Of a stretch of DNA of 64,000 bases, positions 1 through 64,000 are shown piece by piece. Both the position numbers and the translations under genes were made by a program. This stretch comes from an uncultured Candidatus Saccharibacteria bacterium. Lineage in GTDB: Bacteria > Patescibacteriota > Minisyncoccia > Phycocordibacterales > UBA2100. Where the stretch lies: contig CAYNRJ010000002.1 of assembly GCA_964399865.1 (NCBI GenBank), positions 97,108 to 161,107 on the forward strand. Reading direction: 5' to 3'. Position 1 is the stretch's first letter, and every line of letters starts with the position of its first letter. Under the pieces are notes generated by a model. That model did no database searches. It was given only the letters and a program-made list of their open reading frames with translations, and was not told where the DNA came from.

Positions 1-3000
1 CTCGCAACGATCAACTCAACCGCCATCACCGCAGGTGGTACGTTCACGATCACTGCTGCCTCCTCCACATTACTCACTGACACCAACAGATTCACAGGAG
101 GCAATGTCTTTTCAAACGCCACCTCCACCAATTTCGCCATCACAGGTATCTCTAATTCACTTCTTTCAACCAATGCAAACGGTTCGATTGTTGCAACAAC
201 ATCTCTTTCTACAAACATCCTCAATGGCACACTTAGTATCACAAACGGTGGCACTGGAACTTCAACCCCAGGAGCCTACGGTGATGTATTCACTTGGAAC
301 GGATCCAATTGGCAAGGCTTTGCAACCTCCACTCTTGGACTCGTGAAGTTCTCTGATCTCTCTATATATTCAACCTTCGGATATCCCTTCCCAAACAACG
401 CAACGACAACAGGTCTTGGTCTGTACGCTTCTACAACAATCGGCGCGGGAGGACAGGCGACAGGCTTAACTATTTCGGGAGGTGCAACAACCACGGGCAA
501 TGCATATTTTGCGGGGAGTGTTGGTATTGGGACGAATTCACCGCTCGGGGCACTGCAGGTCACTCAAGCTGCGAACTTGCCGCGGTACGGAATTGACGTT
601 GTGAGTAGCGATGACAACACGACACTCTCACTAACAAATACTGATACGGGAGGAGGGACGTGGTGGCTCGCGTCGACTGGCGGCAGTAGCTCATGGGGGC
701 AGGGAAAATTATTGTTCGGCGCCGGAGCGAATTGGCCGAGTGCGCCTGTGATGACGCTCGATTCAACTGGATACTTGGGGCTTGGCCTCACGTCGCCGGC
801 GACGAGACTCGACGTGCTTGGCACGGCAAGTTCGACGAATTTGTTTGTGAACACTACTGCCACAACGACAAATCTCGCAGTGACCGGAATCACAAGCTCA
901 CTGCTCAAAACAAACTCTCTCGGTCAGATCACCGCGGCAGTCGCCGGCACCGACTACGCAAACTTCCAATACCTCTTCCCATTGAACGCAACGACAACGG
1001 GTCTTGGTCTGTACGCTTCCACTACTATTGGTGCAGGAACTTCAGTCACGGGTCTTACAATTAGCGGAGGTGCTACGACGACAGGCAATTTGTTGGTGCA
1101 GGGAAGCGCAACCACAACGAACATTGCGGTGACTGGAACTGCCTCTTCTTCTGCTCTCATTATTTCTTCCGCAGGAGGATCTGGCACACGATGCCTCCAG
1201 GTTGGCGCTGATGGAACAGTTTCCGCAAACGGAAGCGCGTGTGGTACAGGAAGTGGAGGATTTGATTTCACGCCGACAACCTTTGGTGCAATTGCTGCCA
1301 ATTCCACCTCAACACTAATTGGGTTCTCTCAAGGCATTTTCTCTCTAGCGTCTTCTACTATTGGTGCCGGCGGACAAACAACAGGTCTCACTGTCTCAGG
1401 TGGAGCGACAACAACAGGGAATCAATACATTGGGGGAACTCTAAATGCTGGAGCAACGACGCTCTCATCTCTCACCCTCACCACTGCTCTCTCTGCAACG
1501 AATGGAGGAACTGGCCAATCGAGCTACACTACTGGAGACATTCTGTACGCTTCAGGCGCAAACACCCTTTCAAAATTACCAATAGGGAACGCGGGAGAGG
1601 TCCTTAAGATTGCGGGAGGCATTCCATCATGGGGTACAGATTTGAGTTCAGGAGGCGGCACTGGCGGCACATGGTCCACCACCACGTCTCAAGTCACAGG
1701 TACTCTCATCAACTATCCCAACAATACTTCAGACATCGTTGTAATCGGATCTACAGCAACCACATCTGCAGAATATTGGTTTGATCCAAATGCAGGAATT
1801 ACTTATCTTTCTGGCAACGTTGGTATCGGTACGGTCGCACCGCTCGCAAAAGTAACCATTGCTGACACATTGGGATCAGGCGCTCGCTATCTCGATATTG
1901 GAGATGACTCCTATCTCACGGATCTCGATACTGCAAATACGCTTGGTGTGTATGGCATTCAAGATTCAGCAATCGCATCGCTCAGATTGGGAAGTGGCGG
2001 CGGAACCATTTCAGGCGCATCGGGCAACATTGGTATCGGCGATTCGACACCAACATTCACTCTTGATGTGACGGGGAACGCTCGATTCACTTCCTTTGTT
2101 GACGCATCCCATTTTGTCGCGACGTCAACAACCAACATAAACTCATTCCCACTTCTTACTGCTACAACAGCCACGACGACAAATTTTGCAGTAACGAGCG
2201 TCACCTCTTCACTCCTCAAAACGAATTCACTCGGCCAGATCACCGCGGCAGTCGCCGGCACTGACTACACAAACTTCCAATTCCCTTGGACTGCAACAAC
2301 GTTCGGCTCCACAAATGCAAACTCAACCTCAACACTCATCGGCTTTACACAAGGAATCTACGCACTCGCTTCCTCTACTATCGGTGCAGGAGGGCAGACA
2401 ACAGGACTCACGATTTCAGGAGGGGCGACAACGACGGGGAACTTAATTGTGCAGGGAACAGGCACGTCAACCTTTGCGGGTGCGGTTGCTATTGGCAACG
2501 ACGGATCTGGCGCATACCAGGATGCAAACGATCTGGTCGTTGGTTCATTAACGGGCTCTAACGGTATCACTGTTCGTGCGGGTACTTCGGGGGTCTCAAA
2601 CGTATTCTTTGCAGACAGCGTTTCTGGCTCCGGACAATATTCGGGCATTATTTCATACAGCCATGCACTCGACAGATTCCAGATAACGACTGGATCTGCT
2701 GGGTACAGCGGCTCGCTTGGTATGTACATCACCTCTAGCGGCAACACTGCTATCGGCACAACGACCCCTTACAGCAAGCTCACTGCGTGGGGGACCGGCT
2801 CATTGTTTGAAGCAGTCACCAACGCATCGACAACAATCTTTAAGATTGGCCAGAATGGTGCAACTTCCACAAACTTCGCAATCACTGGAGTCATCTCCTC
2901 ACTCTTGAAGACTGATGCTTCTGGAAATATCGGTGCAGCAATCGCTGGTACCGATTACGCCAACTTCCAATATCTCTTCCCAAGTAACGCCACATCCACC

Positions 3001-6000
3001 ACCCTCACATTCGGTGCAGGACTTCTCTCGTCAGCATCTTCGACATTCTCTGCCAACCTAAACATCGCAACCACTTCGTCACTCCTTGCAACTAATGCAA
3101 ACGGCACCATCGTTGCAACAACATCTCTCTCAACAAACTTCCTCTCCGGCACTCTCGCAACCATCAACTCAACTGCAATCACTGCAGGAGGGACCTTCAC
3201 GATCACCGCCGCTTCTTCGACGCTTCTTGCAAACACCAACTACTGGAGCGGCGGCAACATCTTCACTAATGCAACAACAACCTCTCTATATATAGGCTCT
3301 CTTACGGGCCCGCTGCAGGCAATCGGTGGTCAGGTATCGGCAACATCCACTCTATCTATAGCGTACGGAGGCACAGGGCTCTCGACAGCTCCTTCATACG
3401 GTCAGCTACTAATGGGTAATAGCTCAGGAGCATACGCTCTCACGTCTACCTCTTCACTCGGACTCGCTTCCTTCGCATTTCCGTTTACTCCTGCAACAAG
3501 CTGGAACTCAACCTCAACTCTAATTCTCTTCTCACAGGGCATCATCGCGAATGCTTCCTCTACAATCGGAGGAGGCACTTCAGTCACTGGTCTTACTATC
3601 TCCGGCGGCGCAACGACGACAGGAAATGCCTACATCGCAGGTAATTTGGGTGTTGGTAGTAGCACTCCAAATTACAAACTCGATGTAAAGGGATTTGTAA
3701 ATGTTGATGAATTCTCTGGCTATAAGCAAGGAGGGAATACGATTCTCTATGCATCGACGACAAATAACGCGCTTGCCGTAGGTGCATCAAGCGCCGCGGC
3801 CTGGATGTCTGCTTCATCGACAGCTTGGAATAGCGTTGCAATTGGTGACGGAGCGCTCGGCACGACTCCTCTTAATGCGGGCTCTAACAATAATGTGGCG
3901 ATTGGAGCGAATTCTCTCAGAAATCTTACGACTGGCTCGAGTAATGTTGCAATAGGTAAAGACGCTCTTTACTCTGCTACTAGCGGCTCAGAAAACTTTG
4001 CACTCGGAGCGAGCGTCCTCTACTACAATAATGGCGATTATAACGTTGGTATAGGTTCAGGCGTACTCGGGTCAAATACTTCAGGTAGCTATAACATTGG
4101 CATAGGTAGGCTTTCGATGCAGTACAACACTGTTGGTGAGAATAACGTCGCGATCGGCGGTGCGACGCTTAATCAGGCAACCTCTTCAAGTAACAACACT
4201 GCGATCGGCTTTTTCGCGGGAGCTTCAATTTCCGGTGCGACAGGTGCTGTTGGTGCCGGCAACACTCTTCTTGGGCATCGAGCAGGAGGTGAGATCACTA
4301 CGGGAGGCTACAACACAATTATTGGATACTTTACGGGCTCAAACGTTACCACAGGAAGCAATAATATTCTTATCGGCCAGGATGTGCGCAGTGGACTTAG
4401 TGTGACGGCATCCGATCAGCTCAATATTGGTAATCTCCTCTTTGGTACGGGCCTTGGAAGCGGTACCACTCTTGGCACTGGGAACATTGGAATTGGTCTT
4501 GCGAACCCTGCCACCAAACTCGATGTTCTCGGCACCGCTTCCTCCACTAATCTCTTCGTCAATACAACTGCAACGACGACGAACCTCACAATCTCAGGCA
4601 TCACAAACTCACTTCTTTCTGCAAACTCTCTCGGCCAAGTGATCGCAACCTCAACGCTCTCAACGAACTACCTCTCAGGTACTCTCGCAACGATCAACTC
4701 AACAACTATCACGGCAGGCGGCACGTTCACGATCACTGCAGCATCCTCAACACTCCTTGCGAACACCAACTACTGGAGCGGCAGCAACACCTTCACCAAT
4801 GCCACCTCAACCAATTTCGCCATCACCTCGATTACTTCTTCTCTGCTAAAGACAAATTCAAGCGGTTCCATCGTTCCAGCTATTGCGGGCACTGACTATT
4901 CCAACTTCCAGTTCCCATGGACGGCGACGACATTCGGCGCGACATCGGCGAACTCAACTTCCACTCTCATCGGCTTCAACGCAGGACTCTACGCTCTCGC
5001 ATCTTCTACGATTGGCAATGGAACGCTCGGATTGACAGTGAGCGGTACTGCAACCACAACCGGCCGAGCATACTTTGGAGGGAATGTTGGCATCGGCATT
5101 GCAAATCCTGCGCACTTACTTGAGATAACTCCAACCGCTGACAACGCAAATCATTTTGTAATCAATAGTAGCAGCGGTGCGGATAGATTCCGAGTGGGGA
5201 CTGACGGGTCCGGTCACGGTTTCCTTACACTTTTTGATGGCTCAAGTAATCAAGATGTTTTGATTGGAGCAAATGGCATCTCGTACTTTAACGGCGGCAA
5301 TGTTGGTATCGGTAACAGTGCTCCGAACGAGAAGCTCAACGTCCAAGGTGCAATCGCAGGCCAAGCACTCTTTGCAACATCAAGCACGATTACTTCTGTG
5401 TTCACAGGTGGTGTGTATGTGACTGGTACGACGACTTTGGCAAACGCCACTTCAACAAATTTTGCGATTACTGCTGTCACCTCAACTCTCCTTAAAACAA
5501 ATTCGACAGGCGGAGTCATTCCCGCGATCGCAGGAACAGACTATTCAAACTTCCAGTTCCCATTCACTCCTGCTGCAAGTTGGAATTCGACTTCAACGTT
5601 GATCTTGTTCAGTAACGGTATCATTGCGAATGCTTCCTCTACTATTGGTGCGGGAGGGCAGGCGACAGGACTCACGATCTCAGGAGGCGCGACAACGACG
5701 GGGGACTTGAGAGTACAAGGAACTGCAACATCATCGTTTGCAGGAATCCTTTCCATCGGATCAACAACTCCAGCAGGAACTCCAGTCTTTTTTGTCGGAA
5801 CATCTTCGCCACTTCTTACCGTCACGAAGCCTCGTGGGTACGTTGGGATCGGAACTGCCTCTCCTACAAGCGTTCTCTACGTAAATACTCCGACAACAGA
5901 TATTGCGGCGGCGACATTCGCGAAAGCTCAGGCGGGAAGTGACACAGGCGCGTATCTCGAATTCACAGGCGCGTCAGGTGTTTCGCGTGGTTTCGTCGGC

Positions 6001-9000
6001 TTCACAAAACACGGAGGGGGATCCGACACGTTCTTCACAGGTGAGACTGCGGATGCACTCGCGATTCGCGCAGAAGCCGCGTTCCAACTTGGAGTCGGAG
6101 ATCTCATCAGCATGACTGCGATTGATAATGGAAATATTGGTATCGGTGATGTATCTCCAGCTTCTCTCTTTACTGTGGGAGCGAATGATGCGTTCCAGGT
6201 CAATTCATCCGGTGTGGTCGCCGCAGCAACAGGTATTACATCAAGCGGCAACATCACGTTCTCCGGACTTTCTGCAGGGGGAGTTGGCGTCACCGGAACT
6301 GGCCTACTATACTCATTCTCCACCTCCACATGGACCTTCGCATCCTCAACTCTCCTTTCAGACACTAACCGTTGGACAGGAGGTAACGTCTTTTCAAATG
6401 CTACCTCAACTAATTTTGCGATCACAGCCGTCACTTCTTCTCTACTAAAGACGAATGCTAATGGCTCCATCGTTCCAGCAATCGCCGGTACCGACTATGT
6501 CGCCGGCTCAAGCTTCTTCCAATTCCCATGGACTGCCACGACATTCGGCTCTACCGCAGCAAACTCGACTTCCACTCTCATCGGCTTCACGCAGGGTATC
6601 TACGCTCTCGCATCTTCTACTATCGGCGCAGGCGGACAGACGACAGGGCTCACTATCAGTGGAGGCGCGACCACAACAGGGAATGCGTACTTTGCGGGAA
6701 GAGTGGGCATCGGCACCGCATCTCCTGTGACTGACCTTGAGGTCTCTAGGACCTATGGCAAAATTGCGCGATTTTACGCAACAGCCCAGACAGGGATTTA
6801 TCTTGATGTAGCAAATGATAACAATAAGGGCGGATACATCGGTCACAGTCTTCCTTCGATGACCAGCTCCGTCGGTACAGTAAATAGTGGACTGTGGCTC
6901 AGTTCTTATGATGGTTCAAACCCTGGAGGCACAATTAAACTAGCTACCGCAGACACGGATCAAATAAGTTTTATTACAGGCACCACACCAGTAAGCCGCA
7001 TGTCTATCACTAGTGCCGGTAAGGTAGGTATCGGCACCACTTCTCCCGTGGCCCAATTGACTGTGGCTACGCAGAATGGGGCAAATGGTTCCATAAACAA
7101 GCTCTTCCTTGTTGCGTCTTCAACCGCGTCAGCAACTACAACACTCTTCTCAATTGATAATACTGGATTGGTTAGCTACACAACATTGAACGGAGGTCCA
7201 GCTACGACCACAGCCCTCGCCATCACTGGAGTCACCTCTTCTCTGCTCAAGACAGACTCTGCAGGAAATGTTCTCGCCGCTGTTGCAGGTACCGACTACT
7301 CCAACTTCGGTTTCCCATTCACTCCATCTGCAAGCTGGAACTCAACCTCAACGCTCATCCTCTTCTCGCAGGGAATCATTGCAAACGCATCTTCAACAAT
7401 CGGCGCAGGAGGACAGGCGACTGGGCTCACCATCTCAGGCGGTGCGACAACGACCGGGGATTTGAGTGTTCAAGGAACTGCAACGTCATCTTTTATCGGG
7501 GTTCTATCAATTGGCTCAACGACTCCTTCAGGAAACGCGTTGTTTTCAATAGGCACTTCCACCCCGCTAATTGTTGTTGATAAGAGAACAGGAAATGTGG
7601 GTATTGGGACTTCCGCACCTGGAGCCACACTCGACATATTCAAAGCGTCTGGGACCGGTCTGCGCATAGGGCAGAGCGGCAACTATTTCATTAGTCTTGG
7701 TTCAAGCGGTATCGTTTCGAGTAGAGGAGCGGGTGCGTTTGTAATAAACTCAGATCACGGCATAAACTTCCAAGAAGATTCGACCACCGTATTTTCAATT
7801 GCAGACGGAGCGCCTGCAAACATCCTCTCTATTTCGAGCACAGGAAACGTCGGCGTAGGAACCACGTCTCCATATGCAAAACTCTCAGTCGTTGGCGAAG
7901 CGGTCGCCGCATATTTCACCGCAACGACGACAACGAACATCAACACCTTCCCGCTTCTCACTTCAACGACCGCAACCACAACAAATCTTGCAGTGACAGG
8001 AGTCACATCTTCACTCTTGAAGACCAACTCTCTCGGACAGGTGACTGCAGCTGTGGCAGGCGCCGATTATGCAAACTTCCAGTACCTTTTCCCATCGAAT
8101 GCCACGACGACAGCGCTCGGTTTATATGCTTCAACCACGATTGGCGATGGATCACAGGTAGGCGGACTTACTATTAGTGGTGGTGCGTCAACAACCCGGG
8201 ACTTTTATTTCGGAACAGGAGCACAAGTTGATTTCCATGATGAGATCGCTGACAAGTTGTATCTTTACTCAAATACATATGGAATTGGTATCGAAGCCAG
8301 CACGCTTACAAATTGGTCAGGCACACAATTTCGTTGGAGGGTCGGAGGGACGTCTGTTACGACGGGGTCAGAACGAATGCTCTTAACCGGTTCAGGTCTT
8401 ACGGTTACTGGGAGTGCGACGACGAGCAGCAACCTTGTGGTACAAGGAAACGCCACCACCACGAATCTCGCAATCACCGGCGTTACTTCCTCTCTGTTAA
8501 AGACAGACGCATCAGGAAATGTTCTCGCTGCAGTCGCAGGAACTGACTACGCAAACTTTGGCTACCTCTTCCCAGTCGACGGGTATGCGACAACGACAGG
8601 CCTCGGAATCTTTGCTTCGACGACGATTGGTGACGGGTCGCAAGCAGGTGGACTAACTGTTTCCGGTAATGCAACAACAAGCGGCCGACTCTTTGTGGGT
8701 AACAGTATCGGGTCCGTGAACACGGCGTCGGCAAATGGGCCAAGAGCTATAAACCTTATTGATACGAGTGCAGTGATGCGTGTATGGAGATATGCCGCAA
8801 CGACGACAACCAACAATCCAGCGATTGAACTCATCCAAGGCACGAATACGAATGGTTCAAGTGCCGACAATACATGGTGGGACATGTTTACATCCGCAGA
8901 TGGTGGTACGCCTGATAGCGAACGATTCAGCATTCGGCGAAGGACAGGCGGCAGTAATGGCGTATTCTTTTCGATTCATAGTAGCGGCAATGTGGGGATA

Positions 9001-12000
9001 GGGAACAACGTCCCTTCTGAAAAACTCAACGTCCAAGGTGCCATTGCAGGCCAGGGTCTCTTTGCAACATCAAGTGCAATGACATCTGTCTTCACGGGAG
9101 GGCTCACAGTATCCGGCACAACGACTCTCGCAAGCGCAACCTCAACCAACTTTGCGATCACGAATCTCACCTCGACACTTCTCAAAACTAATAGCGACGG
9201 CTCTGTTGTTGCCGCAGTCGCAGGAACTGACTATGCAACCCCAGGACAGGCTTCGTTCCCGTTCACTCCGTCAGCAAGTTGGAACTCAACTTCAACCCTC
9301 ATTCTGTTCTCACAGGGAATCATTGCGAACGCTTCCTCTACTATTGGTGCAGGAGGACAGGGAACAGGTCTCACGATTTCAGGCGGAGCTACGACGACTG
9401 GGCATTCATATTTTGCGGGAAGTCTCGGTATCTCCACTACAACATTCAACAGCGCTCAATTCTCACTTCAGGCAACGAGCTCAAACGCCACGTTAGCAAC
9501 TCTGTATTCTTCGACAGGATCAACAAAACTGTTTGACGCAACCGTTGTCTCAGATGTTCCATTGTTTACATTCGGTAAGAAAGCCGGGACAAAACTCACG
9601 CAATACACGCAGGTGGAATTTACAGATGAAAACGGAAACAATTCTGACTGGTCATTCCGTGTTGCAGGCAACTCATATCCAATAATCAACCTTGGAAGTT
9701 CAGGCGGAACGCTCGCCTCTCCTTCAAACGTTTCGCCACCAACGGAATACTCAAACAAAATTTCAGGACTCATTCTTGGGCACGGGTATATAAATAGTGC
9801 GTGGAGAGATACATCGGGTATCAGTTTCGGTTACGACGCGACACCTTCTGGTTCTGCATACAGCAGTAACATTACGTTCCTCACAACAAGTGGTACCACG
9901 ATTACCGAGAGAATGAGATTGAGCACGGCTGGAAACCTTGGCATCGGAAACAATTCTCCAACAGAGAAACTCAACGTCCAAGGTATCGCTCAAGCCCAGG
10001 CATTCAACGCAACCTCGACAGCGTTCACCTCACAGCTTCTAGGTGGTCTCATCGTCTCTGGTACTACGACTCTTGCCAACGCTACGTCGACGAATTTGTC
10101 TGTTTCTGGGACGGCTTCCACAACGGCACTCATTGTTTCTGGCGCCGGCGGAGCTGCAGGATGTGCGACATTTGCGGCAGACGGTACTATTTCAAACACA
10201 GGATCTGCGTGTGGCACGGGAGGCGGCACATTCTCATGGACTGCGACGACATTCGGCTCTATCGCGGCAAACTCCACCTCGACACTCATCGGCTTCACGC
10301 AGGGTATCTACGCGCTCGCATCCTCAACGATTGGAGATGGCACGCAGACAGGAGGACTCACTATCTCAGGAGGTGCTACTACTACAGGACAGTTGACAGT
10401 TTCTGGAACGGCCACTTCTTCAATCGCAGGCACGCTTTCATTGGGATCAACCACCCCAATCGGGTCCAACAGTAGATTATTTATTCAGTCTCCTTCAAGT
10501 GGAAGCGCGTTCAGGATCGCAAGAGCAACTTCAGCGGGAAGCTTTATAGATGTTTCTCTTAGTTCATCAGGGAATACGGCGGCCACGACAATTACTGATG
10601 GTGGCTCAAACACTCTTACTGTTGCCGCAGGGTCTGCTGGGATTTCGCTTAACGATGCTAATGCTTCACCAGTAAAAATCCACACAGCTACAGCTTTGAA
10701 TACGAGCTCCTTTACTGTAGGCAGTGGAACTACGACGTTCGTCGGTGGAAGAGTTGGTGTCGGAACTTCTTCCCCATTCGCAAAATTCTCTATTCATGCT
10801 CCAAGCAGCGGCACTTACTTTTCAACTATCTTTGCTGTCGCATCTTCCTCACTCGCCGCGACCACCACCGTCTTTTCAGTTGACGGTCTTGGCGCCACCA
10901 CAACCAACTTCGCGATCTCCAACGTTACATCTTCACTTCTCAAAACCACCGCAACAGGCGCTGTGATTCCGGCAGTCGCCGGCACTGACTACGCAACTCC
11001 AGGACAGGCTTCGTTCCCATTCACTCCCGCAGTGGCATGGAACGCTACTTCAACTCTCATTCTCTTCTCGCAGGGAATCATTGCGAACGCTTCCTCCACG
11101 ATTGGAGATGGTACACAAGCAGGTGGTTTGACTATTAATGGAGGTGCAACAACCACAAGAAATCTTGTACTTACTGGCACTGCAGCAAATCTAGTGCTCG
11201 GATCGAACTATTTAAGTGGTGACGGGGGGGATGAGGGTATTTTTGTAGATTCTAGCGGCTATGTTGGTATTGGTACCACTACTCCTCCATCCAAATTGTC
11301 GGTCCAAAGTGGGGGAGGTACCAATGCCATTCTTGTTACAAATTCAGGCAATGGATCAAACTCAACCGCTCTTCACGTGAATTCTAATGGGTCGGGTACT
11401 TTCTATGCGTATGACCTCGATGCTAACCTCACCGCTTTGTATAGTAACGAAGCGGCACGCCTTGCTTCAGGAGGTTTGTATCTCTGGACCAACTCTGCAA
11501 CCGACGCATCAGGGGGTGGTACACCTGATACCTCATTCTCACGACTTTCTGCAGGGAAAATTGGTGTCGGCACTGGGGCAGCAAATGAAATAGACGGTAC
11601 CTTGATTGCTGGAAGTATTGGCATCGGCACCACCTCGCCATACGCCAAACTCTCCGTCGTCGGCGAAACGGTCGCCGCATACTTCACCGCAACGACGACA
11701 ACGAACATCAACACCTTCCCGCTTCTCACTGCTACGACCGCAACAACCACAAATCTCGCAGTGACGGGAATCACTTCATCGCTCCTCAAGACGAATTCTC
11801 TCGGTCAGCTCACCGCCGCTGTTGCCGGCACTGACTACGCAACTCCAGGACAGGCTTCGTTCCCATTCACTCCCGCAGTGGCATGGAACGCTACTTCAAC
11901 TCTCATTCTCTTCTCGCAGGGAATCATTGCGAACGCATCTTCTACTATAGGCGCCGGCGGACAGACGACGGGGCTCACCATCTCAGGAGGTGCGACCACA

Positions 12001-15000
12001 ACAGGGAATCTCTTCGTTACAGGATCTGGCACATCCACATTCGCAAATTATCTGGGCATCGGCACGACTTCGCCTTGGGGTAATGGTCTATTAACGGTCG
12101 GAACCTCTACGCCTCTACTATATGTAGATAAAACGAACGGCTATGTTGGTATGGGCACAACGACCCCAACTGCTCAACTTCAAGTCGGGGAGCAAGTAGC
12201 GGTTCCTTTTGCCTCAGGTCTCAACACATCTTTGGTAAAGTTCGGGCGAGAAATAATAGACTCTGGTTCTGTTGATCAGGAGACCGCGGTATTGCAGGTG
12301 GGGTCCAATATCAGATCTACGGGAAATACAGGAGAGATTCACGCAAGCATGTACACAGAGATGGAGACCAATGCTTTGAGTTACGGTAATTTCACAAACA
12401 GTCTCCTTGGTCACTCGATTAATATCGTGCACAGAGCTACAACAACAGTGGCAAACTTCCAGGCTCTGGATCCAGACATTCAGTTAGTTGCTGGTGCAGG
12501 ATCTGTAACCAACGCGATGGGCGTCGACATTGATGTGTCCCCTCAAGCGGGTTATACGGGGACAGTCACCAATGCATACGCGATTAAAGCGGATATCGAT
12601 AATGTATCCGGAGCGACGATAACCAATGCGTACGGGTTGCGCTTGGGTTTCACTAACGGCGGGACTCTGACAAACGGATATGGCGTCTACCTTACTGACG
12701 TACCTGCTACAAATAGTTATGGAATTTACCAAGCTGGGACAAACGACCTCAATTATTTCGGGGGCAATGTTGGAGTTGGCACAACATCTCCATTTGCCAA
12801 ACTCTCAGTGCACGGAGACACACTCGGCACATACAACTCGACCTTGTTCGCAGTTGCATCCTCGTCTCTTTCAGCAACGACAACAATCTTCTCCGTCGAC
12901 CAGCTCGGTGCAACCACGACAAACTTCGCCATCTCGAATGTCGCCTCCTCACTCCTGAAGACAACCGCAACAGGCGCTGTGATTCCGGCAGTCGCCGGCA
13001 CTGACTACGCAACTCCAGGACAGGCTTCGTTCCCATTCACTCCCGCAGTGGCATGGAACGCTACTTCAACTCTCATTCTCTTCTCGCAGGGAATCATTGC
13101 GAACGCATCTTCTACTATAGGCGCCGGCGGACAGACGACAGGCCTTACGATCTCTGGCGGAGCGACGACGACGGCGGATCTTGTCGTGGGCGGCGGGACA
13201 CTTAACATATCGAATCAAACTTTTAGCTCAGAGCAGACATACAGCCGGTTACTAAATCGCACGGTTGTGCAGCACTACCAAAACAGTTCCAATAATTATG
13301 TTCGAAATCTCGATATTGTTGCAGCGGGATATGATAGGCAATCCGTCATTCGATTCCTGAATCAGACACGAAATACTTCAGACCCAGTGGAAACAGTAAG
13401 AATTAATGAATCAGGAAATCTAGGTGTTGGCACAACATCTCCATTTGCCAAACTCTCAGTGCACGGAGACACACTCGGCACATACAACTCGACCTTGTTC
13501 GCAGTTGCATCCTCGTCTCTTTCAGCAACGACAACAATCTTCTCCGTCGACCAGCTCGGTGCAACCACGACAAACTTCGCCATCTCGAATGTCGCCTCCT
13601 CACTCCTGAAGACAACCGCAACAGGCGCTGTGATTCCAGCTGTTGCCGGCACTGACTACGCAAACTTCAGCTACCTGTTCCCAGTCAATGGATATGCCAC
13701 TACAACTGGGCTCGGGATCTTTGCCTCGACAACAATCGGCGCAGGCGGACAGACGACGGGACTCACCATCTCAGGAGGTGCGACCACAACAGGGAATCTC
13801 TTTGTCACCGGATCTGGTACGTCGACTTTTTCGAACTTCCTAGCGATCGGTACCTCATCTCCGTGGGGGAATGGCTTATTAAATGTAGGCACATCAAGTC
13901 CTCGACTATACGTCGACAACACAAGTGGCTATGTTGGTATTGGCACCACTACTCCTTCGTATCCGTTAACTGTTGCAGGCTCAAGTGCACTTATTTATAA
14001 CGAGACAGGATCGGCCTACCTGAATTTGAAGAGTGGGGTAAATGGTGATAACGCCATTAATGCGGGCATCAATTTCCAAGGAGCCGATGGTACAGACTTT
14101 GCTATAAGTTATGACCGCCGCGGTTGCTGCACACCGGGTCTTAACTTTTGGAGTTATATAGCAGGTGAATATAAAGAAGTCTTCTCCGTCGGGCTTAACA
14201 ATGGTCTCATTCTAAATAGATTCCCGGGCACACCGTATCCAGGCAACGTGTCCATGCAAACAGGATCAACGAGTGCAGCTATCCTCACCGTTGATGGAGG
14301 AGGAAGTTCAGGTGCAGCTGTAAAAGGCCTGGTAGTTCAAGGGGCTTCGAGTCAAACAGCCAATCTTCAAGAGTGGCAAAATAGTTCCGGTGTCGTTTTG
14401 GCAGCAGTAACAGCGGCAGGTAACTTCGGCATAGGTAACGGTAACGTCTCTCCAAACGAAAAACTCAATGTCCAAGGCGCTATCGCTGGTCAGGCCCTCT
14501 TTGCAACATCAAGCACAATGACGTCTGTGTTCACGGGCGGCGTATATGTGACTGGCACGACGACTTTGGCAAACGCCACCTCAACAAACTTTGCCGTCAC
14601 AGGCACCGCCTCAACCACAGCTCTCATCGTCTCGAACGCAGGTGGTACCGCAGGATGTGCGACATTCAGTTCAATCGGTCTTCTCTCAAATACAGGATCT
14701 GCGTGTGGTGGAAGTGGCAGCGCATTCCCATTCACTCCAACTACATTCGGCGCAACGTCAGCTAACTCAACTTCAACTCTCATTGGATTCACGCAGGGTA
14801 TCTACGCGCTCGCTTCTTCAACGATTGGTAACGGCACGCTTACGGGAGGGCTCACGATTAGCGGTGGGGCAACGACGACCGATAACTTATATGTCGGCGG
14901 ATATTTAGAGGTTGTGGATTCGGGCACTCTGGCGAACTTTAATGACGGGTCAGATGGTATCAATTTCCAGGTAAGTGGTGGAGTTGCTGGGATCATTGGC

Positions 15001-18000
15001 TACGATGGAAGTGCATACAACGATCTCGACTTGCGTGCTCTAGCTGGAGCAGGGTCGCAACTGTATTTGGACACAGGAGGCAACGTCGGTATCGGGACGA
15101 CAAGTCCGTCCACGTTGCTACATGTTCAAGGAGGGGTGATTAGGAGCAGTCATGCAAATGGGACATACGCTCTCGACATCGATGCTTCATCGGCAAGTGG
15201 CCCTGTGGCTACATTTGGAACTGGCTCGGACTCAGATGCGTACATGACCTTCGGGTCATATAACAGTATCAACAATCTTGATACTAAATCTCGAGATTTC
15301 CATCTGTTTTCAACGGCTGTTACCTCTGGCTTATTCTTCGAATCAAGCAATGGTAACGTTGGTATAGGCACAACCTCTCCATATGCGAAACTCTCTGTGG
15401 TCGGTCCGGTCGTCGCAGAATATTTCCACGCGACCTCAACAGCGGCGACATCAACATTCGCGGGCGGACTTTTCGTCAACAACGGTGCGATCACTCACGA
15501 CTTCTCGAGCGGCCTCACTTCAATAGACAACCTCGCCCTTGGCGCGCTCACGTTCGATACTGATGCTGGTATCGTGTCGTGGGTAGACATGCCAGTAACT
15601 TCCTCAGCGGCGGCAGGCACTGCCGAAAGCTACTCCGCTCAGATCGATGGCAACCCGCTTCTTACAATCTATGGAGAATCCAATGCTTCTGGTGGCGTGC
15701 AGAATATTGGCGTCGGTATCGGAACAACGACTCCGGGTGCGAAACTCGCAATTCAAGCCGGAGCAACAGATACATATAAAGCAAGCCTCTTCACGATAGG
15801 TAGTTCCACAAGCGCATACGCATCCTCGACACTATTTACAGTCCAGGCAACAGGAAACGTTGGCATCGGGACCTCTTCGCCGTCAACCGCACTGTACGTT
15901 CAGCACAATAACTCAAGCTCCGGAGTGCCGTCTGCTGTTGTTCAAAACACAAATACTGCAGGGAAGTCGCAGTATGCGGCCTTCAATGCAAACAGCACAG
16001 TGAGTGCGGGCTTCGGGGTTTTCAACTCAGCTATTGGGGTGTCTTCGCTTCAGGATGTTCCACACTTTTTCAGTTCCGGACAGCTTCAAATTATGTCTGA
16101 CGGAGGGACCGCCTCCGGTGGGACGAGTCCAATTATCTTTAAGGCAGGCGGGTACGATACAGCAGCAGAAGTTATGCGTATTGTTTCCGGCAAAGTCGGC
16201 ATCGGCACGACATCTCCTTGGGCGAAGCTCTCAGTCAATAATTTCACCGCGGCAGCAGGGTCAACAGCGCCACTCTTTATCGTTGCTTCTTCGACTGGAA
16301 CAGGAGCAACATCTACCGCGTTCTTTATTTCAAGTACAGGTGCAGTTGGGATAGGAACATCAACCACCGTTATTAATGGCACGGAAAGGGCGCTAGTCTT
16401 AGTCGCGAAAGGAACGACGAATGAGCTCATAGGTTTTTCTGGAAGTACGACGACAACCAAATGGCACCTTGGTCTGCAAGCGAAGGGCACAGATCTGAAT
16501 TTTGCGGAAACGGGGGTAGCGGACGGTAGATTGTACTTGCAAGCGGGAGGCAACGTCGGCATCGGTACGACATCGCCAACCGACACTCTCACGGTGGATG
16601 GCGCGGGTCGATTCACAGGTGCATATACGGAAGCAACTACGAACTTCGGTGTTCATGTCGGATACTTAGCTTCAACGCCTCGCATTCTTTTCGCAAACGG
16701 CAATTCTGCCCAGAACTGGCAGATCGATAACTCATCTGGGGACTTCAGGTGGTACACACCAGGCGTGGTGCATATGAATTTGTCCACCACAGGGGGTCTC
16801 ACACTTCCGAACACGACGAGCGGTATAATCAAGGCGAGCGGCACCGGTGATAGTTATTTCACCGGCGATCTCGGCATCGGTACTACATCACTACGTAGTG
16901 ATTCTGATCTACATATTTACAATTCAACAGGTGGAATCCTTGATCTTGAGACAAGCGATGCGGCGGTTATTTCCGGAGACGATCTCGGCACAATCCGCTT
17001 CTTTGCGACAGATGCTGGGTCTACCATCATGGCTCCGGGCGCATATATCCGCGCTGAAGCGAACGGTACATGGGGCGATACTGCGGACGTAGACGATGCT
17101 CCGACCTCGCTCCTCTTCTTTACGCAAAGCGATGGAGCAACCAACGATCTCGCCACTGCACGCATGCTCATCAACTCAAGTGGTAACGTTGGCGTTGCAT
17201 CTTCTACTCCCTGGGCGAAATTCGGCATTGAAAATACGGGATCAGACCGCTCGTTTGTCGTAGGCGACGTCGCAGGCGACCCGACCCCATTCGTCGTAGA
17301 TGCAAGCGGTAGCGTAGGCGTAGGATCATCAACTCCGTGGAGATTACTTTCGGTCGCGGGGACAGTTGCGTTCTCAGGGCTCACGTCGTCTGCAGCGGGA
17401 ACTGCAAACTTTAGTACAGTATGTCTCGCTGAACTAACCGGTGACATCGTGCAGAATGCAGATGATACATGTACGTCTTCTACTGCCACAATCAAACATG
17501 ATATTTTTGAATTAGACTTGAATGGTCTTGAGATTGTTTCTGCGATGACACCGAAGTCATATATATATAACGACGATCTCGACGAGGAAGTGTTCTGGGG
17601 ATTCATTGCAGAAGACATGGATCAAATTGATGATACGTTTGGCACCAAGTTGACTCACTATGAGAATGGGCAGCCGCGCGACTACCAGCAACGTGCCGTT
17701 CTTGCTGTCTTTACCGATGCAATACAGGAATTAAATTCTCGAACCGTGTTCGCCTCAAGTACATACGCATCCTCAACTCCTCGACTATTCGTAGATGCAA
17801 CAGGAAACATCGGGATCGGCACCACAACTCCTCAATACGATCTCCACGTTGTAGGTGATGTTGCCGCACAATCCTTTGTAAACATCTCAACCGAGAGCTC
17901 CAAGAAGAACATCAGTGAGATCGGTGAAGCAACAGAAGACCAATATCTCCAGAAACTTGAGAACATCGATCTTGTTAATTACCTCTACGTCACAGAATCA

Positions 18001-18666
18001 AGCACCTCCACCCCTCATCTAGGCCTTATTGCAGAAGACGCTCCAGCAGAAGTCCTTGCTGCAGGTGGAAAGGGCGTCGACCTCTACAAGTTCATCTCCT
18101 TCCTTACGGGTGCTTTGAAATCTCTTGCTGCTGATGTCAAAGAACTGAGCGAGAAAGTCGCAAGGTTCGCACAAGAGATCACATCGAGGAAGGTTGTCGC
18201 TACGGATACTCTCTGTGTCGGCAATACTTGTGTGACTGAAAGCCAGTTGCAGCAACTACTTGCCGGTCAGAGTGCTACGCCAACACCAGATCCTGAGGAA
18301 CCTCTTACCGGTACTGGCGGCGGTACCGACGAAGCCCCTGTCATCACTATTATCGGCGAGAGTACGATGCATATAGAAGTTGGAGCAGGGTATACAGATC
18401 AAGGAGCGCTCGTAGTAGATGATATAGATCCTAGTGTTGCGATCACCACGTTCGTCGACGGCGAACACGTCCTTTCTGTACAACTCGACACCTCATCCCC
18501 AAGAACATACGAAATAAAATATCGCGCAGTAGATTCAGCAGAGAATGTTACTGAGGCACTACGCACTGTCGAGGTCACGGAGCCAGTGGTGTCGGAATCA
18601 GACGCTGACGGTGAATCAATCCCAGACATTGGAACTAACTCCGAAGAGTCTGATACAGAGGTATGA
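1..18666 (+). CDS. giant repetitive surface fibre/adhesin-like protein, 5'-partial. The reading frame is open from window position 1, so the ORF-track GTG at 343 is internal and the true length exceeds 6,200 aa.
   Basis: Frame 1 translation of 1-342 (LATINSTAITAGGTFTITAASSTLL...) continues the same repeat family seen internally. The protein is extremely Gly/Thr/Ser/Ala-rich. About 25 copies of a ~120-aa repeat are present (motifs SLLKT, AGTDY, GGATTTGN, NVGIGTTSP-AKL). No stop codon occurs for 18.6 kb. Confidence 0.85.
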   Translation, partial: LATINSTAITAGGTFTITAASSTLLTDTNRFTGGNVFSNATSTNFAITGISNSLLSTNANGSIVATTSLSTNILNGTLSITNGGTGTSTPGAYGDVFTWNGSNWQGFATSTLGLVKFSDLSIYSTFGYPFPNNATTTGLGLYASTTIGAGGQATGLTISGGATTTGNAYFAGSVGIGTNSPLGALQVTQAANLPRYGIDVVSSDDNTTLSLTNTDTGGGTWWLASTGGSSSWGQGKLLFGAGANWPSAPVMTLDSTGYLGLGLTSPATRLDVLGTASSTNLFVNTTATTTNLAVTGITSSLLKTNSLGQITAAVAGTDYANFQYLFPLNATTTGLGLYASTTIGAGTSVTGLTISGGATTTGNLLVQGSATTTNIAVTGTASSSALIISSAGGSGTRCLQVGADGTVSANGSACGTGSGGFDFTPTTFGAIAANSTSTLIGFSQGIFSLASSTIGAGGQTTGLTVSGGATTTGNQYIGGTLNAGATTLSSLTLTTALSATNGGTGQSSYTTGDILYASGANTLSKLPIGNAGEVLKIAGGIPSWGTDLSSGGGTGGTWSTTTSQVTGTLINYPNNTSDIVVIGSTATTSAEYWFDPNAGITYLSGNVGIGTVAPLAKVTIADTLGSGARYLDIGDDSYLTDLDTANTLGVYGIQDSAIASLRLGSGGGTISGASGNIGIGDSTPTFTLDVTGNARFTSFVDASHFVATSTTNINSFPLLTATTATTTNFAVTSVTSSLLKTNSLGQITAAVAGTDYTNFQFPWTATTFGSTNANSTSTLIGFTQGIYALASSTIGAGGQTTGLTISGGATTTGNLIVQGTGTSTFAGAVAIGNDGSGAYQDANDLVVGSLTGSNGITVRAGTSGVSNVFFADSVSGSGQYSGIISYSHALDRFQITTGSAGYSGSLGMYITSSGNTAIGTTTPYSKLTAWGTGSLFEAVTNASTTIFKIGQNGATSTNFAITGVISSLLKTDASGNIGAAIAGTDYANFQYLFPSNATSTTLTFGAGLLSSASSTFSANLNIATTSSLLATNANGTIVATTSLSTNFLSGTLATINSTAITAGGTFTITAASSTLLANTNYWSGGNIFTNATTTSLYIGSLTGPLQAIGGQVSATSTLSIAYGGTGLSTAPSYGQLLMGNSSGAYALTSTSSLGLASFAFPFTPATSWNSTSTLILFSQGIIANASSTIGGGTSVTGLTISGGATTTGNAYIAGNLGVGSSTPNYKLDVKGFVNVDEFSGYKQGGNTILYASTTNNALAVGASSAAAWMSASSTAWNSVAIGDGALGTTPLNAGSNNNVAIGANSLRNLTTGSSNVAIGKDALYSATSGSENFALGASVLYYNNGDYNVGIGSGVLGSNTSGSYNIGIGRLSMQYNTVGENNVAIGGATLNQATSSSNNTAIGFFAGASISGATGAVGAGNTLLGHRAGGEITTGGYNTIIGYFTGSNVTTGSNNILIGQDVRSGLSVTASDQLNIGNLLFGTGLGSGTTLGTGNIGIGLANPATKLDVLGTASSTNLFVNTTATTTNLTISGITNSLLSANSLGQVIATSTLSTNYLSGTLATINSTTITAGGTFTITAASSTLLANTNYWSGSNTFTNATSTNFAITSITSSLLKTNSSGSIVPAIAGTDYSNFQFPWTATTFGATSANSTSTLIGFNAGLYALASSTIGNGTLGLTVSGTATTTGRAYFGGNVGIGIANPAHLLEITPTADNANHFVINSSSGADRFRVGTDGSGHGFLTLFDGSSNQDVLIGANGISYFNGGNVGIGNSAPNEKLNVQGAIAGQALFATSSTITSVFTGGVYVTGTTTLANATSTNFAITAVTSTLLKTNSTGGVIPAIAGTDYSNFQFPFTPAASWNSTSTLILFSNGIIANASSTIGAGGQATGLTISGGATTTGDLRVQGTATSSFAGILSIGSTTPAGTPVFFVGTSSPLLTVTKPRGYVGIGTASPTSVLYVNTPTTDIAAATFAKAQAGSDTGAYLEFTGASGVSRGFVGFTKHGGGSDTFFTGETADALAIRAEAAFQLGVGDLISMTAIDNGNIGIGDVSPASLFTVGANDAFQVNSSGVVAAATGITSSGNITFSGLSAGGVGVTGTGLLYSFSTSTWTFASSTLLSDTNRWTGGNVFSNATSTNFAITAVTSSLLKTNANGSIVPAIAGTDYVAGSSFFQFPWTATTFGSTAANSTSTLIGFTQGIYALASSTIGAGGQTTGLTISGGATTTGNAYFAGRVGIGTASPVTDLEVSRTYGKIARFYATAQTGIYLDVANDNNKGGYIGHSLPSMTSSVGTVNSGLWLSSYDGSNPGGTIKLATADTDQISFITGTTPVSRMSITSAGKVGIGTTSPVAQLTVATQNGANGSINKLFLVASSTASATTTLFSIDNTGLVSYTTLNGGPATTTALAITGVTSSLLKTDSAGNVLAAVAGTDYSNFGFPFTPSASWNSTSTLILFSQGIIANASSTIGAGGQATGLTISGGATTTGDLSVQGTATSSFIGVLSIGSTTPSGNALFSIGTSTPLIVVDKRTGNVGIGTSAPGATLDIFKASGTGLRIGQSGNYFISLGSSGIVSSRGAGAFVINSDHGINFQEDSTTVFSIADGAPANILSISSTGNVGVGTTSPYAKLSVVGEAVAAYFTATTTTNINTFPLLTSTTATTTNLAVTGVTSSLLKTNSLGQVTAAVAGADYANFQYLFPSNATTTALGLYASTTIGDGSQVGGLTISGGASTTRDFYFGTGAQVDFHDEIADKLYLYSNTYGIGIEASTLTNWSGTQFRWRVGGTSVTTGSERMLLTGSGLTVTGSATTSSNLVVQGNATTTNLAITGVTSSLLKTDASGNVLAAVAGTDYANFGYLFPVDGYATTTGLGIFASTTIGDGSQAGGLTVSGNATTSGRLFVGNSIGSVNTASANGPRAINLIDTSAVMRVWRYAATTTTNNPAIELIQGTNTNGSSADNTWWDMFTSADGGTPDSERFSIRRRTGGSNGVFFSIHSSGNVGIGNNVPSEKLNVQGAIAGQGLFATSSAMTSVFTGGLTVSGTTTLASATSTNFAITNLTSTLLKTNSDGSVVAAVAGTDYATPGQASFPFTPSASWNSTSTLILFSQGIIANASSTIGAGGQGTGLTISGGATTTGHSYFAGSLGISTTTFNSAQFSLQATSSNATLATLYSSTGSTKLFDATVVSDVPLFTFGKKAGTKLTQYTQVEFTDENGNNSDWSFRVAGNSYPIINLGSSGGTLASPSNVSPPTEYSNKISGLILGHGYINSAWRDTSGISFGYDATPSGSAYSSNITFLTTSGTTITERMRLSTAGNLGIGNNSPTEKLNVQGIAQAQAFNATSTAFTSQLLGGLIVSGTTTLANATSTNLSVSGTASTTALIVSGAGGAAGCATFAADGTISNTGSACGTGGGTFSWTATTFGSIAANSTSTLIGFTQGIYALASSTIGDGTQTGGLTISGGATTTGQLTVSGTATSSIAGTLSLGSTTPIGSNSRLFIQSPSSGSAFRIARATSAGSFIDVSLSSSGNTAATTITDGGSNTLTVAAGSAGISLNDANASPVKIHTATALNTSSFTVGSGTTTFVGGRVGVGTSSPFAKFSIHAPSSGTYFSTIFAVASSSLAATTTVFSVDGLGATTTNFAISNVTSSLLKTTATGAVIPAVAGTDYATPGQASFPFTPAVAWNATSTLILFSQGIIANASSTIGDGTQAGGLTINGGATTTRNLVLTGTAANLVLGSNYLSGDGGDEGIFVDSSGYVGIGTTTPPSKLSVQSGGGTNAILVTNSGNGSNSTALHVNSNGSGTFYAYDLDANLTALYSNEAARLASGGLYLWTNSATDASGGGTPDTSFSRLSAGKIGVGTGAANEIDGTLIAGSIGIGTTSPYAKLSVVGETVAAYFTATTTTNINTFPLLTATTATTTNLAVTGITSSLLKTNSLGQLTAAVAGTDYATPGQASFPFTPAVAWNATSTLILFSQGIIANASSTIGAGGQTTGLTISGGATTTGNLFVTGSGTSTFANYLGIGTTSPWGNGLLTVGTSTPLLYVDKTNGYVGMGTTTPTAQLQVGEQVAVPFASGLNTSLVKFGREIIDSGSVDQETAVLQVGSNIRSTGNTGEIHASMYTEMETNALSYGNFTNSLLGHSINIVHRATTTVANFQALDPDIQLVAGAGSVTNAMGVDIDVSPQAGYTGTVTNAYAIKADIDNVSGATITNAYGLRLGFTNGGTLTNGYGVYLTDVPATNSYGIYQAGTNDLNYFGGNVGVGTTSPFAKLSVHGDTLGTYNSTLFAVASSSLSATTTIFSVDQLGATTTNFAISNVASSLLKTTATGAVIPAVAGTDYATPGQASFPFTPAVAWNATSTLILFSQGIIANASSTIGAGGQTTGLTISGGATTTADLVVGGGTLNISNQTFSSEQTYSRLLNRTVVQHYQNSSNNYVRNLDIVAAGYDRQSVIRFLNQTRNTSDPVETVRINESGNLGVGTTSPFAKLSVHGDTLGTYNSTLFAVASSSLSATTTIFSVDQLGATTTNFAISNVASSLLKTTATGAVIPAVAGTDYANFSYLFPVNGYATTTGLGIFASTTIGAGGQTTGLTISGGATTTGNLFVTGSGTSTFSNFLAIGTSSPWGNGLLNVGTSSPRLYVDNTSGYVGIGTTTPSYPLTVAGSSALIYNETGSAYLNLKSGVNGDNAINAGINFQGADGTDFAISYDRRGCCTPGLNFWSYIAGEYKEVFSVGLNNGLILNRFPGTPYPGNVSMQTGSTSAAILTVDGGGSSGAAVKGLVVQGASSQTANLQEWQNSSGVVLAAVTAAGNFGIGNGNVSPNEKLNVQGAIAGQALFATSSTMTSVFTGGVYVTGTTTLANATSTNFAVTGTASTTALIVSNAGGTAGCATFSSIGLLSNTGSACGGSGSAFPFTPTTFGATSANSTSTLIGFTQGIYALASSTIGNGTLTGGLTISGGATTTDNLYVGGYLEVVDSGTLANFNDGSDGINFQVSGGVAGIIGYDGSAYNDLDLRALAGAGSQLYLDTGGNVGIGTTSPSTLLHVQGGVIRSSHANGTYALDIDASSASGPVATFGTGSDSDAYMTFGSYNSINNLDTKSRDFHLFSTAVTSGLFFESSNGNVGIGTTSPYAKLSVVGPVVAEYFHATSTAATSTFAGGLFVNNGAITHDFSSGLTSIDNLALGALTFDTDAGIVSWVDMPVTSSAAAGTAESYSAQIDGNPLLTIYGESNASGGVQNIGVGIGTTTPGAKLAIQAGATDTYKASLFTIGSSTSAYASSTLFTVQATGNVGIGTSSPSTALYVQHNNSSSGVPSAVVQNTNTAGKSQYAAFNANSTVSAGFGVFNSAIGVSSLQDVPHFFSSGQLQIMSDGGTASGGTSPIIFKAGGYDTAAEVMRIVSGKVGIGTTSPWAKLSVNNFTAAAGSTAPLFIVASSTGTGATSTAFFISSTGAVGIGTSTTVINGTERALVLVAKGTTNELIGFSGSTTTTKWHLGLQAKGTDLNFAETGVADGRLYLQAGGNVGIGTTSPTDTLTVDGAGRFTGAYTEATTNFGVHVGYLASTPRILFANGNSAQNWQIDNSSGDFRWYTPGVVHMNLSTTGGLTLPNTTSGIIKASGTGDSYFTGDLGIGTTSLRSDSDLHIYNSTGGILDLETSDAAVISGDDLGTIRFFATDAGSTIMAPGAYIRAEANGTWGDTADVDDAPTSLLFFTQSDGATNDLATARMLINSSGNVGVASSTPWAKFGIENTGSDRSFVVGDVAGDPTPFVVDASGSVGVGSSTPWRLLSVAGTVAFSGLTSSAAGTANFSTVCLAELTGDIVQNADDTCTSSTATIKHDIFELDLNGLEIVSAMTPKSYIYNDDLDEEVFWGFIAEDMDQIDDTFGTKLTHYENGQPRDYQQRAVLAVFTDAIQELNSRTVFASSTYASSTPRLFVDATGNIGIGTTTPQYDLHVVGDVAAQSFVNISTESSKKNISEIGEATEDQYLQKLENIDLVNYLYVTESSTSTPHLGLIAEDAPAEVLAAGGKGVDLYKFISFLTGALKSLAADVKELSEKVARFAQEITSRKVVATDTLCVGNTCVTESQLQQLLAGQSATPTPDPEEPLTGTGGGTDEAPVITIIGESTMHIEVGAGYTDQGALVVDDIDPSVAITTFVDGEHVLSVQLDTSSPRTYEIKYRAVDSAENVTEALRTVEVTEPVVSESDADGESIPDIGTNSEESDTEV
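3750..4450 (+). repeat. Hep_Hag / YadA-head-like short beta-roll repeats inside the giant gene (NNVAIG, SNVAIGKDAL, YNVGIGSGVLG, NNTAIGFFAG, NNILIGQDV)
   Basis: Recurrent N-x-(A/V)-(I/L)-G-x-x-(A/S)-L heptad-like motifs, typical of trimeric adhesin heads and phage tail-fibre repeats. Confidence 0.6.
10981..13760 (+). repeat. nested, nearly identical intragenic direct repeats. A ~120-nt unit occurs at about 10981, 11827 and 12997. A ~207-nt unit is identical at about 12779-12985 and 13434-13640.
   Basis: Identical nucleotide strings were read directly. They are mirrored by identical antisense ORF-track peptides (12753..13001 equals 13362..13652; 11835..12038 is almost identical to 13005..13208 and 10989..11180). 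Confidence 0.85.
17473..18060 (+). other. two tandem peptidase-S74 / intramolecular-chaperone-like (tail-fibre auto-processing) modules in the C-terminal region of the giant protein
   Basis: TSSTATIKHDIFELDLNGLEIVSAMTPKSYIYNDDLDEEVFWGFIAEDMDQI and STESSKKNISEIGEATEDQYLQKLENIDLVNYLYV...HLGLIAEDAPAEVL match the S-D-x-R-L-K-x-N-I ... Y-x-Y ... G-F-I-A-Q-E pattern of the endosialidase chaperone domain. An Ig-like module (PVITIIGESTMHIEVGAGYTDQGALVVDD...) follows. Confidence 0.6.
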
Positions 18667-19652
18667 TTACTTCGATGCGCACCAAAAGGATAGTAAGAAT
18701 TCTTGTTAAGACTGGACTCCTCCTCGCGATCGGTGTGAGTATCGGTATATATGTGGCAAAGGGTAAGGGAATTGATGAGTGTGGCAAAGCATATACATTC
18801 CTGAATCAAAGCGCGATTTGCGCCGAGCAAGTGATCTCGAAGACTGCGTACACGAAGACCCAGCGCGAGATCAGTCAATATGTCGAAACTGCACGATTGA
18901 CCGGAAAGGCAAAGGAGGTAAGTGTATATTTTCGTGATTTGAATAATGGCCCCGTATTTGGACTTAATGAACTGGACGAATTTGTCCCTGCATCACTCCT
19001 GAAGTTACCGCTTGCCTTCGTGTACCTTACGGTTGCAGAAATACAACCTGGATTACTCGCTCAACGAATTCAATATACAGCCGCCGATACTACAGCAGTG
19101 CAGTATTTCAAGGGCATTCAAACGGTCCATGCCGGGGAAGAGCATACAGTGGAAGAGCTATTGGAGCTCATGCTGACGTATTCTGACAATAATGCGCAAG
19201 AACTGCTGTCGAGCTATTTAGAGACCGACTCGAGCGCCATCGATGTTCGTGCGGAAATATTCAACGAACTTGGTCTTACGGATCCCGAGACCGCAATGGA
19301 AGAAAGTTTGAGCGTACGCGGATACGCAGCACTTTTCCGTCTGTTATATAACGCATCTTTCTTAAATGCCGAACAGTCGGAAAAAGTCTTGGGATGGCTG
19401 TCGCGCTCGGATTTTAAAGAGGGGCTCACAGCAGGAGTACCCGAGGGCATTATCGTTGCTCATAAATTCGGGGAACGCTCGGCAATGGATTCAGATGAAC
19501 GACAGTTACACGATTGCGGCATCGTCTACTATCCCGAAAATCCGTATCTGTTGTGCATTATGACAAAGGGCGACAATTGGGAAGAGCTTGCGAAGGTGAT
19601 TGCCGATATTTCCCGTACGATATTTGAAGAAGTGAATTCACGTAGGATATGA
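18663..19652 (+). CDS. serine hydrolase with class A beta-lactamase / DD-peptidase fold, N-terminal membrane anchor
   Basis: Motifs S-x-x-K (PASLLKLP), SDN (YSDNNA) and a K-T-G-like motif (VAHKFGE) are present. The start overlaps the giant gene stop (ATGA). Confidence 0.7.
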   Translation: MITSMRTKRIVRILVKTGLLLAIGVSIGIYVAKGKGIDECGKAYTFLNQSAICAEQVISKTAYTKTQREISQYVETARLTGKAKEVSVYFRDLNNGPVFGLNELDEFVPASLLKLPLAFVYLTVAEIQPGLLAQRIQYTAADTTAVQYFKGIQTVHAGEEHTVEELLELMLTYSDNNAQELLSSYLETDSSAIDVRAEIFNELGLTDPETAMEESLSVRGYAALFRLLYNASFLNAEQSEKVLGWLSRSDFKEGLTAGVPEGIIVAHKFGERSAMDSDERQLHDCGIVYYPENPYLLCIMTKGDNWEELAKVIADISRTIFEEVNSRRI

Positions 19653-21760
19653 GAAAGCACGATCTCAATGCAGTGGCGGCAATACTATTTATAGGTGCAA
19701 TTTTTCTTGCGCCGCAGTTTGCGGATGCGGGTGTTATCGGCCGACCGGCGAATAATCTCGGTCTCATAGGGTATTGGAGTTTTAATGAAGGAACAACGAC
19801 CAGCGTCGGAGATTTCAGTGGTTTTGGAAACACGGGCACCGCGTCTACCTCTATGTGGACCTCGGGTAGAAGAGGTACGGCGCTCAACTTCAATGGTACC
19901 AACCAGTACGCGACAATGTCGACTTTCAATCAATCTCTTTTACCTGCCACTTTTGTGTCATGGGTATACGTACCGACGGCAGCCGACCTGCAGGCATGCC
20001 GGGGGGTCGTCTTCTCGAGAGGCACGAGCGTGTCAGGTATTAACGTAGGAGCATGCTCTGCTTCGACGAAGCTCGGGTATCACTGGAATGGTGCTGCGAA
20101 TACATGGGGGTGGACTGGAGGACCTCCCGTTCCTATCGGCGAATGGTTCCTTGCAGCGCTTGTTGTTGAATCTAGTCAGGCAACGATGTATGCAATAACC
20201 GCAAGTGGGGCAACTTCGACTGCAAATGGAGTCGCCCACACTGCTTCGACGATAAATGACCTCAAGATTGGCGTTGATGAAACGTTGGATCGTTATTTTG
20301 AAGGAAAGATAGATGAGGCGCGTATTTATAATCGTGCATTAACCCAGGCAGAATTGCAGGTGTTGTATCAATCTGGAGCTGCCGTTCTCAATAAATCTCA
20401 TACTTCCGTCGCGGAGGGTCTTGTCGGATGGTGGACCATGGATGGTCAGGAGATGTCTATGAATATCGGGGACAAAAGTGGTAATGGGAATAACGGGTAT
20501 CTCGTTAACGCGCCGACGTCAACAGCTCAGATTGTCGGCAAAATTGGTTCCGCGCTCTCCTTTGATGGAATAGATGACTATGTGATCGTGAACGATAGTG
20601 ACAGCTTAGATACAGCAAACGGCCTAACGGTCTCAGCGTGGATATACGATAGTAATGATGGACAGCAACGCCACTCGATAAATAAAGACAACACCTCGCA
20701 AAGAAATTGGATAATCAGGCGTCAAACGGATACCACAGGTAATTACCACATGTGGAATTCCGGGGGTACTTTGCGTCAGTTTGTGCCCGCGAACAGTTGG
20801 AAAATTAATGAATGGTTCCACGTGGTGTTTACGGCTGCTGTTAGTGGGTCAACGATTAATCTTGAGGTGTTCATTAACGGAGTTTCTGTCGGAACAGATT
20901 CATTCGCAGGTACGGCTCTGCAAACGGGTACTTCGCGGATGCATATGGGCATAGACGCGCCCGGCGGTAGTGAAAAACGCCAACGTCTTGACGACGTACG
21001 TGTGTACAATCGAGCGGTTTCTGCAGCGGAGGCGAAACAAATATATAACGAAAGCGCCGGAGCTAAAATAAACGTGAGTACGGCAACAGGATCTTTAAAT
21101 GACGGACTTGTCGGATATTGGTCATTCAACGGTCCAGATGTCACAGATACAGCAATCTACGATCGTTCTCCGAGCGGGGTCAATAGTTATTTTGTTAATA
21201 GTGCAACATCAACGGCAAAAACTCCGGGGGTCATAGGACAAGCGCTCAATTTTAATGGCGTTAACAATTTTGCATCGCTGCTCACAGACTTCAGCGAGCC
21301 GTCGAATCTCACTCTTTCTATATGGTTTAAGACCACCTCTACCGCTTCAAAGAATGCACTTTTCGGTCAGGCGAATGTGCAACCGCCAACCGGGGCGAGC
21401 TCATTCGTGCCGCCGCTATGGGTATTGTCTGACGGAAGAGTGCGAGCAGAACTTTGGACCGGAGGCGCGGGGCAAATTTATTCATCAAGTGGCTACAACG
21501 ACGGGCATTGGCACATGGCCACTCTCGTTGCCACGACGACAATGCAATCTTTGTATGTGGATGGAGAATATGTCGGAAGTAGATCCGGTACTCTTAGTCA
21601 GAGCTGGTGGGTGTCCTCAACTATCGGCGCTGCGTATGTGAACTCCCGTGAGAGTCAGAGTGGGTGGGGCTACTTCAATGGATCGATAGATGAAGTGAGA
21701 TTCTATAACCGCGCACTGAGCGCTGCGGAGATTAAGCGACTCTACAATACAGGACAATGA
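19649..21760 (+). CDS. secreted protein with three LamG / concanavalin-A-like lectin domains
   Basis: Signal peptide MRKHDLNAVAAILFIGAIFLAPQFADA. Three repeats end in the LamG_3 signature (IDEARIYNRALTQAELQVLY, LDDVRVYNRAVSAAEAKQIY, IDEVRFYNRALSAAEIKRLY). The start overlaps the upstream stop (ATGA). Confidence 0.75.
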   Translation: MRKHDLNAVAAILFIGAIFLAPQFADAGVIGRPANNLGLIGYWSFNEGTTTSVGDFSGFGNTGTASTSMWTSGRRGTALNFNGTNQYATMSTFNQSLLPATFVSWVYVPTAADLQACRGVVFSRGTSVSGINVGACSASTKLGYHWNGAANTWGWTGGPPVPIGEWFLAALVVESSQATMYAITASGATSTANGVAHTASTINDLKIGVDETLDRYFEGKIDEARIYNRALTQAELQVLYQSGAAVLNKSHTSVAEGLVGWWTMDGQEMSMNIGDKSGNGNNGYLVNAPTSTAQIVGKIGSALSFDGIDDYVIVNDSDSLDTANGLTVSAWIYDSNDGQQRHSINKDNTSQRNWIIRRQTDTTGNYHMWNSGGTLRQFVPANSWKINEWFHVVFTAAVSGSTINLEVFINGVSVGTDSFAGTALQTGTSRMHMGIDAPGGSEKRQRLDDVRVYNRAVSAAEAKQIYNESAGAKINVSTATGSLNDGLVGYWSFNGPDVTDTAIYDRSPSGVNSYFVNSATSTAKTPGVIGQALNFNGVNNFASLLTDFSEPSNLTLSIWFKTTSTASKNALFGQANVQPPTGASSFVPPLWVLSDGRVRAELWTGGAGQIYSSSGYNDGHWHMATLVATTTMQSLYVDGEYVGSRSGTLSQSWWVSSTIGAAYVNSRESQSGWGYFNGSIDEVRFYNRALSAAEIKRLYNTGQ

Positions 21761-22311
21761 GACCAGTACTGTTCATTATTGTTTTGCTCATAGTGGGCAC
21801 TGCCACGGTGTTTTTCATTTCGTCGCGCCAGAGTGTGGTTGTGGGAAATACTCTGACTTTTGAACCGAAAGTTGCTGAGCGGCCGATTGTGCAACCGAAG
21901 CCGGATAGTTCCGGCGTATCGACCTATAAAGATTCAGATTATGGCTTCATACTCACATATCCTCCTGAGTACAAGGTAGCGAAGATAAAAAATGAGGAAG
22001 CGGACACATTTCTGCTCCAAGACAGCACTGGAACGGGAATGCAAATAATTGTAAGTCCATTTGATGAACCTGCGGAGGCTTTCACTGTCGCACGCGTGCG
22101 ACAAGATTTGCCGGACCTCCCGATGCGAAATGTGCGGATCGCAAAAATGCCACTTGCCGGTATAGAAGGTATTCTGTTCGAGAGTTCCGGCGGGGGGTTT
22201 GGGGGGAGTGTCGAATTCTGGTTTGTACATAAGGGTTATTTATATCAGGCGAGCACATACCTAAGCCAAATGAGCCTTTTTGAGGATGTGATGGGTACAA
22301 TCCGATTCTGA
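21757..22311 (+). CDS. small N-terminally membrane-anchored hypothetical protein
   Basis: ORF with ATGA overlap to the LamG gene. N-terminal TM segment (VLFIIVLLIVGTATVFFI). Confidence 0.55.
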   Translation: MRPVLFIIVLLIVGTATVFFISSRQSVVVGNTLTFEPKVAERPIVQPKPDSSGVSTYKDSDYGFILTYPPEYKVAKIKNEEADTFLLQDSTGTGMQIIVSPFDEPAEAFTVARVRQDLPDLPMRNVRIAKMPLAGIEGILFESSGGGFGGSVEFWFVHKGYLYQASTYLSQMSLFEDVMGTIRF

Positions 22312-22366
22312 CTTTTTGTGGATACTCGGTAGTTCCAGTCACGAAGATAGTGTAAAATAGTCCGAT

Positions 22367-23371
22367 ATGATTCGCGTTGCCATAAACGGATTTGGAAGAA
22401 TTGGCAGAGCGTTCCTTCGTTCAGCTCATGGAAGAAAAGAAATTAAAGTTGTTGCAGTAAATGACCTCACGAGTCCTGAAAATCTCGCCTACCTCCTCAA
22501 ATACGACACTGTGTATGGGGGCGCCCCTTTCTCTGTCGACGTAAAAGGAAGGTCGCTCATCATTGATGGTAAGGAAGTGCCAGTCATTTCAGAACGAGAT
22601 CCAGCGAAGTTACCTTGGGGTGAACATAAGGTAGATGTTGTCATTGAATCCACTGGTTTTTTCACTGACGCAGAGAAAGCGAAAGCTCATATCCAGGCGG
22701 GCGCGAAGCGTGTTGTCATAAGTGCGCCTGGAAAAGGGGAACTCGATACGGTTCTCATCGGGGCAAACGAAGATAAATTCAAAACCTGCGGCGAAGTGAC
22801 ATCAAACGCTTCATGCACAACAAACGCCGCCTCACCTCTCATTGGTATTTTAAGTGAAGCGCTTGGAATCGAGCGAGCGCTTCTCAACACAACACATGCA
22901 TACACCGCTTCACAAAGTATTGTTGATGGTCCCGCAGAAGATGATTTTCGACGCGGACGTGCGGGCGCAGCAAATCTCGGGCCGTCCTCAACAGGAGCAG
23001 CAAAGGCAACGACATTGGCGTACCCGGAATTAAAAGGGAAGTTCGATGGTATCTCAGTGCGCGTTCCAGTTCCCGCGGGCTCCATAGTTGATATTACGTT
23101 TGTTCCAAAAAGACCAACGACAGCGGAAGAGGTGAATGACATTCTCCGCAAAGCCGCTTTTTCAGCCAAATGGAAGCGTGTATTTGCGGTGACAGAAGAA
23201 CCCCTCGTGTCATCGGATATTCTCGGACTTCCGTTTGGAGCCATAGCAGATCTCGCAATGACACGTGTTGTTGATGGAACACTCGTAAAAGTGCTCGCGT
23301 GGTATGACAATGAAATGGGGTACGCGCACACACTCGTTGAGCACACGATAGAAGTCGGCAAGAACATCTAG
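22367..23371 (+). CDS. gap: glyceraldehyde-3-phosphate dehydrogenase (type I)
   Basis: NGFGRIGR NAD-binding motif, catalytic SCTTNA motif, full-length at 334 aa. Confidence 0.95.
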   Translation: MIRVAINGFGRIGRAFLRSAHGRKEIKVVAVNDLTSPENLAYLLKYDTVYGGAPFSVDVKGRSLIIDGKEVPVISERDPAKLPWGEHKVDVVIESTGFFTDAEKAKAHIQAGAKRVVISAPGKGELDTVLIGANEDKFKTCGEVTSNASCTTNAASPLIGILSEALGIERALLNTTHAYTASQSIVDGPAEDDFRRGRAGAANLGPSSTGAAKATTLAYPELKGKFDGISVRVPVPAGSIVDITFVPKRPTTAEEVNDILRKAAFSAKWKRVFAVTEEPLVSSDILGLPFGAIADLAMTRVVDGTLVKVLAWYDNEMGYAHTLVEHTIEVGKNI

Positions 23372-23423
23372 GGTCCGTGGGGATAAGCCAATCCTCCGCT
23401 GTATTAGATGATAGAGTGACTTC

Positions 23424-25403
23424 ATGCAGCGTCTATTGGCTGGATCTCTTTTTGCGCTCTGCTTACTAGTCCTTCCGTCCTTTGTAAACGCTCAAGCGGG
23501 TAATTCTGCTTGTAGTCAGATTGAGGCTATAAAAGCCGCTGCACAATATTTCGAGAGCATCGGAAATGAGCAACAGGCCAGGCAGTTCCGTGATATGGCA
23601 AAATCCTGCGAGACTCCAACGAACGCCTCCTGTACACTGGGTAGTAAAAAAATCCTACATGCACAATCAATTAAAGTGTTTAAGACAGCTAGCGTTCCGT
23701 ACGGTACCGCATGCCAATCAGAGATGCGCAAATGCAATAACGGTGTGCTGTCCGGTTCATGGGTTAACGAAACATGCACCGTAGCGACGGCAAAATCTTG
23801 CGTTCTTAACGGGGTTACGGTTGCACATGGTAGTTCGCGGGTCTTTTACTCACAGCCGATTGTGTCATCCGGCTCAACCTGTACGTCAGTGGGGCAGAGC
23901 AGGACGTGTACGAACGGAACGCTCTCAGGCGCAGCAACTCACAGCTACGCGAGCTGCACCGTTAGCGCAAGCACCTCATGTACTTTTAATGGAGCAACAA
24001 TCGCTAACGCCGGCTCCGTCACAGCGTATCAATCATCATCGGTGCCGCTTGGGAGCAGTTGCGTCTCTGAGACAAGAACGTGCAACAGCGGTGTTCTTTC
24101 AGGCTCGTATCAATTTGGTTCCTGTACCGTATCTAGTTCCCCAGTAATTGCAAAGCCAACCTGTACTTTGACTGGGCCGGCAAAAGTCCCTACCAAGAGC
24201 CCACTCGCTTTGTCATGGCAAACAACCAATAACCCAACATCGGTAAAGATCTCCCTTGGTGCAACGGTGTTAGGTTCTAGTCTTCCAGCTATAGGATCGT
24301 ACACGGTCACATCCCCAGGATTTCCTGCGAAATATAACTACACAATGACCGTTGAGAATTCAGCGGGCAGTAACATTTGCACATACCGCGCAACAGTACA
24401 CCAGCCGGGCGCAACTGCTCCGCTCGCATTCGTTTGGCCACAATTATATGGTCAGTTTGGAAGCTACGGACAGATGGGTACGGATCACAGCACGGTTGCT
24501 GCGGCGCTGCGCACTATGTACGGCGCCGGTTTTAAATTAAACTTCATCCGCCACGGTAGCTATTATGGGTCACAAGAAATTAGAAATGATCTTGAGACAT
24601 ACGATGCCGCTCGAATAGACAATCAGCTACTTGCGATTATCTACGAGGCTTGCGGTGGTTGGGACGGTGACAAGAAATGTCCGATGTCGACACAAAAGGA
24701 GCAGGAGGTGCTAACGCAGATTAAAGAGCACCTCGCACGCATAAAAGATGACACCCGTATAGTCGCGTTTTTTGTGCTTGATGATTATCCAGGCTACATT
24801 CGACCGTTTCTTGAGAAAGTACGTGCACTCGTCCTCGAATCAAATAAGACCAGCGCCGTTGCGCGTCCCATTGTATGCTCATTCGGAGGGAATCTTAATG
24901 AGATCTTGACGAAAACTAGCTTCAATAATTTCTCACCCGCGGCGTGCGACGCTGTGAATCTGTATTACTACGGCGTGAAGGGTAATAAGCCAAACGCACG
25001 CAATTGGGAGATGACGAAACTTCTTCCATCAGCCAAGGAAGGACTCAAGCAAAATGGGTGGGATGCCGCGAAGCATCCACTCCTTGCATCGACGCATGCT
25101 TTTGGCGCGCTGGGAAATTACGTTCAGCCTAGTCGTGAGGATATGCTGACGCAGGCAAAAGCATTTTGTGAAGGGGGAGCTGTCGGAAATATCTTTTTCA
25201 CATGGGATCTCGCGAATGCTACCGGTCCTGCGGACACGCCGTATATGTTTGAAGGCCTTAAGGATGGATACTCTGCTTGTAAGACGATCTGGAGTAAGAA
25301 GACGACCGAGGCGGAGAGCTCTTCTTTCGTCGCGGGTGCAGCGAATGCCTTTGCCGACCTGTTTCGCCCGTGGCGTGTCCTCTTTTCCGCCGACAGTATA
25401 TAA
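23424..25403 (+). CDS. secreted Cys-rich repeat protein with a C-terminal ~330-aa globular domain of unknown function
   Basis: Signal peptide. Four ~55-aa repeats carry the C-x-NG-x-LSG ... SCTV pattern. An Ig-like segment follows. No recognisable catalytic motif. Confidence 0.65.
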   Translation: MQRLLAGSLFALCLLVLPSFVNAQAGNSACSQIEAIKAAAQYFESIGNEQQARQFRDMAKSCETPTNASCTLGSKKILHAQSIKVFKTASVPYGTACQSEMRKCNNGVLSGSWVNETCTVATAKSCVLNGVTVAHGSSRVFYSQPIVSSGSTCTSVGQSRTCTNGTLSGAATHSYASCTVSASTSCTFNGATIANAGSVTAYQSSSVPLGSSCVSETRTCNSGVLSGSYQFGSCTVSSSPVIAKPTCTLTGPAKVPTKSPLALSWQTTNNPTSVKISLGATVLGSSLPAIGSYTVTSPGFPAKYNYTMTVENSAGSNICTYRATVHQPGATAPLAFVWPQLYGQFGSYGQMGTDHSTVAAALRTMYGAGFKLNFIRHGSYYGSQEIRNDLETYDAARIDNQLLAIIYEACGGWDGDKKCPMSTQKEQEVLTQIKEHLARIKDDTRIVAFFVLDDYPGYIRPFLEKVRALVLESNKTSAVARPIVCSFGGNLNEILTKTSFNNFSPAACDAVNLYYYGVKGNKPNARNWEMTKLLPSAKEGLKQNGWDAAKHPLLASTHAFGALGNYVQPSREDMLTQAKAFCEGGAVGNIFFTWDLANATGPADTPYMFEGLKDGYSACKTIWSKKTTEAESSSFVAGAANAFADLFRPWRVLFSADSI

Positions 25404-25411
25404 TTCTGCAC

Positions 25412-25900
25412 ATGAAAGTTTATTTTGCTGCAGACCATGCCGGATTTGAATTGAAGAATGTCCTTATCGCATTTGTACAAACACTTGGACACGAAGCGGA
25501 AGATTGCGGCGCGTTTCAGATGGATATGGCCGATGATTATCCAGAATTCATCGCATCTGCTGCGGGGAAGCTTTCGCAAGATGCTGCTTCCGGAATCGAG
25601 AGTCGTGCCATTGTGATCGGTGGGTCAGGTCAGGGCGAAGCAATCGTCGCAAATCGTTTTAAGGGTGTGCGCTGCGCTCTTTACTACGGAGAAGGAGGAG
25701 AGCAGACGGATGCAGGGGGAAAGAAACTCGATGTACTTACCTCAACACGCGAGCATAATAATGCGAACGCACTTAGTCTTGGAGCTCGATTCTTAAGCGC
25801 AGACGCCGCGAAACTGGCAGTCAAAAAATGGCTTGAAATAACGTTTTCTGGGGAAGAACGGCACGCGAGACGAATCAAACAAATCGATGACGTCAATTAA
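25412..25900 (+). CDS. rpiB: ribose-5-phosphate isomerase B (RpiB/LacAB family)
   Basis: MKVYFAADHAGFELK ... IVIGGSGQGEAIVANRF ... HNNANALSLGARF. The start was moved to the ATG at 25412 behind a TATAAT element; the ORF-track start at 25370 is probably too early. Confidence 0.85.
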   Translation: MKVYFAADHAGFELKNVLIAFVQTLGHEAEDCGAFQMDMADDYPEFIASAAGKLSQDAASGIESRAIVIGGSGQGEAIVANRFKGVRCALYYGEGGEQTDAGGKKLDVLTSTREHNNANALSLGARFLSADAAKLAVKKWLEITFSGEERHARRIKQIDDVN

Positions 25901-26552
25901 TATACTGCCGACGATAGTTCCCGATACCTTTGCGGGAATAGAAGAGACGAGCGAGAAGTACTCATCGTTCGCTTCTTTCTTTCAGATAGATCTAGCGGAC
26001 GGAAAATTTGCACCGAACACAACGTGGTTACCGAAGGGGGATGAAATGCTTCCGAAGAATTTTCTATATGAGGTCCACATGATGGTAGCTGATCCGCATG
26101 AAGTTGGCCTCACTTGCGCGAAGATGGGCGCGCATACTCTCATCGGTCATGCTGAGGCTTTTGGAAGTGCTGAGAGAGCAAATCGTGCATTTGATGCATG
26201 GAAAATCGCGGGCGCACAGGCAGTAGCGGTCGCAATCCTTCTTGACACTCCTGTTGAAGACATTGAACTGTACCTCCCATCAGTAGATTTCGTCCTTTTT
26301 ATGACGATAGCGAAGATCGGTGTGCAAGGTTTTCCATTTGAAGAGCGAAGTATTGCTAAAATTGCGGCATTCAAAGAACAGCATCCTGATGTTGTTGTTG
26401 CGGTTGACGGCGGGGTCTCTGAGAAAAACATTGCTGCTTTGACGGAGGCAGGTGCGACACGATTCGGTGTAGGGTCTGCAATTTCGAAGAGTGTAGATCA
26501 AAAAGGCTCATACGAAAAACTCCTAAGTCTCGCTGAAAATGCGTTACAATGA
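25887..26552 (+). CDS. rpe: ribulose-phosphate 3-epimerase-like TIM-barrel protein (divergent)
   Basis: QIDLADGKFAPNTTW and YEVHMMV resemble the HxD / MDGxFVPN and DVHLMV motifs of Rpe. It sits inside the pentose-phosphate operon. Confidence 0.65.
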   Translation: MTSINILPTIVPDTFAGIEETSEKYSSFASFFQIDLADGKFAPNTTWLPKGDEMLPKNFLYEVHMMVADPHEVGLTCAKMGAHTLIGHAEAFGSAERANRAFDAWKIAGAQAVAVAILLDTPVEDIELYLPSVDFVLFMTIAKIGVQGFPFEERSIAKIAAFKEQHPDVVVAVDGGVSEKNIAALTEAGATRFGVGSAISKSVDQKGSYEKLLSLAENALQ

Positions 26553-26556
26553 GTGA

Positions 26557-27417
26557 ATGGAGGCGCTAACAGACGCGGAAATAAAGACAATTGAGAATAA
26601 GGCCGTAAAAATACGGGAAACCATCATTGAGATGTTGGTCGCTGCTGGAAGTGGTCACACTGCGGGCCCCTTAGGTATGGCGGATATTTTTGCCGCGCTC
26701 TATTTTAACGTCCTAAAACATGATCCAGCGCATCCGGATTGGGAGGCGCGCGATCGTTTGGTGCTATCAAATGGTCACATCACACCGGTCCGGTATGCCG
26801 CTATGGCTCACGCCGGATATTTTCCTGTTGAGGAGTGCCTCACTCTCAGAAAATTTGGCTCACGTCTCCAGGGCCATCCTGAACGCGAAAAACTTCCGGG
26901 TCTTGAGACTACCTCAGGGCCCCTCGGTAGCGGGCTTTCGCAAGCTGCAGGAATTGCGTACGCGGCACGCATGGACCAAAAGAACATACGCGTATTTTGT
27001 GCGATGTCAGATGGCGAGCATGATTGCGGTAACACCTGGGAAGCCGCGATGTTCGCAGGAGCAAATAAACTTTCCAACCTCGTCGGCATTGTCGACCGTA
27101 ATAATATTCAGATCGATGGATATACAGAATCCATTATGCCTCTCGAACCATTTCGTGCGAAGTACGAAGCATTCAATTGGCATGTCATAGAGATTGATGG
27201 TCACAACATTGCACATATAATTGCTGCGTGTGATGAGGCTTCTGCAGTGTATGAGAGGCCGACGGTTATCATCGCGCACACCATTCCAGGAAAGGGTATC
27301 CGTTCTATCGAACGCGATTACCGTTGGCACGGCAAACCGCCAAGTAAAGAAGAGGCTGCGCAATTTCTGAACGAACTACGCACTCTTGAAGGTAAAATTA
27401 CAAGTGAACATCAATAA
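26557..27417 (+). CDS. tkt: transketolase, N-terminal (TPP-binding) subunit
   Basis: GSGHTAG, SNGH, SDGEHDCG, GIVDRNN motifs. About 286 aa, typical of split transketolase. Confidence 0.9.
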   Translation: MEALTDAEIKTIENKAVKIRETIIEMLVAAGSGHTAGPLGMADIFAALYFNVLKHDPAHPDWEARDRLVLSNGHITPVRYAAMAHAGYFPVEECLTLRKFGSRLQGHPEREKLPGLETTSGPLGSGLSQAAGIAYAARMDQKNIRVFCAMSDGEHDCGNTWEAAMFAGANKLSNLVGIVDRNNIQIDGYTESIMPLEPFRAKYEAFNWHVIEIDGHNIAHIIAACDEASAVYERPTVIIAHTIPGKGIRSIERDYRWHGKPPSKEEAAQFLNELRTLEGKITSEHQ

Positions 27418-27420
27418 CGT

Positions 27421-27852
27421 ATGCAAGCTAATCAGATAGCAGGAGGATTCTTTCTCGTATTTGAACGTGGCGAAGATTTTATTCCACTCCTTACCGCATT
27501 TTGCGAAGAGCAGGAAGTGCACTGGGCGACGTTCCAAGCGGTCGGCGCCGTTGAAGACGTAGAGATAGGGTATTACGACCTCGAAGCGCAGGAATATTTT
27601 TTCCGCAGTGAAAAAGGTCCATTCGAGGTCGCGACGATGACAGGAAACGTAGCAGAAATAAACGAAGGTCCGTTTGTCCACGCGCACGCGGTGTTATCGA
27701 GATGTGATGCAACATTGGAATGTCTTGGAGGGCATCTTAAATCAGCACGAGTAGCGGTTACGTTGGAGCTGTCGCTGTGGCGTGTAAGCCAGCCGCTTCT
27801 TCGTAGATTCGATGAGGACACAGGGCTCAATTTAATTACGCTTACCCTATGA
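27421..27852 (+). CDS. PPC (DUF296) domain protein
   Basis: GPFEVATMTGNV ... HAHAVLSRCD ... GGHL pattern typical of DUF296. It lies between the two transketolase halves and overlaps the downstream start (ATGA). Confidence 0.65.
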   Translation: MQANQIAGGFFLVFERGEDFIPLLTAFCEEQEVHWATFQAVGAVEDVEIGYYDLEAQEYFFRSEKGPFEVATMTGNVAEINEGPFVHAHAVLSRCDATLECLGGHLKSARVAVTLELSLWRVSQPLLRRFDEDTGLNLITLTL

Positions 27853-28841
27853 TGCCGAGCGAGATGCGCTTACGACAGGATCTTTTCGAAGGAAAAGAAC
27901 AAGCGCCCACACGTGATGGGTTTGGAAAAGGAGTCGTTGAAGCAGGGGAATCAGATCCTCGCGTTGTTGTCCTTTGTGCCGACCTTACTGAATCAACGAG
28001 GGCCCTAGAGTTTCAAAAGAAATTTCCTGAGAGATTCATCGAGGTGGGGGTCGCCGAGCAAAATCTCGCAGCGCTTGCATCGGGATTTGCAAATTACGGC
28101 AAAATTCCTTTCATCGCTTCATACGCGGCTTTTTCTCCTGGAAGAAATAACGAACAGATCCGCACAACAATTTCAATAAATAATGTGCCAGTAAAAATCG
28201 CTGGTATGCACGCCGGTGTTTCCGTAGGACCTGATGGCGCTACTCATCAGGCGCTCGAAGATATGGCGCTTATGCGCGTCCAACCTCGAATGACTGTGAT
28301 ATCGCCATGCGATGCAGAAGAAGCACGGAAGGCGACTCTCGCCGCCGCAAAATCATCTGGTCCCGTATATTTACGTTTTGGACGTGAGAAAACTCCCCTC
28401 ATGACTACTGCAGAAACTCCTTTTGAAATAGGGAAAGCAGGGATTTTTTGGAAACCCAACTCCCCTGTCGCTGTCATTTTTGCAACCGGACCCTTGGTGC
28501 ACAATGCTCTCCTTGCGGCTCGTGAATTGGAAAAGAGCGGAACCTGGGTAACTGTAGTAAATATCCATACGATAAAACCGCTCGATGAGGAGACAATCGA
28601 AAAAGTCGTACGCGAAGCAGGAGCGGTCGTAACAGTAGAAGAGCATCAAATCGCCGGTGGTCTCGGAAGTGCGATCGCAGAATTACTTGCACAAAAAGCT
28701 CCCGCTCCGATCGAATTTATCGGCGTTCACGATCAGTTTGGTCAATCAGGAGAACCAAAAGAGCTTATTGAGCACTACGGCATGGGAGTGTCCCACATCG
28801 TTGCGGCAGTCAAAAAAGTGGTTTCTCGAAAGAAAGTCTAA
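27849..28841 (+). CDS. tkt: transketolase, C-terminal (pyrimidine-binding) subunit
   Basis: FIEVGVAEQNL, AGMHAGVSVGPDGATHQALEDMA, C-terminal transketolase domain. Confidence 0.9.
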   Translation: MMPSEMRLRQDLFEGKEQAPTRDGFGKGVVEAGESDPRVVVLCADLTESTRALEFQKKFPERFIEVGVAEQNLAALASGFANYGKIPFIASYAAFSPGRNNEQIRTTISINNVPVKIAGMHAGVSVGPDGATHQALEDMALMRVQPRMTVISPCDAEEARKATLAAAKSSGPVYLRFGREKTPLMTTAETPFEIGKAGIFWKPNSPVAVIFATGPLVHNALLAARELEKSGTWVTVVNIHTIKPLDEETIEKVVREAGAVVTVEEHQIAGGLGSAIAELLAQKAPAPIEFIGVHDQFGQSGEPKELIEHYGMGVSHIVAAVKKVVSRKKV

Positions 28842-29118
28842 CGTCACAAAATGTGTTTTCGGCACACTGTTTCTCGAAGCACGGAAATTTTCGGCTGAAA
28901 ATTTCCTCCGTACGTCGTCGCCACTCCTCCCGAGGCTTCTCTAAACAGTATACCTCAACACATTTGTTGCAAGGCACTTAACATTCCAAGCCGCCAACGA
29001 ATACGCTTTCGCAACGTGTTTTTAGGGTGTCTCGCAGGCCGACTGGGCCGAGAGGCAGCGCTGCCGTACCAGCGGCAGACAGCGACCCGAAAAATATGTT
29101 GCGAAAGGGTAGGAGTCC

Positions 29119-30108
29119 CTACAGTGCGGCAACTTTGAAATCTGCTGGACGCTTTGCAAACAATTCCTCGAGCCTCTCTTTAGTGAGAAGTCCTTTCTGT
29201 GCGCCAATTTCCTGCACTACGTATGCGGAATTTACGAGTCCGCGGAGCATTGCTTCTCGCGGGTCGAGTCCCTGGATGATATAGGCAATCGTTGTCGAAG
29301 CGGTTGCATCCCCTGCGCCAGTTCTCTCCACAGGAGGCTTAGGGTCGGGATACATTGGTGAGTGCCACGCTCCATTTTCATCCATACCGTAGGAGCCGCC
29401 TCTGCCGTCCGTTACGAACGCAACTTTTACCCCGAGGTCGCGGATGCCCTGCAGAAGTTTTTTAATATCTTTTTCTTCAGTTTTGAGAATGATCTGCGCC
29501 TCTTGTTTGTTGCAGAAAAATACATCAGCGCGCGAGTAAATGTCTTTCAATTTGTCTATTCCTGCTTTGATCTGAAACGTGCCTGGTTGAAATGCGAGTT
29601 TTACTTCCGGATTCTTTTTCAAATATTCAGCGATCTCCCCGTGGTAGTTTTCTGTGCCTTCGCCGAGCGACGAAAGATAGATCCATTTCGGCGCTTCGCC
29701 GAGAGCAGGGAAGCTGTAGGAGAATTGTTCGTGTTTTATCAGAATTGTGCGCTCGGATTCGTACCAAAGGACGTAATGATAATTTGTTTTCTTTCCACTC
29801 TCACGCACGATGAGAGATGTATCTACATTTTCCTTCTTAAACGCGTCAATGCACGTCGTTCCGTTCTCGTCGTCTCCAATATGGACTCTAAGCGTAGCCG
29901 CAACTCCCAAGCGTGCACACGCGACGGCAGCGTTCGCTGAATTTCCAACGGCTGGCACAACTTCTACGAACTCGTACGGGACTTTATCGCCAAAGCGGAG
30001 GCTAAGGAGGCAGTGTTCGTCGTTAATGTCGCAATTTACTCTCGCATCTTTCAGTCGGATAAAGGCATCTATAGTAGTGTCTCCAATAGCGAGGACATCA
30101 AATCTCAT
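29119..30108 (-). CDS. PfkB-family carbohydrate/nucleoside kinase (ribokinase-like)
   Basis: N-terminal GDTTID-like motif and C-terminal TGAGDA anion-hole motif. Convergent with the tkt operon. Confidence 0.8.
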   Translation of the reverse strand: MRFDVLAIGDTTIDAFIRLKDARVNCDINDEHCLLSLRFGDKVPYEFVEVVPAVGNSANAAVACARLGVAATLRVHIGDDENGTTCIDAFKKENVDTSLIVRESGKKTNYHYVLWYESERTILIKHEQFSYSFPALGEAPKWIYLSSLGEGTENYHGEIAEYLKKNPEVKLAFQPGTFQIKAGIDKLKDIYSRADVFFCNKQEAQIILKTEEKDIKKLLQGIRDLGVKVAFVTDGRGGSYGMDENGAWHSPMYPDPKPPVERTGAGDATASTTIAYIIQGLDPREAMLRGLVNSAYVVQEIGAQKGLLTKERLEELFAKRPADFKVAAL

Positions 30109-30209
30109 GGCGGTATTCTATCACGCTCTTTTTAGAGGCATCCTCACAAAACCCTCGTTTCCACGTATATTCTGGACATATTCAGATAAATCCGTATACT
30201 TCGAGACCT

Positions 30210-30881
30210 ATGCAGGCACTTGAAATTAAGCCACGAGACCTTAAAGAGTCTCCAGAAATGCTTCGTGAGCAGGGTACTGTTCCTGCTGTTTTTTACGGTC
30301 CTAAAGAGAAACCAACTCCTATCTCAGTTGATTCCAAGAGTCTTGAACGTGTGTGGCGCGAGGCAGGTGAGACGACTATCGTCAAATTAACCGGCGCAGG
30401 CGAAGATCACGACACCTTGATCCACGACGTACAAATACACCCTACAACGGGCAAGCTTCTTCACGCAGACTTTTATGTTCTAGAGAAGGGTAAGAAGATC
30501 ACTCTCAATGTTCCTCTCGAGTTCGTTGGCGTTGCTCCAGCTGAGAAATCAGGTCACATCATCGTGAAGACAATGCACGAGATTGAGATCGAGGTTGCTC
30601 CTCAAGAGCTTCCAAAGAGCCTCACTGTCGACCTCTCGAAGCTCGAAAATGTTGGCGATCACATTACGGTTGCGCAGGTGCCGGTTCCTCCGAGTGCATC
30701 TCTTGTGACTCACGCCGAAGAGATCGTTGTGTCCGTTAAGGAATTCGTAGAAGAGAAGGCGGAAGTCACTCCTGCACCAGAAACGATTATCACGACAGGT
30801 GCGAAGCCAGAAGAAGGTGCGGAAGGTGCTCCTGCTGCAGCTCCTGCAAAAGCAGAGAAGGCGCCAGAGGCGAAGAAATAA
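30210..30881 (+). CDS. rplY: 50S ribosomal protein L25 / general stress protein Ctc (long form)
   Basis: Characteristic N-terminal L25 beta-barrel sequence (RE-GTVPAVFYG) plus an acidic/Ala-Pro-rich C-terminal extension. Confidence 0.85.
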   Translation: MQALEIKPRDLKESPEMLREQGTVPAVFYGPKEKPTPISVDSKSLERVWREAGETTIVKLTGAGEDHDTLIHDVQIHPTTGKLLHADFYVLEKGKKITLNVPLEFVGVAPAEKSGHIIVKTMHEIEIEVAPQELPKSLTVDLSKLENVGDHITVAQVPVPPSASLVTHAEEIVVSVKEFVEEKAEVTPAPETIITTGAKPEEGAEGAPAAAPAKAEKAPEAKK

Positions 30882-30903
30882 AACCAATAGACGTTCGTCT
30901 ACA

Positions 30904-30937
30904 AGACCGGAGGCAGAGCCTCCGGTCTTGTTTGATA
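30904..30937 (+). terminator. rho-independent terminator after rplY
   Basis: AGACCGGAGGC-aga-GCCTCCGGTCT (11-bp perfect stem) followed by TGTTTGAT. Confidence 0.8.
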
Positions 30938-30947
30938 TACTTCGTCT

Positions 30948-32303
30948 ATGTATAGGTTTGCTCGACTCATAACCCCAGTTCTTTTTGTATACTTTGTCAT
31001 TGTATTTTTCCTAAGTGTTTTGCCTATTCTCGTGCAAGCTGAAACCGTTGAGGAAAGACGCATACGCCTTGAACAGGAGCTTGCCGCGATAGAACAGGAC
31101 ATTACGCAAAAACGGGGTGTGCTTTCTGAGAAGCAGAAAGAACGCACTAGCCTGGAGCGAGATATAGCTATTCTCGACAATCAGATAGGGATTGCCCAGC
31201 AACAAATTAGGCACCGCGATATTACGCTAGGAAACATTCGAGAAGATATAAGCGACAAGCAGACGGCAATTGCCGAACTTGATAAAAAAGTAGAGCGCAG
31301 CGAGGACTCCCTTGCGCAGCTAATTCGTCGCACTCGTGAGATTGATGATATTTCTCTTGCGGAACTCGTTCTATCTGGCTCTCTAACTGATTTCTTCCGC
31401 GACATGGATGATTTCGCAACACTTGGAAAAGAGCTTGACGCTTCCTTTGATGAGATGGCCGCCCTTCGATCAGACCTTTCCGCTAGGAAGCAAACTCTCG
31501 AGAATCGGCAGAGCGAGGAAGAACAGCTCCGACGCTTACAAGTGCTTGAGAAGCAATCGATAGAGAAAAAGGAGAGTGAGAAGCAGCAAATTCTCACGGT
31601 AACGAAAGGCGAGGAAAAAACATATCAGCAGCTGATTGCAGAGCGAGAAAGCCAAGCAGCACAGATCCGCTCAGCACTTTTCGGTCTCCGAGACTCCGCG
31701 GCGATCTCATTCGGCACGGCATACCAGTACGCAAAAGAAGCATCCGTTTCGACAGGCGTGCGTCCCGCGATGATCCTCGCGATCCTAAGACAAGAAACAA
31801 ACCTCGGCGAAAATGTGGGGCAGTGTTTACTGACGAACAGTCCAAGTAAGGGTGATGGTAAGGGGAAAAATACCGGACGATTTTTCACGAAAGTCATGCA
31901 CCCTACTCGCGATGTGGATCCATTCATGACTATAGCCGCCACGTTAGGTTTTGATCCGTTTAGTCAGGTCGTCTCATGTCCGCAATCGGTAGGATACGGG
32001 GGAGCCATGGGACCAGCACAATTTATTCCATCTACCTGGATGTTATACAAAGATAGGATCTCGCGAGCGACTGGAGAAACTCCTGCAAATCCATGGAATG
32101 CTCGCACGGCTGTCTTTGCAACGGCAATCTTCATCGCAGACTTAGGTGCTGACGCTGGCACACGCGAAGCAGAGAGACGAGCAGCCCTTCGCTATTTCGC
32201 GGGCGGCAATTGGAACAAGCCAGCTTTTGCTTCCTATGGAGATGGTGTTTTGGGATACGCTGATCAGTATCAAAAAGATATCGATATTTTGGAGGGGAAG
32301 TGA
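30948..32303 (+). CDS. membrane-anchored coiled-coil protein with C-terminal MltB-like (family 3) lytic transglycosylase domain
   Basis: N-terminal TM segment. About 230 aa of heptad-rich coiled coil. The C-terminus carries ILRQETNLGEN and GYGGAMGPAQFIPSTW (the GAMGPMQFxPsTW signature of MltB/Slt35). Confidence 0.7.
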   Translation: MYRFARLITPVLFVYFVIVFFLSVLPILVQAETVEERRIRLEQELAAIEQDITQKRGVLSEKQKERTSLERDIAILDNQIGIAQQQIRHRDITLGNIREDISDKQTAIAELDKKVERSEDSLAQLIRRTREIDDISLAELVLSGSLTDFFRDMDDFATLGKELDASFDEMAALRSDLSARKQTLENRQSEEEQLRRLQVLEKQSIEKKESEKQQILTVTKGEEKTYQQLIAERESQAAQIRSALFGLRDSAAISFGTAYQYAKEASVSTGVRPAMILAILRQETNLGENVGQCLLTNSPSKGDGKGKNTGRFFTKVMHPTRDVDPFMTIAATLGFDPFSQVVSCPQSVGYGGAMGPAQFIPSTWMLYKDRISRATGETPANPWNARTAVFATAIFIADLGADAGTREAERRAALRYFAGGNWNKPAFASYGDGVLGYADQYQKDIDILEGK

Positions 32304-32445
32304 CGCTCCGCAGCGTGCCCCTGTGGAACCCGGACGCACTCTCCTGCGGAGCGCGTCCTCATGCTTCAACGCGTCGCGGCGTCTACGACGCCGTCCGAGC
32401 CGACGCGTCTCCAGAGGTTCCACAGAGGCACGCGGCTTCGCTTAA
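32304..32445 (+). ncRNA. GC-rich (about 70%) structured non-coding element. Long-range inverted repeats; candidate structured RNA or regulatory leader upstream of the plsC-like gene.
   Basis: The arm CGCAGCGTGCCCCTGTGGAACC (32310-32331) pairs with GGTTCCACAGAGGCACGCG (about 32418-32436). Internal hairpin GACGCACTC...GAGCGCGTC. Overlapping ORFs on both strands show no protein-like composition. Confidence 0.35.
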
Positions 32446-32485
32446 AGTAAAAGGACTTTTCTGCTAGGATTCCGCGGGGCCGATA

Positions 32486-33226
32486 ATGGCCGAACAACAG
32501 GAGGACGCAATGTCGCGTTTTCTAAAAAGAATATGGAAGGAACTGTTGCTCGGCTTCAGTTACGGAGTCGGGCTCGTTCTCGGGGTCGTACTGCTTATCG
32601 CACTATTGATCCCGGGACTCGTCGATATTCAATTTCCCGAGCGTCGACCGCGCCGGGAGAGGAACATGATCATTGCCGCGAATCACCAAAGCTTCTGGGC
32701 AGCCTTCATAATCCCGATACTCTTCGTTTCTGAATGGGCAGTTCGCCCTAGGAAGTGGGGACCATACTCTACGCCGGATGCTACTAACTTCGGGAAGCGG
32801 AAGTACTGGTTCTTCAGGTTGGTCGCCGGCCGCGCGATTCTTGTCCCACGAGACAACAAGATCGGTATCCTGCGCGCCTTTGTCGAAATGGTCCAGACGC
32901 TGAAAGACGGTGGACGCATCATCTTCTTTCCCGAAGGCGGAAGAACCTTCAGTGAGGAAGCGATGGAGATCGGTGTCTGGATGAAGAGCGTAAAAGGGAA
33001 AGATCTCCGACCGCTCAAGGATGGGATCGGCTTCCTCTCGTACAAGTCAGGAGCCTCCGTTTTGACGGTCTGGGTTGAATGGAATGGCTGGGGGTGGCGG
33101 TCGTTTCTCAAAGTAGCGCCGCTCACCGTCAAGATCGGGCAACTGCTCCGTTTCCGGGAGGAAATGCCGGCCGTCGAGAGGACCGCAGCGGTACAGGACG
33201 CGCTCCTTCGGCTAGCTGACGAATAG
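32486..33226 (+). CDS. plsC: 1-acyl-sn-glycerol-3-phosphate acyltransferase-like (PlsC family)
   Basis: N-terminal TM segment, NHQSFW (H-x4-D block I), FPEGGR (block III). Confidence 0.75.
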   Translation: MAEQQEDAMSRFLKRIWKELLLGFSYGVGLVLGVVLLIALLIPGLVDIQFPERRPRRERNMIIAANHQSFWAAFIIPILFVSEWAVRPRKWGPYSTPDATNFGKRKYWFFRLVAGRAILVPRDNKIGILRAFVEMVQTLKDGGRIIFFPEGGRTFSEEAMEIGVWMKSVKGKDLRPLKDGIGFLSYKSGASVLTVWVEWNGWGWRSFLKVAPLTVKIGQLLRFREEMPAVERTAAVQDALLRLADE

Positions 33227-33228
33227 GT

Positions 33229-33275
33229 GGGGGCGGGGACTCGTTTCCCGCCCCCGCATTGCTTTTAAGCCAGTT
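33229..33275 (+). terminator. rho-independent terminator after plsC
   Basis: GGGGGCGGGG-actcgttt-CCCGCCCCC followed by GCATTGCTTTT. Confidence 0.75.
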
Positions 33276-33295
33276 TTTTGTATAGTAACGCACAC

Positions 33296-33586
33296 ATGAA
33301 AAAGGATATCCATCCAAAGGAATACCGAGACGTTATCTTCGACGATGTCACGTCGGGCAAGCGTTTTTTGATTGGTTCCACCATCGAGACTGAAAAGACA
33401 GACAAGTTCGATGACGGGAAGACCTACCCGGTTTTCACTGTTGAAATCTCAAGTGCTTCTCACCCTTTCTACACAGGTAACGCAAAGACTATCGACACGG
33501 CAGGTCGTGTTGAGAAATTCAAGGCTCGAACAGCCGCTGGGAAGACGAAGAAAGAAGCTTCCAAGAAGAAAGAGACAGCTAAGTAA
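33296..33586 (+). CDS. rpmE: 50S ribosomal protein L31
   Basis: [10 protein letters not shown]... A TTTTTTGTATAGTAA -10-like element lies directly upstream. The ORF-track start at 33278 is probably 6 codons too early. Confidence 0.9.
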
Positions 33587-33663
33587 CTTCCCTACCGCTA
33601 TTTCTCGCCGCTTTGGGTTTTAATGCTACCCTGAAGTGATGTGAGGAGCGGTGTTTTTTATAT

Positions 33664-34650
33664 ATGGCAAATCCAAAAATTAATCCAAAAGACTACGAAG
33701 GCGACCACCGGGTGGCCTATCTTGTTTCTGAATGGAATCGCCTATCCGCTGCAGAGCGTGACGCGACCGAGCTCGTAGAAGTGGATCCCGCAATGCGCGA
33801 GCTCGCCGATAAAGAGATCGCCGATATTTCAGTGGAAAAGGACCGACTCATGGCGCAGATAGAAGCTATCGTTGGGAACGATAACGAACGCGAGTGGCCG
33901 AACGAGCTTATTCTTGAAGTACACGCGGGCGTGGGAGGGGATGAGGCTTCTCTTTTTGCAGAAGATCTCGCCAAGATGTATTTACGATATGCAGAATCAC
34001 GTGGTTGGACTTGGAAACCGCTCGATGAATCTCGTGCCGCAAGCGATGGGTATAAGGAAGCTCAATTTGAGATCAAAGGAGCGGATTGCTATAAGGTTCT
34101 GCAGTTTGAGACGGGGGTGCATCGCGTACAGAGAGTTCCCGCAACAGAGAAGGCAGGCCGTATTCATACTTCGACCGCGTCCGTTGCAATTCTTCCTATC
34201 TACAAGCGTACGAAGATTGAGATCAATCCGGCGGACATTGAAATAGCATTCGCACGTGCAGGGGGTGCTGGCGGACAAAACGTGAACAAGGTCGAGACAG
34301 CAGTCCGACTCTTCCACAAACCATCCGGCATTGAGGTTAAATGCACCTCAGAACGAAGCCAACTTCAAAACAGAGAGAAGGCCATGAAGCTTCTTGCGAG
34401 CCGTCTTCAGCAGGCAAAGGACGAGGAGGACGACCGTAAGCGTGCTGCCGAGAGAAGTGGTCAGGTGGGGACGGGAGATCGCTCAGAAAAGATCCGTACG
34501 TACAATTTCCCTCAAGATCGCATCACTGACCACCGTCTAAAGATGTCCTGGTCCAACATTCCCAAGATCATGGGGGGTGCCTTGGGTCCTATCCTGGAGG
34601 CCCTGGAAAAAGGGGCGACGGGGGACGAGGTCATTGCAGGAGACGATTGA
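33664..34650 (+). CDS. prfA: peptide chain release factor 1
   Basis: GGQ motif ([10 protein letters not shown]) and P-A-T tripeptide (RF1-type PxT). GAGGAG ribosome-binding site upstream. Confidence 0.9.
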
Positions 34651-34698
34651 TTCTGATAGTATTCAGCGGCCCGAAATCGTTCGGGTATTTATATAACC

Positions 34699-35412
34699 AT
34701 GTCAACAGTAGGAAACTATATTCAGACCCTTTTCGACGCAGGAGCGCATTTTGGCTACTCCCGCGCGAGACGTCACCCTACTGCAGAACCTTTCCTCTTT
34801 GGTACCAAAGACCGCACTGACATTTTCGACCTTGAACTCACAGAAAAGCGCATTTCTGCAGCTACTGCATTCGCAGCCTCGATCGCAGGCGCAGGTAAGC
34901 AGATCCTCTTTGTCGGTGGCAAGCATGAAGTTTCCGAGATCGTAAAGGCGGCTGCTGAAAAAGCTGGCATGCCATACGCTGCAGGACGTTGGATCGGAGG
35001 CACTCTCACGAACTTCAAGATCATCCGCAAGCGTATCGACCGCCTTGAGAAGCTTATGAAAGAGCGCGAGAGCGGCGAACTCGATAAATACACAAAGCGC
35101 GAGCGCCTTCTCATCGACCGCGAGATTCAGGAACTCTTGGTACGTTTCGGCGGACTCGTCAGCATGACTGATCTTCCTGCCGCAGTTTTCATAATTGATA
35201 CTCGTCACCAGGAGATCGCAGCACGTGAAGCAAATCAACTCTCGATCCCTATAATCGGACTTTCAAGTTCAGATTGCGATTTCTCTCTCGTCCAATACCC
35301 AATACCAGCGAACGACACTTCTGTTCGAAGTGTACGTCTCGTTGCGAACGCGATCGCTGAAGCGTATCTCGAAGGGAAGCGCGCTCCAGTTACAGAGAAG
35401 AGCGCGAAGTAA
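34699..35412 (+). CDS. rpsB: 30S ribosomal protein S2
   Basis: Full-length S2 (LFDAGAHFGY ... RWIGGTLTNF ...). Confidence 0.95.
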   Translation: MSTVGNYIQTLFDAGAHFGYSRARRHPTAEPFLFGTKDRTDIFDLELTEKRISAATAFAASIAGAGKQILFVGGKHEVSEIVKAAAEKAGMPYAAGRWIGGTLTNFKIIRKRIDRLEKLMKERESGELDKYTKRERLLIDREIQELLVRFGGLVSMTDLPAAVFIIDTRHQEIAAREANQLSIPIIGLSSSDCDFSLVQYPIPANDTSVRSVRLVANAIAEAYLEGKRAPVTEKSAK

Positions 35413-35483
35413 GCACAGGGTTTATCCGACCAGGAGCTGTTTGAGTTTTTGCGTTCTGGCTCTATTATCGACTCTACACACAT

Positions 35484-36068
35484 ATGGCAATCACCACAGA
35501 AACCATTAAAGAACTTCGAGACGCTACCGGCGTCTCTGTCATGCAGTGCAAGAAGGCACTTGAAGAAGCAGGAGGCGACATTGAGAAGGCAAAGATTATC
35601 CTCCGAAAGCACAGCAGTGCGATAGCAAGTAAGAAAGCCGACCGTGCTCTTGGAGCAGGTGTTGCCGCTGCATACACGCACGCAGGTGGGTCCGTCGTTG
35701 GCGCAGTTGTCCTCGCATGCGAAACGGACTTCGTCTCGAAGAACGAAGATTTCGTTAAACTCGCATACGACATAGCAATGCACGTTGCTGCCATGAAGCC
35801 GCAATTTAGGACTCGTGAGGATGTGAAAGAAGAAGATATAAAGTCTGCACGTGAAGTATTCGAAAAAGAGGCAGCCAATGTCCCCGAGGCTATGCGCACA
35901 AAAGCAGTTGAAGGAAAGATAAATGCGTACCTCAGCGAAAAAGTACTCTTGGATCAACCCTTTGTGAAAGACGGGACGATTACGATCCGCGGACTCCTCG
36001 ACTCCGCGGTACAGAAGTTCGGCGAGAAAGTAGAACTCGTGCGTTTTGAGCGACTCTCTGTAAAATAA
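35484..36068 (+). CDS. tsf: elongation factor Ts
   Basis: The N-terminal UBA-like motif ELRDATGVSVMQCKKALEEAGGDIEKA is diagnostic. Classic rpsB-tsf synteny. Confidence 0.9.
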   Translation: MAITTETIKELRDATGVSVMQCKKALEEAGGDIEKAKIILRKHSSAIASKKADRALGAGVAAAYTHAGGSVVGAVVLACETDFVSKNEDFVKLAYDIAMHVAAMKPQFRTREDVKEEDIKSAREVFEKEAANVPEAMRTKAVEGKINAYLSEKVLLDQPFVKDGTITIRGLLDSAVQKFGEKVELVRFERLSVK

Positions 36069-36073
36069 GTATC

Positions 36074-36661
36074 ATGATGCTTGAAGCGATCGTCTTCATC
36101 GTTGCTTTTTTTGGACTAATTGCGCTTTTCGCGCTCAAACGGTGGGAGTCAGGTCGCGGACAGATCATTTTCCCGGGAATAAGAAGTAAGGCGGATGATG
36201 GCGCGCGTAACATTAAGTCCATCTTGCTTGCTCTCTTGTGGTACGGCAAAAAATTGCCTCGGATCCTTGTTGCTCTCACTCGTCTCGGAGTTCATGTGAC
36301 TGCGGTCACCTTTGGCCACCTTGCACACTATGTTGGAGAGAAATCTCACGCGCTCGCAGACTTCGTATCGTATAAACATCGCTTCGAACGCCGGGAGACG
36401 CGCTCAGAATTTCTTCGCCAGGTCATAGAACACCCGATAACAAATCGTACTGCGCCTTCCGTAGCGATTCCACCGCGCGTTAACGAGGAAATCCCAGTTA
36501 GGGATGAGGTCACTCCGGAGATTGCCACTCCAACCATGTCTGAAAACGCTCCTGAAGCTCTCCCCGAAACGCCTGTCGTTAAGAAAAAGCCCGCTCGTCG
36601 AAGGCGCATACTCTCGCGTAAAAAACTTGAAATTCCGGTCGATAACGGGCAAGATAGCTGA
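36074..36661 (+). CDS. hypothetical membrane protein
   Basis: ORF immediately after tsf. N-terminal TM helices and a Lys/Arg-rich C-terminus. Confidence 0.5.
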   Translation: MMLEAIVFIVAFFGLIALFALKRWESGRGQIIFPGIRSKADDGARNIKSILLALLWYGKKLPRILVALTRLGVHVTAVTFGHLAHYVGEKSHALADFVSYKHRFERRETRSEFLRQVIEHPITNRTAPSVAIPPRVNEEIPVRDEVTPEIATPTMSENAPEALPETPVVKKKPARRRRILSRKKLEIPVDNGQDS

Positions 36662-36665
36662 TACT

Positions 36666-36740
36666 GCCGCCTTAGCTCAGTTGGTAGAGCAACGCTTTTG
36701 TAAAGCGAAGGTCCCCGGTTCAAGTCCGGGAGGCGGCTCA
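36666..36740 (+). tRNA. tRNA-Thr (anticodon UGU)
   Basis: Hand-folded cloverleaf. Acceptor GCCGCCT/AGGCGGC, D-arm GCTC/GAGC, anticodon loop TTTGTAA (anticodon TGT), T-arm CCCGG-TTCAAGT-CCGGG. CCA is not encoded. Confidence 0.9.
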
Positions 36741-36905
36741 TGAACGAAGTGAGTGAGATGACTCCCGGACTGTGAGGGGGTCGGGGAACGGGAGTTCCCC
36801 GTGGAGGAAGGAATGGGAAAACCTAGGGTTTCCCAGTTGTCCGCGGTGGCGGCTCATGAATGAAGCCAGTGATCGGTAGTGAGATGACTCCCGGACTGTG
36901 AGGGG
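36733..36905 (+). repeat. tandem direct duplication (2 copies, ~113-nt period) beginning with the last 8 nt of tRNA-Thr; att-like
   Basis: GGCGGCTCATGAA(C/T)GAAG ... TGAGATGACTCCCGGACTGTGAGGGGGTCGGGGAA occurs at about 36733 and about 36846. Tails diverge (CCCCGTGGAGGAAGG vs CCCGCGTGGATGTTGAGGAAGG). Confidence 0.75.
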
Positions 36906-36921
36906 GTCGGGGAAAGAGGGG

Positions 36922-37635
36922 TTAGTCCCGCGTGGATGTTGAGGAAGGGGTCGAGGTGGCCTTCTTTAAAGTGGCGAGCGCAGGAACCGATTGATGGATA
37001 TCCTCTATATCTTTAAATCCATAGTGAGCTACCCCATTTATGACAAGTGCTGGGAGTGTGTTTTCAACGTTGTGAATTTGCACAAGGGTCTGCAGCGCAG
37101 GAAGGTCCAGATTGTAATCAAATGAATAGACTCGGAGTTGTGGGTACGTCTCGGAGAGTGCTGTTAATACGTACCCCTGTTCCTCGCAGTCCTCACAGTC
37201 GCCCTCGTTGGAATAAAAATAGAGGATGAATATTGGTTTCAATTTACATTTATCGGCGACCTTTTGCATAAGGAGTAGATCTTTCAACTGGAGCAGGGAA
37301 TAGTACCGTTTTAGCTGCGTGAGTTCGTCGGAATTAACTCCCACCTGTGACTCTAAATACGCGAGGCGCTCACCGAGTGGTCGTATGCCTGTTGAAAGGA
37401 CAGAATTCTCAGATATATCCATGCACGAGTGTTCCGCCAGCAGTTCGAACTGTGTTTCTAGAGAAAGAATATCGACCGCGATATTCTCTTGGGCGCTTTG
37501 AATTTCTGCCACACGCTTGTTGCTAAAATACGTGCTCGCATAAAAAGCAGTCACAAAGATCGCTGTCGTAATGATGAATGCGACTACATAGTTGCCCCAG
37601 CGAGCTTTACGCGTGCTTACAATAGGTTCTTCCAT
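36922..37635 (-). CDS. membrane-anchored thioredoxin-fold protein with CxxC motif (CEDC)
   Basis: N-terminal TM segment. YFYSNEGDCEDCEEQ followed by a thioredoxin-like beta-alpha pattern. Confidence 0.5.
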   Translation of the reverse strand: MEEPIVSTRKARWGNYVVAFIITTAIFVTAFYASTYFSNKRVAEIQSAQENIAVDILSLETQFELLAEHSCMDISENSVLSTGIRPLGERLAYLESQVGVNSDELTQLKRYYSLLQLKDLLLMQKVADKCKLKPIFILYFYSNEGDCEDCEEQGYVLTALSETYPQLRVYSFDYNLDLPALQTLVQIHNVENTLPALVINGVAHYGFKDIEDIHQSVPALATLKKATSTPSSTSTRD

Positions 37636-37641
37636 ACTTTT

Positions 37642-38871
37642 TTATCTCCACGAGACACCAGTTTTGAATAGCGCTCTAACTACCGCAGTGCATAGCCATA
37701 TAGGTGCGAGAAAACTATAAAACAGAAGGAACAGCGGCGTTCCCGCAGGTGGTCGTCTCGTGCCTGTACCAATGAGGGAGCCGATACAGATCAGTGTAAA
37801 AATAAGGACGAGGGAGATGCTTATGAGAAATAGCATCGCACTTGTATTGATATAAAACAATTCAAAACGAGGGTCAGGGAAGACACCAGTCATTAGTATT
37901 CGTTCCACGAGCTGTACAAGCGATATAACGCTGTACAACAAGATCTTTACGAACAGATAGATACCTGCACTGATCGAGAGTAGGAAGGCTGGGAAAATAA
38001 TCAGTCCTAAATTTCCATACCTGGAGTTTCCGATCATAAAGCGATAATCCGCGACGTTGCGGAGCCATCCGTACCACCAACGCACTCTTTGTCGGAAAAG
38101 GCTGCGAACCGTACTAGGAGCTTCCGTGTGGACTGTAGCGCCCGGAGCGTTCGCAATGAGGTGTCCCGCGACCTGGAGGCGGAGTGCCATCTCCATGTCT
38201 TCAGTTGAGTGACCGTGTCGCCATCCGCCGAGCTCTCGGACGACACTCGTTCGGAAGATCGAGAACGCTCCTGGAGTGATGAATACAGCGCCAAGAGTAG
38301 CGAGAATGAATCTATTGAACACGCTGAGTCGATACTCTGCATTCTGCATATGCTGCAGAAGTGTTTCTGGATTTCGTACGTGAATTCCTGGGGTTACTGC
38401 GGCTATCTTTGGATTTTGGAAAACCTGTGCGATACGGAGGAGTGCCTGCGGATGCACCACAGAATCTGCATCGAGACAGCCAATGAGATCTGCATCAGTA
38501 TTAGCGAGCGCGAGATTCATCGCGGTGTATTTCCCCCCGTTTTCTTTTCGGTAGATCTTCACGCGAGGGTCGCTCGCATATTCTGAGATGACCTCAAATG
38601 TTCTATCTGTTGATCCGTCGTCGACGATCGCTATCTCTAATTTATCTTTCGGGTATGAAAGGGAGAGTAGGGAAGCAAGAGTTGCGGCTACTCCGCGCTC
38701 TTCGTTGAAGCAGGGAACAACGATTGCAACTTTCGGTAATGCAGACAAAGGTATCTGCTCAGGGGTAGTCTTTTTTACGAAGCGTCGTTCAAGGAAGGAG
38801 ACGAGCAAAAACACCTCAAAAAAGAGGGAAACGAACAGAAGCCCATAACTAACAAGGAGGCCTATTTCCAT
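37642..38871 (-). CDS. GT2-family processive glycosyltransferase (cellulose/PNAG-synthase-like), multi-pass membrane
   Basis: VAIVVPCFNEE, DDGSTD, LDADSV (DxD), QRVRWWYGW (QxxRW). TM helices at both ends. Confidence 0.85.
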   Translation of the reverse strand: MEIGLLVSYGLLFVSLFFEVFLLVSFLERRFVKKTTPEQIPLSALPKVAIVVPCFNEERGVAATLASLLSLSYPKDKLEIAIVDDGSTDRTFEVISEYASDPRVKIYRKENGGKYTAMNLALANTDADLIGCLDADSVVHPQALLRIAQVFQNPKIAAVTPGIHVRNPETLLQHMQNAEYRLSVFNRFILATLGAVFITPGAFSIFRTSVVRELGGWRHGHSTEDMEMALRLQVAGHLIANAPGATVHTEAPSTVRSLFRQRVRWWYGWLRNVADYRFMIGNSRYGNLGLIIFPAFLLSISAGIYLFVKILLYSVISLVQLVERILMTGVFPDPRFELFYINTSAMLFLISISLVLIFTLICIGSLIGTGTRRPPAGTPLFLLFYSFLAPIWLCTAVVRALFKTGVSWR

Positions 38872-38939
38872 AGCAGCTAGCGGCCAATTATAGCAAAAAA
38901 CCTCGCTTTTGTAAGCTTCGGGCTATTTAGGGATGCCTA

Positions 38940-40073
38940 TTAGCGGATCTCAGCTCCGTACGTCGCTTTAGTCTCTGCCTCAAGCTTTTTATGTAGGGTA
39001 TCTATCTCAGCGTTGGTGAGGGTTTTGTCGCGGGAGCGATATACGATGCGATAGGTATAGCTGAGTTTCCCAGTGCCGAATTTCTTCTCATTCTCGAATT
39101 TATCCAAAAGCTTCACCTCCTCCACTACGCCGTCTCCCACGACCTCACGGATAAGATCAAAATAGTTGTTCGGCACGAAATCATTTTGCACAACAAACGA
39201 GATGTCTCGAACGATCGGTGGATATTTGCTCACCTCTTTATACTTTGTGCCAAGTTTCAATTGAGCTGTGACGCGCGGATCATCCGACCACAAGAGTCTG
39301 ATGTCGGGGAGTTCCATACTTGCTATTGCGAGTCGTTCAAGTCCGAATCCGAATGCCCAACCGTGGTACCCTTCGAGTCCGAAATTTTTCAGAACACTCT
39401 TTCTCGCCATGCCACATCCAAGCATCTCCACCCATTGTCCGTTGATCTCTGCTTCCATTTCAAAGCTAGGATCGGTGTAAGGGAAGTTGTGGTCGTAGAA
39501 TCGGAAGTTGATGTTTCCGAAGATGGCACGTGCGATTTCCGAGAGAGTATTCTTTAGATCCTCAGGCGTGATCGTTGCCTTGTCGTCGGGGCCGACGAGG
39601 AGGCCACCGAACTGATGAAAGACGTTCATGTGTCTGCTGTCGATCTCATCTTTTCGGTACACTTTTCCGTAACAGATGGTCCCGAGTGTCTCCTTATTCG
39701 CGATTCGCTTTTTTACATCCGGATGATTGAGGTAGTAGTACCAAAATACCGTATCATGCGTGCGAAGAACATGTTTTTCGTCGAGGTAATAGGTATCCGA
39801 TGGGCTCCGCGCTGGATGACCCTCGGGCATATTGAAGAGATCGAAAAGAATGTCTATAGATACGATCTCAGGAATATTTATGACATCAAAGTTTTCAAGA
39901 CTCTTCACTTTCGAAGCACGTGCAACTATCTCGGAGAGCGGGTTGCCCGGTGTGCGAGAGAGGTCCGGCATTGCAAGATATCGTTTAATTCGTTCTGAGT
40001 TCGAATCATTTTTTTTCTGCAACGCTTCTCGGAGCGTCTTTTCCTCGTCGCGTGGGATGAAATATTCAGTCAT
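38940..40073 (-). CDS. pheS: phenylalanyl-tRNA synthetase, alpha-type catalytic core fused to a C-terminal FDX-ACB anticodon-binding domain (monomeric, mitochondrial-like architecture)
   Basis: Class II motifs (FPYTDPSFE, GFGLERLA). The C-terminal ~95 aa (SKYPPIVRDISFVV...FDLIREVVGDGVVEEVKLLDKF...YRIVYRSRDKTLTNAEID) resemble the FDX-ACB domain of PheT-B8 / FARS2. No adjacent pheT. Confidence 0.85.
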   Translation of the reverse strand: MTEYFIPRDEEKTLREALQKKNDSNSERIKRYLAMPDLSRTPGNPLSEIVARASKVKSLENFDVINIPEIVSIDILFDLFNMPEGHPARSPSDTYYLDEKHVLRTHDTVFWYYYLNHPDVKKRIANKETLGTICYGKVYRKDEIDSRHMNVFHQFGGLLVGPDDKATITPEDLKNTLSEIARAIFGNINFRFYDHNFPYTDPSFEMEAEINGQWVEMLGCGMARKSVLKNFGLEGYHGWAFGFGLERLAIASMELPDIRLLWSDDPRVTAQLKLGTKYKEVSKYPPIVRDISFVVQNDFVPNNYFDLIREVVGDGVVEEVKLLDKFENEKKFGTGKLSYTYRIVYRSRDKTLTNAEIDTLHKKLEAETKATYGAEIR

Positions 40074-40140
40074 AACAGGAATTGAAGCATATTAATCGAT
40101 AATAGCAAGGTATATAGCCATATTTTACCCACATTCCCGC

Positions 40141-40169
40141 TTACTGTACGTGGTTTTTTCTGGTATACT
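40141..40169 (+). promoter_or_regulatory. putative sigma70 promoter of gyrB
   Basis: TTACTG-17 nt-TATACT about 15 nt upstream of the ATG. Confidence 0.35.
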
Positions 40170-40183
40170 ACAGAGAACAAAAC

Positions 40184-42253
40184 ATGGCTGAAAAGAAAGC
40201 GAAAAAAGACGATGCAGAAACCCCAAAGAAAGGGGCTTCGTCTTACAGTGCCCAGGACATCACCGTTCTAGAGGGTCTTGAGGCCGTGCGTCGCCGTCCG
40301 GGCATGTACATCGGCACGACCGGTCTTGATGGGCTTCATCACCTCATCTGGGAGATCTTCGATAACTCGCGCGACGAGGCAATGGGTGGTTTTTCAAACG
40401 ACATCGAGGTCGCACTCCTCCCTGACAACATGGTCCGAGTGGTAGACAATGGCCGTGGTATTCCCGTCGATATTCATCCGAAAACAAAATTATCAGCACT
40501 CGATACGATCATGACGACGCTTCACGCTGGAGGAAAATTCGGCGGTGAAGGCTACAAGGTCTCCGGCGGTCTCCACGGCGTCGGCGCATCGGTCGTCAAC
40601 GCTCTATCAACGTATACGCGTGTGGAAGTTCACCGGGATGGTGGGCAATACGTACAGGAATACAAGAACGGTGGTAAGGCTGTCGCGAAGGTCAAGAAGA
40701 TCGGCAGCTCCAAGCGTACCGGCACCATCACTGTCTTTCAGGCCGACCCCTCGATTTTCCCGCAAATTGAATACAATTGGGACCGTATCGTTTCGCACAT
40801 GCGCCAGCAGGCGTATCTCGTAAAAGGTTTGCGTATTTCCGTACTCGACCTCCGGCAGGCTGGAAAAGTGGATGCAGAAAAAGCATATTACCTACGCGAC
40901 TTAGCGCTCGATGCGCCCTCAATGACGTTTTATTTTGAAGGCGGACTTCGTTCACTCGTTGCATTCCAGAATCAATATCTTGAATCGATCCATAAAAACA
41001 TTTTCTACGTAGAAAAAGAGCAAGACGGAGTTGCGGTAGAAGTTGCCCTCCAATACGTCGATGATATTTCAACGCGTCTCTCAGCGTTTGCGAACAACAT
41101 CTACAACGCAGAAGGCGGCACGCATGTGACAGGATTTAAGACCGCCCTCACTCGCACTCTCAACAGCAACGCGAAAGGAGACTCGGGGAAAGAAGGGGAT
41201 TCGTTTACAGGCGACGATGTGCTCGAAGGTATTACTGCAGTTATTTCGGTAAAGATGCGCGAGGTGCAGTTTGAAGGACAGACCAAAGGGAAACTTGGTA
41301 GCGTCGAGGCTCGCGGAGCCGTGGAAACAGTCTTCGGCGAGGCGTTCTCAGCATTCCTCGAAGAACACCCAGACGATGCTCGCGCGATCATAGGTAAGGT
41401 CTCTCTTGCGATGAAGGCACGCAAAGCCGCGAAAGCTGCAAAAGAAAGCATCATGAGAAAAGGTGCACTCGATGGCCTCGCGCTCCCAGGTAAACTCGCT
41501 GACTGTCAGACAAAGGATGCTTCTGAATCCGAACTCTTCGTGGTGGAGGGAGATTCGGCAGGTGGCTCAGGCAAAATGGGTCGTGACCGACGCACGCAAG
41601 CTGTACTTCCACTTCGCGGAAAGATTCTCAACATCGAACGTGCTCGTCTCGACAAGATGCTCGGCTCCGAACAGATCAAAAATCTTGTTGTTGCGCTCGG
41701 CACTGCTATCGGTGACGTCTTTAATATTGAGAAGCTCCGCTACCACAAGATCATCATTGCAACAGATGCCGACGTCGACGGTGCGCACATCCGCACACTC
41801 CTTCTCACGCTCTTCTATCGCCATTTCAGACCAGTTATCGATGGAGGTTTCCTCTATATCGCTCAACCGCCTCTCTATAAGATCAGGAAAGGTAAAGAGG
41901 TTTTCTATGCGTACACCGACGAACAAAAGGTAAAGATCGCAGGAAAAGACACACCGCTTGAAGAAGTCACGGACGGGGAGGAAGAGCCGGCACCAGAAGA
42001 AGCGGAAGAGGCAGCGGGGAAAACGAAGAAGGCTGCCAAGATTTCTATTCAGCGTTACAAGGGTCTTGGAGAAATGAATCCAGAAGAGCTGTGGGAAACA
42101 ACAATGGACCCAGCGCGTCGCATTCTAAAACAGGTAGTGATTGAAGACGCACAGGAAGCCGACAAGATATTCGACATGCTTATGGGTACCGACGTACCGT
42201 CACGTCGATCATTCATCCAATCGCACGCAAAGGAGGCAACGCTAGATATTTAG
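40184..42253 (+). CDS. gyrB: DNA gyrase subunit B
   Basis: GHKL ATPase motifs, TOPRIM (EGDSAGG), C-terminal QRYKGLGEM. Confidence 0.95.
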   Translation: MAEKKAKKDDAETPKKGASSYSAQDITVLEGLEAVRRRPGMYIGTTGLDGLHHLIWEIFDNSRDEAMGGFSNDIEVALLPDNMVRVVDNGRGIPVDIHPKTKLSALDTIMTTLHAGGKFGGEGYKVSGGLHGVGASVVNALSTYTRVEVHRDGGQYVQEYKNGGKAVAKVKKIGSSKRTGTITVFQADPSIFPQIEYNWDRIVSHMRQQAYLVKGLRISVLDLRQAGKVDAEKAYYLRDLALDAPSMTFYFEGGLRSLVAFQNQYLESIHKNIFYVEKEQDGVAVEVALQYVDDISTRLSAFANNIYNAEGGTHVTGFKTALTRTLNSNAKGDSGKEGDSFTGDDVLEGITAVISVKMREVQFEGQTKGKLGSVEARGAVETVFGEAFSAFLEEHPDDARAIIGKVSLAMKARKAAKAAKESIMRKGALDGLALPGKLADCQTKDASESELFVVEGDSAGGSGKMGRDRRTQAVLPLRGKILNIERARLDKMLGSEQIKNLVVALGTAIGDVFNIEKLRYHKIIIATDADVDGAHIRTLLLTLFYRHFRPVIDGGFLYIAQPPLYKIRKGKEVFYAYTDEQKVKIAGKDTPLEEVTDGEEEPAPEEAEEAAGKTKKAAKISIQRYKGLGEMNPEELWETTMDPARRILKQVVIEDAQEADKIFDMLMGTDVPSRRSFIQSHAKEATLDI

Positions 42254-42380
42254 CACGCTCGGCGGTGTGTACGTTACTCGAGTACGGATATTTTTCTGCT
42301 GAAAAATTCCTCGAGCTCGCGCCGTCGCGCTCGCTAGTCTCTCGCAACGCACACCCCGCCTCGCTTTACTGTTGGGAGAT

Positions 42381-42420
42381 AAAAAACAACCGCGTCCCAT
42401 ACGGGGACGCGGTTGTGTTT
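42381..42420. terminator. bidirectional rho-independent terminator between convergent gyrB and the CARDB gene
   Basis: AAAAA-ACAACCGCGTCCC-atacg-GGGACGCGGTTGT-GTTT. Confidence 0.8.
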
Positions 42421-42436
42421 CGAGCCAGGCACTATC

Positions 42437-43486
42437 TTAATATGAGTACGGGTACTGAGGATTGTACGGATACTGTGGATATTGATTGTAGCCGTTCCAA
42501 TTCTGCGCGTTTACGAACTGAGTCGCGTAGTTATTACTCTCGTTCGATTCGTACACCATGTTGGATGGATCAACAGAGACGCTGAATGATCCACCACCGA
42601 TGCGCACCTGCGTGAATCGAAGAGTGTTCACCATACGTGATCCTGGAGTAAGCGGTGCCTGAGCAGGCGAGTTGTATGTGTAAGCCTGGGACGTTGGAAG
42701 CTGTGCGGTGAAGTAATACATACCCGAGGTTGTACCACCCTTGTTGATGATCTCGAACTGGACTGCTGATGTTTCAGAAGGTGAGATAGGCATGCGATTT
42801 ACGAACGCACCTGAATACTGATCAATGACACCTACTGCAAGTATGCGCACCGCGAGATCAACCGGGGTAATAGGGCGAGGTGATGGCGTAGGGTTTGGTG
42901 TAGGAGTTGGTTGTGGTGTCGGAGTAGGAGTTGGGGTAGGGGTCGCGATTGGAGTAGGGTCGCCGCCGAGGATCATGATAGATGCGCTGTCTTGTGCCTG
43001 GGTTCCCGTTGCGCTTGGAAGGAAGATGACAGAAATAGGCATCGGGACAGAAGTCGCTCCAGTAAGAAGCGCAGTAAGAGAAAGAGTCTTATCTTCCGTC
43101 GCAACTGTGTACGCAGCGCCACAAGGGATCTCGCTCAATGCTCCAGAAGGATTTGGAGAGCGGAACTGGAAACCGTCTACACACTGATAGAGGAAAGCGT
43201 ACGAGCCTTCCATGTCTGTGGTGTGCTCCCATTCAATTTCGAAACTCTCTCCTGAGTTAACAGATTCTGGTGCGATCACTTCAAGAGCGGATTCAGTAGT
43301 GCCCCCAAAGAGGGAACCGAACCACGTGCGAGAGATACGCGCGAGATGGACGAGTCCCCAAATAATAATAACTATAACGATAATAAAGCCCGCGATAGCG
43401 AGAATGTTTGAAAAGAGACTCGACTTTGCTTCCTCTGAATGCTCTACGTGCGCGTGTTCGTGTGACATAGTGTCGGCACAGTACAT
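42437..43486 (-). CDS. type II membrane protein with two extracellular domains (second CARDB-like), a Pro/Thr linker and a Tyr/Pro/Gln-rich C-terminus
   Basis: N-terminal TM segment. (TP)n linker. CARDB signature YESNESNNYAT. C-terminus ...NQYPQYPYNPQYPYSY. Confidence 0.65.
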   Translation of the reverse strand: MYCADTMSHEHAHVEHSEEAKSSLFSNILAIAGFIIVIVIIIWGLVHLARISRTWFGSLFGGTTESALEVIAPESVNSGESFEIEWEHTTDMEGSYAFLYQCVDGFQFRSPNPSGALSEIPCGAAYTVATEDKTLSLTALLTGATSVPMPISVIFLPSATGTQAQDSASIMILGGDPTPIATPTPTPTPTPQPTPTPNPTPSPRPITPVDLAVRILAVGVIDQYSGAFVNRMPISPSETSAVQFEIINKGGTTSGMYYFTAQLPTSQAYTYNSPAQAPLTPGSRMVNTLRFTQVRIGGGSFSVSVDPSNMVYESNESNNYATQFVNAQNWNGYNQYPQYPYNPQYPYSY

Positions 43487-43527
43487 AAATAAACCTCAAA
43501 TGTCAAGTTTTTCCAGAGGTGGATGTA

Positions 43528-43556
43528 TTGACTTTTGCTCATCTTCAGGGTACTAT
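43528..43556 (+). promoter_or_regulatory. near-consensus sigma70 promoter for the sortase gene
   Basis: TTGACT-17 nt-TACTAT. Confidence 0.5.
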
Positions 43557-43569
43557 GTATGGGTACTTT

Positions 43570-44253
43570 ATGGGACCAAATTACGGCAATTTCCATTCAC
43601 GATACTCAAATAAACCGCCTAAGTCGGTGTTTTTTGCTGCTTCTACGGTGATGTTTTTCCTCTCGCTTTCCGTTGCCGACTCGATCGGCCTCGTTCCATA
43701 CTACATTGACGGGACTGCGCCAAAAAGCGTCGCCCTCGAAAATCTTCCAGAGCTCGGTGAGAAAAAGAATGTTGTTGAAGAGACACGAACGGTAGGACCG
43801 ATCGCCCTTCCATCACGTATCGTTATTTCATCGATTGGTCTCGACTTACCCGTCCAAAATCCGGGTACTCGCGATATCGCGGCGCTCGACGCACTCCTTA
43901 AGGCAGGTCCTGCAAGGTACGTTGATTCTGCAAAGCTCGGTGAAAAAGGTAACGTCCTTATTTTCGCTCACAGCTCACACCTTCCTGTCGTACATAACCA
44001 AATGTATAAAGCATTCAATCGTGTGCCCGAGCTTGTCGAAGGAAATGTCATTACTGTGATCGGCACAGACTCTTCTGGAGTGCAGAAATCATATCTCTAT
44101 GTCGTACGCTCGGTTCGTCGAGGAGATGCGCATGAAGAGATCATCGACCTCTCTGCGAAAAGCGGTACTCGTCTCACGCTCGTTACGTGCGATACGCTTA
44201 CCTCAAAATCCACCCGTTGGATCCTCGAAGCCGATTTCGTCGGAGTACTCTAA
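43570..44253 (+). CDS. sortase (transpeptidase). Start uncertain; the ORF-track start at 43519 lies upstream of the promoter.
   Basis: N-terminal positive segment plus TM anchor. Conserved His (IFAHSSH), TLxTC Cys (RLTLVTCDT) and downstream Arg (STRWILEADF). Confidence 0.75.
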   Translation: MGPNYGNFHSRYSNKPPKSVFFAASTVMFFLSLSVADSIGLVPYYIDGTAPKSVALENLPELGEKKNVVEETRTVGPIALPSRIVISSIGLDLPVQNPGTRDIAALDALLKAGPARYVDSAKLGEKGNVLIFAHSSHLPVVHNQMYKAFNRVPELVEGNVITVIGTDSSGVQKSYLYVVRSVRRGDAHEEIIDLSAKSGTRLTLVTCDTLTSKSTRWILEADFVGVL

Positions 44254-44267
44254 ATAAATCACTGCTC

Positions 44268-44320
44268 GAAGCACCCTGAATTTCCTAGGAAATTCAGGGT
44301 GCTTTTCGTTTATACACATT
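44268..44320 (+). terminator. rho-independent terminator after the sortase gene
   Basis: Perfect 16-bp palindrome GCACCCTGAATTTCC-tag-GAAATTCAGGGTGC followed by TTTTCGTTTAT. Confidence 0.8.
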
Positions 44321-44361
44321 TATTACTTTGTCACATCACATGGTTTGGGTAGGATTAGTCC

Positions 44362-45060
44362 ATGGGCATGGAAGGTTTCAAGAGACCAGAAAAGACACCG
44401 ACTTCTGTGCCGTCTATTCGCCAAGCGGAAGAGGTGCAGCCGCTTGCTATTTCTCCCGACAAAACTATAAAACAGAAAGGAATGGAAAAGGGGGAGCAGC
44501 GCCTGGCAGCAATAAAAGCACGCTTGTCGGCGGCCACAGAAAAAGCAAGAGGAAAGGCGTCTAAAGGAGAAGCCTTTATTCTCGGCTCCCCTGAAATGAT
44601 CGGAGAAACAACGAAAGTGATACGAGAGAAATTTTCAAATACGATAACTGTATCGAAGAGTAAATTAGGAAATGCATACGAGGCAGGAAAGCAGAAGACG
44701 GAGAGTGGTTTTAGGAGGGTGGCGGAAAAAGCACGCTTGCTAGGGTTGAAAATTACGGCACCAGTAGCGGATAAATTCCTGCGAATGTGGAATGCTCCTA
44801 AGGTACGAAAAGCCGAGAGAAATGCGGAGACAGCAGAAAATTATGCACGCCAAGCAGAGGAGAGGATACAAAAGGCAAAAAGCGGCATTGAAGCGCATAA
44901 GGCACAAATTGCATTATTAGAGGAAGAAATTGTTGATGCGACAGAAGGGTACCAGGCTGCCGGCGAGTCAAAATATGAGTATCTTCTTCAAGCGAATGGT
45001 ATAAAAACAAAAATTTCCAGAGCAAGAGAGGAATTAAATAAGGTGCAAACGACAGCGTAG
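44362..45060 (+). CDS. hypothetical Lys/Glu/Ala-rich helical protein
   Basis: ORF with coiled-coil-like composition. No signal peptide. Confidence 0.5.
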   Translation: MGMEGFKRPEKTPTSVPSIRQAEEVQPLAISPDKTIKQKGMEKGEQRLAAIKARLSAATEKARGKASKGEAFILGSPEMIGETTKVIREKFSNTITVSKSKLGNAYEAGKQKTESGFRRVAEKARLLGLKITAPVADKFLRMWNAPKVRKAERNAETAENYARQAEERIQKAKSGIEAHKAQIALLEEEIVDATEGYQAAGESKYEYLLQANGIKTKISRAREELNKVQTTA

Positions 45061-45069
45061 AACTTACCT

Positions 45070-45348
45070 ATGGACCTCCTTGAATTAAAGAAAGAATTAA
45101 TGGCCACTCCTCTCAGTGTTGAGAGTCTTAAAATAGTGAGTGATATCTTTGATGCGGCGATTGCTCGTGGAAGTCTCACTGCTGCGGAAAAGGAACAGAT
45201 TGCGCATATGCTTGAAGCCGAAGAAGAGCTAGTAGATATTGAAATATCGGCAACCCAAGATGCGATAGCTGCACTGGACGAATATGGGAAAGAAGTCGAT
45301 GCCGCAGTAGATGTTGCCGTTTCTGCAATCGAAGAAGCGACTAAATAA
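45070..45348 (+). CDS. small acidic helical protein (partner of the upstream gene)
   Basis: 92 aa, acidic. Resembles 49597..49884 in composition and position. Confidence 0.45.
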   Translation: MDLLELKKELMATPLSVESLKIVSDIFDAAIARGSLTAAEKEQIAHMLEAEEELVDIEISATQDAIAALDEYGKEVDAAVDVAVSAIEEATK

Positions 45349-45414
45349 TTTCTCTCAAAGTTGCTCCAGGAATTGACCCTCCGGTTTTTCTGATGTATTC
45401 CTTTTGTTAGTCCT

Positions 45415-45930
45415 GTGCGCGAAATAGGTCCGTGCAGGTGGGTTGGAGCTACGAATATGACCGATGACTCGGAAGTTGCTGCAGCTGTGACGGCCGCAGG
45501 ATCGTCGCGGCGATGGGTGAGAAGGAACGTCACGATCATCCTCTCGGTTCTCGGTGCAGCGGTGCTCATGCTGCACGTCTACCTCTACTTCTGGGCGGTG
45601 GAACTGCCCTGGGGGATCGACACGGCGGTGTACTCGTGGGGAGCAGTTCTCGCGGTGATCGTCTTCTCCATCGCCTTCCGCATGCCGCGTCTCCTGAGGC
45701 AGACACCCGGCGACGAATTCGTCGCCATCACTGAAGTCGGGCTTTCCGTGCTGGCGATTCTCTTCCTCGGTATCGTGGCAGGACGTGCGATGACGAATGA
45801 GGTCAACTTTCCCCCTGGCGGCCAATTCGCTTTCTGGGGATATCTCACCTTCCTGGTCATCGTCATCACGGTCCAGGTCTACCTCAGCATCCGCTACGCC
45901 GAGCGCACCATCGGCAGCAGCCAGGGCTGA
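45415..45930 (+). CDS. high-GC small polytopic membrane protein (about 4 TM). The start may be at about 45457.
   Basis: Strong GC3 bias (about 85%) unlike the host genes. Four hydrophobic helices. Confidence 0.5.
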   Translation: MREIGPCRWVGATNMTDDSEVAAAVTAAGSSRRWVRRNVTIILSVLGAAVLMLHVYLYFWAVELPWGIDTAVYSWGAVLAVIVFSIAFRMPRLLRQTPGDEFVAITEVGLSVLAILFLGIVAGRAMTNEVNFPPGGQFAFWGYLTFLVIVITVQVYLSIRYAERTIGSSQG

Positions 45931-45970
45931 AGTTGCGCGACGAGCTTTAGATCAGACGTACACATTTCTT

Positions 45971-46010
45971 GGCGGCAGGGGAAACTCTGCCGCCGCATCT
46001 TTTCTATATT
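45971..46010 (+). terminator. rho-independent terminator
   Basis: GGCGGCAG-gggaaact-CTGCCGCC followed by ATCTTTTCTATATTTT. Confidence 0.65.
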
Positions 46011-46025
46011 TTAAGCCATATTATA

Positions 46026-46053
46026 TTGACAATTGTCAAAATAATGATATTAT
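46026..46053 (+). promoter_or_regulatory. consensus sigma70 promoter. The -35 box lies within the 14-bp palindrome TTGACAATTGTCAA.
   Basis: TTGACA-16 nt-TATTAT. The GGAGG ribosome-binding site of 46137 lies downstream. Confidence 0.6.
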
Positions 46054-46136
46054 TAAAAGCGGTGAATATCGTACTTTGTTTCACCATGATCCACTGATCC
46101 AATCGTTCCTGAACTCAAACGCCATGGAGGTAAAAC

Positions 46137-47072
46137 ATGGCCAATCTGCAGAAGCCGGCAATTCGGGGTGCCGGAAGACATACCCCGAAGAACTACTGGC
46201 GCTTTTATCCTGGGCGTAAGCCTCGGAGGTCGCCAGAAGGAAAAGTAGATGACCGCATTCTCTTCGAGAGCGCCATCTACGCGAGACTGCAGGACAGCAC
46301 GCAGAACGTTGCGGCAGGGATTGTGGTTGGGCCAACGCTCGACCGCATCTTGGCGGGCGGCATGGAGAAGCTCCAGGACGGAGCAGGTCTCGTAGCTGCG
46401 AGAGCAGTCGAGGACGAGGCCACCGGTGAGATTTCCATCCCGCCGGTTCGGACCTGGCCGGTGCCGGGCGGCTCGACCCTCCGGACCTTCATGGACCTGC
46501 TCACGCTTCGGCGCATGCCCGGCGGTTCTCTGAACGCCGTCCCGCTCGAGGAAGAGGGCGTCGTCTACGTCGAGTGCTGCACTGGCGATCCGCAGGAGAC
46601 TGAAGAGTCCTACATCGCCGCGCTTTCGGGGCTCTGGGTCCATGGCTCGGCCGAGTACATGGGCTTCGGCAACGCGCCTCTCATCAGTTCGCCAGGGAAG
46701 AGGCGTGGGAAGCCGAGGGCTGGCGCGGAGGACAAGGCTTCCGGTGTGAAGTTCTCCGAAACCTCAGCGCCGCAACTCTGGGGCGAATCTGTCGGCTCGA
46801 TGGTGAACGGCGTGCCCTTGTGGTGGAACCGCGTGTGGCGGCTCGAATTCACAAAGGACGAAACCCAGGCAATCATCGTCCGGCAGCAGAACAAGTACTA
46901 CATGCTCTACGTCGAGGATGGACGAGTGATGGTTGAAGATCGCTCGAATCAGCCCGGCATCGCGCAGGTGTACCTCGACAATGTCGCGAAGCTCGCGAGC
47001 CTCGGGGTCTCAACGACGCCGCTCATCGTTCCTTCGTCAGGCATCGTCCAGACGACGGCCGCGGCCGCGTAG
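46137..47072 (+). CDS. high-GC hypothetical cytoplasmic protein
   Basis: GGAGG-N6-ATG. About 63% GC. No signal peptide and no recognised domain. Confidence 0.55.
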   Translation: MANLQKPAIRGAGRHTPKNYWRFYPGRKPRRSPEGKVDDRILFESAIYARLQDSTQNVAAGIVVGPTLDRILAGGMEKLQDGAGLVAARAVEDEATGEISIPPVRTWPVPGGSTLRTFMDLLTLRRMPGGSLNAVPLEEEGVVYVECCTGDPQETEESYIAALSGLWVHGSAEYMGFGNAPLISSPGKRRGKPRAGAEDKASGVKFSETSAPQLWGESVGSMVNGVPLWWNRVWRLEFTKDETQAIIVRQQNKYYMLYVEDGRVMVEDRSNQPGIAQVYLDNVAKLASLGVSTTPLIVPSSGIVQTTAAAA

Positions 47073-47089
47073 TCAGTAGCCCTTCAGGG

Positions 47090-49600
47090 GTGAACGCGCG
47101 CTACAACACAGCGCATGGCAGTAATCTGCCATGCGCTTCATTTTTTTGCGTTATGATTAGTACTTATATGATAGAAGTGCTCCGTTCCAGTCCCATTGAT
47201 AAAGACAAATTTGTTGCTCGAATAAAACACGACTCCAAAGGTAATACTTGGTATCTCGATGAAGAGAGACGAGTAACGCTTTTGGATGATAAGGGTAAAG
47301 CGGAACTTCAAAGACAACAACAAGAGGAGAGAGCAGGTAACACCGTCGTCCCAGCGGACGGGTTTCCGTTATTTGGGACGAAAATGACAGCCTTTAATAA
47401 AGACATGCCGGCTCCTCCCGGGGAAATTGCTCCTCCGGAAAATGAATCTCATTCGACAACAACCAAACCTGCTGATGAAGTGGGGAGCGTAGGAGCAAAA
47501 AGCACTGAGGCCTCCGATATTAAAACTGCTCGCAGAGAAACAGGTAGCGCGTTAACTAATACATTTGGTCGGCCGGAAAAAATATCCGGTACGAATATAC
47601 CTTATTGGACCGATAAAGACGGCCGAATATTAATGGTTGGTGCGGACGCAGAGCCATACGAGGTTGAGCCCGGGGATACCGTCACGATCCCGAATTTGAA
47701 AGGGGAGAGAGTAACGAAAGAATTTAAAAGCAAAGACGAAGGCTGGATAGACGCTGCTCCGAAAAAGGCTCCGCGCAAAGATAAATCTACGTTTGAAAGT
47801 ACTGATAATGACGATGATGAAAAGGCGCGAAGAAAGGCAAAGGGGAAAAAAGAATCTACGCATAAAACACCAGGAGAGGAAGTTCCAGGCGTAACACTGA
47901 GAGCGAAAGATTTGCCTGATGAGGTTATAGAAAAAGACGGTAATTTCTATGTAAGGCGAGGAAACGCAATCAGCACCGCAAAACCCGAGGAGGTTGCTGC
48001 GTATGCAAAGTTTAAAGAAGAACAAGAGGCGTATCAAAAAAGATTAAAAGAAATCGCGGCTACGAAATCTACTGGGGACACGGTAGCACGACCCGGAATG
48101 AAAGGCGAAGACATCGAAGATCTTTTCCCAGATCGTGAACAAGTCCCCGGTCTTTCGCCCGAGAATGATGCAAGTATCAATCAAGTATTAAAGAAAGAGC
48201 TCGGGTTGGATGAAGGAGATGATACGGAAAATGTAATTCAAATCCCGGTGACAATTCCGCTGTGGTATAGAGAACACTTTGTCCCTGTCGGTAAATCTAA
48301 AAAAGTTTTTAAGTACGTTTTCCCTAGCGGCGAAGTGATGCGGGATGATGTAAAAGGTGACCCGGAAAAACACTTTACCGCAAAGGAAGTAGATTCATTG
48401 ATAGCGCTGCAGAAAGCGCGTGATCAGACAAAGATTGAGGCAGATTTACGCGCGAAGGTCGCGGCAGAAAAGGAGACGGAGGAAAGATTGAGTCCGCCTG
48501 AGGCTCCGAAAGTAAATCTGCCAGAATTGATCGATGGCGCGAAAGTTCTCACCGTCGCAGAGATCTTCGCGGACAAGAAAAAAGAACAACTGTTTCTCAA
48601 GGTTTGCAATCGCTTGGATGAGGAAGCAGGCAGTAGTACATATGCATGGGTTCTCACGAAGCTAGGGGAGGGTAAGCAAGCGTTGAGTGAAGGAGAAAGC
48701 CGGATGATCACGCGCGCTCGCCACGAATTCGCAAACAGAATGAAAATCGGCGAGACGTTGCGTGACGGTATCAAAAAAGAACACGTCGAGATGGCTATGA
48801 GGAGAAATGGCGCTCTTCGCGAAGACGCCGAATACAACGGCCCGGAGAAAACATTCGAAATCATGAAGACACAGGTGCTCAACATCGCGATGTCGCGATC
48901 CGCGACCGAACTTTTGCGCTACACAAACGCACTTTCCACCTTGAAACGCGTAGAGGAGTCTCAGGCGTATACGGCGTACACTAAGGAGGTAGAGATGCTA
49001 GTAAAGCGCGCAAATATCTCTCCAAATACCTATAGTGCGACAGGGTTCACTACTCCGGGTGGTAGAAAGTCAGGAAGATCAATCATCAAAAAAGAACTCA
49101 TTGACAAAAGGTACAGCTCATTTAGAAGCGCACTCAGGGCGCGTTCGTTCGTGCGGCAAGCAGGAAGACTTGATCGTGGAATTCAGAGTGCAGGATTTAC
49201 AAAAGAAGGAATAGAAAGTGCGCAGAATAGTATTGCGCAATTTCTCGCGCTCACCTTGACGGATGATCCAGATCTTCGACTTGCTCTTCAGCAGGCCGCC
49301 GCTCGTAATAAATCGATGGAGAGTATGCTTCCGCCGGAAGAGAAGCCGACTACGTTGAATGAAGCTCGGGAGGCGGGAGCTCAACAAGCGGGTGGGTTCA
49401 AGGCATTTTGGGAGAATCAAGTAAGTGGAATGTCGGATTTTGCAGCGTTACCCCGCGAGGACAAGATGCAAAGACTGAACGAATCGGCAGCTTCCTATGC
49501 TAATACTGAGCGAAAGCCGGGCATCTTGGGCCGTATACTGCAAATGATCTTCACCAAACTACTAGGTGTTGAGAAAGAGAAAATTGCGAAAACACTATGA
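47090..49600 (+). CDS. large charged hypothetical protein (about 800 aa, Lys/Glu-rich). The true start is probably about 47150 (MISTYMIEV).
   Basis: Long ORF, AT-richer than its neighbours. No signal peptide. Confidence 0.6.
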   Translation: MNARYNTAHGSNLPCASFFCVMISTYMIEVLRSSPIDKDKFVARIKHDSKGNTWYLDEERRVTLLDDKGKAELQRQQQEERAGNTVVPADGFPLFGTKMTAFNKDMPAPPGEIAPPENESHSTTTKPADEVGSVGAKSTEASDIKTARRETGSALTNTFGRPEKISGTNIPYWTDKDGRILMVGADAEPYEVEPGDTVTIPNLKGERVTKEFKSKDEGWIDAAPKKAPRKDKSTFESTDNDDDEKARRKAKGKKESTHKTPGEEVPGVTLRAKDLPDEVIEKDGNFYVRRGNAISTAKPEEVAAYAKFKEEQEAYQKRLKEIAATKSTGDTVARPGMKGEDIEDLFPDREQVPGLSPENDASINQVLKKELGLDEGDDTENVIQIPVTIPLWYREHFVPVGKSKKVFKYVFPSGEVMRDDVKGDPEKHFTAKEVDSLIALQKARDQTKIEADLRAKVAAEKETEERLSPPEAPKVNLPELIDGAKVLTVAEIFADKKKEQLFLKVCNRLDEEAGSSTYAWVLTKLGEGKQALSEGESRMITRARHEFANRMKIGETLRDGIKKEHVEMAMRRNGALREDAEYNGPEKTFEIMKTQVLNIAMSRSATELLRYTNALSTLKRVEESQAYTAYTKEVEMLVKRANISPNTYSATGFTTPGGRKSGRSIIKKELIDKRYSSFRSALRARSFVRQAGRLDRGIQSAGFTKEGIESAQNSIAQFLALTLTDDPDLRLALQQAAARNKSMESMLPPEEKPTTLNEAREAGAQQAGGFKAFWENQVSGMSDFAALPREDKMQRLNESAASYANTERKPGILGRILQMIFTKLLGVEKEKIAKTL

Positions 49601-49884
49601 CAAAAGAAATGAAAAATGAGGAATTGCAGGCCCTGCACGACAATGTTGCTCAGCTACTCACGGAGGGTAGGCAGGCGGATGCCAAGGAATATCTTGAGCA
49701 TCACGTATCGCTCCTTCCAGAAGAGTTGAAAAATGAGATTCTCGGCCTCATGTTTCTAGAGGCAGTAGCCGAAGAGGCGGAGGAACAGCAATCGATAGAG
49801 TCAATGCAAAAAGAAGGGTTGGATGCCATGCAGGCTCTAAAGGCGATACAGAAAGAGCTAGAAAAAAGTGCGCGCGCGTCTTGA
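49597..49884 (+). CDS. small acidic helical protein (partner of the upstream gene; ATGA overlap)
   Basis: 95 aa, acidic. Positional analogue of 45070..45348. Confidence 0.45.
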   Translation: MTKEMKNEELQALHDNVAQLLTEGRQADAKEYLEHHVSLLPEELKNEILGLMFLEAVAEEAEEQQSIESMQKEGLDAMQALKAIQKELEKSARAS

Positions 49885-49912
49885 TTGACAATTTGGGGTT
49901 TTTGTATAGTAA
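49881..49912 (+). promoter_or_regulatory. sigma70-like promoter (TTGACA ... TTTTTGTATAGTAA)
   Basis: TTGATTGACA then TGTATAGT. The same 14-mer TTTTTGTATAGTAA precedes rpmE at 33274. Confidence 0.5.
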
Positions 49913-49987
49913 TTATCGCGGTTCTCACGCGCTGTTTGCGTGAGTGTGCAATAGCAAGCCCTGCGGGGCTAAAGTGGAGACACGGCA

Positions 49988-50662
49988 ATGAAGAACATCA
50001 GCGTAGGGGCGTTCATCCTGAGCGCTCTCATTCATCTGGCGGTCACGCTGTTCGTGATCGTCGCACTCTACGGGACTTTCGAGCTGGACTTCCGAATCTA
50101 TCTCTTCGGTATCAATATTCCTTCGCTCGTCTATCTGGTCCCGCTCGTCTTCCTGTCCTACTTCGCGCAGAGGAAGCTTTCTGAAGCGCGCGGTTTTGGG
50201 CGAGTGCTCGATCTTCTGATCTCGGTCCCGATGCTCATCGCGATTGTGGGGGTCATCCTCCTGTGGCTCGGCATTCCGTCCGTCGAGTCGGTCGCGAACG
50301 AGATCGGTTCGTGGGCGAACCACGTGGTTTCGACCGAACCGACCTCCTACAAGGTCGTCGTGGTCCTTCTCTTCGGCTTGGTGTCGCTGCTCGACGTGCT
50401 CGGGCGTGATATCGGGGGAGTTCGTCTCTCGCGTTCCCGCGTGTTCGGGAAGCGGCTGGACGATTCGATTCGGACCCGCATCGTGCCCCAGTTCGAGATC
50501 GCCGATCAGGGGGAGATCATCGTCGGCGGCGAGGTCATTCACGTGACACTGACCGACGAGCACAAGCGGAGGATTGCCCAGAGGATTGCCGGCACGCCCG
50601 GCCTTCCGAAGCCACCTCCGGTTTCGGCGCCGGCTCATGGTCCGACCACTAGCCCTCCGTAG
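49988..50662 (+). CDS. high-GC polytopic membrane protein with a Pro-rich C-terminus
   Basis: GGAGA ribosome-binding site. At least 4 TM helices. GC3-rich. Confidence 0.55.
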   Translation: MKNISVGAFILSALIHLAVTLFVIVALYGTFELDFRIYLFGINIPSLVYLVPLVFLSYFAQRKLSEARGFGRVLDLLISVPMLIAIVGVILLWLGIPSVESVANEIGSWANHVVSTEPTSYKVVVVLLFGLVSLLDVLGRDIGGVRLSRSRVFGKRLDDSIRTRIVPQFEIADQGEIIVGGEVIHVTLTDEHKRRIAQRIAGTPGLPKPPPVSAPAHGPTTSPP

Positions 50663-50696
50663 GGAAGGCGCGCGTCATCGGGAGCGAACAATCCAT

Positions 50697-50730
50697 CGCG
50701 GCGAGGGAAACCTCGCCGCGTATCTTTTTA
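50697..50730 (+). terminator. rho-independent terminator
   Basis: CGCGGCGAGGG-aaa-CCTCGCCGCG followed by TATCTTTTTA. Confidence 0.75.
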
Positions 50731-50742
50731 ATAAGGTTTGTA

Positions 50743-50770
50743 TTGACAAACGTTGATTTTAATGTACTAT
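50743..50770 (+). promoter_or_regulatory. consensus sigma70 promoter
   Basis: TTGACA-16 nt-TACTAT. Confidence 0.55.
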
Positions 50771-50848
50771 GTTAGCACTGTCGCGCATGATGCGCGAAGA
50801 GTTGTTTGACTTGACCCATGCCCCCAGCGTTGGGGCATAACTGGAGGA

Positions 50849-51145
50849 GTGAAAATGGCAGGAAATGGTAATAAGAAGGCACATGGTGCTCCGATTCCCA
50901 TGGAGTCGCGTACTGGCCAGACCTTTGGCCAGTCCAGCGACGTTGTCGAGGAGCGCATCCGCGTCGTGATCCGCGTCGGTCGCTTCTCGGCGGAGCTCGA
51001 GCCGGATCAGGTTCCTGACCGGCTGGCGGCGCGCATCATTAGCTACCTCAAGGCCGGCATGGCCGGTCCGGAGGAGCCCGCGCAGCTTCCGCCGCCGAAG
51101 ACCCCTGTTCCCAATACGGGCGGTGAACCGCGTGAGGACGAGTAG
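50849..51145 (+). CDS. high-GC small hypothetical protein
   Basis: GGAGGAG-N5-ATG. 98 aa. Confidence 0.45.
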   Translation: MKMAGNGNKKAHGAPIPMESRTGQTFGQSSDVVEERIRVVIRVGRFSAELEPDQVPDRLAARIISYLKAGMAGPEEPAQLPPPKTPVPNTGGEPREDE

Positions 51146-51148
51146 ATC

Positions 51149-51715
51149 ATGACAGCAGGTCATGGCGCATCCGTGCGTATTCCGCCGGGCGACGAACCCC
51201 TCATGAGGCTCGACGATCAGGTCGCAGAGGTGAGCTTTTCGAGGTTCATTGTCAGCGACATCGCGAACGTCGAGATTTCTCCGAAGGCCCGTGCGAAGCT
51301 CGCCACCAGTATGGCGGCTGCGCTGGATCCCGGCACAAGTGGGGCCATCGCCGACCGCGACCTTGCGGCAACAAGGTCGGGCGGAAAGCCCCTCGCATTT
51401 CGCGCTGAAGAGGAGATGAGAAGAATGAGCGGCGGTACTTCGCACACGGAATCCCACCACGAAGAGTCTCATGCCGCGAAGGGCGGGAGGACGAAGTGGA
51501 TCATCGTCTGGGGGATCATCATCCTCGCTGCGTTGGCCGCCCTGTACTTCTTCGCTCCCGGCGTGAAGTCAGGGGTCGATGGGTTCGTCGGCGGCCTCAC
51601 TTCGAACGTCGAGCGGGTCGGTAGTCCAAGTGTGGGGGACACCCCCGGCGTCACACCCTGCGACGCCCAGTGGTATCACTACCCGGACCACACTGCGACC
51701 TACTGGTGCAGGTGA
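51149..51715 (+). CDS. high-GC hypothetical protein with one central TM helix
   Basis: Follows 50849..51145 with a 3-nt gap. TM segment WIIVWGIIILAALAALYFF. Confidence 0.5.
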   Translation: MTAGHGASVRIPPGDEPLMRLDDQVAEVSFSRFIVSDIANVEISPKARAKLATSMAAALDPGTSGAIADRDLAATRSGGKPLAFRAEEEMRRMSGGTSHTESHHEESHAAKGGRTKWIIVWGIIILAALAALYFFAPGVKSGVDGFVGGLTSNVERVGSPSVGDTPGVTPCDAQWYHYPDHTATYWCR

Positions 51716-51779
51716 CAACCGGTGACAAATCTAGATCGGCGGCGAGCTCTGTGCTTGCCGCCGTTTCCTTTTATATATA

Positions 51780-51807
51780 TTGACAAATCACACACAAGTG
51801 ATATAAT
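51780..51807 (+). promoter_or_regulatory. perfect-consensus sigma70 promoter with the inverted repeat ATCAC-N6-GTGAT in the spacer
   Basis: TTGACA-16 nt-TATAAT. A GC hairpin plus T-tract terminator lies just upstream (51736-51775). Confidence 0.6.
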
Positions 51808-51839
51808 TATTAGACATAAGTTCTCCTGTTCTTGTCAGT

Positions 51840-51964
51840 CTGGTTTTGGCGGTTTCCACCTTTGCGTCGCCAAAACCGGGCTGATAAAGCCCATTGATCT
51901 TTAAAAAAGTCAGTGGATTGTGGGCGGCAGAGTGTACGTGTGGAAACCACGTGCACTCTGCCGC
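51840..51964 (+). promoter_or_regulatory. structured ~190-nt 5' leader with two long hairpins (12-bp and 17-bp stems)
   Basis: CTGGTTTTGGCG...CGCCAAAACCGG (51840-51879) and GCGGCAGAGTGTACGTG-tggaaac-CACGTGCACTCTGCCGC (51924-51964). No T-tract follows. Confidence 0.4.
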
Positions 51965-52001
51965 TCGCACACCCGTGCCGGCATAACTTGGGAGCTTACC
52001 A

Positions 52002-52535
52002 ATGAAGAAGTCTGTTGTCTTTGCGGCTATCGCCGCGCTCTGCTTCTCCGCTTCGCTCGCGGCTGCCCAGCCGGCGCCCGTGGATACAACTCCGCCCGGC
52101 GCCGATCCTGCTGCAGTTGTCGTTACTACCACTCCGGGCTGTGTGACCCTCGAGGTCACGCATACTGGGATGGACACGACGCAGCGGACGGCAATCGAGC
52201 GCGAAATGCTGGTGAACGCCATGTTCGCCACGTCCGTGCGCGGTGTCGGCATCACCGCCGACGGCATCCAGGCGTGCAATGGCCTCGGTGTCGAGGTCGT
52301 CGACGGGCCGGACGTTCTCATCTACTCGATGATCCGGCAAGGCGTCGTGACCTTCAGGGTCCCGGCGACCGGCAACTACACCTACGTGTACGCCGGGATG
52401 TGCCTGGGTCCCAACGCCGGCATCTTCTTCGACAACCGCGACAATCTCGTGGTGCTCGAGGGAACCCGGATCTCGGTGGCTCTTTCCGTCAACCCGACGG
52501 TTCCGCCGCCGGCGCCCGGTCAGTGCGACCACTGA
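52002..52535 (+). CDS. high-GC small secreted Cys-containing protein
   Basis: Classic Sec signal peptide MKKSVVFAAIAALCFSASLAAAQP. GGGAG ribosome-binding site. Confidence 0.6.
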   Translation: MKKSVVFAAIAALCFSASLAAAQPAPVDTTPPGADPAAVVVTTTPGCVTLEVTHTGMDTTQRTAIEREMLVNAMFATSVRGVGITADGIQACNGLGVEVVDGPDVLIYSMIRQGVVTFRVPATGNYTYVYAGMCLGPNAGIFFDNRDNLVVLEGTRISVALSVNPTVPPPAPGQCDH

Positions 52536-52684
52536 CGTATTCTCTCGGAAGCGGCAGCAACTTGCTTGCCGCTTCCGGGGACCTTCTTTTTCGTGATTGT
52601 TTGTCTAAGTATTCTGTAGTATAGAGTTCGGAGACAAACCTTCATGAGAAGGTCTTGCCATCGATCCGGAAAGGAGACCGCGCG

Positions 52685-53188
52685 ATGCGTTTGTTCTTAA
52701 CATCCCTTTCGATCTTCGTGCTGGGGACGCTTACCGTTCCGCATGTCGCAAAGGCAGAAACCACTGTGCTCTTCAATCCCTGCGGCGCATTTTGCAATGC
52801 GGAGGAAAGGAGACCAGTTCCGTTTAGCGACGAACTGATCTGTTTCTACATCGAACAAGACGTTCAAGATGGGGTTCCGTTCTTCATTTACCGGAACGGC
52901 GACCTGATCAACAAGCATCCCGATGTGGAGCGGCATCCCGGGGAACCGAAGCCGCTGCATAACCAGATCAAGGCACCGTCGGATCGCTACTGCATCGGTG
53001 CCTGGTACATACGTCAGGCAACTGAGATTGTGGTCTGCAACAGCCACTGGAGCGTGACGTTGTCGCTCGTCGACATTCGTACCTATCTCGCGGCGGGAGA
53101 CAGGGCACCACAAACGCGGCACATTACCCTTTGCCTTATGGCAGCCGGCGAGTGCGTGGAACGGCTGTACGTGCACGGTGTCCAATGA
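52685..53188 (+). CDS. high-GC small secreted Cys-containing protein (start moved to MRLFLTS behind AAGGAG)
   Basis: Signal peptide MRLFLTSLSIFVLGTLTVPHVAKA. 8 Cys. Confidence 0.55.
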   Translation: MRLFLTSLSIFVLGTLTVPHVAKAETTVLFNPCGAFCNAEERRPVPFSDELICFYIEQDVQDGVPFFIYRNGDLINKHPDVERHPGEPKPLHNQIKAPSDRYCIGAWYIRQATEIVVCNSHWSVTLSLVDIRTYLAAGDRAPQTRHITLCLMAAGECVERLYVHGVQ

Positions 53189-53236
53189 GACGACATTCCT
53201 CTGGGCGGGGGCGGGAATGCCCTTCGCCCGAGGAAC

Positions 53237-53265
53237 TTGACTTCTGTCAAGTAATGAAGTATACT
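53237..53265 (+). promoter_or_regulatory. consensus sigma70 promoter. The -35 box lies within the palindrome TTGACTTCTGTCAA.
   Basis: TTGACT-17 nt-TATACT. Confidence 0.55.
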
Positions 53266-53299
53266 GAGGAAGTTACGACATTCAGTAACCCAATTTAAT

Positions 53300-54454
53300 A
53301 TGATACATAAAAACATATATACTATTCCTGCGGTCGCGGTTATTTTCGCTATTATCGGCGCATGTTTTTCTCCAACTATTGCGAGCGCGCAAAATTTTGC
53401 AACGCAGAACCCGTGTTGCCCAACCGTGAACTATGCGTACAACAAACCAACATCGACTTACACTTATAATAAGCCGACTTCTACGTATACAAACAATCAG
53501 CCGACAGCGACCTATGCGTACAACAAACCAACTGCTACGTATACAACTAACAAGCCTGCAACTTCGTACGCATACAATAAACCAGTCACTTCTTACGCGA
53601 ACAACACACCAGTTACGTCTTATTCGTACAATAAACCTGCTGCAGTTACATACACGACTAATAAGCCTGTAACCGCGTATACCTCCAACAAGCCTGTTAC
53701 TTCTTACGCTTCCAATAAGCCGGTTACGTCCTACGCAACGAATCAACCTGCGCCGGTTTACTACAAGACTCCGACTACCATTGTCACGAAGACCCCTACG
53801 TATGTATATAAACCTATCACGGTTACAAATCCGACATACGTAACTCCAAAGACTGTCGTTGTTACGACACCGAAGCATGTTACGTACACAACTCCTTCCT
53901 ACAACTACAATGTTGACGTTAACGTCGTACGACATGTCACTCAGCCGACGTACACTCAACCAGCTCCGACGTACATCGACAACAGCATCAACGATAGCTA
54001 CAACGACAACAGTGTGACTAACACGTACGTCTCTCACAGCTTCAATAGCGGTAATGCAGTAGTAGATTCTACGATCATCACTCCAATCGTTACGCCTCAT
54101 CAGCCGGTATATCAGCCAATTCAGCCAACGTACTACCCACCAGTTCAGTACAATTATCCATACGTTGCGCTCTCTCAGATCCCTTACACAGGATTTGATC
54201 TTGGCACCATGGGTAACATTCTCTACTGGGCAGGTCTCGTACTCTTCGCTCTCGCTCTTGGATACCTCGCTGTCTACTTCGGATCAGCGCTCATAAACGG
54301 TCGCCGTCCATCGATGTCTCAGATGATAACTTCACCTTTCTCTGGCATACTGTCAGCAAGGGGAAACCAGGCAGCTCGTTCTGCAGGGGATTCCATGTCG
54401 TTCGTTCGCTCTATGAACGGTGAAGCTCCTCGTATTATCATTAGTCGCGCTTAA
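53300..54454 (+). CDS. surface protein paralog 1 of a novel family: signal peptide, 12x nonapeptide Tyr/Thr/Asn/Lys/Pro repeats, C-terminal LSQIPYTGFDLG motif, TM helix and conserved cytoplasmic tail
   Basis: See the finding at 53300..59061. The C-terminus ...DSMSFVRSMNGEAPRIIISRA matches the other two paralogs. Confidence 0.7.
   Translation: MIHKNIYTIPAVAVIFAIIGACFSPTIASAQNFATQNPCCPTVNYAYNKPTSTYTYNKPTSTYTNNQPTATYAYNKPTATYTTNKPATSYAYNKPVTSYANNTPVTSYSYNKPAAVTYTTNKPVTAYTSNKPVTSYASNKPVTSYATNQPAPVYYKTPTTIVTKTPTYVYKPITVTNPTYVTPKTVVVTTPKHVTYTTPSYNYNVDVNVVRHVTQPTYTQPAPTYIDNSINDSYNDNSVTNTYVSHSFNSGNAVVDSTIITPIVTPHQPVYQPIQPTYYPPVQYNYPYVALSQIPYTGFDLGTMGNILYWAGLVLFALALGYLAVYFGSALINGRRPSMSQMITSPFSGILSARGNQAARSAGDSMSFVRSMNGEAPRIIISRA
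53430..53760 (+). repeat. 27-nt-period coding tandem repeat (12 imperfect copies, Y-x-[YT]-N-K-P-x-T-[ST])
   Basis: YAYNKPTST YTYNKPTST YTNNQPTAT YAYNKPTAT YTTNKPATS ... read from the translation. Confidence 0.8.
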
Positions 54455-54464
54455 TCTCTCGTAT

Positions 54465-55916
54465 ATGATCAAAGCTCTCGCAACGACTTCTATTATCACG
54501 TTTATTCTCGCTGCATCCGTCAGCATCCTTTCCATCGCAACCGTTGCGAGTGCTCAGGCTGTAACGACATGTTCGATCTATTCGACAGCGAGCTCAGGTT
54601 CAGGTCAGCCGGTAACGATCTCGTGGAATTCTTCTAACGCTACCTACGCGTTCCTCAATCCAGGGGGAAGCGTTGCAACGAACGGCTCACAAGTTGTGTA
54701 CCCAACTGTCACCACGACTTACACACTTACCGTAAACGGTGCACAGGGTCAGTCTTCTAATTGTCAGGTAACAGTACAGGTCGGCTCAACTTCGGGCTTG
54801 CCTTACTGCTCGATCAGCGCAGGAACGACAAACCTCAATCCGGGTAGCGCAGTAACTCTTACCTGGAACTCTTCCAACGCAAATTCAGCTTCCCTTACGA
54901 ACGTTGGTTCAGTTTCAACTTCTGGATCACAAACAGTGTATCCATGGAATACAACGACTTACATATTGACGGTTAACAATTCTCTAGGTCAGTCCTCGAA
55001 TTGTCAGACAACTGTGTACGTTGGTTCCTCTTCAACACAGGCACCGTCTTGCTGGATAACGATCTCTAACAACAATCAATACAATTACAATCAGCAGGCG
55101 ACTCTCTCGTGGGGCTCAACGAATGCAACATCTGCTTCTATCAACCCAAGCGTTGGATCAGTTTCAACCTCTGGTTCTCAGACCATCTACACATCTGGTA
55201 ATCAGATCTACACGATGACGGTCTACAACGCTCAGGGTCAAAGTGCGACATGCCAGACCTCGAGCTACTACCAGCCGGGCATACTTTCCTGCACCATCAC
55301 CGCAAACCCAGTAAACATTCAGAACGGCAGCTCTTCCTACCTTTCTTGGACATCAACAGGAGCGTCATCCGCGTACCTCAATGATGGTCTCGGAAACGTT
55401 GCTCCAAACGGCTCTCTTACTGTTCGTCCAGAGAATTCACGTAACTACATTCTCACAGTGATTGGCTCAAACGGTGCGCAGCAGACATGCACAACGTTCC
55501 TCTCGGTCTCAGGTTCATACCTTCCTCTCAATCAGATCCCTTACACAGGATTTGATTTGGGTCCGATAGGGAACACGATGTACTGGTTTGCGCTCGCACT
55601 CTTTGCGGTCGCTGCTGGATATCTCATTGTGTACTTCATGCCACTTAGTCGCATGCGCTCAACTCGTTCTAGCGTTCACGCTGAGCACGTACACGAGGCG
55701 ACGATCATTTCAGAAAGAGTTACAGTTCCTGCAATCTTTTCTAACAAGGAACCAAAATTCTCTACTGAAGTTCGTGCATATGTTGAGGCGCCAGAAAATC
55801 TTCCAGTACTTCACTCCGAAAGACACGAACAAAAGCACACTGAATTGAAGGATTCTATGTCCTTTGCAGAGAGCAAAGAGGGAGGTGCTCCAAGCATCTT
55901 TATCGGTAGAGCCTAA
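54465..55916 (+). CDS. surface protein paralog 2: signal peptide, five ~80-aa Cys-bracketed Ig-like repeats, LNQIPYTGFDLG motif, TM helix and long conserved tail. The start was moved to the ATG after the upstream stop.
   Basis: Repeats of type C.I.A...IQNGSS.LSW.S.NA.SA ... TY.LTV ... Q.S..CQTTV. C-terminus DSMSFAESKEGGAPSIFIGRA. Confidence 0.7.
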   Translation: MIKALATTSIITFILAASVSILSIATVASAQAVTTCSIYSTASSGSGQPVTISWNSSNATYAFLNPGGSVATNGSQVVYPTVTTTYTLTVNGAQGQSSNCQVTVQVGSTSGLPYCSISAGTTNLNPGSAVTLTWNSSNANSASLTNVGSVSTSGSQTVYPWNTTTYILTVNNSLGQSSNCQTTVYVGSSSTQAPSCWITISNNNQYNYNQQATLSWGSTNATSASINPSVGSVSTSGSQTIYTSGNQIYTMTVYNAQGQSATCQTSSYYQPGILSCTITANPVNIQNGSSSYLSWTSTGASSAYLNDGLGNVAPNGSLTVRPENSRNYILTVIGSNGAQQTCTTFLSVSGSYLPLNQIPYTGFDLGPIGNTMYWFALALFAVAAGYLIVYFMPLSRMRSTRSSVHAEHVHEATIISERVTVPAIFSNKEPKFSTEVRAYVEAPENLPVLHSERHEQKHTELKDSMSFAESKEGGAPSIFIGRA

Positions 55917-55932
55917 TTTCAAGGAAACCCAA

Positions 55933-55962
55933 AAGACCGCTCAGTAGAGCGGTTTTTTGTTG
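55933..55962 (+). terminator. rho-independent terminator
   Basis: GACCGCTC-agta-GAGCGGTC-like stem followed by TTTTTTGTTG. Confidence 0.65.
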
Positions 55963-55974
55963 ATTTAGCTGCTA

Positions 55975-56003
55975 TTGACAAGGGGGTATAAAGCTGGTAA
56001 TAT
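55975..56003 (+). promoter_or_regulatory. consensus sigma70 promoter
   Basis: TTGACA-17 nt-TAATAT. Confidence 0.55.
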
Positions 56004-56100
56004 CTGCCATTGGAGTGCGCCTTGAAAAGCGTACACACGACTTTCCGGGACTCATCCGAGATTCCGGCACTGATCTCTAACTTGAAGAAGGAATGCTGAA

Positions 56101-56625
56101 ATGAACATTCGTCTTATTGCAGTCGTCGTAGCCTTGTTGCTCGGTGTAGGGCTTTCATCGCCCGCCAACGCGCAGGCTGGTTGTGCACTGACTGACAATG
56201 CGTGCCAGGCAGCGCAAGCTGCTGCGGCGCGACCGGATTACAACGGGCCGCTGGCTCCCACTACTGAGCCGATGGTCTGCCTCTTCGTCGTCGCGTATGC
56301 GCCAACTGAGCTCGTCCTCTACGACGGGCCCTATCGGCGAAATCCCGGCGATGAACGCGTAATCCTGACCTGGCGTGTGCAGGCTGGTCACTGGAGTCCC
56401 TGGGCCAGGGATCCGTCTCTCTGGGCGCGGACAATTTGCATCCAGGAGCGGCTTCTGGCCGGGCGGAACACGGTTACGCTCTGCAATGGGCTGGTCGTGA
56501 ACCAAGGCTACCACTCGGAGTGGACCCGCGATCAGATCGCGTATCTCCTCCAGGTCCGAAGCCTCCCAGCCAGCGATCCTGCCAGTCTCCTCGGGACCGC
56601 ACGCAGCGCTGTCTACGGCCTCTAG
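56101..56625 (+). CDS. high-GC small secreted Cys-containing protein
   Basis: Signal peptide MNIRLIAVVVALLLGVGLSSPANAQA. A 10-bp GC hairpin follows the stop (56631-56668). Confidence 0.6.
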   Translation: MNIRLIAVVVALLLGVGLSSPANAQAGCALTDNACQAAQAAAARPDYNGPLAPTTEPMVCLFVVAYAPTELVLYDGPYRRNPGDERVILTWRVQAGHWSPWARDPSLWARTICIQERLLAGRNTVTLCNGLVVNQGYHSEWTRDQIAYLLQVRSLPASDPASLLGTARSAVYGL

Positions 56626-56713
56626 GGGCCTTCGCGAAGGCGGACAAGACCTCTTCGGTCCCCGCCTTCGCAACAACCTTCTATGAATCTTCAGTTAAGT
56701 TAAGGAATAATTT

Positions 56714-56771
56714 GGATGTCAACGGCGAAGAAGGATTCGCTTTTGACATCCGGAGAGATCCGGTATAAGTA
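56714..56771 (+). promoter_or_regulatory. sigma70 promoter with a flanking operator-like inverted repeat GGATGTCAA-N20-TTGACATCC
   Basis: The -35 TTGACA is at 56743. TATAAG/TAAGTA -10 elements lie 15-17 nt downstream. A small palindrome CCGGAGAGATCCGG sits in the spacer. Confidence 0.5.
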
Positions 56772-56802
56772 TGCATTATAAATTAGTAGATAAACCTCAT
56801 TT

Positions 56803-59061
56803 ATGAACTCATTAGTCACGCGAAAATCTGTCTTGATAAGTATTGTCGCAATTCTTACCTTCGCGGCTGGTCTTACCATTACTGTATCTTCACCCATCGG
56901 TGAAGGTTTCAGTGTTTCAATAAATTCTGCTCTCGCGTTCGGTAACTCGGGCGACGGCGGTTGTTGCGGTACTGATGAGCCTGATCAACCTGATTACGAT
57001 CCGCCATCTTATGATCCGCCGGACTACCCTGATTACGATCCGCCACCTTCTCATCCAAAGCCTCACTGTTCAGCGTACATCAATCCCGACCAGGTAAATT
57101 ATGGCGGTAGCGCTACTCTTACGTGGACCTCTGCAAATGCTACGTCTGCAACAGTAACGGATTTCGGTAGTGAGCCAGTAAACGGTTCCAAAGCCCTCTC
57201 CAACATCACTGCGAATAAGACCTACTACGTAACTGTCTATGGACCAGGTGGTTCTGCGACATGTTCAGATACGGTCAAAGTGATCAAGCCAATGCCGGTC
57301 TGTACGATCAACGCTAACCCTTCTACGATTCAGAACGGAGGTTCCTCTACACTCACATGGACCTCTTCGAATGCAACATCTGCATCGATCAATCAGGGTA
57401 TCGGCGGCGTATCTGTAAATGGTAACCGCTCTGTCTCTCCGACAGGCACAAAAACGTACACTCTTACGGTGACTGGTCCTGGTGGTACTGCAAACTGCCA
57501 AACGACTATTATCGTTCAGAATCAGCTTCCTAGCTGTACATTCAACATTAATCCAAACTCTGTGCAGTACGGTGGTAATGCCACAGCTACATGGACATCT
57601 CAGAACGCTACGTCCGCTACTATCAACCAGGGTGTCGGCTCAGTCGCGCTCAATGGTTCGTACACAGCTTCTAACTTAACCTCTACAAAGACGTACATCA
57701 TGACCGTCACTGGTCCTGGTGGCAGCGCAACTTGTCAGGACACAGTAACTGTCCAACAGCAATCTGCTCCTAGCTGTACGATCACTGTAAATCCTCACTC
57801 AGTACAAATGGGTGGTAGCGTGAGCATCGTTTGGTCTTCAAACAACGCTACGTCAGCTACACTTACAGATTTCGGTAGTGAGCCGGTTAACGGATCACGC
57901 TCAGTGTCCAACATAAATTCGAACAAGACGTATGTTTTGACAGTCACAGGCCCAGGTGGAACTGCGACATGTCAGGACTCAGTCGTCGTTCAGGAGTCAC
58001 CAGCTCCGTACTGTACGATCAGTGCAAATCCGTCATCGATACAATACGGCGGTTCCTCGACTCTCACGTGGTCTTCAAACAATGCAACGTCAGCAGTCAT
58101 TAATCACAGTATCGGTTCAGTTGGTGTAAATGGCTCGTACGTCGTTTCGAACATCTACTCGACAAAGACGTACATCATGACCGTCTACAACGCGCAGGGT
58201 CAGAGCGCGAACTGCCAGACAACGATCTACGTCAACGAAATTCAATCGAATCCATCTTGTACGATCAATGCAAATCCTAACTCTATCCAACAGGGTGGTT
58301 CTTCTTACCTCACTTGGTCATCTTCGAACGCCATCTCTGCCAACCTCTCGACTATCGGTTCTGTCGGGGTGAATGGAAGCCAGACTGTGTATCCGTACAA
58401 CACGACAACATACGTGCTCACGGTATACGGACAGAATGGTCAAAGCGCACAGTGTCAGACGACTGTGAACATCGGTGTTGTATACAACAACCCACCAAGC
58501 TGCTGGATCTCGATCTCAAACAATAACCAGTACGACTACAATAACAGCCAGGCGACCCTCTCATGGGGTTCCTCTAACGCGACAAGCGCGTATATCAATC
58601 CGAACGTCGGTTCTGTCTCAACGTACGGAACACGCGTAGTCTATGTCTCTGGCTATCAGGTCTACACAATGACCGTCTACAACGCGCAGGGTCAGAGTGC
58701 GACATGTCAGACACAGACAACTCAGATCCCTCCGTACGTAGCTCTCACTCAGATCCCTTACACAGGTATTGATCTTGGTGGTGCAGGTACGATGCTCTAC
58801 TACTTCGCGATCCTCGCGTTTACAGTAGCCGCCGCGTATCTCGCTATCTACTACGTTCCAGCGTTTGCAGGTATCAAAGCCCGCATCCCAGTTGAAACGA
58901 TGGAAGCTCCGATGATATTCGCTCGATCAGTTGCAGCCGCAGTTCCGTTCGTTCACACAGCTACTCGTCCGAACGTACCAGGAAGTTCATTCAAAGATGC
59001 GATGACATTCGCTCGCTCTGAGAATGGAAGTGCGCCTCGCATCGTGATCCAGAGAAATTAA
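56803..59061 (+). CDS. surface protein paralog 3 (752 aa): signal peptide, Pro/Asp/Tyr-rich segment, eight Cys-bracketed ~80-aa repeats, LTQIPYTGIDLG motif, TM helix and conserved tail
   Basis: C-terminus DAMTFARSENGSAPRIVIQRN. Repeats CTI.ANPS.IQ.GGSSTLTW.S.NATSA ... TY.LTV.GPGG.A.CQ. Confidence 0.75.
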   Translation: MNSLVTRKSVLISIVAILTFAAGLTITVSSPIGEGFSVSINSALAFGNSGDGGCCGTDEPDQPDYDPPSYDPPDYPDYDPPPSHPKPHCSAYINPDQVNYGGSATLTWTSANATSATVTDFGSEPVNGSKALSNITANKTYYVTVYGPGGSATCSDTVKVIKPMPVCTINANPSTIQNGGSSTLTWTSSNATSASINQGIGGVSVNGNRSVSPTGTKTYTLTVTGPGGTANCQTTIIVQNQLPSCTFNINPNSVQYGGNATATWTSQNATSATINQGVGSVALNGSYTASNLTSTKTYIMTVTGPGGSATCQDTVTVQQQSAPSCTITVNPHSVQMGGSVSIVWSSNNATSATLTDFGSEPVNGSRSVSNINSNKTYVLTVTGPGGTATCQDSVVVQESPAPYCTISANPSSIQYGGSSTLTWSSNNATSAVINHSIGSVGVNGSYVVSNIYSTKTYIMTVYNAQGQSANCQTTIYVNEIQSNPSCTINANPNSIQQGGSSYLTWSSSNAISANLSTIGSVGVNGSQTVYPYNTTTYVLTVYGQNGQSAQCQTTVNIGVVYNNPPSCWISISNNNQYDYNNSQATLSWGSSNATSAYINPNVGSVSTYGTRVVYVSGYQVYTMTVYNAQGQSATCQTQTTQIPPYVALTQIPYTGIDLGGAGTMLYYFAILAFTVAAAYLAIYYVPAFAGIKARIPVETMEAPMIFARSVAAAVPFVHTATRPNVPGSSFKDAMTFARSENGSAPRIVIQRN

Positions 59062-59083
59062 TTCTACAGATCCAAGAATTAGC

Positions 59084-59115
59084 AAAATCGCCCCGGGAGG
59101 GGCGATTTTGTTTTA
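59084..59115. terminator. bidirectional rho-independent terminator between convergent genes
   Basis: AAAATCGCCCC-ggga-GGGGCGATTTT followed by GTTTTAT. Confidence 0.85.
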
Positions 59116-60363
59116 TAAGCGAGATGCTATTTCTTCCTGCAACTTTGCGATAGCTTCGCCGAGAGCGAGCGCTCCTACTTTTCCTTTGTCACGGCTTTCG
59201 AGAGAGACAGTTTTCTTTGCTACCTCGTCATCACCGACTACGAGAAGATACGGGATCTTTTCAGTCTTTGCAGTGCGGATCTTCTTACCCAAAGATTCGT
59301 TTGTGTAATCTATTTCTGCGCGAATGCCAGCCGAACGAAATAGGTCAAAAGCTTCTTTTGCATATTCCATGTGTTTATCGGAAATCGGAACAATCTTTGC
59401 TTGGATAGGAGAGAGCCAGAGAGGGAAGGCACCGGCATATTTTTCGATGAGGAATGCCATGATGCGTTCGATAGCTCCAATTGAAGAGCGGTGAATGACG
59501 AACGCGCGTTTCTTTGTGCCATCAGCGGCTGCATACGTAATATCGAAACGATCTGGCATGCAGAAGTCATACTGAACAGTGAATGCGGTGTCCTCTTTTC
59601 CGTTCACGTTCTTCATTTGTATGTCTATCTTTGGACCATAGAAAGCGGCCTCATCTTTTGCTTCTTCGAATGTGCTGCCGCGGGACTCAAGATGCTTTCG
59701 TAGTAGGTCTTCGCTTTTCTCCCATGCAGCATCATTTTTGTAGTACTTCTCGGTATTTGCGCGATCACCAAGTGAGAGGCGATATCGGTAATCGGTCCCT
59801 AGCTTTAGTCCAAAGACCCCGGCGACGTATTCAATAAGGTCGAGCGCCTTACCTACCTCCTCCACGGCCTGTTCTTCGGAGGCGCACACAATGTGTGCGT
59901 CAGCGAGGCAGAATGTGCGGACTCTTTGAAGGCCCATCAGTTCTCCCGATTGTTCGTATCGGTAGAGTTGCGCCAGCTCTGCAATTCTCATCGGAAGTTC
60001 GCGATAGCTGCGAGGCCTTGAAAGGAAAAGTTCAAAATGATGAGGGCACGTCATCGGGCGGAGCATGAACTCTTCGTCATCAATAACGATCGGCGCATAC
60101 ATGGAATCTTTGTAGTGTGGGTAGTGACCGCTCTTCTTATAGAGATCAAGTTTTGCGATGTCAGGGGTTTTGACGTGGAGGTATCCCCGGCGGATTTCTT
60201 CGTCCACTATGAAGCGTTCAAGTTCACGGCGGATTGTCGCACCCTTTGGCGTAAAGAGGGGAAGGCCTTTGCCGACGGTGTCGGAAAAGGTAAAGAGGTC
60301 GAGTTCGCGACCGAGTTTCTTATGGTCGCGGTCTTTAAGGCTATCTTGTGCTTCGTCTGCCAT
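59113..60363 (-). CDS. thrS: threonyl-tRNA synthetase, short form (class II catalytic core plus anticodon-binding domain; no N-terminal TGS/editing domains)
   Basis: Class II motifs (FRLRPMTCPHH, QYDFCMPDRF) and a C-terminal anticodon-binding fold. Only 416 aa. Confidence 0.85.
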   Translation of the reverse strand: MADEAQDSLKDRDHKKLGRELDLFTFSDTVGKGLPLFTPKGATIRRELERFIVDEEIRRGYLHVKTPDIAKLDLYKKSGHYPHYKDSMYAPIVIDDEEFMLRPMTCPHHFELFLSRPRSYRELPMRIAELAQLYRYEQSGELMGLQRVRTFCLADAHIVCASEEQAVEEVGKALDLIEYVAGVFGLKLGTDYRYRLSLGDRANTEKYYKNDAAWEKSEDLLRKHLESRGSTFEEAKDEAAFYGPKIDIQMKNVNGKEDTAFTVQYDFCMPDRFDITYAAADGTKKRAFVIHRSSIGAIERIMAFLIEKYAGAFPLWLSPIQAKIVPISDKHMEYAKEAFDLFRSAGIRAEIDYTNESLGKKIRTAKTEKIPYLLVVGDDEVAKKTVSLESRDKGKVGALALGEAIAKLQEEIASRL

Positions 60364-60455
60364 AGTAAAAGTGAATGATATACCGTGAGTGACATACAGG
60401 CAATTTGGGTAAAGCGAAACGGCCGCGCGAGCGCGGCCGTCTTCACGAGATTGCG

Positions 60456-60842
60456 TTAGGCAGGTCTCGATCGGAGTTCGTGCCTCATGTGGACGCAGAA
60501 GAGCTGCAGGTCTTCGAGGGGCTTCGTGGTTCGGCGGTGCCGACCGGCTTCCAGGTCGCTCAGAGTTGCTGCGAGGTCCATAAGATCACGTACCAATTTA
60601 TCTTGGCACGTGTAATTGTTCTCCGTGTGGAAATCACACAGAGCCTCCTTCACGCTTCTGCTGCACTTTGCCGTAGTGCCTGCAACGCAGGCAGCAAGAA
60701 TCTCGCTCGCCATTTCAAGGATGATTATTCTTGTATTGCGAATGACTTCCAGCTGACGCGCGTCCGGGTTCAATTCGGTGCTTCCGTGGATTTGCAGGAC
60801 GACCCTGCTGCATTCCGAAAGCGTTGCGACTCGATCGGGCAT
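60456..60842 (-). CDS. hypothetical protein (GC-richer)
   Basis: GGAGG-N6-ATG on the minus strand. Helical, protein-like composition. Preferred over the overlapping plus-strand ORF 60405..60920. Confidence 0.45.
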   Translation of the reverse strand: MPDRVATLSECSRVVLQIHGSTELNPDARQLEVIRNTRIIILEMASEILAACVAGTTAKCSRSVKEALCDFHTENNYTCQDKLVRDLMDLAATLSDLEAGRHRRTTKPLEDLQLFCVHMRHELRSRPA

Positions 60843-60916
60843 CTCGTGCCTCCATACTTGCTTCCCGTAAGATCGGGCAGTCTTTCTTGTAACCTAAAAG
60901 AAAGGGTGGGGCAAGG

Positions 60917-63900
60917 TTAGAGCGCTTTCGCCTTCTCTACGATAAAACTCGCCTCGCCGTTTCTATCTGAATATTTTCCTTTGAGCATGATGCACGCGCC
61001 AGCTGTAAATAGTGCCTCGTTCTCTTTTAGGATGCGAGGAAATGCGACGACTTCAATACTGTCGGAATAATCGGTTAATTTTGCGAATACCATCTTCTCT
61101 CCCTTTTTAGTGAGAATGGCACGAATGGTTTCGATGTATCCCGTGATGACAGTGTCCGCTCCACGCGGGAACTTTTCCTTCCCAGTCTTTATATCCATCT
61201 TTTGGTTTTTCAGCTTCTCCTTATATTTGTCGAGGGGATGACCTGACACATAGAGGCCGAGGAGTTCTCTTTCCCAGGTAAGACGCTCTTCCATCGTCGC
61301 TGGCTTCGTTTCGCGAAGTTTTATCTTTGCGGGAGAAGAAGTGGCGGCTCCAAAAAGGGAATTGAGGTTGGAGGGTGTATTTACGAATTCACGATGGTAA
61401 TCAAGGAGAGTATCTATGTTCGCCAGAAGCATGCCGCGCTCGCCCATTTCGTCGAGCGCTCCGGATTGGATAAGTGCCTCCACAGATTTCTTATTGAGAT
61501 TCTTATCTGGAATCCGGGAAAGGAAATCCCCTATGTCTTTGAACGCTGGTCCACTTTGACGCACTTTGAAAATAGAATCTCCAACCCCAGTGCCGAAATT
61601 CTTAATTGAATACAGACCAAATCGAATCGACTTGTCATCTACAACTGTAAACGTGCCCCTGCTTTCATTTACTGAAGGCGGGAGAATCGCGATACCCATT
61701 CGTTTACATTCCGTTATCGTTTCTCCGATCTTGTCCACGTTGCCTGCATCGGCGGTAAGAAGAGCGGCCATGTAGTCGACAGGGAAGTTCGCTTTCATAT
61801 ACGCGGTCTTATACGCGAGGTTTCCATAACTCACGGCGTGTGCACGATTGAAGCCGTACGCCGCGAACGTCTCGATCTGTTCCCACAACTTCTGCACGGT
61901 TGCGGGGGTGACCTTATTTGCGAGACAACCAGCTTTGAATTTCTCCTTTTGCGCCTCCATTTCGGACTTTATTTTCTTACCCATCGCTTTTCGGAACTTA
62001 TCGGCCTCGAGCCAGCTGTACCCAGCAAGTTTTATAGCGAGCTCGAGCACGTCGTCCTGGTAGGTGATGACGCCGTAGGAATTCTTTAGGATCGGTTCCA
62101 TTCGTGGGTCGAGGTAGCGCACCAATGAGGGATTTTTCTTTCGCTCAATGTAATTTGGGATGAACGCCATTGGTCCAGGACGATAGAGAGCCACCATCGC
62201 GTTGATATCGTGAATAGTTGTTGGCTTCAGTTCCGTCAGGTAACTGGTCATACCGTCGGACGCGAGCTGGAAAACGCCGTGTGTTTCGCCCCGCGCGAGC
62301 ATGTCGAACGTCTTTTGATCATTAAGAGGAAGCCGCTCTAGATCAACAGCTACACCGAGCCTTTCTTTGACACGGACTACTGAGTCGGCAAGAACAGAGA
62401 GGTTGGTGAGGCCAAGGAAGTCGAATTTAAGAAGTCCCGCGTCCTCGACTGCGTGCATGTCGTACTGCGTGATAATTTTTCCACCCTTCGGATCTTTTTG
62501 TATCGGCACGTAATCAGTCACTTCGGTCGGGGAAATCACAACGCCTGCCGCATGGACTCCCACGTGCCGTGCGTTGCCTTCAATTTTTTGCGCGAGGTCG
62601 ATCACTTCATGTGTCGAAACGTCCGTTTTATACATCTCTTTTAATTCTGGAGTGTCTTTGAGAGCCCCCGCGATTGTGACAGGGAAACCTTGTTTGCCAA
62701 ATGGAATAAGTTTTGCAATCGCGTCTCCAACGCCGTATGGATGACCAAGTGCGCGCGCAACGTCACGAACGGCAGCGCGCGCCATCATGGTGCCGAATGT
62801 ACCAACCTGCGCGACTTTATTCTCGCCATATTTCTGACGCACATAATCGATAAGTTCGTCTCGACGATTATCAGCGAGGTCCATATCGATATCGGGAGGA
62901 GAGGGGCGCTCTGGATTGAGGAATCGCTCGAAGGGGAGCTGATATTCAAGAGGATTCACGGTTGTAATACCTGTGAGATATGAGACAAGGGAACCTGCGG
63001 CACTTCCTCTTGTGTTGGTGAGAATGCCCTTTTCTCGAGCGTGTTTTAGAAGGTCGGCAACGACCAAAAAGTAAGGAGTGTAGCCCTTTTTCCCGATAAT
63101 GGAGAGTTCGTAATCTAGACGTTCCCTCGTTTCTTTTGTGTCAGGCATGCCGCGCAAAGTGATGCCTTCCTCAGCGAGAATACGTAATTCTTCATCCGAG
63201 CTTTTTCCTCGCGAAATTGGATATGAAGGGAAGACCCATTCACCGAGATGTAACTCTAGGTTGCACATCTCGACGACCTTCATTGTATTTTCGAGTGCTT
63301 CAGGAAGATCCTTGAAGAGTTCTCGGATGCGCGTCTTCTTTAAAAATGAAAAGTCTCGCGCCTCTACCTCGGGATCGCGTTCCAATACTCCAATGGACCT
63401 AATTTTATTTACAAGATCGCATGCGAGTGAATCCTCCTTCTTTAAGTAGTACACGTCGTGTGCTGCGATTAGTGGAATATTCGCTGTTTTTGCGGCGGCG
63501 ATTATTTTTTCCATTCGCTCGTCGTGGCCCGCAATTTCAGGATGGCGCGCGATCTCCACGAAACAATCGTCACCATAGATCTTTTTATGCCACTCAAATG
63601 TTTGCATCGCACGATCTTTGTCATCGTGACGAAGTGCGTGGGCATGTTCACCCGCATGCGACGGGAGAATTGCGACGAGGCCACCACTATATTTCTCGAG
63701 TAAATCACGATCTACGCGTGGGCGCTCGAAAAAACCCTCCATGTGGGATTTAGACACTAATTGAATGAGATTGCGGTACCCCTCTTCATTTTTCGCAAGG
63801 AGGACAAGACGACCCTTAGGCTCATCTACGCGGTGCTCTTGATCGAATCGCGTGCGCGGAGCTAGAAAGAAATCTACGCCGAGGATCGGTTTTATTCCTG

Positions 63901-64000
63901 CAGATTTACACTTTTTATAGAACTCAATAGCACCATAGAGATTGCCGTTGTCTGTGAGGGCAAGCGCTACTTGCCCGTCTGCTTTAGCTGCGTCTACAAG
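60917..64000 (-). CDS. dnaE: DNA polymerase III alpha subunit, 3'-partial view (the N-terminal PHP domain continues beyond the window end)
   Basis: PHP and polymerase core motifs. The minus-strand frame stays open through position 64000 (LVDAAKADGQVALALTDNGNLYGAIEF...). Confidence 0.9.
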   Translation of the reverse strand, partial: LVDAAKADGQVALALTDNGNLYGAIEFYKKCKSAGIKPILGVDFFLAPRTRFDQEHRVDEPKGRLVLLAKNEEGYRNLIQLVSKSHMEGFFERPRVDRDLLEKYSGGLVAILPSHAGEHAHALRHDDKDRAMQTFEWHKKIYGDDCFVEIARHPEIAGHDERMEKIIAAAKTANIPLIAAHDVYYLKKEDSLACDLVNKIRSIGVLERDPEVEARDFSFLKKTRIRELFKDLPEALENTMKVVEMCNLELHLGEWVFPSYPISRGKSSDEELRILAEEGITLRGMPDTKETRERLDYELSIIGKKGYTPYFLVVADLLKHAREKGILTNTRGSAAGSLVSYLTGITTVNPLEYQLPFERFLNPERPSPPDIDMDLADNRRDELIDYVRQKYGENKVAQVGTFGTMMARAAVRDVARALGHPYGVGDAIAKLIPFGKQGFPVTIAGALKDTPELKEMYKTDVSTHEVIDLAQKIEGNARHVGVHAAGVVISPTEVTDYVPIQKDPKGGKIITQYDMHAVEDAGLLKFDFLGLTNLSVLADSVVRVKERLGVAVDLERLPLNDQKTFDMLARGETHGVFQLASDGMTSYLTELKPTTIHDINAMVALYRPGPMAFIPNYIERKKNPSLVRYLDPRMEPILKNSYGVITYQDDVLELAIKLAGYSWLEADKFRKAMGKKIKSEMEAQKEKFKAGCLANKVTPATVQKLWEQIETFAAYGFNRAHAVSYGNLAYKTAYMKANFPVDYMAALLTADAGNVDKIGETITECKRMGIAILPPSVNESRGTFTVVDDKSIRFGLYSIKNFGTGVGDSIFKVRQSGPAFKDIGDFLSRIPDKNLNKKSVEALIQSGALDEMGERGMLLANIDTLLDYHREFVNTPSNLNSLFGAATSSPAKIKLRETKPATMEERLTWERELLGLYVSGHPLDKYKEKLKNQKMDIKTGKEKFPRGADTVITGYIETIRAILTKKGEKMVFAKLTDYSDSIEVVAFPRILKENEALFTAGACIMLKGKYSDRNGEASFIVEKAKAL

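What the first reader, a model, noticed from the sequence alone, without database searches (positions are those of the whole stretch)
1..18666. Giant (>6,200 aa) mosaic fibre protein with tail-fibre-type auto-processing modules
A single uninterrupted frame codes a Gly/Thr/Ser-rich fibre. It combines YadA/Hep_Hag-like beta-roll repeats, about 25 copies of a ~120-aa repeat, two tandem peptidase-S74-like intramolecular chaperone modules and a terminal Ig-like domain. S74 domains normally drive trimer folding and then self-cleave in phage tail spikes, but no phage structural genes are nearby. This points to a cellular surface fibre, possibly the host-attachment organelle of an episymbiont. The gene also runs off the 5' edge of the window.
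Basis: partly seen in the sequence, partly recalled or inferred. Interest (0 to 1): 0.7.

Follow-up and report, generated by a model that had tools for sequence, protein, structure and literature searches.

The report
Giant membrane-anchored tail-fibre-like surface fibre
A tiny-genome Parcubacteria-type bacterium encodes a 6,938-residue cell-surface fibre built from phage-tail-fibre and adhesin parts, at a chromosomal spot shared by many relatives, which makes it a strong untested candidate for how these bacteria grip their hosts.

Summary

New findings:
- The missing N-terminus is an HTH_17-like domain plus the protein's only transmembrane helix.
- 31 capping-loop motifs and one 160-aa domain match Bdellovibrio MAT fibres.
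- The host is a Parcubacteria/Paceibacteria (CPR) bacterium.
- Homologous large S74 fibre genes lie directly upstream of GAPDH-RpiB-Rpe-transketolase in 31 of 69 informative Patescibacteria loci.
- The S74-B type module is nearly absent from viral contigs.

Verdict: a cell-encoded, membrane-anchored, probably trimeric, self-processing surface fibre. It is a giant CPR variant of the MAT/tail-fibre adhesin kind. Host attachment is inferred, not shown.

The parts
1..18666 (+). C-terminal 6,221 codons plus stop of a 6,938-codon fibre gene. The first 717 codons (HTH_17-like domain, one transmembrane helix, start of the fibre) lie upstream of the window.
   Evidence: Open frame. P0343 tail is 100% identical over 6,221 aa. 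The only hydrophobic segment is at full-length aa 124-149. The N-terminal family hits Pfam HTH_17 in 14 of 15 members; this protein's own N-terminus scores 17 bits, below cut-off.
112..16875 (+). Span holding 22 matches to a ~100-aa conserved cassette (consensus ATTTNFAITgVTSSLLKTNsxGxxxxAVAGTDYA..FPFTP....NSTSTLIxFxQGIxAxASSTIGAGGQTTGLTISGGATTTGN), interspersed with variable inserts. Window aa positions: 38-98, 132-175, 285-368, 369-481, 722-820, 953-1016, 1128-1217, 1522-1587, 1599-1697, 1814-1908, 2132-2236, 2401-2493, 2656-2738, 2817-2903, 3044-3143, 3359-3470, 3631-3727, 3912-4009, 4303-4398, 4520-4605, 4857-4969, 5564-5625.
   Evidence: Self-HMM search. Alignment A3 of 17 copies, mean column identity 59%. 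The profile finds 663 protein clusters elsewhere but only 1 of 80 S74-related genome loci.
3643..4530 (+). YadA-head-like beta-roll module (aa 1215-1510) built of 17-residue repeats N-x-A-[IV]-G-x-x-A-L-x-x-N-T-x-G-x-x.
514..17880 (+). Span holding 31 'capping-loop' motifs G-x-[VIL]-G-[IVLM]-[GANS]-x2-4-P-x3-4-[LVIF] (for example GNVGIGTTSPYAKL), which bound the variable inserts.
   Evidence: Regex list with positions. The same motif is the published Bdellovibrio MAT/S74 capping-loop consensus (PMC10769870). PDB sequence hits to MAT structures 8OJN, 8OND and 8OML run through this motif.
15802..16290 (+). Insert domain (aa 5268-5430) homologous to the beta-helix region of Bdellovibrio MAT fibre Bd2133.
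   Evidence: phmmer against PDB: 8OND_A residues 8-169, E=6.3e-8.
17464..17745 (+). S74 module A (aa 5822-5915). Predicted catalytic Ser5827 (nt 17479-17481) and Lys5832 (nt 17494-17496). It is preceded by a Cys5808-Cys5824 pair that is invariant in the family.
   Evidence: Pfam PF13884 at 28.5 bits against a cut-off of 22. In the family alignment C, C, S and K are invariant. The profile hits solved S74 domains 8JOV 5e-10, 6F45 4e-8, T5 pb1 5e-7 and MYRF 6.5e-7, with Ser and Lys aligned.
17866..18210 (+). S74 module B (aa 5956-6070). Predicted catalytic Ser5963 (nt 17887-17889) and Lys5968 (nt 17902-17904). It is preceded by its own capping loop GNIGIGTTTPQYDL and followed by a long helix.
   Evidence: Pfam PF13884 at 25.9 bits. 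Family alignment A2 has S and K invariant. The profile hits the MYRF ICA domain 7DC3 at E=4.7e-6 over 127 positions, with Ser aligned to MYRF residue 587 and Lys to K592. AF2 pLDDT is above 90 here.
18211..18240 (+). Conserved Cys-x4-Cys motif LCVGNTCVTE, followed by a Pro/Thr-rich linker.
   Evidence: Sequence position. The same motif follows the C-terminal modules of many relatives.
18343..18576 (+). Ig-like domain (Bact_surface_Ig-like / DUF5011, aa 6115-6192), followed by an acidic tail to aa 6221.
   Evidence: Pfam PF16403 at 46.8 bits. AF2 pLDDT 93-97. Foldseek PDB hits are Big_3, Rib and cadherin-type Ig folds.
18663..19652 (+). Membrane-anchored class-A beta-lactamase-like / serine hydrolase gene. 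Its ATG overlaps the fibre stop (ATGA).
   Evidence: Pfam Beta-lactamase2 at 2e-37. Overlap and N-terminal hydrophobic helix. Present downstream of the fibre in 3 related loci.
19649..21760 (+). Secreted protein with three Laminin_G_3 (concanavalin-like lectin) domains. Its start overlaps the previous stop.
   Evidence: Pfam Laminin_G_3 at 1e-56 with 3 stretches. Signal-like N-terminus. A homologue lies downstream of the fibre gene in 16 related loci, including L069.
21757..22311 (+). 184-aa membrane-anchored protein of unknown function. Its start overlaps the previous stop.
   Evidence: No Pfam hit. N-terminal helix. A homologue is present in 10 related loci.
22367..28841 (+). Synteny anchor: GAPDH, a 659-aa Cys-rich secreted protein, RpiB, Rpe, transketolase N-half, PCC-domain protein, transketolase C-half.
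   Evidence: Pfam. The same genes lie downstream of the homologous fibre gene on the same strand in 31 of 69 informative loci.

Best explanation
The gene encodes a 6,938-aa (696 kDa) cell-surface fibre of a Parcubacteria/Paceibacteria (CPR) bacterium.

Shown:
- An N-terminal HTH_17-like domain (about aa 1-80, full-length numbering) is followed by the protein's only hydrophobic helix (aa 124-149).
- The remaining ~6,790 aa are a Gly/Thr/Ser/Ala-rich mosaic. About 25 conserved ~100-aa cassettes alternate with variable inserts. The inserts are bounded by the V-G-x-G...P...L capping loops typical of trimeric S74/MAT beta-helices. One insert is a YadA-head-like beta-roll.
- The C-terminus carries two tandem S74 intramolecular-chaperone protease modules with intact Ser-x4-Lys dyads, then an Ig-like domain.

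Inferred mechanism:
1. The helix acts as a signal anchor. The HTH stays in the cytoplasm and the fibre is exported.
2. The C-terminal S74 modules nucleate and check trimerisation of the intertwined fibre, as in endosialidase, T5 pb1 and Bdellovibrio Bd3182.
3. They then cut themselves off in front of Ser5827 and Ser5963 (window numbering). This releases an S74-A/mini-stalk piece and an S74-B/Ig piece.
4. What remains is a membrane-tethered homotrimer of ~6,390 aa per chain (636 kDa per chain), ending in a small disulphide-bridged tip.
5. Scaling from MAT fibres (0.4-0.7 A per residue) gives a length of roughly 0.25-0.45 um.

The most likely role is adhesion to a host cell or surface. The variable inserts, the YadA-like head, and possibly the co-operonic lectin-domain protein would supply binding surfaces. 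My confidence that this is a cell-encoded, self-processing, trimeric surface fibre is about 0.75. My confidence that it specifically mediates host attachment is about 0.45.
For: - Open frame and full length.
- S74 modules above the Pfam cut-off. The catalytic Ser and Lys are invariant in both sub-families and align to solved S74 domains, namely MYRF, T5 pb1, 8JOV and 6F45.
- 31 capping loops, plus a 160-aa domain matching Bd2133 at E=6e-8. The MAT paper defines the same loop consensus and shows S74 self-cleavage, trimer structure and surface location (PMC10769870).
- PHROG tail-fibre families hit only the last ~1,000 aa.
- There is a single N-terminal hydrophobic segment in this protein. Among the complete relatives examined, most have exactly one, always N-terminal, and none has more than one. 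HTH_17 hits 14 of 15 N-termini of the family.
- Cellular context and taxonomy.
- Conserved position upstream of GAPDH-RpiB-Rpe-Tkt in 31 of 69 informative Patescibacteria loci, including complete genome CP174360.1.
- Near absence from viral contigs.
- ATGA-coupled downstream genes all encode exported proteins.
- The first cultured Paceibacteria member is an obligate host-attached parasite whose adhesins are unknown (PMC12281837).
Against: - Nothing here demonstrates expression, export, trimerisation, cleavage or binding.
- The protein's own N-terminal HTH score is below Pfam's cut-off (17 against 27 bits).
- Structure models are monomer predictions of what is expected to be an intertwined trimer. 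The C-terminal model has low confidence outside S74-B and the Ig domain, with S74-A at pLDDT 70-84.
- Tandem S74 followed by an Ig domain is not the classical terminal arrangement, so the cleavage order and the fate of the fragments are guesses.
- The lifestyle of this particular organism is unknown.
- The DNA upstream of the gene was not seen.
- Short-read assemblies of the same organism break inside the gene, so the exact repeat number rests on one 264-kb NCBI contig that I could not inspect.
Confidence: 0.7

Rival explanations
1. It is a general envelope or matrix fibre (S-layer-like coat, cell-cell cohesion, biofilm or particle attachment) and not a host-specific recognition device.
For: The gene sits at a conserved core-genome position in many lineages, as a housekeeping envelope component might. 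The composition is low-complexity Gly/Thr/Ser/Ala. No specific ligand-binding tip remains after the predicted cleavage. Neighbouring genes include a peptidoglycan-type serine hydrolase.
Against: Length and insert content differ greatly between species at the same locus, from about 1,100 to 6,938 aa. The cassette occurs in only 1 of 80 related loci. That fits diversifying recognition better than a conserved coat. The closest characterised relatives, MAT fibres and phage fibres, are recognition adhesins. YadA-type heads are adhesive modules.
Confidence: 0.15
2. It is a transmembrane contact sensor or regulator built like ToxR/CadC. The extracellular fibre would detect host contact or tension. 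The cytoplasmic HTH would bind DNA, either regulating genes or tethering the chromosome at the attachment site.
For: An HTH_17-like domain directly precedes the single transmembrane helix in this protein and in many relatives. One relative has two tandem HTH copies. HTH_17 is a DNA-binding family by annotation.
Against: Other relatives at the same syntenic locus have a plain signal peptide plus an 'INYQGKLT' domain instead, so the HTH is dispensable for the fibre. DNA binding is untested. This protein's own HTH score is sub-threshold. The domain could simply be a cytoplasmic anchoring or partner-binding module.
Confidence: 0.08
3. It is a prophage or phage-derived tail fibre gene, that is, a virion component.
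For: S74 domains and PHROG tail-fibre families match the C-terminal ~1,000 aa. NCBI names relatives 'tail fiber domain-containing protein'. The upstream DNA was not seen.
Against: The 45 kb downstream is housekeeping. The locus is conserved next to GAPDH and pentose-phosphate genes in 31 of 69 informative loci, including a complete genome. Upstream neighbours in complete relatives are secreted proteins, GatB, MreB and DnaX-like genes by inspection. There is only one partial hit in 2.9 million viral contigs. The N-terminus is a membrane anchor. GC content matches the rest of the window.
Confidence: 0.02
4. The giant ORF is an assembly artefact or a non-functional relic.
For: Short-read (Logan) assemblies of the same organism break within the gene. 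One internal 250-nt pair is 97% identical.
Against: 6,221 codons run without a stop, and the domain order is coherent from HTH/TM to S74/Ig. An identical 6,938-aa product was called independently in the protein collection. Three independent Logan contigs reproduce the C-terminal 728-1,299 codons together with the downstream gene. Most repeats are only 60-83% identical at DNA level. Relatives of 3,000-5,800 aa show the same plan.
Confidence: 0.03

Closest known systems
Bdellovibrio bacteriovorus MAT (mosaic adhesive trimer) fibres, S74 subfamily, e.g. Bd3182; also Bd2133 (Caulton et al. 2024, PMC10769870)
   Same: Both are cell-encoded and not viral. Both are long fibres of beta-helix/prism modules bounded by the V-G-G/N-x-x-x-P-x-x-x-L capping loops. 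Both end in a C-terminal S74 chaperone-protease with an S-x4-K dyad. Both have a mosaic, swappable module content. There is direct sequence similarity: 8OND E=6e-8 over 160 aa, and 8OJN/8OML through the loops. Both belong to bacteria that live on other cells.
   Different: This protein is about 7 times longer (6,938 against ~1,000 aa). Its N-terminus is an HTH_17-like domain plus a transmembrane anchor, where MATs have a signal peptide plus a conserved 130-aa beta-rich domain. It has two tandem S74 modules followed by an Ig-like domain, where MATs have a terminal S74. It adds a ~100-aa cassette repeated ~25 times and a YadA-like head. The phylum differs (CPR, probably monoderm), and the gene sits at a conserved chromosomal locus. 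No experimental data exist for it.
Phage tail fibres and tailspikes with a C-terminal intramolecular chaperone (K1F endosialidase, T5 pb1 L-shaped fibre, 8JOV, 6F45)
   Same: The S74 modules are homologous, with aligned catalytic Ser and Lys. PHROG tail-fibre families hit the C-terminal region. The 'GGTG...G.LL.G' and 'GGATTTGN' fibre motifs are shared. The expected logic of trimerise, then self-cleave, is the same.
   Different: This is not a virion gene. It sits in a conserved cellular neighbourhood, has a membrane anchor, is far larger, and its S74 is neither terminal nor single.
Eukaryotic MYRF (myelin regulatory factor) ICA domain
   Same: The S74-type domain matches at E about 5e-6 to 7e-7. 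It is one of the few other proteins that combine a DNA-binding domain, a membrane span and an S74 domain that is not C-terminal.
   Different: The order and topology differ. MYRF is DBD-S74-TM, and cleavage frees the DBD. Here the order is HTH-TM-fibre-S74, so cleavage happens outside the cell and cannot release the HTH.
Trimeric autotransporter adhesins (YadA, UspA1, BpaC, BoaA, CbpF)
   Different: There is no Pfam Hep_Hag hit in this protein or in the homologues tested. The repeat is 17 residues long. No YadA-type C-terminal membrane anchor is detected in the Pfam scans. The module is an internal insert in an S74-matured fibre.

Membership tests
Peptidase_S74 / intramolecular chaperone auto-processing domain | Match to the family model above its curated threshold | tested here: met
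   Two separate hits, 28.5 and 25.9 bits against a gathering score of 22. Family profiles hit solved S74 domains at E 5e-10 to 5e-6.
Peptidase_S74 / intramolecular chaperone auto-processing domain | Catalytic Ser-x4-Lys dyad (SDxxxK) | tested here: met
   Module A has S5827/K5832 (STATIK). Module B has S5963/K5968 (STESSK). Both residues are invariant in the family alignments and align to the Ser and Lys of MYRF, 8JOV and 6F45.
Peptidase_S74 / intramolecular chaperone auto-processing domain | Located at the extreme C-terminus, directly after a trimeric beta-helical stalk | tested here: not met
   A capping-loop stalk motif precedes each module. However, module A is followed by a mini-stalk and module B, and module B by a helix, a linker and an Ig-like domain. 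This S74-S74-Ig or S74-Ig order recurs in Patescibacteria relatives.
Peptidase_S74 / intramolecular chaperone auto-processing domain | Trimer-dependent autoproteolysis | not testable with these tools
   Needs expression of the fragment and of Ser-to-Ala mutants.
Bdellovibrio MAT (mosaic adhesive trimer) superfamily | Fibre of beta-helix/prism modules with the V-G-G/N-pi-x-x-P-x-x-x-L capping loops | tested here: met
   31 motifs. Sequence hits to 8OND, 8OJN, 8OML, 8OL4 and 8ON4. Consensus taken from PMC10769870.
Bdellovibrio MAT (mosaic adhesive trimer) superfamily | Signal peptide followed by the conserved ~130-aa beta-rich N-terminal domain | tested here: not met
   The N-terminus is an HTH_17-like domain, a helical linker and a transmembrane helix at aa 124-149, followed by an Asn/Thr-rich and heptad-like stretch. 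The MAT N-domain sequence itself was not available for a direct comparison.
Bdellovibrio MAT (mosaic adhesive trimer) superfamily | Surface location and binding of prey epitopes | not testable with these tools
   Experimental property.
Trimeric autotransporter adhesins (YadA/Hep_Hag) | Hep_Hag / YadA head sequence repeats (Pfam) | tested here: not met
   No hit at E<=10 for aa 1101-1500, and none in six homologues.
Trimeric autotransporter adhesins (YadA/Hep_Hag) | YadA-like left-handed beta-roll head fold | tested here: met
Trimeric autotransporter adhesins (YadA/Hep_Hag) | C-terminal YadA-type beta-barrel membrane anchor | tested here: not met
   Pfam scans of the whole window product report only S74 and the Ig-like domain at the C-terminus.
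Phage tail fibre (virion component) | Encoded among phage structural genes or present in viral genomes | tested here: not met
   The downstream 45 kb is cellular. The cellular synteny is conserved in relatives. Only one partial hit was found in IMG/VR. The DNA immediately upstream in this genome was not seen.
HTH_17 (PF12728) DNA-binding domain | Match to the family model above its curated threshold | tested here: inconclusive
   The protein's own N-terminus scores 17 bits, E=0.0074, against a cut-off of 27. In contrast, 14 of 15 aligned N-termini of relatives hit HTH_17 at E<=0.01 (best 6e-10), and the syntenic L022 protein scores 35 bits.

The most novel reading that the evidence does not exclude
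The conserved locus fibre-(184-aa protein)-(triple lectin protein)-GAPDH would be the main host-recognition determinant of Paceibacteria, diversified by swapping cassettes and inserts. The HTH-TM-fibre architecture would form a single-polypeptide link from the host surface to the symbiont's DNA: a ToxR-like contact sensor or chromosome tether whose sensor is a ~0.3-um trimeric fibre matured by tandem S74 proteases. The evidence does not exclude this. The HTH is common but not universal in the family, and nothing is known about its ligands.
Probability: 0.12. Interest if true: 0.85.

Novelty: new variant of a known kind. Interest (0 to 1): 0.6.

Why it matters
How Parcubacteria/Paceibacteria find and hold their hosts is unknown. 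They are a very large and almost uncultured part of the CPR. The first cultured member is an obligate parasite for which only pili have been suggested as attachment factors (PMC12281837).

This analysis turns an anonymous 'tail fiber domain-containing protein' into a concrete, testable candidate. It is a membrane-tethered fibre related to Bdellovibrio MAT fibres, with defined cleavage sites. It lies at a locus that can be found by synteny in many genomes, next to GAPDH and the transketolase genes. Its length and module content vary strongly between species.

The analysis also extends the MAT/S74 cellular-fibre idea from a predatory proteobacterium to the CPR. It shows unusual architectural variants: an HTH-plus-TM N-terminus, tandem S74 followed by Ig, and a YadA-like head inside an S74 fibre. 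I found no paper in the searchable library that links CPR with S74 fibres. This is absence of evidence in that library only.

Tried and rejected
- An exact 60-mer from the window start was absent from genome contigs and from metagenome contigs, so the contig could not be extended at the DNA level.
- The look-up of encoding contigs on the neighbour gene and on GyrB returned only 2-5 kb Logan contigs that break inside or near the fibre gene. The 263,858-bp NCBI contig that carries identical proteins is unnamed and was not retrievable.
- Alignment A1 was too divergent for the search for related loci. It was replaced by the tighter A2.
- Foldseek on the multi-domain C-terminal model returned only Ig-fold hits. 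S74 identity was therefore established by sequence profiles instead.
- Pfam on the 717-aa N-terminus gave nothing at E<=1. The HTH assignment rests on the family alignment. A profile search of PDB with the HTH family gave only weak hits.
- I suspected that many relatives use a Peptidase_G2-type chaperone in place of S74 (motif DYAEMFP...). Pfam gave only a sub-threshold 22.3-bit hit in one of them, so this is left as unproven.
- Four ORFs of exactly 237 aa turned out to be unrelated.
- Papers on Patescibacteria attachment (PMC11880426, PMC10633639) contain nothing about such fibres.
Full report
**Observation.** Frame 1 of the + strand is open from base 1 to the TGA at 18664-18666, which is 6,221 codons. 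The other two forward frames are full of stops. The product is 15% Thr, 14% Gly, 12% Ser and 11% Ala. GC content is about 0.50 and does not differ from the rest of the window. The ORF list shows 343..18666 only because 343 is the first listed start codon; the frame itself continues to base 1.

A Pfam scan of the whole product finds only Peptidase_S74 (two stretches) and Bact_surface_Ig-like.
- Scanned separately, both S74 modules exceed the gathering score of 22. S74-A covers aa 5828-5878 at 28.5 bits and S74-B covers aa 5967-6016 at 25.9 bits.
- The Ig-like domain (aa 6115-6192) scores 46.8 bits.
- The proposed Hep_Hag region (aa 1101-1500) gives no Pfam hit even at E<=10.
- PHROGs tail-fibre and tail families match only the last ~1,000 aa.

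**Repeat architecture.** A self-built HMM finds 22 matches in the window to a ~100-aa cassette, several of them partial. The copies are not tandem. They lie 160-590 aa apart, separated by variable inserts. At DNA level the copies are 60-83% identical, with one 250-nt pair at 97%. The ORF is therefore not a collapsed-repeat artefact, although the repeats explain why short-read assemblies break there.

Thirty-one copies of the motif G-x-[VIL]-G-[IVLM]-x..P-x3-L (for example GNVGIGTTSPYAKL) bound the inserts.

**Closest characterised relatives.** Sequence searches of the PDB hit Bdellovibrio bacteriovorus proteins 8OJN, 8OND (Bd2133) and 8OML through exactly this motif. One insert, aa 5268-5430, matches 160 residues of Bd2133 at E=6e-8. 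These are the 'mosaic adhesive trimer' (MAT) fibres (PMC10769870). According to that paper:
- they are cell-surface trimeric beta-helix/prism fibres of a predator;
- 13 of 21 end in an S74 domain with SDxxxK;
- self-cleavage at S782 was shown for Bd3182;
- the capping-loop consensus is V-G-G/N-pi-x-x-P-x-x-x-L;
- every MAT has a conserved 130-aa N-terminal domain after the signal peptide.

**The S74 modules.** Homologues of the C-terminal 522 aa (98 hits, best 36-42% identity) come almost entirely from Patescibacteria. NCBI names them 'tail fiber domain-containing protein' or 'DUF5011 domain-containing protein'. The S74-S74-Ig and S74-Ig(1-3) orders recur among them.

The two modules belong to distinct sub-families.
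- In the S74-B alignment, Ser and Lys of NISTRxxKKDI are invariant. The profile matches the MYRF ICA domain (7DC3) over 127 positions at E=4.7e-6, with the Ser aligned to MYRF residue 587 and the Lys to K592.
- In the S74-A alignment, two Cys, the Ser and the Lys are invariant (C5808, C5824, S5827, K5832). The profile hits solved tail-fibre chaperone domains with the dyad aligned: 8JOV at 5e-10, 6F45 at 4e-8, T5 pb1 at 5e-7 and MYRF at 6.5e-7.

An AF2 model of aa 5740-6221 is confident for S74-B and the Ig domain (pLDDT above 90) and moderate for S74-A. Foldseek confirms the Ig fold.

**The 'Hep_Hag-like' stretch.** It consists of 17-residue repeats N-x-A-[IV]-G-x-x-A-L-x-x-N-T-x-G-x-x. It has more than 2,312 homologues. 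Many are 350-520-aa proteins from several phyla that end in S74, and JGI labels a few of them 'trimeric autotransporter adhesin'. None of six tested hits Hep_Hag.

**True N-terminus.** DNA extension failed. A profile of the cassette, searched against 1.84 billion representative proteins, found 663 clusters at E<=1e-3. The top hit, P0343, is 6,938 aa with 25 cassette matches. Its last 6,221 aa are identical to the window product, so 717 aa lie upstream.

The N-terminus reads MTEEIILDGKRYVVVDSAAKEFGRTREYLMTQCRLGKVEGRRVGRIWYVNHASLVAF... and is followed by the only hydrophobic segment of the whole protein, at aa 124-149. It is 32% identical (E=9e-12) to the N-terminus of the syntenic protein of genome CP174360.1. 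That protein hits Pfam HTH_17 at 35 bits. HTH_17 matches 14 of 15 aligned N-termini of the family, while this protein's own score is 17 bits, below the cut-off. P0343 is the longest of the 150 listed hits; the next are 5,777 and 5,111 aa.

**Organism and context.** Downstream genes are ATGA-coupled and encode exported proteins: a beta-lactamase-like hydrolase, a protein with three Laminin_G_3 domains and a 184-aa protein. After them come GAPDH, RpiB, Rpe, a split transketolase, a release factor, PheS, GyrB, DnaE and others. GyrB is 100% identical to a protein on an unnamed 263,858-bp NCBI contig. It is 78-84% identical to GyrB of Candidatus Parcubacteria, Paceibacterota and Kaiserbacteria.

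**Relatives in genomes.** A scan of one genome per species with the S74-B alignment kept the best 80 loci. Nearly all carry Patescibacteria-group or unclassified labels, and one (L067) is labelled Pseudomonadales. The ORFs carrying the match are large:
- 11 loci run more than 3,333 codons off the 10-kb flank;
- complete ORFs mostly reach 1,800-3,661 codons.

Among complete relatives, most have exactly one hydrophobic segment, always N-terminal, and none has more than one. It either follows an HTH_17-like domain or acts as a signal peptide followed by an 'INYQGKLT' domain.

In 31 of the 69 loci with at least 2.5 kb downstream, the fibre gene is followed on the same strand by GAPDH and then usually RpiB, Rpe and transketolase. 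A triple-lectin protein lies in between in 16 loci and the 184-aa protein in 10. Upstream neighbours of complete relatives look cellular by inspection. The same alignment found only one partial hit (capping loop only) in 2.9 million viral contigs. The cassette is lineage-restricted, occurring in 1 of the 80 loci.

**Interpretation.** The sequence evidence shows a cell-encoded, N-terminally membrane-anchored mosaic fibre with two intact S74 modules at a conserved chromosomal locus of a CPR lineage.

By established knowledge of S74 domains (endosialidase, T5 pb1, MYRF, Bd3182), the inferred mechanism is as follows:
1. The protein is exported.
2. It trimerises from the C-terminus.
3. It self-cleaves before S5827 and S5963.
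4. A tethered trimer of about 6,390 aa per chain remains (636 kDa per chain).

Scaling from the MAT dimensions in PMC10769870 gives a length of roughly 0.25-0.45 um. Host or surface adhesion is the most likely role but is untested. The first cultured Paceibacteria member is a host-attached obligate parasite (PMC12281837).

**Rivals.** Four alternatives are weighed in the rival-explanations section: a general envelope fibre, an HTH-based contact sensor, a prophage fibre and an assembly artefact.

**Novelty.** I found no paper in the searchable library linking CPR with S74 fibres. I rate this a new variant of a known kind, namely MAT/tail-fibre-like S74 adhesin fibres. It is distinguished by its size, the HTH-plus-TM N-terminus, tandem S74 followed by Ig, the cassette/insert plan, an internal YadA-like head and the conserved locus.

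Noticed in passing
window 38940-40073 (-): A 377-aa PheS-like protein has the class II core (tRNA-synt_2d) fused to a C-terminal FDX-ACB anticodon-binding domain. From my own knowledge, this architecture is that of monomeric mitochondrial-type PheRS, and not that of the bacterial alpha subunit. I did not check whether a PheT gene exists.
   Followed up: no
window 26557-28841 (+): The transketolase is split into N- and C-halves, with a PCC-domain (PF03479) gene inserted between them. The split Tkt arrangement recurs in the related loci.
   Followed up: partly
window 50001-52000: GC rises to 0.59 against about 0.50 elsewhere. The region has only overlapping, low-complexity ORFs on both strands and no Rfam hit. 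Its nature is unknown.
   Followed up: no
window 23424-25403 (+): A 659-aa secreted, Cys-rich protein with internal repeats (...CT..S..C...) and no Pfam hit lies between GAPDH and RpiB.
   Followed up: no
window 47090-49600, 54420-55916, 56803-59061 (+): Three large ORFs (836, 498 and 752 aa) have no Pfam match at E<=1e-3.
   Followed up: no
window 12763-13012 and 13414-13663: This is the only near-identical internal DNA repeat in the fibre gene (250 nt, 97%). It implies a recent duplication or gene conversion of one cassette-plus-flank unit.
   Followed up: partly
relatives P0411 (3,935 aa) and P0354 (2,451 aa): Fibre homologues carry intein-like inserts (Cys...His-Asn-Thr boundaries with an endonuclease-sized interior) inside the extracellular fibre region. 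This rests on inspection only.
   Followed up: no
relatives P0353, P0357, P0385, P0384, P0373, P0348, P0432, P0380: Instead of S74, many cassette-bearing relatives end in a different conserved module (...DYAEMFP...PLAGVVS..PG...RPVAL.GRVP.KV..E.G.I..GD.I..S..PGVG.KA), followed by the same LC.G.TC.T motif. Pfam Peptidase_G2 scores only 22.3 bits, below its cut-off of 25, and at a different position in P0385. This may be an alternative intramolecular chaperone.
   Followed up: partly
relatives P0344, P0347, P0368, P0355, P0396, P0379, P0365, P0488, P0411: Several giant relatives contain runs of '...YAYVAD...GL.I.DVSNP..P..VG...' repeats. By eye these look like LVIVD-type beta-propeller repeats inserted in the fibre. 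The window protein lacks them.
   Followed up: no
relative P0355 N-terminus; locus L015 247-915: P0355 has two tandem HTH_17-like domains before its transmembrane helix. In L015 a separate 222-aa gene starting with the same HTH motif lies just upstream of the fibre gene.
   Followed up: no
window 30948-32303 (+): A 451-aa protein has a weak SLT_2 lytic transglycosylase match (25.3 bits against a cut-off of 24.3) and a coiled-coil N-terminal part. It may be cell-wall remodelling or host-wall attack.
   Followed up: no
loci L030, L038, L082 upstream of the fibre gene: A recurring set of three or four signal-peptide proteins (about 230-515 aa, for example '...SGNYSIQSDSINFGG...') precedes the fibre gene in several relatives. 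I did not test whether these are fibre-associated.
   Followed up: no

Follow-up and report, generated by a model that had tools for sequence, protein, structure and literature searches.

Several structures that pass through the bacterial wall have dedicated peptidoglycan hydrolases, such as FlgJ of flagella, the L,D-endopeptidase TagX of the T6SS and the lytic transglycosylases of the VirB1/EtgA type. The CPR/Patescibacteria, which make up a large and almost uncultured share of bacterial diversity, live attached to other cells; beyond type IV pili, the building and anchoring of their attachment structures are, to our knowledge, largely unknown. Two further groups of described proteins are relevant here. 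First, the class A beta-lactamase fold is found both in the beta-lactamases proper (e.g., BlaMab 4yfm, PER-1 and TEM) and in the cyanobacterial penicillin-binding protein PBP-A (Tll2115; PDB 2j7v/2j9o), which is a peptidoglycan DD-carboxy/endopeptidase acting on muropeptides (PMC11189452). Second, phage tail fibres and tailspikes, such as endosialidase K1F and T5 pb1, carry a C-terminal intramolecular chaperone, Peptidase_S74. Members of both groups have counterparts in the left third of the 64,000-nucleotide stretch of DNA analysed here (hereafter the window). An earlier note on this DNA had suggested that four of its genes are a functional unit; below we present evidence for two separable pairs, one of which recurs across CPR genomes.

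Results

Four overlapping genes in a variable surface island

The four genes (343(1)..18666, 18663..19652, 19649..21760 and 21757..22311, all on the + strand) encode, in order, a giant fibre-like protein, a serine hydrolase (hereafter HYD), a triple-LamG protein and a 184-aa membrane-anchored protein. They are joined by three ATGA stop/start overlaps on the + strand, at 18663..18666 (gtATGAtt; fibre stop and HYD start), 19649..19652 (atATGAga; HYD stop and LamG start) and 21757..21760 (caATGAga; LamG stop and 184-aa gene start), in each of which the downstream ATG shares 4 nt with the upstream TGA stop. Inspection of the sequence thus bears out the overlaps reported in the earlier note, and domain calls agree with the identities it had proposed for the four genes, namely a fibre, a beta-lactamase-fold hydrolase, a triple-LamG protein and a membrane protein. 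ATGA overlaps are, as such, an ordinary feature of operons: a fourth one in the window lies at 27849, within the transketolase genes. The sole RNA element of the window is a tRNA-Thr at 36666. A scan for promoters and terminators between the four-gene block and the downstream same-strand GAPDH/pentose-phosphate genes yielded nothing above the shuffled background and is therefore uninformative on operon boundaries; accordingly, the 3′ edge of the supposed module at 22311 lacks definition by any such signal. The GAPDH gene (22367..23371, +; Pfam), which lies outside the module, heads a conserved GAPDH-rpiB-rpe-split-transketolase block that is also found 3′ in three related loci (L088, L092 and L094) and marks the edge of a variable island of surface genes. 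The best explanation for the window's left third is a variable cell-surface gene island of a Parcubacteria-like member of the CPR/Patescibacteria, situated just 5′ of a conserved GAPDH/pentose-phosphate operon.

The proposal of a four-gene functional unit did not survive a check of synteny in relatives, in which the four-gene order is not conserved. The closest syntenic relatives keep the fibre, GAPDH and pentose-phosphate genes while HYD, the 184-aa gene or both are missing. Thus, L092 shows the fibre, LamG, GAPDH, rpiB, rpe and tkt genes, with HYD and the 184-aa gene missing; L094 passes from the fibre to GAPDH and onward, with HYD, LamG and the 184-aa gene all missing; and L088 shows LamG, the 184-aa gene and GAPDH. 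A conserved four-gene operon was rejected on these grounds, the flanks being kept in all three loci but one to three of the genes being gone. Further, members of the LamG and/or 184-aa families occur near HYD in only about 8-10 of 80 HYD loci. What looks like a four-gene 'system' is two smaller units set side by side in this lineage: the island holds two separable gene pairs, giant fibre with HYD and LamG with the 184-aa gene, and not one four-gene system.

A giant fibre-like protein with tandem S74 domains

The first gene (1..18666, +) is the 3′ part of a gene for a giant, secreted tail-fibre-like surface protein. Its frame (frame 1) is open from base 1; hence, its 5′ end lies beyond the window, it has at least 6,221 codons and it does not start at the GTG at 343. 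At their N-terminus, complete homologues elsewhere have a Sec signal peptide, which speaks for export, and a conserved domain. The protein is dominated by T (15%), G (14%), S (12%) and A (11%), and a motif count recovered 18 'GNVGIGT'-like and 12 'GLTISGGATTTG' motifs; a search with TRF found no tandem repeats in the giant gene at the DNA level. It matches PHROG tail-fibre families (phrog_9942, E 1e-28), and Pfam places two Peptidase_S74 domains and a Bact_surface_Ig-like domain at its C-terminus. Peptidase_S74 (PF13884), an endosialidase-type intramolecular chaperone, scores 50.5 bits against a gathering threshold of 22 in two stretches, of which the first lies at 17479..17634 (+; best at aa 5829-5878) and the second at approximately 17887..18060 (+), its end coordinate being the approximate one. 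By inspection, Ser5827 and Lys5832 (STATIK) occupy the dyad positions of copy 1 with the expected S-x-x-x-x-K spacing, and Ser5963 and Lys5968 (in STESSKKNI) show the expected spacing in copy 2; these putative Ser/Lys dyads were assigned against SDxRxK, which we take to be the family motif. The Ig-like domain (DUF5011; PF16403, 44 bits against a cutoff of 27; 18343..18576, +) is followed by an acidic tail, and the same terminal domain is present in the HYD-adjacent giants of three other loci (L004, L007 and L013).

The giant fibre resembles phage tail fibres and tailspikes in its S74 domains, with their putative Ser/Lys dyads, and in its PHROG matches. Unlike these, it exceeds 6,000 aa, its two tandem S74 domains are followed by a coiled segment and the Ig-like domain rather than S74 being terminal, and its gene is chromosomal, beside core metabolism and outside a prophage. 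We considered a prophage origin of the fibre and LamG genes, both of which have PHROG matches, and rejected it, as the flanks encode core metabolism and a search with HYD gave no phage matches of note. Homologues of the fibre stand as 'tail fiber domain-containing' or 'DUF5011' Parcubacteria proteins in records of Kaiserbacteria, Niyogibacteria and Pacebacteria.

HYD is a membrane-anchored hydrolase of the PBP-A fold

The second gene (18663..19652, +; alternative start at Met5, 18675) encodes HYD, a 329-aa serine hydrolase with the class A beta-lactamase/PBP-A fold. Pfam Beta-lactamase2 (PF13354) is matched over model positions 1-214 of 214 (129 bits against 22, E 2e-37). Its TM anchor (about aa 17-33; nt 18711-18761) belongs to an N-terminal hydrophobic helix that is conserved throughout the family, looks uncleaved and is joined to the catalytic domain by a short linker; together with two invariant Cys pairs (Cys40/Cys53 and Cys285/Cys298), this conserved helix fits a membrane-tethered, extracytoplasmic enzyme. 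The catalytic Ser-x-x-Lys to be expected from the earlier fold assignment is present on alignment, as S111-L-L-K114 (nt 18993-19004) is invariant among 26 family sequences (42-53% identity). The same holds for S174-D175-N176 (nt 19182-19190) and for a third motif, K268-F269-G270 (nt 19464-19472), which has Phe in place of the Thr/Ser of KTG. Also invariant is E202 (nt 19266-19268) in the omega-loop region.

Profile and fold comparisons converge on the same solved relative: PBP-A chains fill ranks 1-11 in a Foldseek search with the AF2 model of HYD (pLDDT 87.7; E 1e-17, TM 0.74-0.78 on target) and ranks 1-2 in an hmmsearch of the HYD profile against solved proteins (E 3e-16). The SxxK of HYD aligns with those of 3cjm, 4yfm and PBP-A. 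E202 might support a beta-lactamase-like deacylation, the counterpart of Glu166 differing among three alignments (E202 with 4yfm, next to D207-P208 with PBP-A and E209 with PER-1). HYD and PBP-A have the class A fold, SxxK, SDN and KxG in common at about 20-23% identity; HYD is set apart by its N-terminal membrane anchor, its invariant Cys pairs, a third motif that reads KFG rather than KTG and the invariant E202, and as a CPR-wide family, known here from sequence and model, that is linked to giant fibre genes. With this closest characterised relative at ~22% identity, our best guess at the activity of HYD is one directed at peptidoglycan, of the penicillin-binding type, as the earlier note had speculated.

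The same features bear on whether HYD might instead be a genuine class A beta-lactamase conferring antibiotic resistance. It shares its fold and catalytic motifs one and two with BlaMab, PER-1 and TEM, its match to PF13354 is clear, SxxK, SDN and KxG are accompanied in the omega-loop region by an invariant Glu, and class-A-like CPR genes have been listed as resistance-like (PMC8651080). However, HYD scores far below the family cutoff (84.1 bits against 200 for NF033103 bla_class_A, and at most 42 bits against cutoffs of 320-685 for the named subfamilies), for which we rejected its assignment as a bona fide member; its third motif departs from KTG, its closest solved relative is a PBP rather than a lactamase, and neither a membrane anchor nor linkage to a fibre gene would be expected of a resistance enzyme. 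We hence regard a resistance function as very improbable.

HYD is enriched beside the 3′ end of giant fibre genes

We surveyed 80 GTDB species-representative HYD loci, 67 of them testable for adjacency, with the genes of related loci taken as greedily chosen stop-to-stop ORFs rather than gene-finder calls. A giant fibre-family gene lies directly beside HYD in 38 of the 67 testable species-level loci; it is immediately upstream on the same strand in 32/80, immediately downstream and convergent in 6/80, and within three genes in 46/80. Among the 42 loci with no directly adjacent giant gene, 13 have less than 1.5 kb of upstream DNA. The share of giant-family genes is 44% (32/73) at position -1 and 12% at +1, and about 1% (2/251) at +2 to +6. 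Adjacency is more frequent the more closely a HYD resembles that of the window (10/23, 12/22 and 16/22 by score tercile). A partly overlapping metagenome sample gave 12/45 directly adjacent and 18/45 within three genes. The arrangement is kept despite turnover of the other neighbours, which may be LamG/184-aa genes, a polytopic TPR protein with a GT2, or cohesin/dockerin sets, and also where the two genes are convergent and not co-transcribed. HYD is, therefore, strongly enriched by position beside the 3′ end of giant fibre genes, in counts that ignore kinship, i.e., that are not tree-corrected for relatedness among the loci. Full-text literature searches returned no published description of this linkage, and a preprint on giant genes (10.1101/2023.11.21.568195) mentions neither lactamase nor tail fibre.

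The pairing is not obligatory: in a reverse test, the four closest relatives of the window's fibre C-terminus that were inspected (L092-L095) all lacked an adjacent HYD, so such a neighbour is not needed by all fibres. These loci, along with the half or so of HYD genes that have no giant neighbour, are what one would expect if HYD were a housekeeping low-molecular-weight PBP (a DD-carboxypeptidase) with no part in the fibre, brought next to it by the clustering of envelope genes and by giant-gene hot spots of the variable island. The fold and motif evidence fits such an enzyme equally, and the neighbours of HYD are mostly envelope or surface genes. Against this stand the sharp positional specificity, with the fall to about 1% further downstream, and the adjacency to the 3′ end of the giant gene, which holds in either orientation and while the other neighbours change. 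Class-A-like matches, about 1,600 in 4,062 CPR genomes (27.9% of 5,759 hits; PMC8651080), are also patchy for a housekeeping enzyme, a point weakened by MAG incompleteness. On balance, we consider the housekeeping role somewhat unlikely, while giving it real weight.

Linkage to the 3′ end of the fibre gene also raises the question of whether HYD acts on the fibre itself, either by a DD-transpeptidase-type 'sorting', in which an acyl-enzyme formed with a peptidoglycan stem peptide would pass that peptide to a fibre amine and so bind the fibre covalently to the wall, or by processing the fibre as a peptidase or esterase. No anchor, be it a TM segment or an LPXTG-like C-terminus, is recognisable in the fibres, although they carry a signal peptide, and the fold of HYD is that of acyl-transferring DD-peptidases. 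However, the C-termini of HYD-adjacent giants vary: in this fibre they hold S74 and Ig-like domains, in most others an unannotated 'DLAEWYE...AGRVPVKV' module, and no common C-terminal or other motif or docking element was seen among them, a finding that also counts against the role in local wall trimming that we prefer (see Discussion); moreover, the invariance of an acidic residue in the omega-loop region points to hydrolysis. We know of no precedent for sorting-type chemistry in the class A beta-lactamase fold, which also counts against this action on the fibre, and we hold it to be decidedly unlikely.

The LamG protein and its PsbP-like neighbour

The third gene (19649..21760, +) encodes a secreted 703-aa protein in which Pfam Laminin_G_3 is found in three stretches (191 bits against 27.6, E 1e-56), the LamG/ConA-like domains spanning approximately nt 19763-20356, 20420-21034 and 21107-21733. 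Its N-terminus is signal-peptide-like (aa 1-27, ending ...QFADA before G). We rejected an assignment to the fimbrial protein TafC (NCBIfam NF052521; 81 bits against a cutoff of 410), a Tat-fimbria subunit of haloarchaea (PMC11821415), with which the LamG region alone is held in common. The fourth gene (21757..22311, +) codes for the 184-aa protein, which comprises an N-terminal hydrophobic helix (aa 4-22) and an alpha/beta domain of ~135 aa (about aa 50-184; nt 21904-22308; AF2 pLDDT ~90). The N-terminal signal and anchor sequences fix the starts of these two genes. The 'small membrane protein' of the earlier note is, thus, indeed membrane-anchored, but it is not polytopic, being a single-pass anchor with a PsbP-like domain. 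The best Foldseek matches of its model are PsbP and CyanoP (E 5e-5 to 5e-4, probability 1.00, TM 0.45-0.54), with Tsi3, DcrB and LpqN, likewise of the PsbP/Mog1-like fold, matched more weakly. Unlike these, it carries an N-terminal anchor and has no above-threshold match in Pfam or NCBIfam, including PsbP_2 (PF18933), which a homologue reaches at a sub-threshold 23.4 bits against 27. It belongs to a large, unannotated CPR family (3,039 cluster representatives at E<=1e-3) encoded beside large secreted proteins. The LamG and 184-aa families are adjacent in the window and in four other loci (L073, L086, L087 and L088) and near each other in three more (L059, L065 and L071). The anchored PsbP-fold protein probably holds or chaperones the lectin-like LamG protein at the cell surface.

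With a lectin-like protein at hand, one may ask whether HYD works at a contact site, a reading that the earlier note had raised as speculation; it would be secreted or exposed there and attack the wall of the host (prey) where the fibre and the LamG lectin make contact. CPR bacteria are typically episymbionts (PMC6744442), both proteins are plausible adhesins, and the DD-endopeptidase activity of PBP-A harms a foreign (E. coli) sacculus (PMC11189452). Yet LamG is absent from most HYD loci, and a fibre of more than 6,000 aa would keep the host wall at a distance from HYD. A contact-site role is also made less likely by the conserved N-terminal anchor, which with its short linker retains the enzyme at the producer's own membrane and envelope. 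We therefore give an attack on the host wall little credence.

Discussion

Our preferred reading, offered tentatively and at somewhat less than even odds, is that HYD is a low-molecular-weight PBP-type DD-peptidase that trims the producer's own wall locally for passage or seating of the fibre. The giant fibre-like protein (at least 6,221 aa) would be exported via Sec, while HYD, held at the outer face of the cytoplasmic membrane by its N-terminal helix, would act as a carboxypeptidase and/or endopeptidase on the producer's own peptidoglycan; this local opening or trimming would let the fibre through and seat it. Such a role would have its parallel in flagella, pili and secretion systems, which have wall hydrolases of their own. 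Like FlgJ, TagX and the VirB1-type enzymes, HYD is encoded beside the structure that it would help through the wall. In contrast to these, it would be of the beta-lactamase-fold DD-peptidase class, its partner would be one giant fibre in place of a machine of many proteins, and the dependence of the fibre on HYD is suggested by gene linkage. A bolder version, in which the giant fibre and HYD constitute a CPR-specific form of appendage biogenesis with the DD-peptidase as a wall-gating or sortase-like, fibre-attaching enzyme, strikes us as quite unlikely.

The recurrent link between giant fibre genes and a PBP-A-like peptidase provides a concrete, testable hypothesis of fibre biogenesis. It also calls for caution regarding the class-A-like CPR genes that are counted as antibiotic-resistance determinants in existing surveys of the CPR 'resistome'. 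If true, the wall-gating or sortase-like appendage reading would add a new role for the beta-lactamase fold and would offer a starting point for learning how ultra-small episymbionts assemble the structures that keep them attached to their hosts.

Chromosomal setting and gene order

The window comes from the chromosome of a CPR/Patescibacteria bacterium. The names attached to relatives of the hydrolase are Kaiserbacteria, Paceibacterota, Parcubacteria and similar, and the nearest non-identical homologue is only ~50% identical. Downstream of the four genes lie those for GAPDH, ribose-5-phosphate isomerase B (rpiB), ribulose-phosphate epimerase (rpe) and a split transketolase (tkt), followed further on by gyrB, RF-1 and DNA polymerase III alpha. 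A prophage origin was rejected, the flanks being core metabolism and the hydrolase having no meaningful phage matches, although the fibre and LamG genes both have PHROG hits. Proteins identical to those of the window occur on one 263,858-bp NCBI contig and a few short read-assembly contigs; samples with this exact locus include SRR14271366 and SRR13076587.

The ORF table lists the giant fibre gene from a GTG at 343, yet its reading frame (frame 1) continues without a stop to the first base, and the window therefore holds its last 6,221 codons, with the gene start further left. It is followed on the forward strand by the ORFs for the hydrolase (18663-19652, 329 aa), the LamG protein (19649-21760, 703 aa) and a 184-aa protein (21757-22311). 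The three start/stop overlaps from which the earlier note had drawn a four-gene unit are indeed in place (gtATGAtt at 18663, atATGAga at 19649 and caATGAga at 21757). Operons commonly contain such ATGA overlaps; the window has a fourth at 27849, within the transketolase genes. Counts of consensus promoters and terminators between 17.5 and 29 kb equal the shuffled background. All genes up to 28841 share one strand, and therefore the 3' end of the proposed module at 22311 is undefined by sequence.

Several other genes of the window merit mention. A 143-aa ORF (27421-27852, +) sits between the two transketolase halves, with the ATGA overlap at 27849; the same site holds an unrelated small gene in two related loci (130 aa in L092; a 171-aa NYN-domain gene in L094). 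A 659-aa secreted protein (23424-25403, +), which bears a signal peptide and four to five ~45-aa repeats rich in Cys ('C..G.LSGS....C.V') and has no Pfam match, is encoded between GAPDH and rpiB in the window only, GAPDH leading directly toward rpiB in L088, L092 and L094. Nine kb downstream of the four genes, a 451-aa protein (30948-32303, +) with an SLT_2 lytic-transglycosylase domain is a candidate for a further wall-remodelling enzyme. Two more proteins without a Pfam match are a highly charged, Lys/Glu-rich one of 836 aa (47090-49600, +) and one of 384 aa (53300-54454, +) that has a signal peptide, ~20 repeats of the 'YNKP(T/V)TSY' type in tandem and, at the C-terminus, a TM helix. Between them, positions 49900-52650 have a GC content of 0.59 against ~0.50 elsewhere, long overlapping ORFs on both strands, an ambiguous coding strand, and neither Pfam matches nor clear repeats; this segment may be foreign DNA.

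A membrane-tethered hydrolase of the PBP-A fold

The hydrolase matches Pfam Beta-lactamase2 end to end (129 bits) and reaches only 84 bits against the curated class A beta-lactamase model (cutoff 200), so that membership of that curated family was rejected. Across 26 family members with 42-53% identity to the window protein, the catalytic Ser-x-x-Lys expected of such an enzyme is invariant (S111-x-x-K114), as are S174-D-N176, K268-F-G270, E202 and the cysteine pairs C40/C53 and C285/C298; all 26 carry an N-terminal hydrophobic segment. The equivalent of Glu166 depends on the alignment, being E202 with BlaMab as opposed to D207-P208 or E209 with PBP-A and PER-1. The AF2 model (pLDDT 87.7) has a long N-terminal helix, and with it Foldseek returns PBP-A (Tll2115) chains at ranks 1-11 (E ~1e-17); a sequence-profile search again places PBP-A on top (E 3e-16), making it the nearest solved match by both fold and profile. 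Thus, the motifs, N-terminal segment, model and PBP-A matches together indicate an extracytoplasmic serine enzyme that has the class A/PBP-A fold and is tethered to the membrane, with its ectodomain at aa ~60-329. PBP-A itself has DD-carboxypeptidase/endopeptidase activity on muropeptides (PMC11189452).

The giant fibre protein

The part of the giant protein in the window is rich in Thr (15%), Gly (14%), Ser (12%) and Ala (11%), has no TM-like segment, and contains 18 'GNVGIGT'-like and 12 'GLTISGGATTTG' motifs; no DNA-level tandem repeats were found in the gene. PHROG tail-fibre families match it (E 1e-28), and its C-terminus bears two Peptidase_S74 intramolecular-chaperone stretches (50.5 bits, cutoff 22) and, at the end, a Bact_surface_Ig-like domain, making 'fibre' a fair label. 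By inspection, both S74 copies have Ser and Lys in S-x-x-x-x-K spacing (aa 5827/5832 and 5963/5968). Full-length homologues from other species carry both a Sec-type signal peptide and a conserved domain at the N-terminus.

Most giants beside a hydrolase gene are without Peptidase_S74 and instead have a conserved C-terminal module, '...DLAEWYE...GDVV...ALAGRVPVKV...GD.LT.S..PG.AMKATKAG...' (L004, L005, L009, L013, L021, L024, L025, L035, L041, L055, L061, L074), after which 'FGRPYF...FSWIALAVK' often comes. Pfam has no match for either, and the module is a candidate for an undescribed maturation or chaperone element.

Conservation of the gene neighborhood

Related loci were gathered from both ends of the proposed unit. 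Among the closest relatives of the window's fibre C-terminus (S74 and Ig), L092 has a fibre gene (606 aa), LamG, GAPDH, rpiB, rpe and tkt, L094 has fibre, GIY-YIG, GAPDH and onward, and the neighbours in L093 and L095 are unrelated. The hydrolase gene adjoins the fibre gene in none of these four loci, and tblastn confirms its absence from them. From the other side, L088 has LamG, the 184-aa gene, GAPDH and rpiB, and L086 a paralogue of the 184-aa gene, LamG and the 184-aa gene. Therefore, the fibre-to-GAPDH/pentose-phosphate locus has been kept in this lineage, while the hydrolase, LamG and 184-aa genes vary independently. The synteny of all four genes is thus not conserved, L092, L094 and L088 each being without one or more, and on the earlier note's own terms this refutes the four-gene unit; two smaller units survive, namely fibre with hydrolase and LamG with the 184-aa gene. 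Separately, in L094 (5959-11151) two GIY-YIG, two 23S_rRNA_IVP and NYN genes are interleaved between nearly all genes of the GAPDH-rpiB-rpe-transketolase operon, a pattern that resembles recurrent invasion by small genes of a selfish or accessory kind.

We compared 80 loci retrieved from GTDB species-representative genomes with the hydrolase alignment, using heuristic gene calls (stop-to-stop ORFs, greedy selection, BLAST clustering) and counting as giant-family any gene clustering with the window's giant or reaching 1,000 aa. The taxon labels of MAGs cannot be trusted here, several 'Gammaproteobacteria' or 'Nitrospirae' loci probably being CPR contigs. In 32 of the 80 the gene directly upstream, on the same strand, is giant-family; in 6 a convergent giant-family gene lies directly downstream, and 46 have one within three genes. 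Upstream sequence is shorter than 1.5 kb in 13 of the 42 loci that have no adjoining giant gene; contigs frequently stop just before the hydrolase gene, as would be expected of assemblies disrupted by a repetitive giant gene. By position, giants (here at least 1,000 aa with >42% T+G+S+A) occupy 32/73 at -1, 9/76 at +1 and 2/251 at +2 to +6, as raw locus counts that ignore kinship. Adjacency becomes rarer with sequence distance from the window's hydrolase, going from 16/22 through 12/22 to 10/23 by score tercile. Among 45 metagenome-contig loci that extend 1.5 kb or more upstream, a sample partly redundant with the first (L112 = L022, L145 = L083), the giant is upstream in 9, convergent in 3 and nearby in 6. 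The other neighbours vary and include a ~160-aa anchored protein together with WxLIP-like, cohesin and dockerin surface proteins, Gly-rich giants, LamG with the 184-aa family and, in 16 loci, a polytopic TPR protein of ~680 aa accompanied by a GT2 glycosyltransferase. What stays constant is a giant fibre gene with the hydrolase gene at its 3' end.

Two arrangements recur. First, in 16 loci (L018, L024, L025, L034, L041, L052, L055, L061, L074 and others) the order is giant fibre, hydrolase, the ~680-aa polytopic protein with C-terminal TPR and then, in about half, a ~255-aa GT2; this arrangement, absent from the window, suggests glycosylation of Ser/Thr-rich fibres in those lineages. Second, in Levyibacteriota-like or mislabelled 'Gammaproteobacteria' MAGs, a convergent hydrolase gene lies at the 3' end of a giant of >3,000 aa, tandemly duplicated in four of five loci (L015, L031, L047, L051) and single in L033.

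The LamG and 184-aa proteins

The N-terminus of the LamG protein resembles a signal peptide, and the protein contains three Laminin_G_3 domains; a TafC identity was rejected (81 bits against a cutoff of 410), only the LamG fold being shared. The 184-aa protein has no family match, though residues 50-184 are modelled with pLDDT ~90 and resemble PsbP/CyanoP (E 5e-5 to 5e-4) and, more weakly, Tsi3, DcrB and LpqN. An exhaustive profile search collected 3,039 cluster representatives at E<=1e-3, nearly all of 165-250 aa. The gene's earlier designation as a membrane protein holds as regards anchoring, whereas it is not polytopic: this is a widespread, unannotated family with a single-pass anchor and a PsbP-like fold. 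The pair could plausibly comprise a secreted lectin and its membrane-bound holder.

A possible role at the producer's wall

Each of the four proteins falls within a known fold or family, and among Parcubacteria records there are already giants annotated as 'tail fiber/DUF5011 domain-containing'. The class-A-like genes found in CPR genomes appear as resistance-like in a published catalogue (PMC8651080); our full-text searches returned no account of a link between these genes and those for giant fibres. This linkage argues against the hydrolase being a resistance enzyme, and against a purely housekeeping function. Action on a distant host's wall is disfavoured by the membrane anchor. The best-supported reading, to which we would give somewhat less than an even chance, is a PBP-A-like DD-peptidase on the outer face of the producer's membrane, functionally coupled to the giant fibres. 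In the simplest coupling, the enzyme would open or trim peptidoglycan cross-links where the very large fibre has to cross the wall and take its seat in it. Giants beside a hydrolase gene share no common C-terminal element, which argues against direct recognition of the fibre by the enzyme. Less probably, the enzyme may be a transpeptidase that anchors the fibre to peptidoglycan; that it is a wall-gating or anchoring enzyme specific to the fibre has a small probability.

Flagella, pili and secretion systems have dedicated wall hydrolases. The coupling to a DD-peptidase, proposed from gene linkage, parallels these, and the fibre-hydrolase pair would fall within a known type, the wall hydrolase dedicated to a surface appendage.

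What the first reader, a model, noticed from the sequence alone, without database searches (positions are those of the whole stretch)
38940..40073. Monomeric, mitochondrial-type PheRS (alpha catalytic core fused to an FDX-ACB domain) with no pheT neighbour
Bacterial PheRS is (alpha-beta)2, with pheS-pheT co-transcribed. This pheS has a C-terminal ~95-aa extension strongly resembling the FDX-ACB anticodon-binding domain, which is otherwise the B8 domain of PheT or the C-terminus of monomeric mitochondrial FARS2. It is flanked by unrelated genes. A bacterial single-chain PheRS would imply loss of the beta subunit and its editing function.
Basis: partly seen in the sequence, partly recalled or inferred. 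Interest (0 to 1): 0.6.

Follow-up and report, generated by a model that had tools for sequence, protein, structure and literature searches.

The report
Single-chain mitochondrial-type PheRS in Parcubacteria
This gene encodes a one-piece phenylalanyl-tRNA synthetase of the kind previously known from mitochondria, and it appears to be the only PheRS of a large group of tiny-genome bacteria (Parcubacteria/CPR), which have dropped the large beta subunit and its proofreading domain that bacteria are thought always to have.

Summary
Its best solved relatives are human mitochondrial FARS2, by sequence (E~1e-57) and by fold (TM 0.75 over the full length).

It belongs to a family of more than 6000 proteins confined to Parcubacteria/Paceibacteria. 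Median identity is 72%, higher than GyrB at 65%, and the gene lies next to gyrB in 125 of 160 loci.

I found no PheT body and no second PheS in 2.2 Mb from 164 loci, but a control shows this test is weak. Stronger evidence comes from the published tables for 17 Parcubacteria genomes (Nelson & Stegen 2015). PF01409 and FDX-ACB are each single-copy, pheS is a core gene (16/17) sitting beside gyrB, and no beta subunit (COG0072) is in the core list. One of those genomes is my locus L077, where the fused gene accounts for both domains.

About 18% of loci keep a small PheT-N-terminal (B1/B2) ORF just upstream of the gene.

The amino-acid pocket is remodelled: Gln→Trp111 in the whole prokaryotic clade, and Glu→Gly156 coupled with D107 and H195 in this sub-clade.

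I found no paper describing this enzyme in bacteria. Verdict: new bacterial member of a known kind. Monomeric state and enzyme activity are untested.

The parts
38940..40073 (-). Complete CDS (377 aa plus stop) of the FARS2-type single-chain phenylalanyl-tRNA synthetase
   Evidence: ORF list. Pfam PF01409 plus PF03147. NCBIfam pheS_mito 234.1 bits, SrmL 228.5, pheS 162.8. PDB best hits are FARS2 at E~1e-57. AF2 model matches FARS2 at TM 0.75.
39945..40073 (-). Short N-terminal helical region (aa 1-43). It replaces the ~85-100-aa coiled-coil tRNA-binding arm of canonical PheS.
   Evidence: AF2 secondary structure shows helices 9-19 and 24-34. The TIGR00468 alignment starts only at model position 51, and E. 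coli PheS aligns from about residue 108. Coordinates verified.
39261..39944 (-). Class II PheS catalytic core (aa 44-271) carrying motifs 2 and 3 and the Phe pocket
   Evidence: PF01409 E 7e-52. Bacterial PheS alpha chains superpose on this part only (TMt ~0.8). The conserved catalytic columns are retained.
39732..39764 (-). 'RTHDTVFWYYY' (aa 104-114). H106 and T108 are equivalent to FARS2 His119 and Ser121. D107 is specific to the Gly-type. W111 replaces the Gln (FARS2 Gln124) found in E. coli PheS and eukaryotic FARS2.
   Evidence: Column statistics: W111 is 100% in both Parcubacteria clades and in P0125, P0127 and P0129, against Q 93% in eukaryotes and Q in E. coli; D107 is 100% in Gly-type against T 100% in Asp-type. 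FARS2 numbering was derived from the alignment. The role of Gln124 comes from PMC3275996.
39603..39620 (-). Motif-2 strand 'FHQFGG' (aa 152-157). G156 replaces the acidic residue (FARS2 Glu159, E. coli FHQMEG).
   Evidence: G in 120/120 close homologs; D in 118/119 of the sister Parcubacteria clade; E or D in nearly all other family representatives.
39465..39491 (-). H195 plus 'FPYTDPS' (aa 195-203). These are the aromatic pocket residues (T. thermophilus F258/F260/V261 equivalents are F197/Y199/T200). H195 is the third member of the coupled D107/G156/H195 switch.
   Evidence: The role of F258/F260/V261, and of Tyr at the 260 site in eukaryotic cytosolic PheRS, comes from PMC3275996.
39333..39362 (-). 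Motif 3 region 'GWAFGFGLER' (aa 238-247). It includes A240, the specificity-determining Ala (E. coli A294, T. thermophilus A314), and the motif-3 Arg247.
   Evidence: A240, G242, G244 and R247 are invariant across the family. The role of Ala294/314 comes from PMC3275996.
39231..39260 (-). Inter-domain linker (aa 272-281). It is the presumed hinge for the closed-to-open domain swing known from FARS2.
   Evidence: It lies between the two Pfam domains. The model matches closed FARS2 (3CMQ, TM 0.75) better than the open tRNA-bound form (3TUP, TM 0.59). The hinge function is an inference.
38943..39230 (-). FDX-ACB (B8-type) anticodon-binding domain (aa 282-377)
   Evidence: PF03147 covers profile 1-94/94 at E 2.7e-21. 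It aligns to TIGR00472 PheT positions 697-798 and to the C-termini of PDB PheT chains. The model shows a beta-alpha-beta-beta-alpha-beta fold.
40074..40183 (.). 110-bp AT-rich divergent intergenic region between the PheRS gene and gyrB. It is presumed to hold both promoters.
   Evidence: Sequence read. The promoter role is an inference and was not tested.
40184..42253 (+). gyrB, the conserved neighbour that marks positional orthology across Parcubacteria
   Evidence: The 689-aa ORF has a GyrB-type sequence. A homolog lies next to the PheRS gene in 125 of 160 related loci, and also next to the Asp-type ortholog P0403.

Best explanation
The gene encodes the housekeeping phenylalanyl-tRNA synthetase of a Parcubacteria (Patescibacteria/CPR) bacterium, built like mitochondrial FARS2. 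One polypeptide joins the class II PheS catalytic core to the FDX-ACB (PheT B8-type) anticodon-binding domain through a short hinge.

Inferred mechanism, by homology to FARS2: the core activates Phe with ATP. The FDX-ACB domain swings from a closed to an open position to read the GAA anticodon of tRNA-Phe. Phe is then transferred to A76. There is no beta subunit, no (alpha-beta)2 tetramer and no B3/B4 post-transfer editing.

In this lineage the canonical pheS-pheT pair has been replaced. The only remnant of PheT is a free-standing B1/B2 tRNA-binding ORF, kept immediately upstream of the gene in ~18% of related genomes but not in this window.

Shown here: domain architecture, fold, family distribution, synteny, strong purifying selection, single-copy status of both domains in related genomes, and retention of the catalytic and Phe-pocket residues.

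Inferred, not shown: monomeric state, Phe-tRNA-Phe activity, absence of pheT in this particular genome, and the consequences of the W111 and G156 pocket changes.
For: Architecture and fold.

Family: more than 6000 homologs. All 120 listed have PF01409 plus PF03147, are 365-400 aa, and every one that carries an organism name is from Patescibacteria. 186 relatives were found in GTDB species genomes; of the 80 best, nearly all come from Patescibacteria-type MAGs. The 55%-identical sister clade is also Parcubacteria.

Essential-gene behaviour: median identity is 72%, against GyrB 64.7%, EF-Ts 49%, RpsB 49% and ThrRS 45% in the same loci, and the gene is next to gyrB in 125 of 160 loci. The Asp-type ortholog occupies the same gyrB slot, so the two types are orthologs and not paralogs.

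No rival PheRS: there is one PheS-core hit per locus, and no PheT residues 170-600 in 2.23 Mb.

Published data for 17 Parcubacteria genomes: PF01409 is single-copy in 15 of 17 and FDX-ACB in 16 of 17. pheS/COG0016 is in the core in 16 of 17, with locus tags adjacent to gyrB, while COG0072/pheT is absent from the uncut core table that lists 12 synthetases. Genome C7867-002 is locus L077, which carries the fused Gly-type gene between tsf and gyrB.

PheT relic: 30 loci have a 119-232-aa ORF directly 5' of the gene whose best model is PheT positions 41-151 (1-151 in L029), plus PF01588.

Catalytic residues retained: HPxR, R104, H106, motif-2 R140, F152-H153-Q154, F197/Y199/T200, A240, motif-3 R247.

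A parallel in the same genome: its ThrRS also lacks the N-terminal editing region.
Against: The source genome beyond these 64 kb could not be searched, so a pheT elsewhere in this organism is excluded only by analogy with relatives.

The '0 pheT in 2.2 Mb' test has low power. Unlinked housekeeping genes appear only 0-8 times in the same loci, and rplT appears 0 times.

The B3_4 and B5 marker columns of the published table were cut off in the stored file. Four other synthetases were also not found in the core table by gene symbol.

The protein scores below the curated cutoffs of all three relevant NCBIfam models: pheS_mito 234 < 258, SrmL 228 < 300, pheS 163 < 237.

Two residues that line the amino-acid pocket in FARS2 (Gln124 and Glu159) are replaced by Trp111 and Gly156. 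This could in principle change substrate choice.

No biochemical data exist for any member.
Confidence: 0.82

Rival explanations
1. The enzyme is not strictly single-component. It works together with a reduced, split beta subunit: the free-standing PheT B1/B2 tRNA-binding protein, acting in trans as an extra tRNA-binding module. On this view the system is a pared-down two-gene PheRS rather than a FARS2-like monomer.
For: 30 of 164 loci have the PheT-N-terminal ORF immediately 5' of the gene on the same strand, often 3-60 bp away. These ORFs are conserved (median 60% identity to each other) and match PheT positions 41-151 better than YtpR or TapR.
Against: More than 80% of loci, including this window, have no such ORF nearby, and none was detected anywhere in the 64 kb. 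FARS2 needs no partner (PMC3275996). The ORF may sit elsewhere in the genome, but that was not testable.
Confidence: 0.2
2. The gene is a PheS-related paralog of unknown function (a 'mystery ligase' like NCBIfam SrmL) that coexists with a canonical pheS-pheT elsewhere in the genome.
For: It scores 228.5 bits on the SrmL model and is below the pheS_mito cutoff. Relatives occur in ordinary bacteria that probably have pheST: an Oligoflexia MAG (P0125) and P0129, which sits in a typical bacterial context. The pocket residues W111 and G156 depart from the PheRS consensus.
Against: PF01409 is single-copy in 15 of 17 Parcubacteria genomes and FDX-ACB in 16 of 17, including a complete genome, and in C7867-002 the fused gene accounts for both. 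No beta subunit is in the core table. Conservation exceeds that of GyrB. Only 3 of 83 family representatives are true SrmL, and the query is not one of them. The sister Parcubacteria clade passes the pheS_mito cutoff (264 > 258).
Confidence: 0.06
3. The enzyme has changed amino-acid specificity. The remodelled pocket (Trp111 for Gln, Gly156 for Glu/Asp, D107, H195) would make it charge a Phe analogue or another aromatic substrate instead of Phe.
For: Both FARS2 residues reported to hydrogen-bond the meta-OH of m-Tyr (Gln124 and Glu159; PMC3275996) are replaced. The changes are 100% fixed within the clade.
Against: If this is the only PheRS, Phe charging is indispensable. The aromatic sandwich (F197/Y199), T200 and the specificity-determining Ala240 are retained. 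The Gly-type and Asp-type are positional orthologs. The T107/D156/D195 to D107/G156/H195 change is fully coupled, which looks like compensation rather than loss.
Confidence: 0.05
4. The gene is a recent horizontal acquisition from a eukaryote or a virus, or a binning or assembly contaminant, and not a native, ancient Parcubacteria gene.
For: The closest characterised relatives are eukaryotic organellar enzymes. FARS2-like genes also occur on jumbo-phage-like and giant-virus-like contigs.
Against: Parcubacteria sequences form a 100%-bootstrap clade outside the eukaryote/virus clade. Synteny with gyrB, tsf, rpsB, thrS and dnaE is conserved across candidate phyla. GC content is the same as the surroundings. 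An identical gene with the same neighbours occurs on independent contigs.
Confidence: 0.03

Closest known systems
Mitochondrial/organellar phenylalanyl-tRNA synthetase (human FARS2, yeast MSF1; PDB 3CMQ, 3TUP; TIGR00469 pheS_mito; 'PheRS-M')
   Same: The two-domain architecture is identical: PheS core, short hinge, C-terminal FDX-ACB. Size is similar without the transit peptide. The whole chain superposes (TM 0.75, rmsd 3.5 Å, 31-32% identity). There is no coiled-coil arm and no editing domain. Motif 2, motif 3, the FP[F/Y]T pocket and the specificity Ala are shared.
   Different: It is encoded in a bacterial chromosome as an apparently native, vertically inherited gene next to gyrB. It has no targeting peptide and lacks the ~35-aa insertion that splits the FARS2 alignment. 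Pocket residues Gln124 and Glu159 are replaced by Trp111 and Gly156. It is below the TIGR00469 cutoff (234 against 258). It forms a separate clade from eukaryotic sequences.
Canonical bacterial (alpha-beta)2 PheRS (PheS/PheT; E. coli 3PCO, T. thermophilus 1PYS)
   Same: The catalytic core is homologous to PheS (E~1e-31, TMt ~0.8). The C-terminal domain is homologous to PheT domain B8. The relic upstream ORFs in relatives are homologous to PheT B1/B2.
   Different: There is no separate beta subunit, no B3/B4 editing site, no B5, no B6/B7 catalytic-like module and no alpha N-terminal coiled coil. B8 is fused in cis to alpha. There is no pheS-pheT operon. It is below the TIGR00468 cutoff (163 against 237).
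NCBIfam NF051887 'PheS-related mystery ligase SrmL'
   Same: SrmL is a bacterial protein of ~350 aa that aligns over both the core and the C-terminal domain (query aa 60-366 against model positions 31-344 of 349; 228.5 bits).
   Different: The query is below the 300-bit cutoff. Only 3 of 83 family representatives are true SrmL (best E 1.9e-124) and they are not the Parcubacteria clade. The name implies SrmL has an unknown role, whereas the Parcubacteria protein is the only PF01409 protein in its genomes.
Virus-encoded single-chain PheRS-like genes (jumbo-phage-like and giant-virus-like contigs)
   Same: They share the PheS plus FDX-ACB architecture at 345-381 aa.
   Different: Of the virus-contig proteins, only P0177 was placed in the tree, and it falls in the eukaryote/virus clade; P0133, the representative of P0279's cluster, passes the pheS_mito cutoff. 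The family representatives checked in the eukaryote/virus clade have Gln at the 111 site and Glu or Asp at 156. Their genomic context is viral, not cellular.

Membership tests
FARS2-type (mitochondrial-type) single-chain PheRS | Class II PheS catalytic core (PF01409) with motif 2 and motif 3 Arg and the Phe pocket | tested here: met
   PF01409 E 7e-52. R140, F152-H153-Q154, F197/Y199/T200, A240 and R247 are conserved.
FARS2-type (mitochondrial-type) single-chain PheRS | FDX-ACB (B8-type) anticodon-binding domain fused in cis to the C-terminus of the core | tested here: met
   PF03147 covers profile 1-94/94 at aa 282-377, E 2.7e-21.
FARS2-type (mitochondrial-type) single-chain PheRS | Whole-chain fold equivalent to solved FARS2 | tested here: met
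   AF2 model with pLDDT 89.8. Foldseek against 3CMQ and 5MGH gives E~3e-35, TMq 0.75, ~390 aligned columns.
FARS2-type (mitochondrial-type) single-chain PheRS | Score above the curated family HMM cutoff (TIGR00469, 258.35 bits) | tested here: not met
   234.1 bits. The orthologous Asp-type Parcubacteria representative P0121 passes at 264.3 bits. The model was built for eukaryotic sequences (my own recollection of the TIGRFAM description, not checked here).
FARS2-type (mitochondrial-type) single-chain PheRS | No beta subunit and no editing domain in the same compartment or genome | tested here: inconclusive
   Absent from the 64-kb window and from 2.2 Mb of related loci, but that test has low power. 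Published tables show PF01409 and FDX-ACB single-copy in 15-16 of 17 relatives and no COG0072 in the core. The fused gene accounts for both domains in C7867-002 = L077. The source genome itself was not searchable.
FARS2-type (mitochondrial-type) single-chain PheRS | Active as a monomer | not testable with these tools
   Inference from homology only. Needs SEC-MALS or native MS.
FARS2-type (mitochondrial-type) single-chain PheRS | Charges tRNA-Phe with phenylalanine | not testable with these tools
   Inferred from retained catalytic and pocket residues and from its being the only PF01409 protein.
Canonical bacterial PheS alpha subunit (TIGR00468) | Score above the curated cutoff (237.45 bits) and an N-terminal coiled-coil arm | tested here: not met
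   162.8 bits, with the alignment starting at model position 51. Only 43 residues precede the core.
Canonical bacterial PheS alpha subunit (TIGR00468) | Partner pheT gene (usually adjacent) | tested here: not met
   No pheT next to the gene in the window or in any of 164 related loci.
SrmL, PheS-related mystery ligase (NF051887) | Score above the curated cutoff (300 bits) | tested here: not met
   228.5 bits. True SrmL members exist among the representatives (3 of 83, best E 1.9e-124), and the query, scanned in the same call, did not reach that level on either model.

The most novel reading that the evidence does not exclude
The alpha-core/B8 fusion that defines mitochondrial PheRS was not invented in eukaryotes. 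It arose in bacteria (Parcubacteria-like CPR lineages, or the viruses that carry the same enzyme) as a genome-reduction solution. It was then acquired by the early eukaryote, where it replaced the alphaproteobacterial (alpha-beta)2 enzyme in organelles. In parallel, the Parcubacteria enzyme compensates for the lost editing domain by making the pocket's polar wall hydrophobic (Gln→Trp111, Glu→Gly156). This would exclude Tyr and m-Tyr at the synthetic site, giving fidelity without proofreading.
Probability: 0.2. Interest if true: 0.85.

Novelty: new member of a known kind. Interest (0 to 1): 0.6.

Why it matters
The review literature states that the (alpha-beta)2 organisation of PheRS is conserved in all known prokaryotes, and that mitochondrial PheRS is the only monomeric enzyme with a class II core (PMC3275996). 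This result suggests that an entire, very large bacterial radiation uses the single-chain form as its only PheRS.

If that holds, it has several consequences.
- It overturns the textbook generalisation.
- It provides a free-living or episymbiotic bacterial system without PheRS editing, alongside a ThrRS that also lacks its editing region. That makes it a natural experiment in translational fidelity under genome reduction.
- It supplies the missing prokaryotic relatives needed to test where mitochondrial FARS2 came from.
- It explains an annotation gap. NCBI records leave these proteins as 'hypothetical protein' because they fall below every curated cutoff, while marker-gene schemes count the FDX-ACB domain as 'pheT'.
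- It offers very compact PheRS scaffolds (~377 aa) with natural pocket variants, which could be useful for engineering.

Tried and rejected
**Direct search for pheT in the same genomes.** This was not possible. I had no CPR PheT sequence to seed search for homologous proteins, and an E. coli seed would return only enterobacterial hits in the top 120, so I did not try it.

**Statistical route.** I enlarged the sample to 2.23 Mb and found no PheT body. The control with unlinked housekeeping genes (gatA 3, gatC 1, murD 2, dut 2, cca 8, rplT/rpmI 0) shows P(0 | present) is roughly 0.1-0.3. I therefore treat this result only as weak support.

**Operon shortcut.** I looked for the infC-rpmI-rplT-pheST arrangement, but no rplT or rpmI was in any held sequence.

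**Literature.** All ten full-text searches found no description of a bacterial or CPR FARS2-type PheRS. The terms covered monomeric PheRS, PheRS-M, SrmL, FDX-ACB, pheT combined with Patescibacteria or CPR, and Parcubacteria combined with PheRS. PMC5370408 notes only that many CPR PheRS-beta lack the B2 domain.

**Paralogy of the Gly-type and Asp-type.** I considered this because Yanofsky- and Liptonbacteria names occur in both hit lists. I rejected it because the Asp-type gene sits in the same gyrB/thrS/dnaE slot.

**Long family members as possible editing-domain fusions.** They turned out to be fusions to AlaRS, TACO1 or a methyltransferase, or to have unannotated N-terminal extensions. None carries B3/B4.

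**Deposited phage genomes.** Only canonical PheS cores were found, with no FARS2-type hit.

**Oligoflexia relative.** Its gene context said nothing about whether pheST coexists with it.

**Active-site geometry.** The proposed compensation by D107 and H195 for G156 rests on covariation alone.
Full report
**Observation.** window:38940-40073 (minus strand) is an intact ATG-initiated ORF of 377 aa. Pfam finds the PheRS class II core (PF01409, aa 44-271, E 7e-52). It also finds a complete FDX-ACB domain (PF03147, aa 282-377, profile positions 1-94 of 94, E 2.7e-21, 76 bits against a 31-bit cutoff). The C-terminus also aligns to the last 100 positions of the bacterial PheT model. In the PDB, the six best sequence matches are all human mitochondrial PheRS (FARS2; E 4e-57 to 1e-55) and cover both domains. 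Bacterial PheS alpha chains match only aa 45-272 (E~1e-31), and PheT chains match only aa 276-376. Neighbours are a GT2 glycosyltransferase downstream and a divergent gyrB upstream. tsf, rpsB, a prfA-like gene and tRNA-Thr lie further downstream of the gene on the minus strand (lower window coordinates), beyond the glycosyltransferase. None of the long ORFs in the 64 kb is a PheT.

**What organism and family.** The protein is identical to a database entry seen on a 263,858-bp contig. It has more than 6000 homologs, and the 120 best are all 365-400 aa with PF01409 plus PF03147 at 73-92% identity. Every hit that carries an organism name is from Patescibacteria (Nomura-, Giovannoni-, Zambryski-, Doudnabacteria, Paceibacterota, Minisyncoccia). 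NCBI records call them 'hypothetical protein' and JGI calls them 'PheRS alpha chain'. A scan of GTDB species genomes found 186 relatives. Of the 80 best (68-76% identity), nearly all are from Parcubacteria-type MAGs, including single contigs of 1.21 Mb and 813 kb. A JGI metagenome scan added 80 more loci. The nearest 50%-cluster representative (P0121, 55% identity) is also Parcubacteria. Across 1.84 billion representative proteins, only 221 reach E ≤ 1e-30, so at 50% clustering this is a compact family.

**Native, ancient and strongly constrained.** In 160 related loci, gyrB lies next to the gene in 125. Median identity to the window protein is 72% for this gene, against 64.7% for GyrB, ~49% for EF-Ts and RpsB, 53% for DnaE and 45% for ThrRS. 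GC content matches the surroundings. An identical gene with the same neighbours occurs on independent assemblies.

**Two Parcubacteria sub-clades.** They differ at one motif-2 position: Gly in 120/120 of the query clade and Asp in 118/119 of the P0121 clade. The same candidate-phylum names appear in both hit lists, so I tested whether they are co-resident paralogs. They are not. The Asp-type gene of a Yanofskybacteria MAG sits in the same slot (PheRS→gyrB→secE-nusG-rplK … short thrS-dnaE). The two types are therefore positional orthologs.

**Is it the only PheRS?** The source genome beyond the window could not be read.
- *My own scan.* tblastn with E. coli PheS and PheT against the window plus 163 loci (2.23 Mb) found exactly one PheS core per locus and no match to PheT residues 170-600 (B3/B4, B5, B6/B7). 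A control shows this is weak evidence. Unlinked housekeeping genes turn up only 0-8 times in the same loci (gatC 1, murD 2, dut 2, gatA 3, cca 8, rplT/rpmI 0).
- *Published tables.* Stronger evidence comes from the supplementary tables of Nelson & Stegen 2015 (PMC4508563), which cover 17 Parcubacteria genomes including the complete RAAC4 genome. In their Pfam single-copy table, tRNA-synt_2d occurs once in 15 of 17 genomes, and FDX-ACB (which they labelled 'pheT') once in 16 of 17. Their core-ortholog table covers clusters in at least 13 of 17 genomes, and the stored file is not cut. [quoted passage not shown] The next entry alphabetically is phosphoglycerate kinase. No beta subunit, 'pheT' or COG0072 appears, although 12 synthetases are listed.
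- *The link to my data.* Their genome C7867-002 (LFCL01) is my locus L077. It carries the full-length Gly-type fused gene (68% identity) in the order prfA-rpsB-tsf-PheRS-gyrB. In that genome the fused gene alone therefore accounts for the single PF01409 and the single FDX-ACB. That leaves no separate PheS of either bacterial or archaeal type, and no B8-bearing PheT.
- *Gaps.* The B3_4 and B5 columns of their table were lost when the file was stored, and the paper's text never mentions PheRS. Taken together, I consider loss of the canonical beta subunit in this lineage well supported but not proven for this genome.

**A relic of PheT.** In 30 of 164 loci, a 119-232-aa ORF lies immediately 5' of the PheRS gene on the same strand. 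It is a PF01588 tRNA_bind domain. Its best NCBIfam model is PheT itself, at positions 41-151 (93-114 bits) and positions 1-151 in L029. That is ahead of YtpR and TapR, both of which are below their cutoffs. These ORFs are ~60% identical to each other. None was detectable in this window. So the tRNA-contacting ends of PheT survive in parts of this lineage: B8 is fused to alpha, and B1/B2 is a separate small protein. The editing and catalytic-like middle is gone.

**Active site.** I aligned 119 Gly-type sequences, 116 Asp-type sequences, 32 representatives of the eukaryote/virus clade and E. coli PheS.
- *Retained.* HPxR (H86, R89), R104, H106, motif-2 R140, F152-H153-Q154, the aromatic pocket F197-P-Y199-T200, E205, E216, G219, G221, W239-A240-F241-G242 and motif-3 E246-R247 are all retained. 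A240 is the specificity-determining Ala (E. coli A294, T. thermophilus A314). Tyr at the second aromatic position is what eukaryotic cytosolic PheRS has, and Thr200 is what FARS2 has (PMC3275996).
- *Trp111.* It replaces the Gln of E. coli PheS and eukaryotic FARS2 (Gln124, by the numbering of the alignment) in the whole prokaryotic clade.
- *Gly156.* It replaces FARS2 Glu159 (Asp in the sister clade).
- *Reported role.* In FARS2, Gln124 and Glu159 are the residues reported to hydrogen-bond the meta-OH of m-Tyr.
- *Coupled switch.* The Gly-type differs from the Asp-type by a fully coupled switch: T107/D156/D195 becomes D107/G156/H195, with each state 100% fixed in its clade. I read this as a compensated relocation of charge and not as a loss of function. 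That reading rests on covariation only.

**Structure.** An AF2 model built with a 40-sequence MSA has mean pLDDT 89.8 and pTM 0.84. It superposes on full-length closed-state FARS2 (3CMQ, 5MGH: E~3e-35, TMq 0.75, rmsd 3.5 Å). It fits the open tRNA-bound FARS2 less well (3TUP, TM 0.59). On bacterial PheS it fits only through the core (TMq 0.53).

**Relatives.** In an NJ tree of 61 full-length family members rooted on E. coli PheS:
- The Gly-type clade and all Parcubacteria each have 100% bootstrap support.
- They group at 88% with a few other prokaryote-type sequences: P0125 from an Oligoflexia MAG, P0127, and P0129 from an ordinary bacterial context.
- The deeper split from the large sister clade is weak, at 54-60%.
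- The sister clade is eukaryotic (Vitrella, Pteridium, Euglena). Unexpectedly, it also includes a short protein (P0177) from a virus-like contig.
- Three short FARS2-like proteins lie on virus-like contigs: a 341-kb jumbo-phage-like scaffold, and 253-kb and 705-kb giant-virus-like contigs.
- 72 of 83 representatives reach the pheS_mito score level. Only 3 are true SrmL.
- The query falls below the cutoffs of pheS_mito, SrmL and pheS, which explains the 'hypothetical protein' labels.

**Mechanism (inferred).** The enzyme most likely works as FARS2 does. The core makes Phe-AMP. The FDX-ACB domain rotates about the aa 272-281 hinge to bind the GAA anticodon. Phe is then transferred to tRNA-Phe, with no post-transfer editing. 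Where present, the B1/B2 protein may add tRNA affinity in trans. The hydrophobic replacement of the two m-Tyr-contacting residues suggests that discrimination against hydroxylated analogues may have moved to the synthetic site. This is a hypothesis and not a result. The same genome's ThrRS (window:59113-60363, minus strand; 416 aa; TIGR00418 492.7 bits, aligning from model position 167) also lacks its N-terminal region, which by my own knowledge of ThrRS holds the TGS and editing domains. That suggests a general shedding of editing modules.

**Novelty.** Ten full-text searches found no description of a bacterial FARS2-type PheRS. The 2010 structural review states that the heterotetramer is conserved in all known prokaryotes and that mitochondrial PheRS is the only monomeric class II core enzyme. 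The 2015 Parcubacteria genome paper tabulated the two domains as 'pheS' and 'pheT' without noticing that they are one gene. The enzyme type itself is well known, so I rate this a new (bacterial, lineage-wide) member of a known kind.

**Main caveats.** There is no whole-genome check of the source MAG. Oligomeric state and activity are untested. The deep phylogeny is weak. The literature search was limited to open-access full text.

Noticed in passing
L046:9591-9995(+), L029:2202-2756(+), L061:9585-10004(+), L014:9525-9956(+) and 26 other loci (not in the window): A small ORF (119-232 aa) lies immediately 5' of the PheRS gene in ~18% of related loci. It is a free-standing PheT N-terminal B1/B2 (PF01588) domain. 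It matches PheT model positions 41-151 (1-151 in L029) better than YtpR or TapR. It appears to be a relic or trans-acting remnant of the lost beta subunit.
   Followed up: partly
window:59113-60363(-): The ThrRS is only 416 aa. It passes the TIGR00418 cutoff but aligns from model position 167, so the N-terminal region (TGS and editing domains, by my own knowledge of ThrRS) is missing. This is a second editing-less synthetase in the same genome. A 402-aa ortholog with only the core and anticodon domains sits next to dnaE in L166.
   Followed up: partly
window:39603-39620, 39732-39764, 39489-39491 (aa 156, 107, 195): There is a fully coupled three-residue switch between two orthologous Parcubacteria sub-clades: D107/G156/H195 (query clade, 100%) against T107/D156/D195 (sister clade, 100%). 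Trp111 replaces the otherwise conserved pocket Gln in the whole prokaryotic clade.
   Followed up: partly
L172 (341-kb ENA scaffold), L171 (253-kb JGI contig), L170 (705-kb NCBI contig JAWVHG010000010.1): Single-chain PheS plus FDX-ACB genes of 348-381 aa sit on virus-like contigs. One is jumbo-phage-like (SNF2 helicase, phage metallopeptidase, PcfJ, dense small ORFs). Two are giant-virus-like (thymidine kinase, MC1, ankyrin, another aaRS). Viruses therefore also carry the one-piece PheRS.
   Followed up: no
L175:8001-9371: The FARS2-like protein P0131 (456 aa) lies beside an F-type ATPase operon, and its gene does not translate to the recorded protein with table 11. This suggests a recoded lineage (possibly Gracilibacteria/Absconditabacteria) that also uses a single-chain PheRS.
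   Followed up: no
window:343-18666(+): A giant ORF of 6107 aa is followed by a Laminin_G_3/ConA-like protein (19649-21760). In my experience this is typical of CPR surface proteins. It has no homologs covering at least half its length in the related loci.
   Followed up: no
window:50001-52000: There is a local GC spike (0.59 against ~0.50 elsewhere), with overlapping ORFs of more than 180 aa on both strands (49925-50638 minus strand with 49988-50662 plus strand; 50759-51472 minus strand with 51149-51715 plus strand). There is no Rfam hit. The cause is unexplained.
   Followed up: no
window:38940-40073 and homologs P0019, P0020, P0039, P0056 and others: There is an annotation gap. The family scores below the curated cutoffs of pheS_mito, pheS and SrmL, so NCBI records name it 'hypothetical protein'. 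Marker-gene schemes count its FDX-ACB domain as 'pheT' (Nelson & Stegen Table S2), which hides the loss of the beta subunit.
   Followed up: yes
window:33664-34650(+): A release-factor-1-like protein scores below the prfA cutoffs (371.7 against 400 bits) and aligns from about model position 38-47, so it is N-terminally short. It is conserved in the same position in L077.
   Followed up: no
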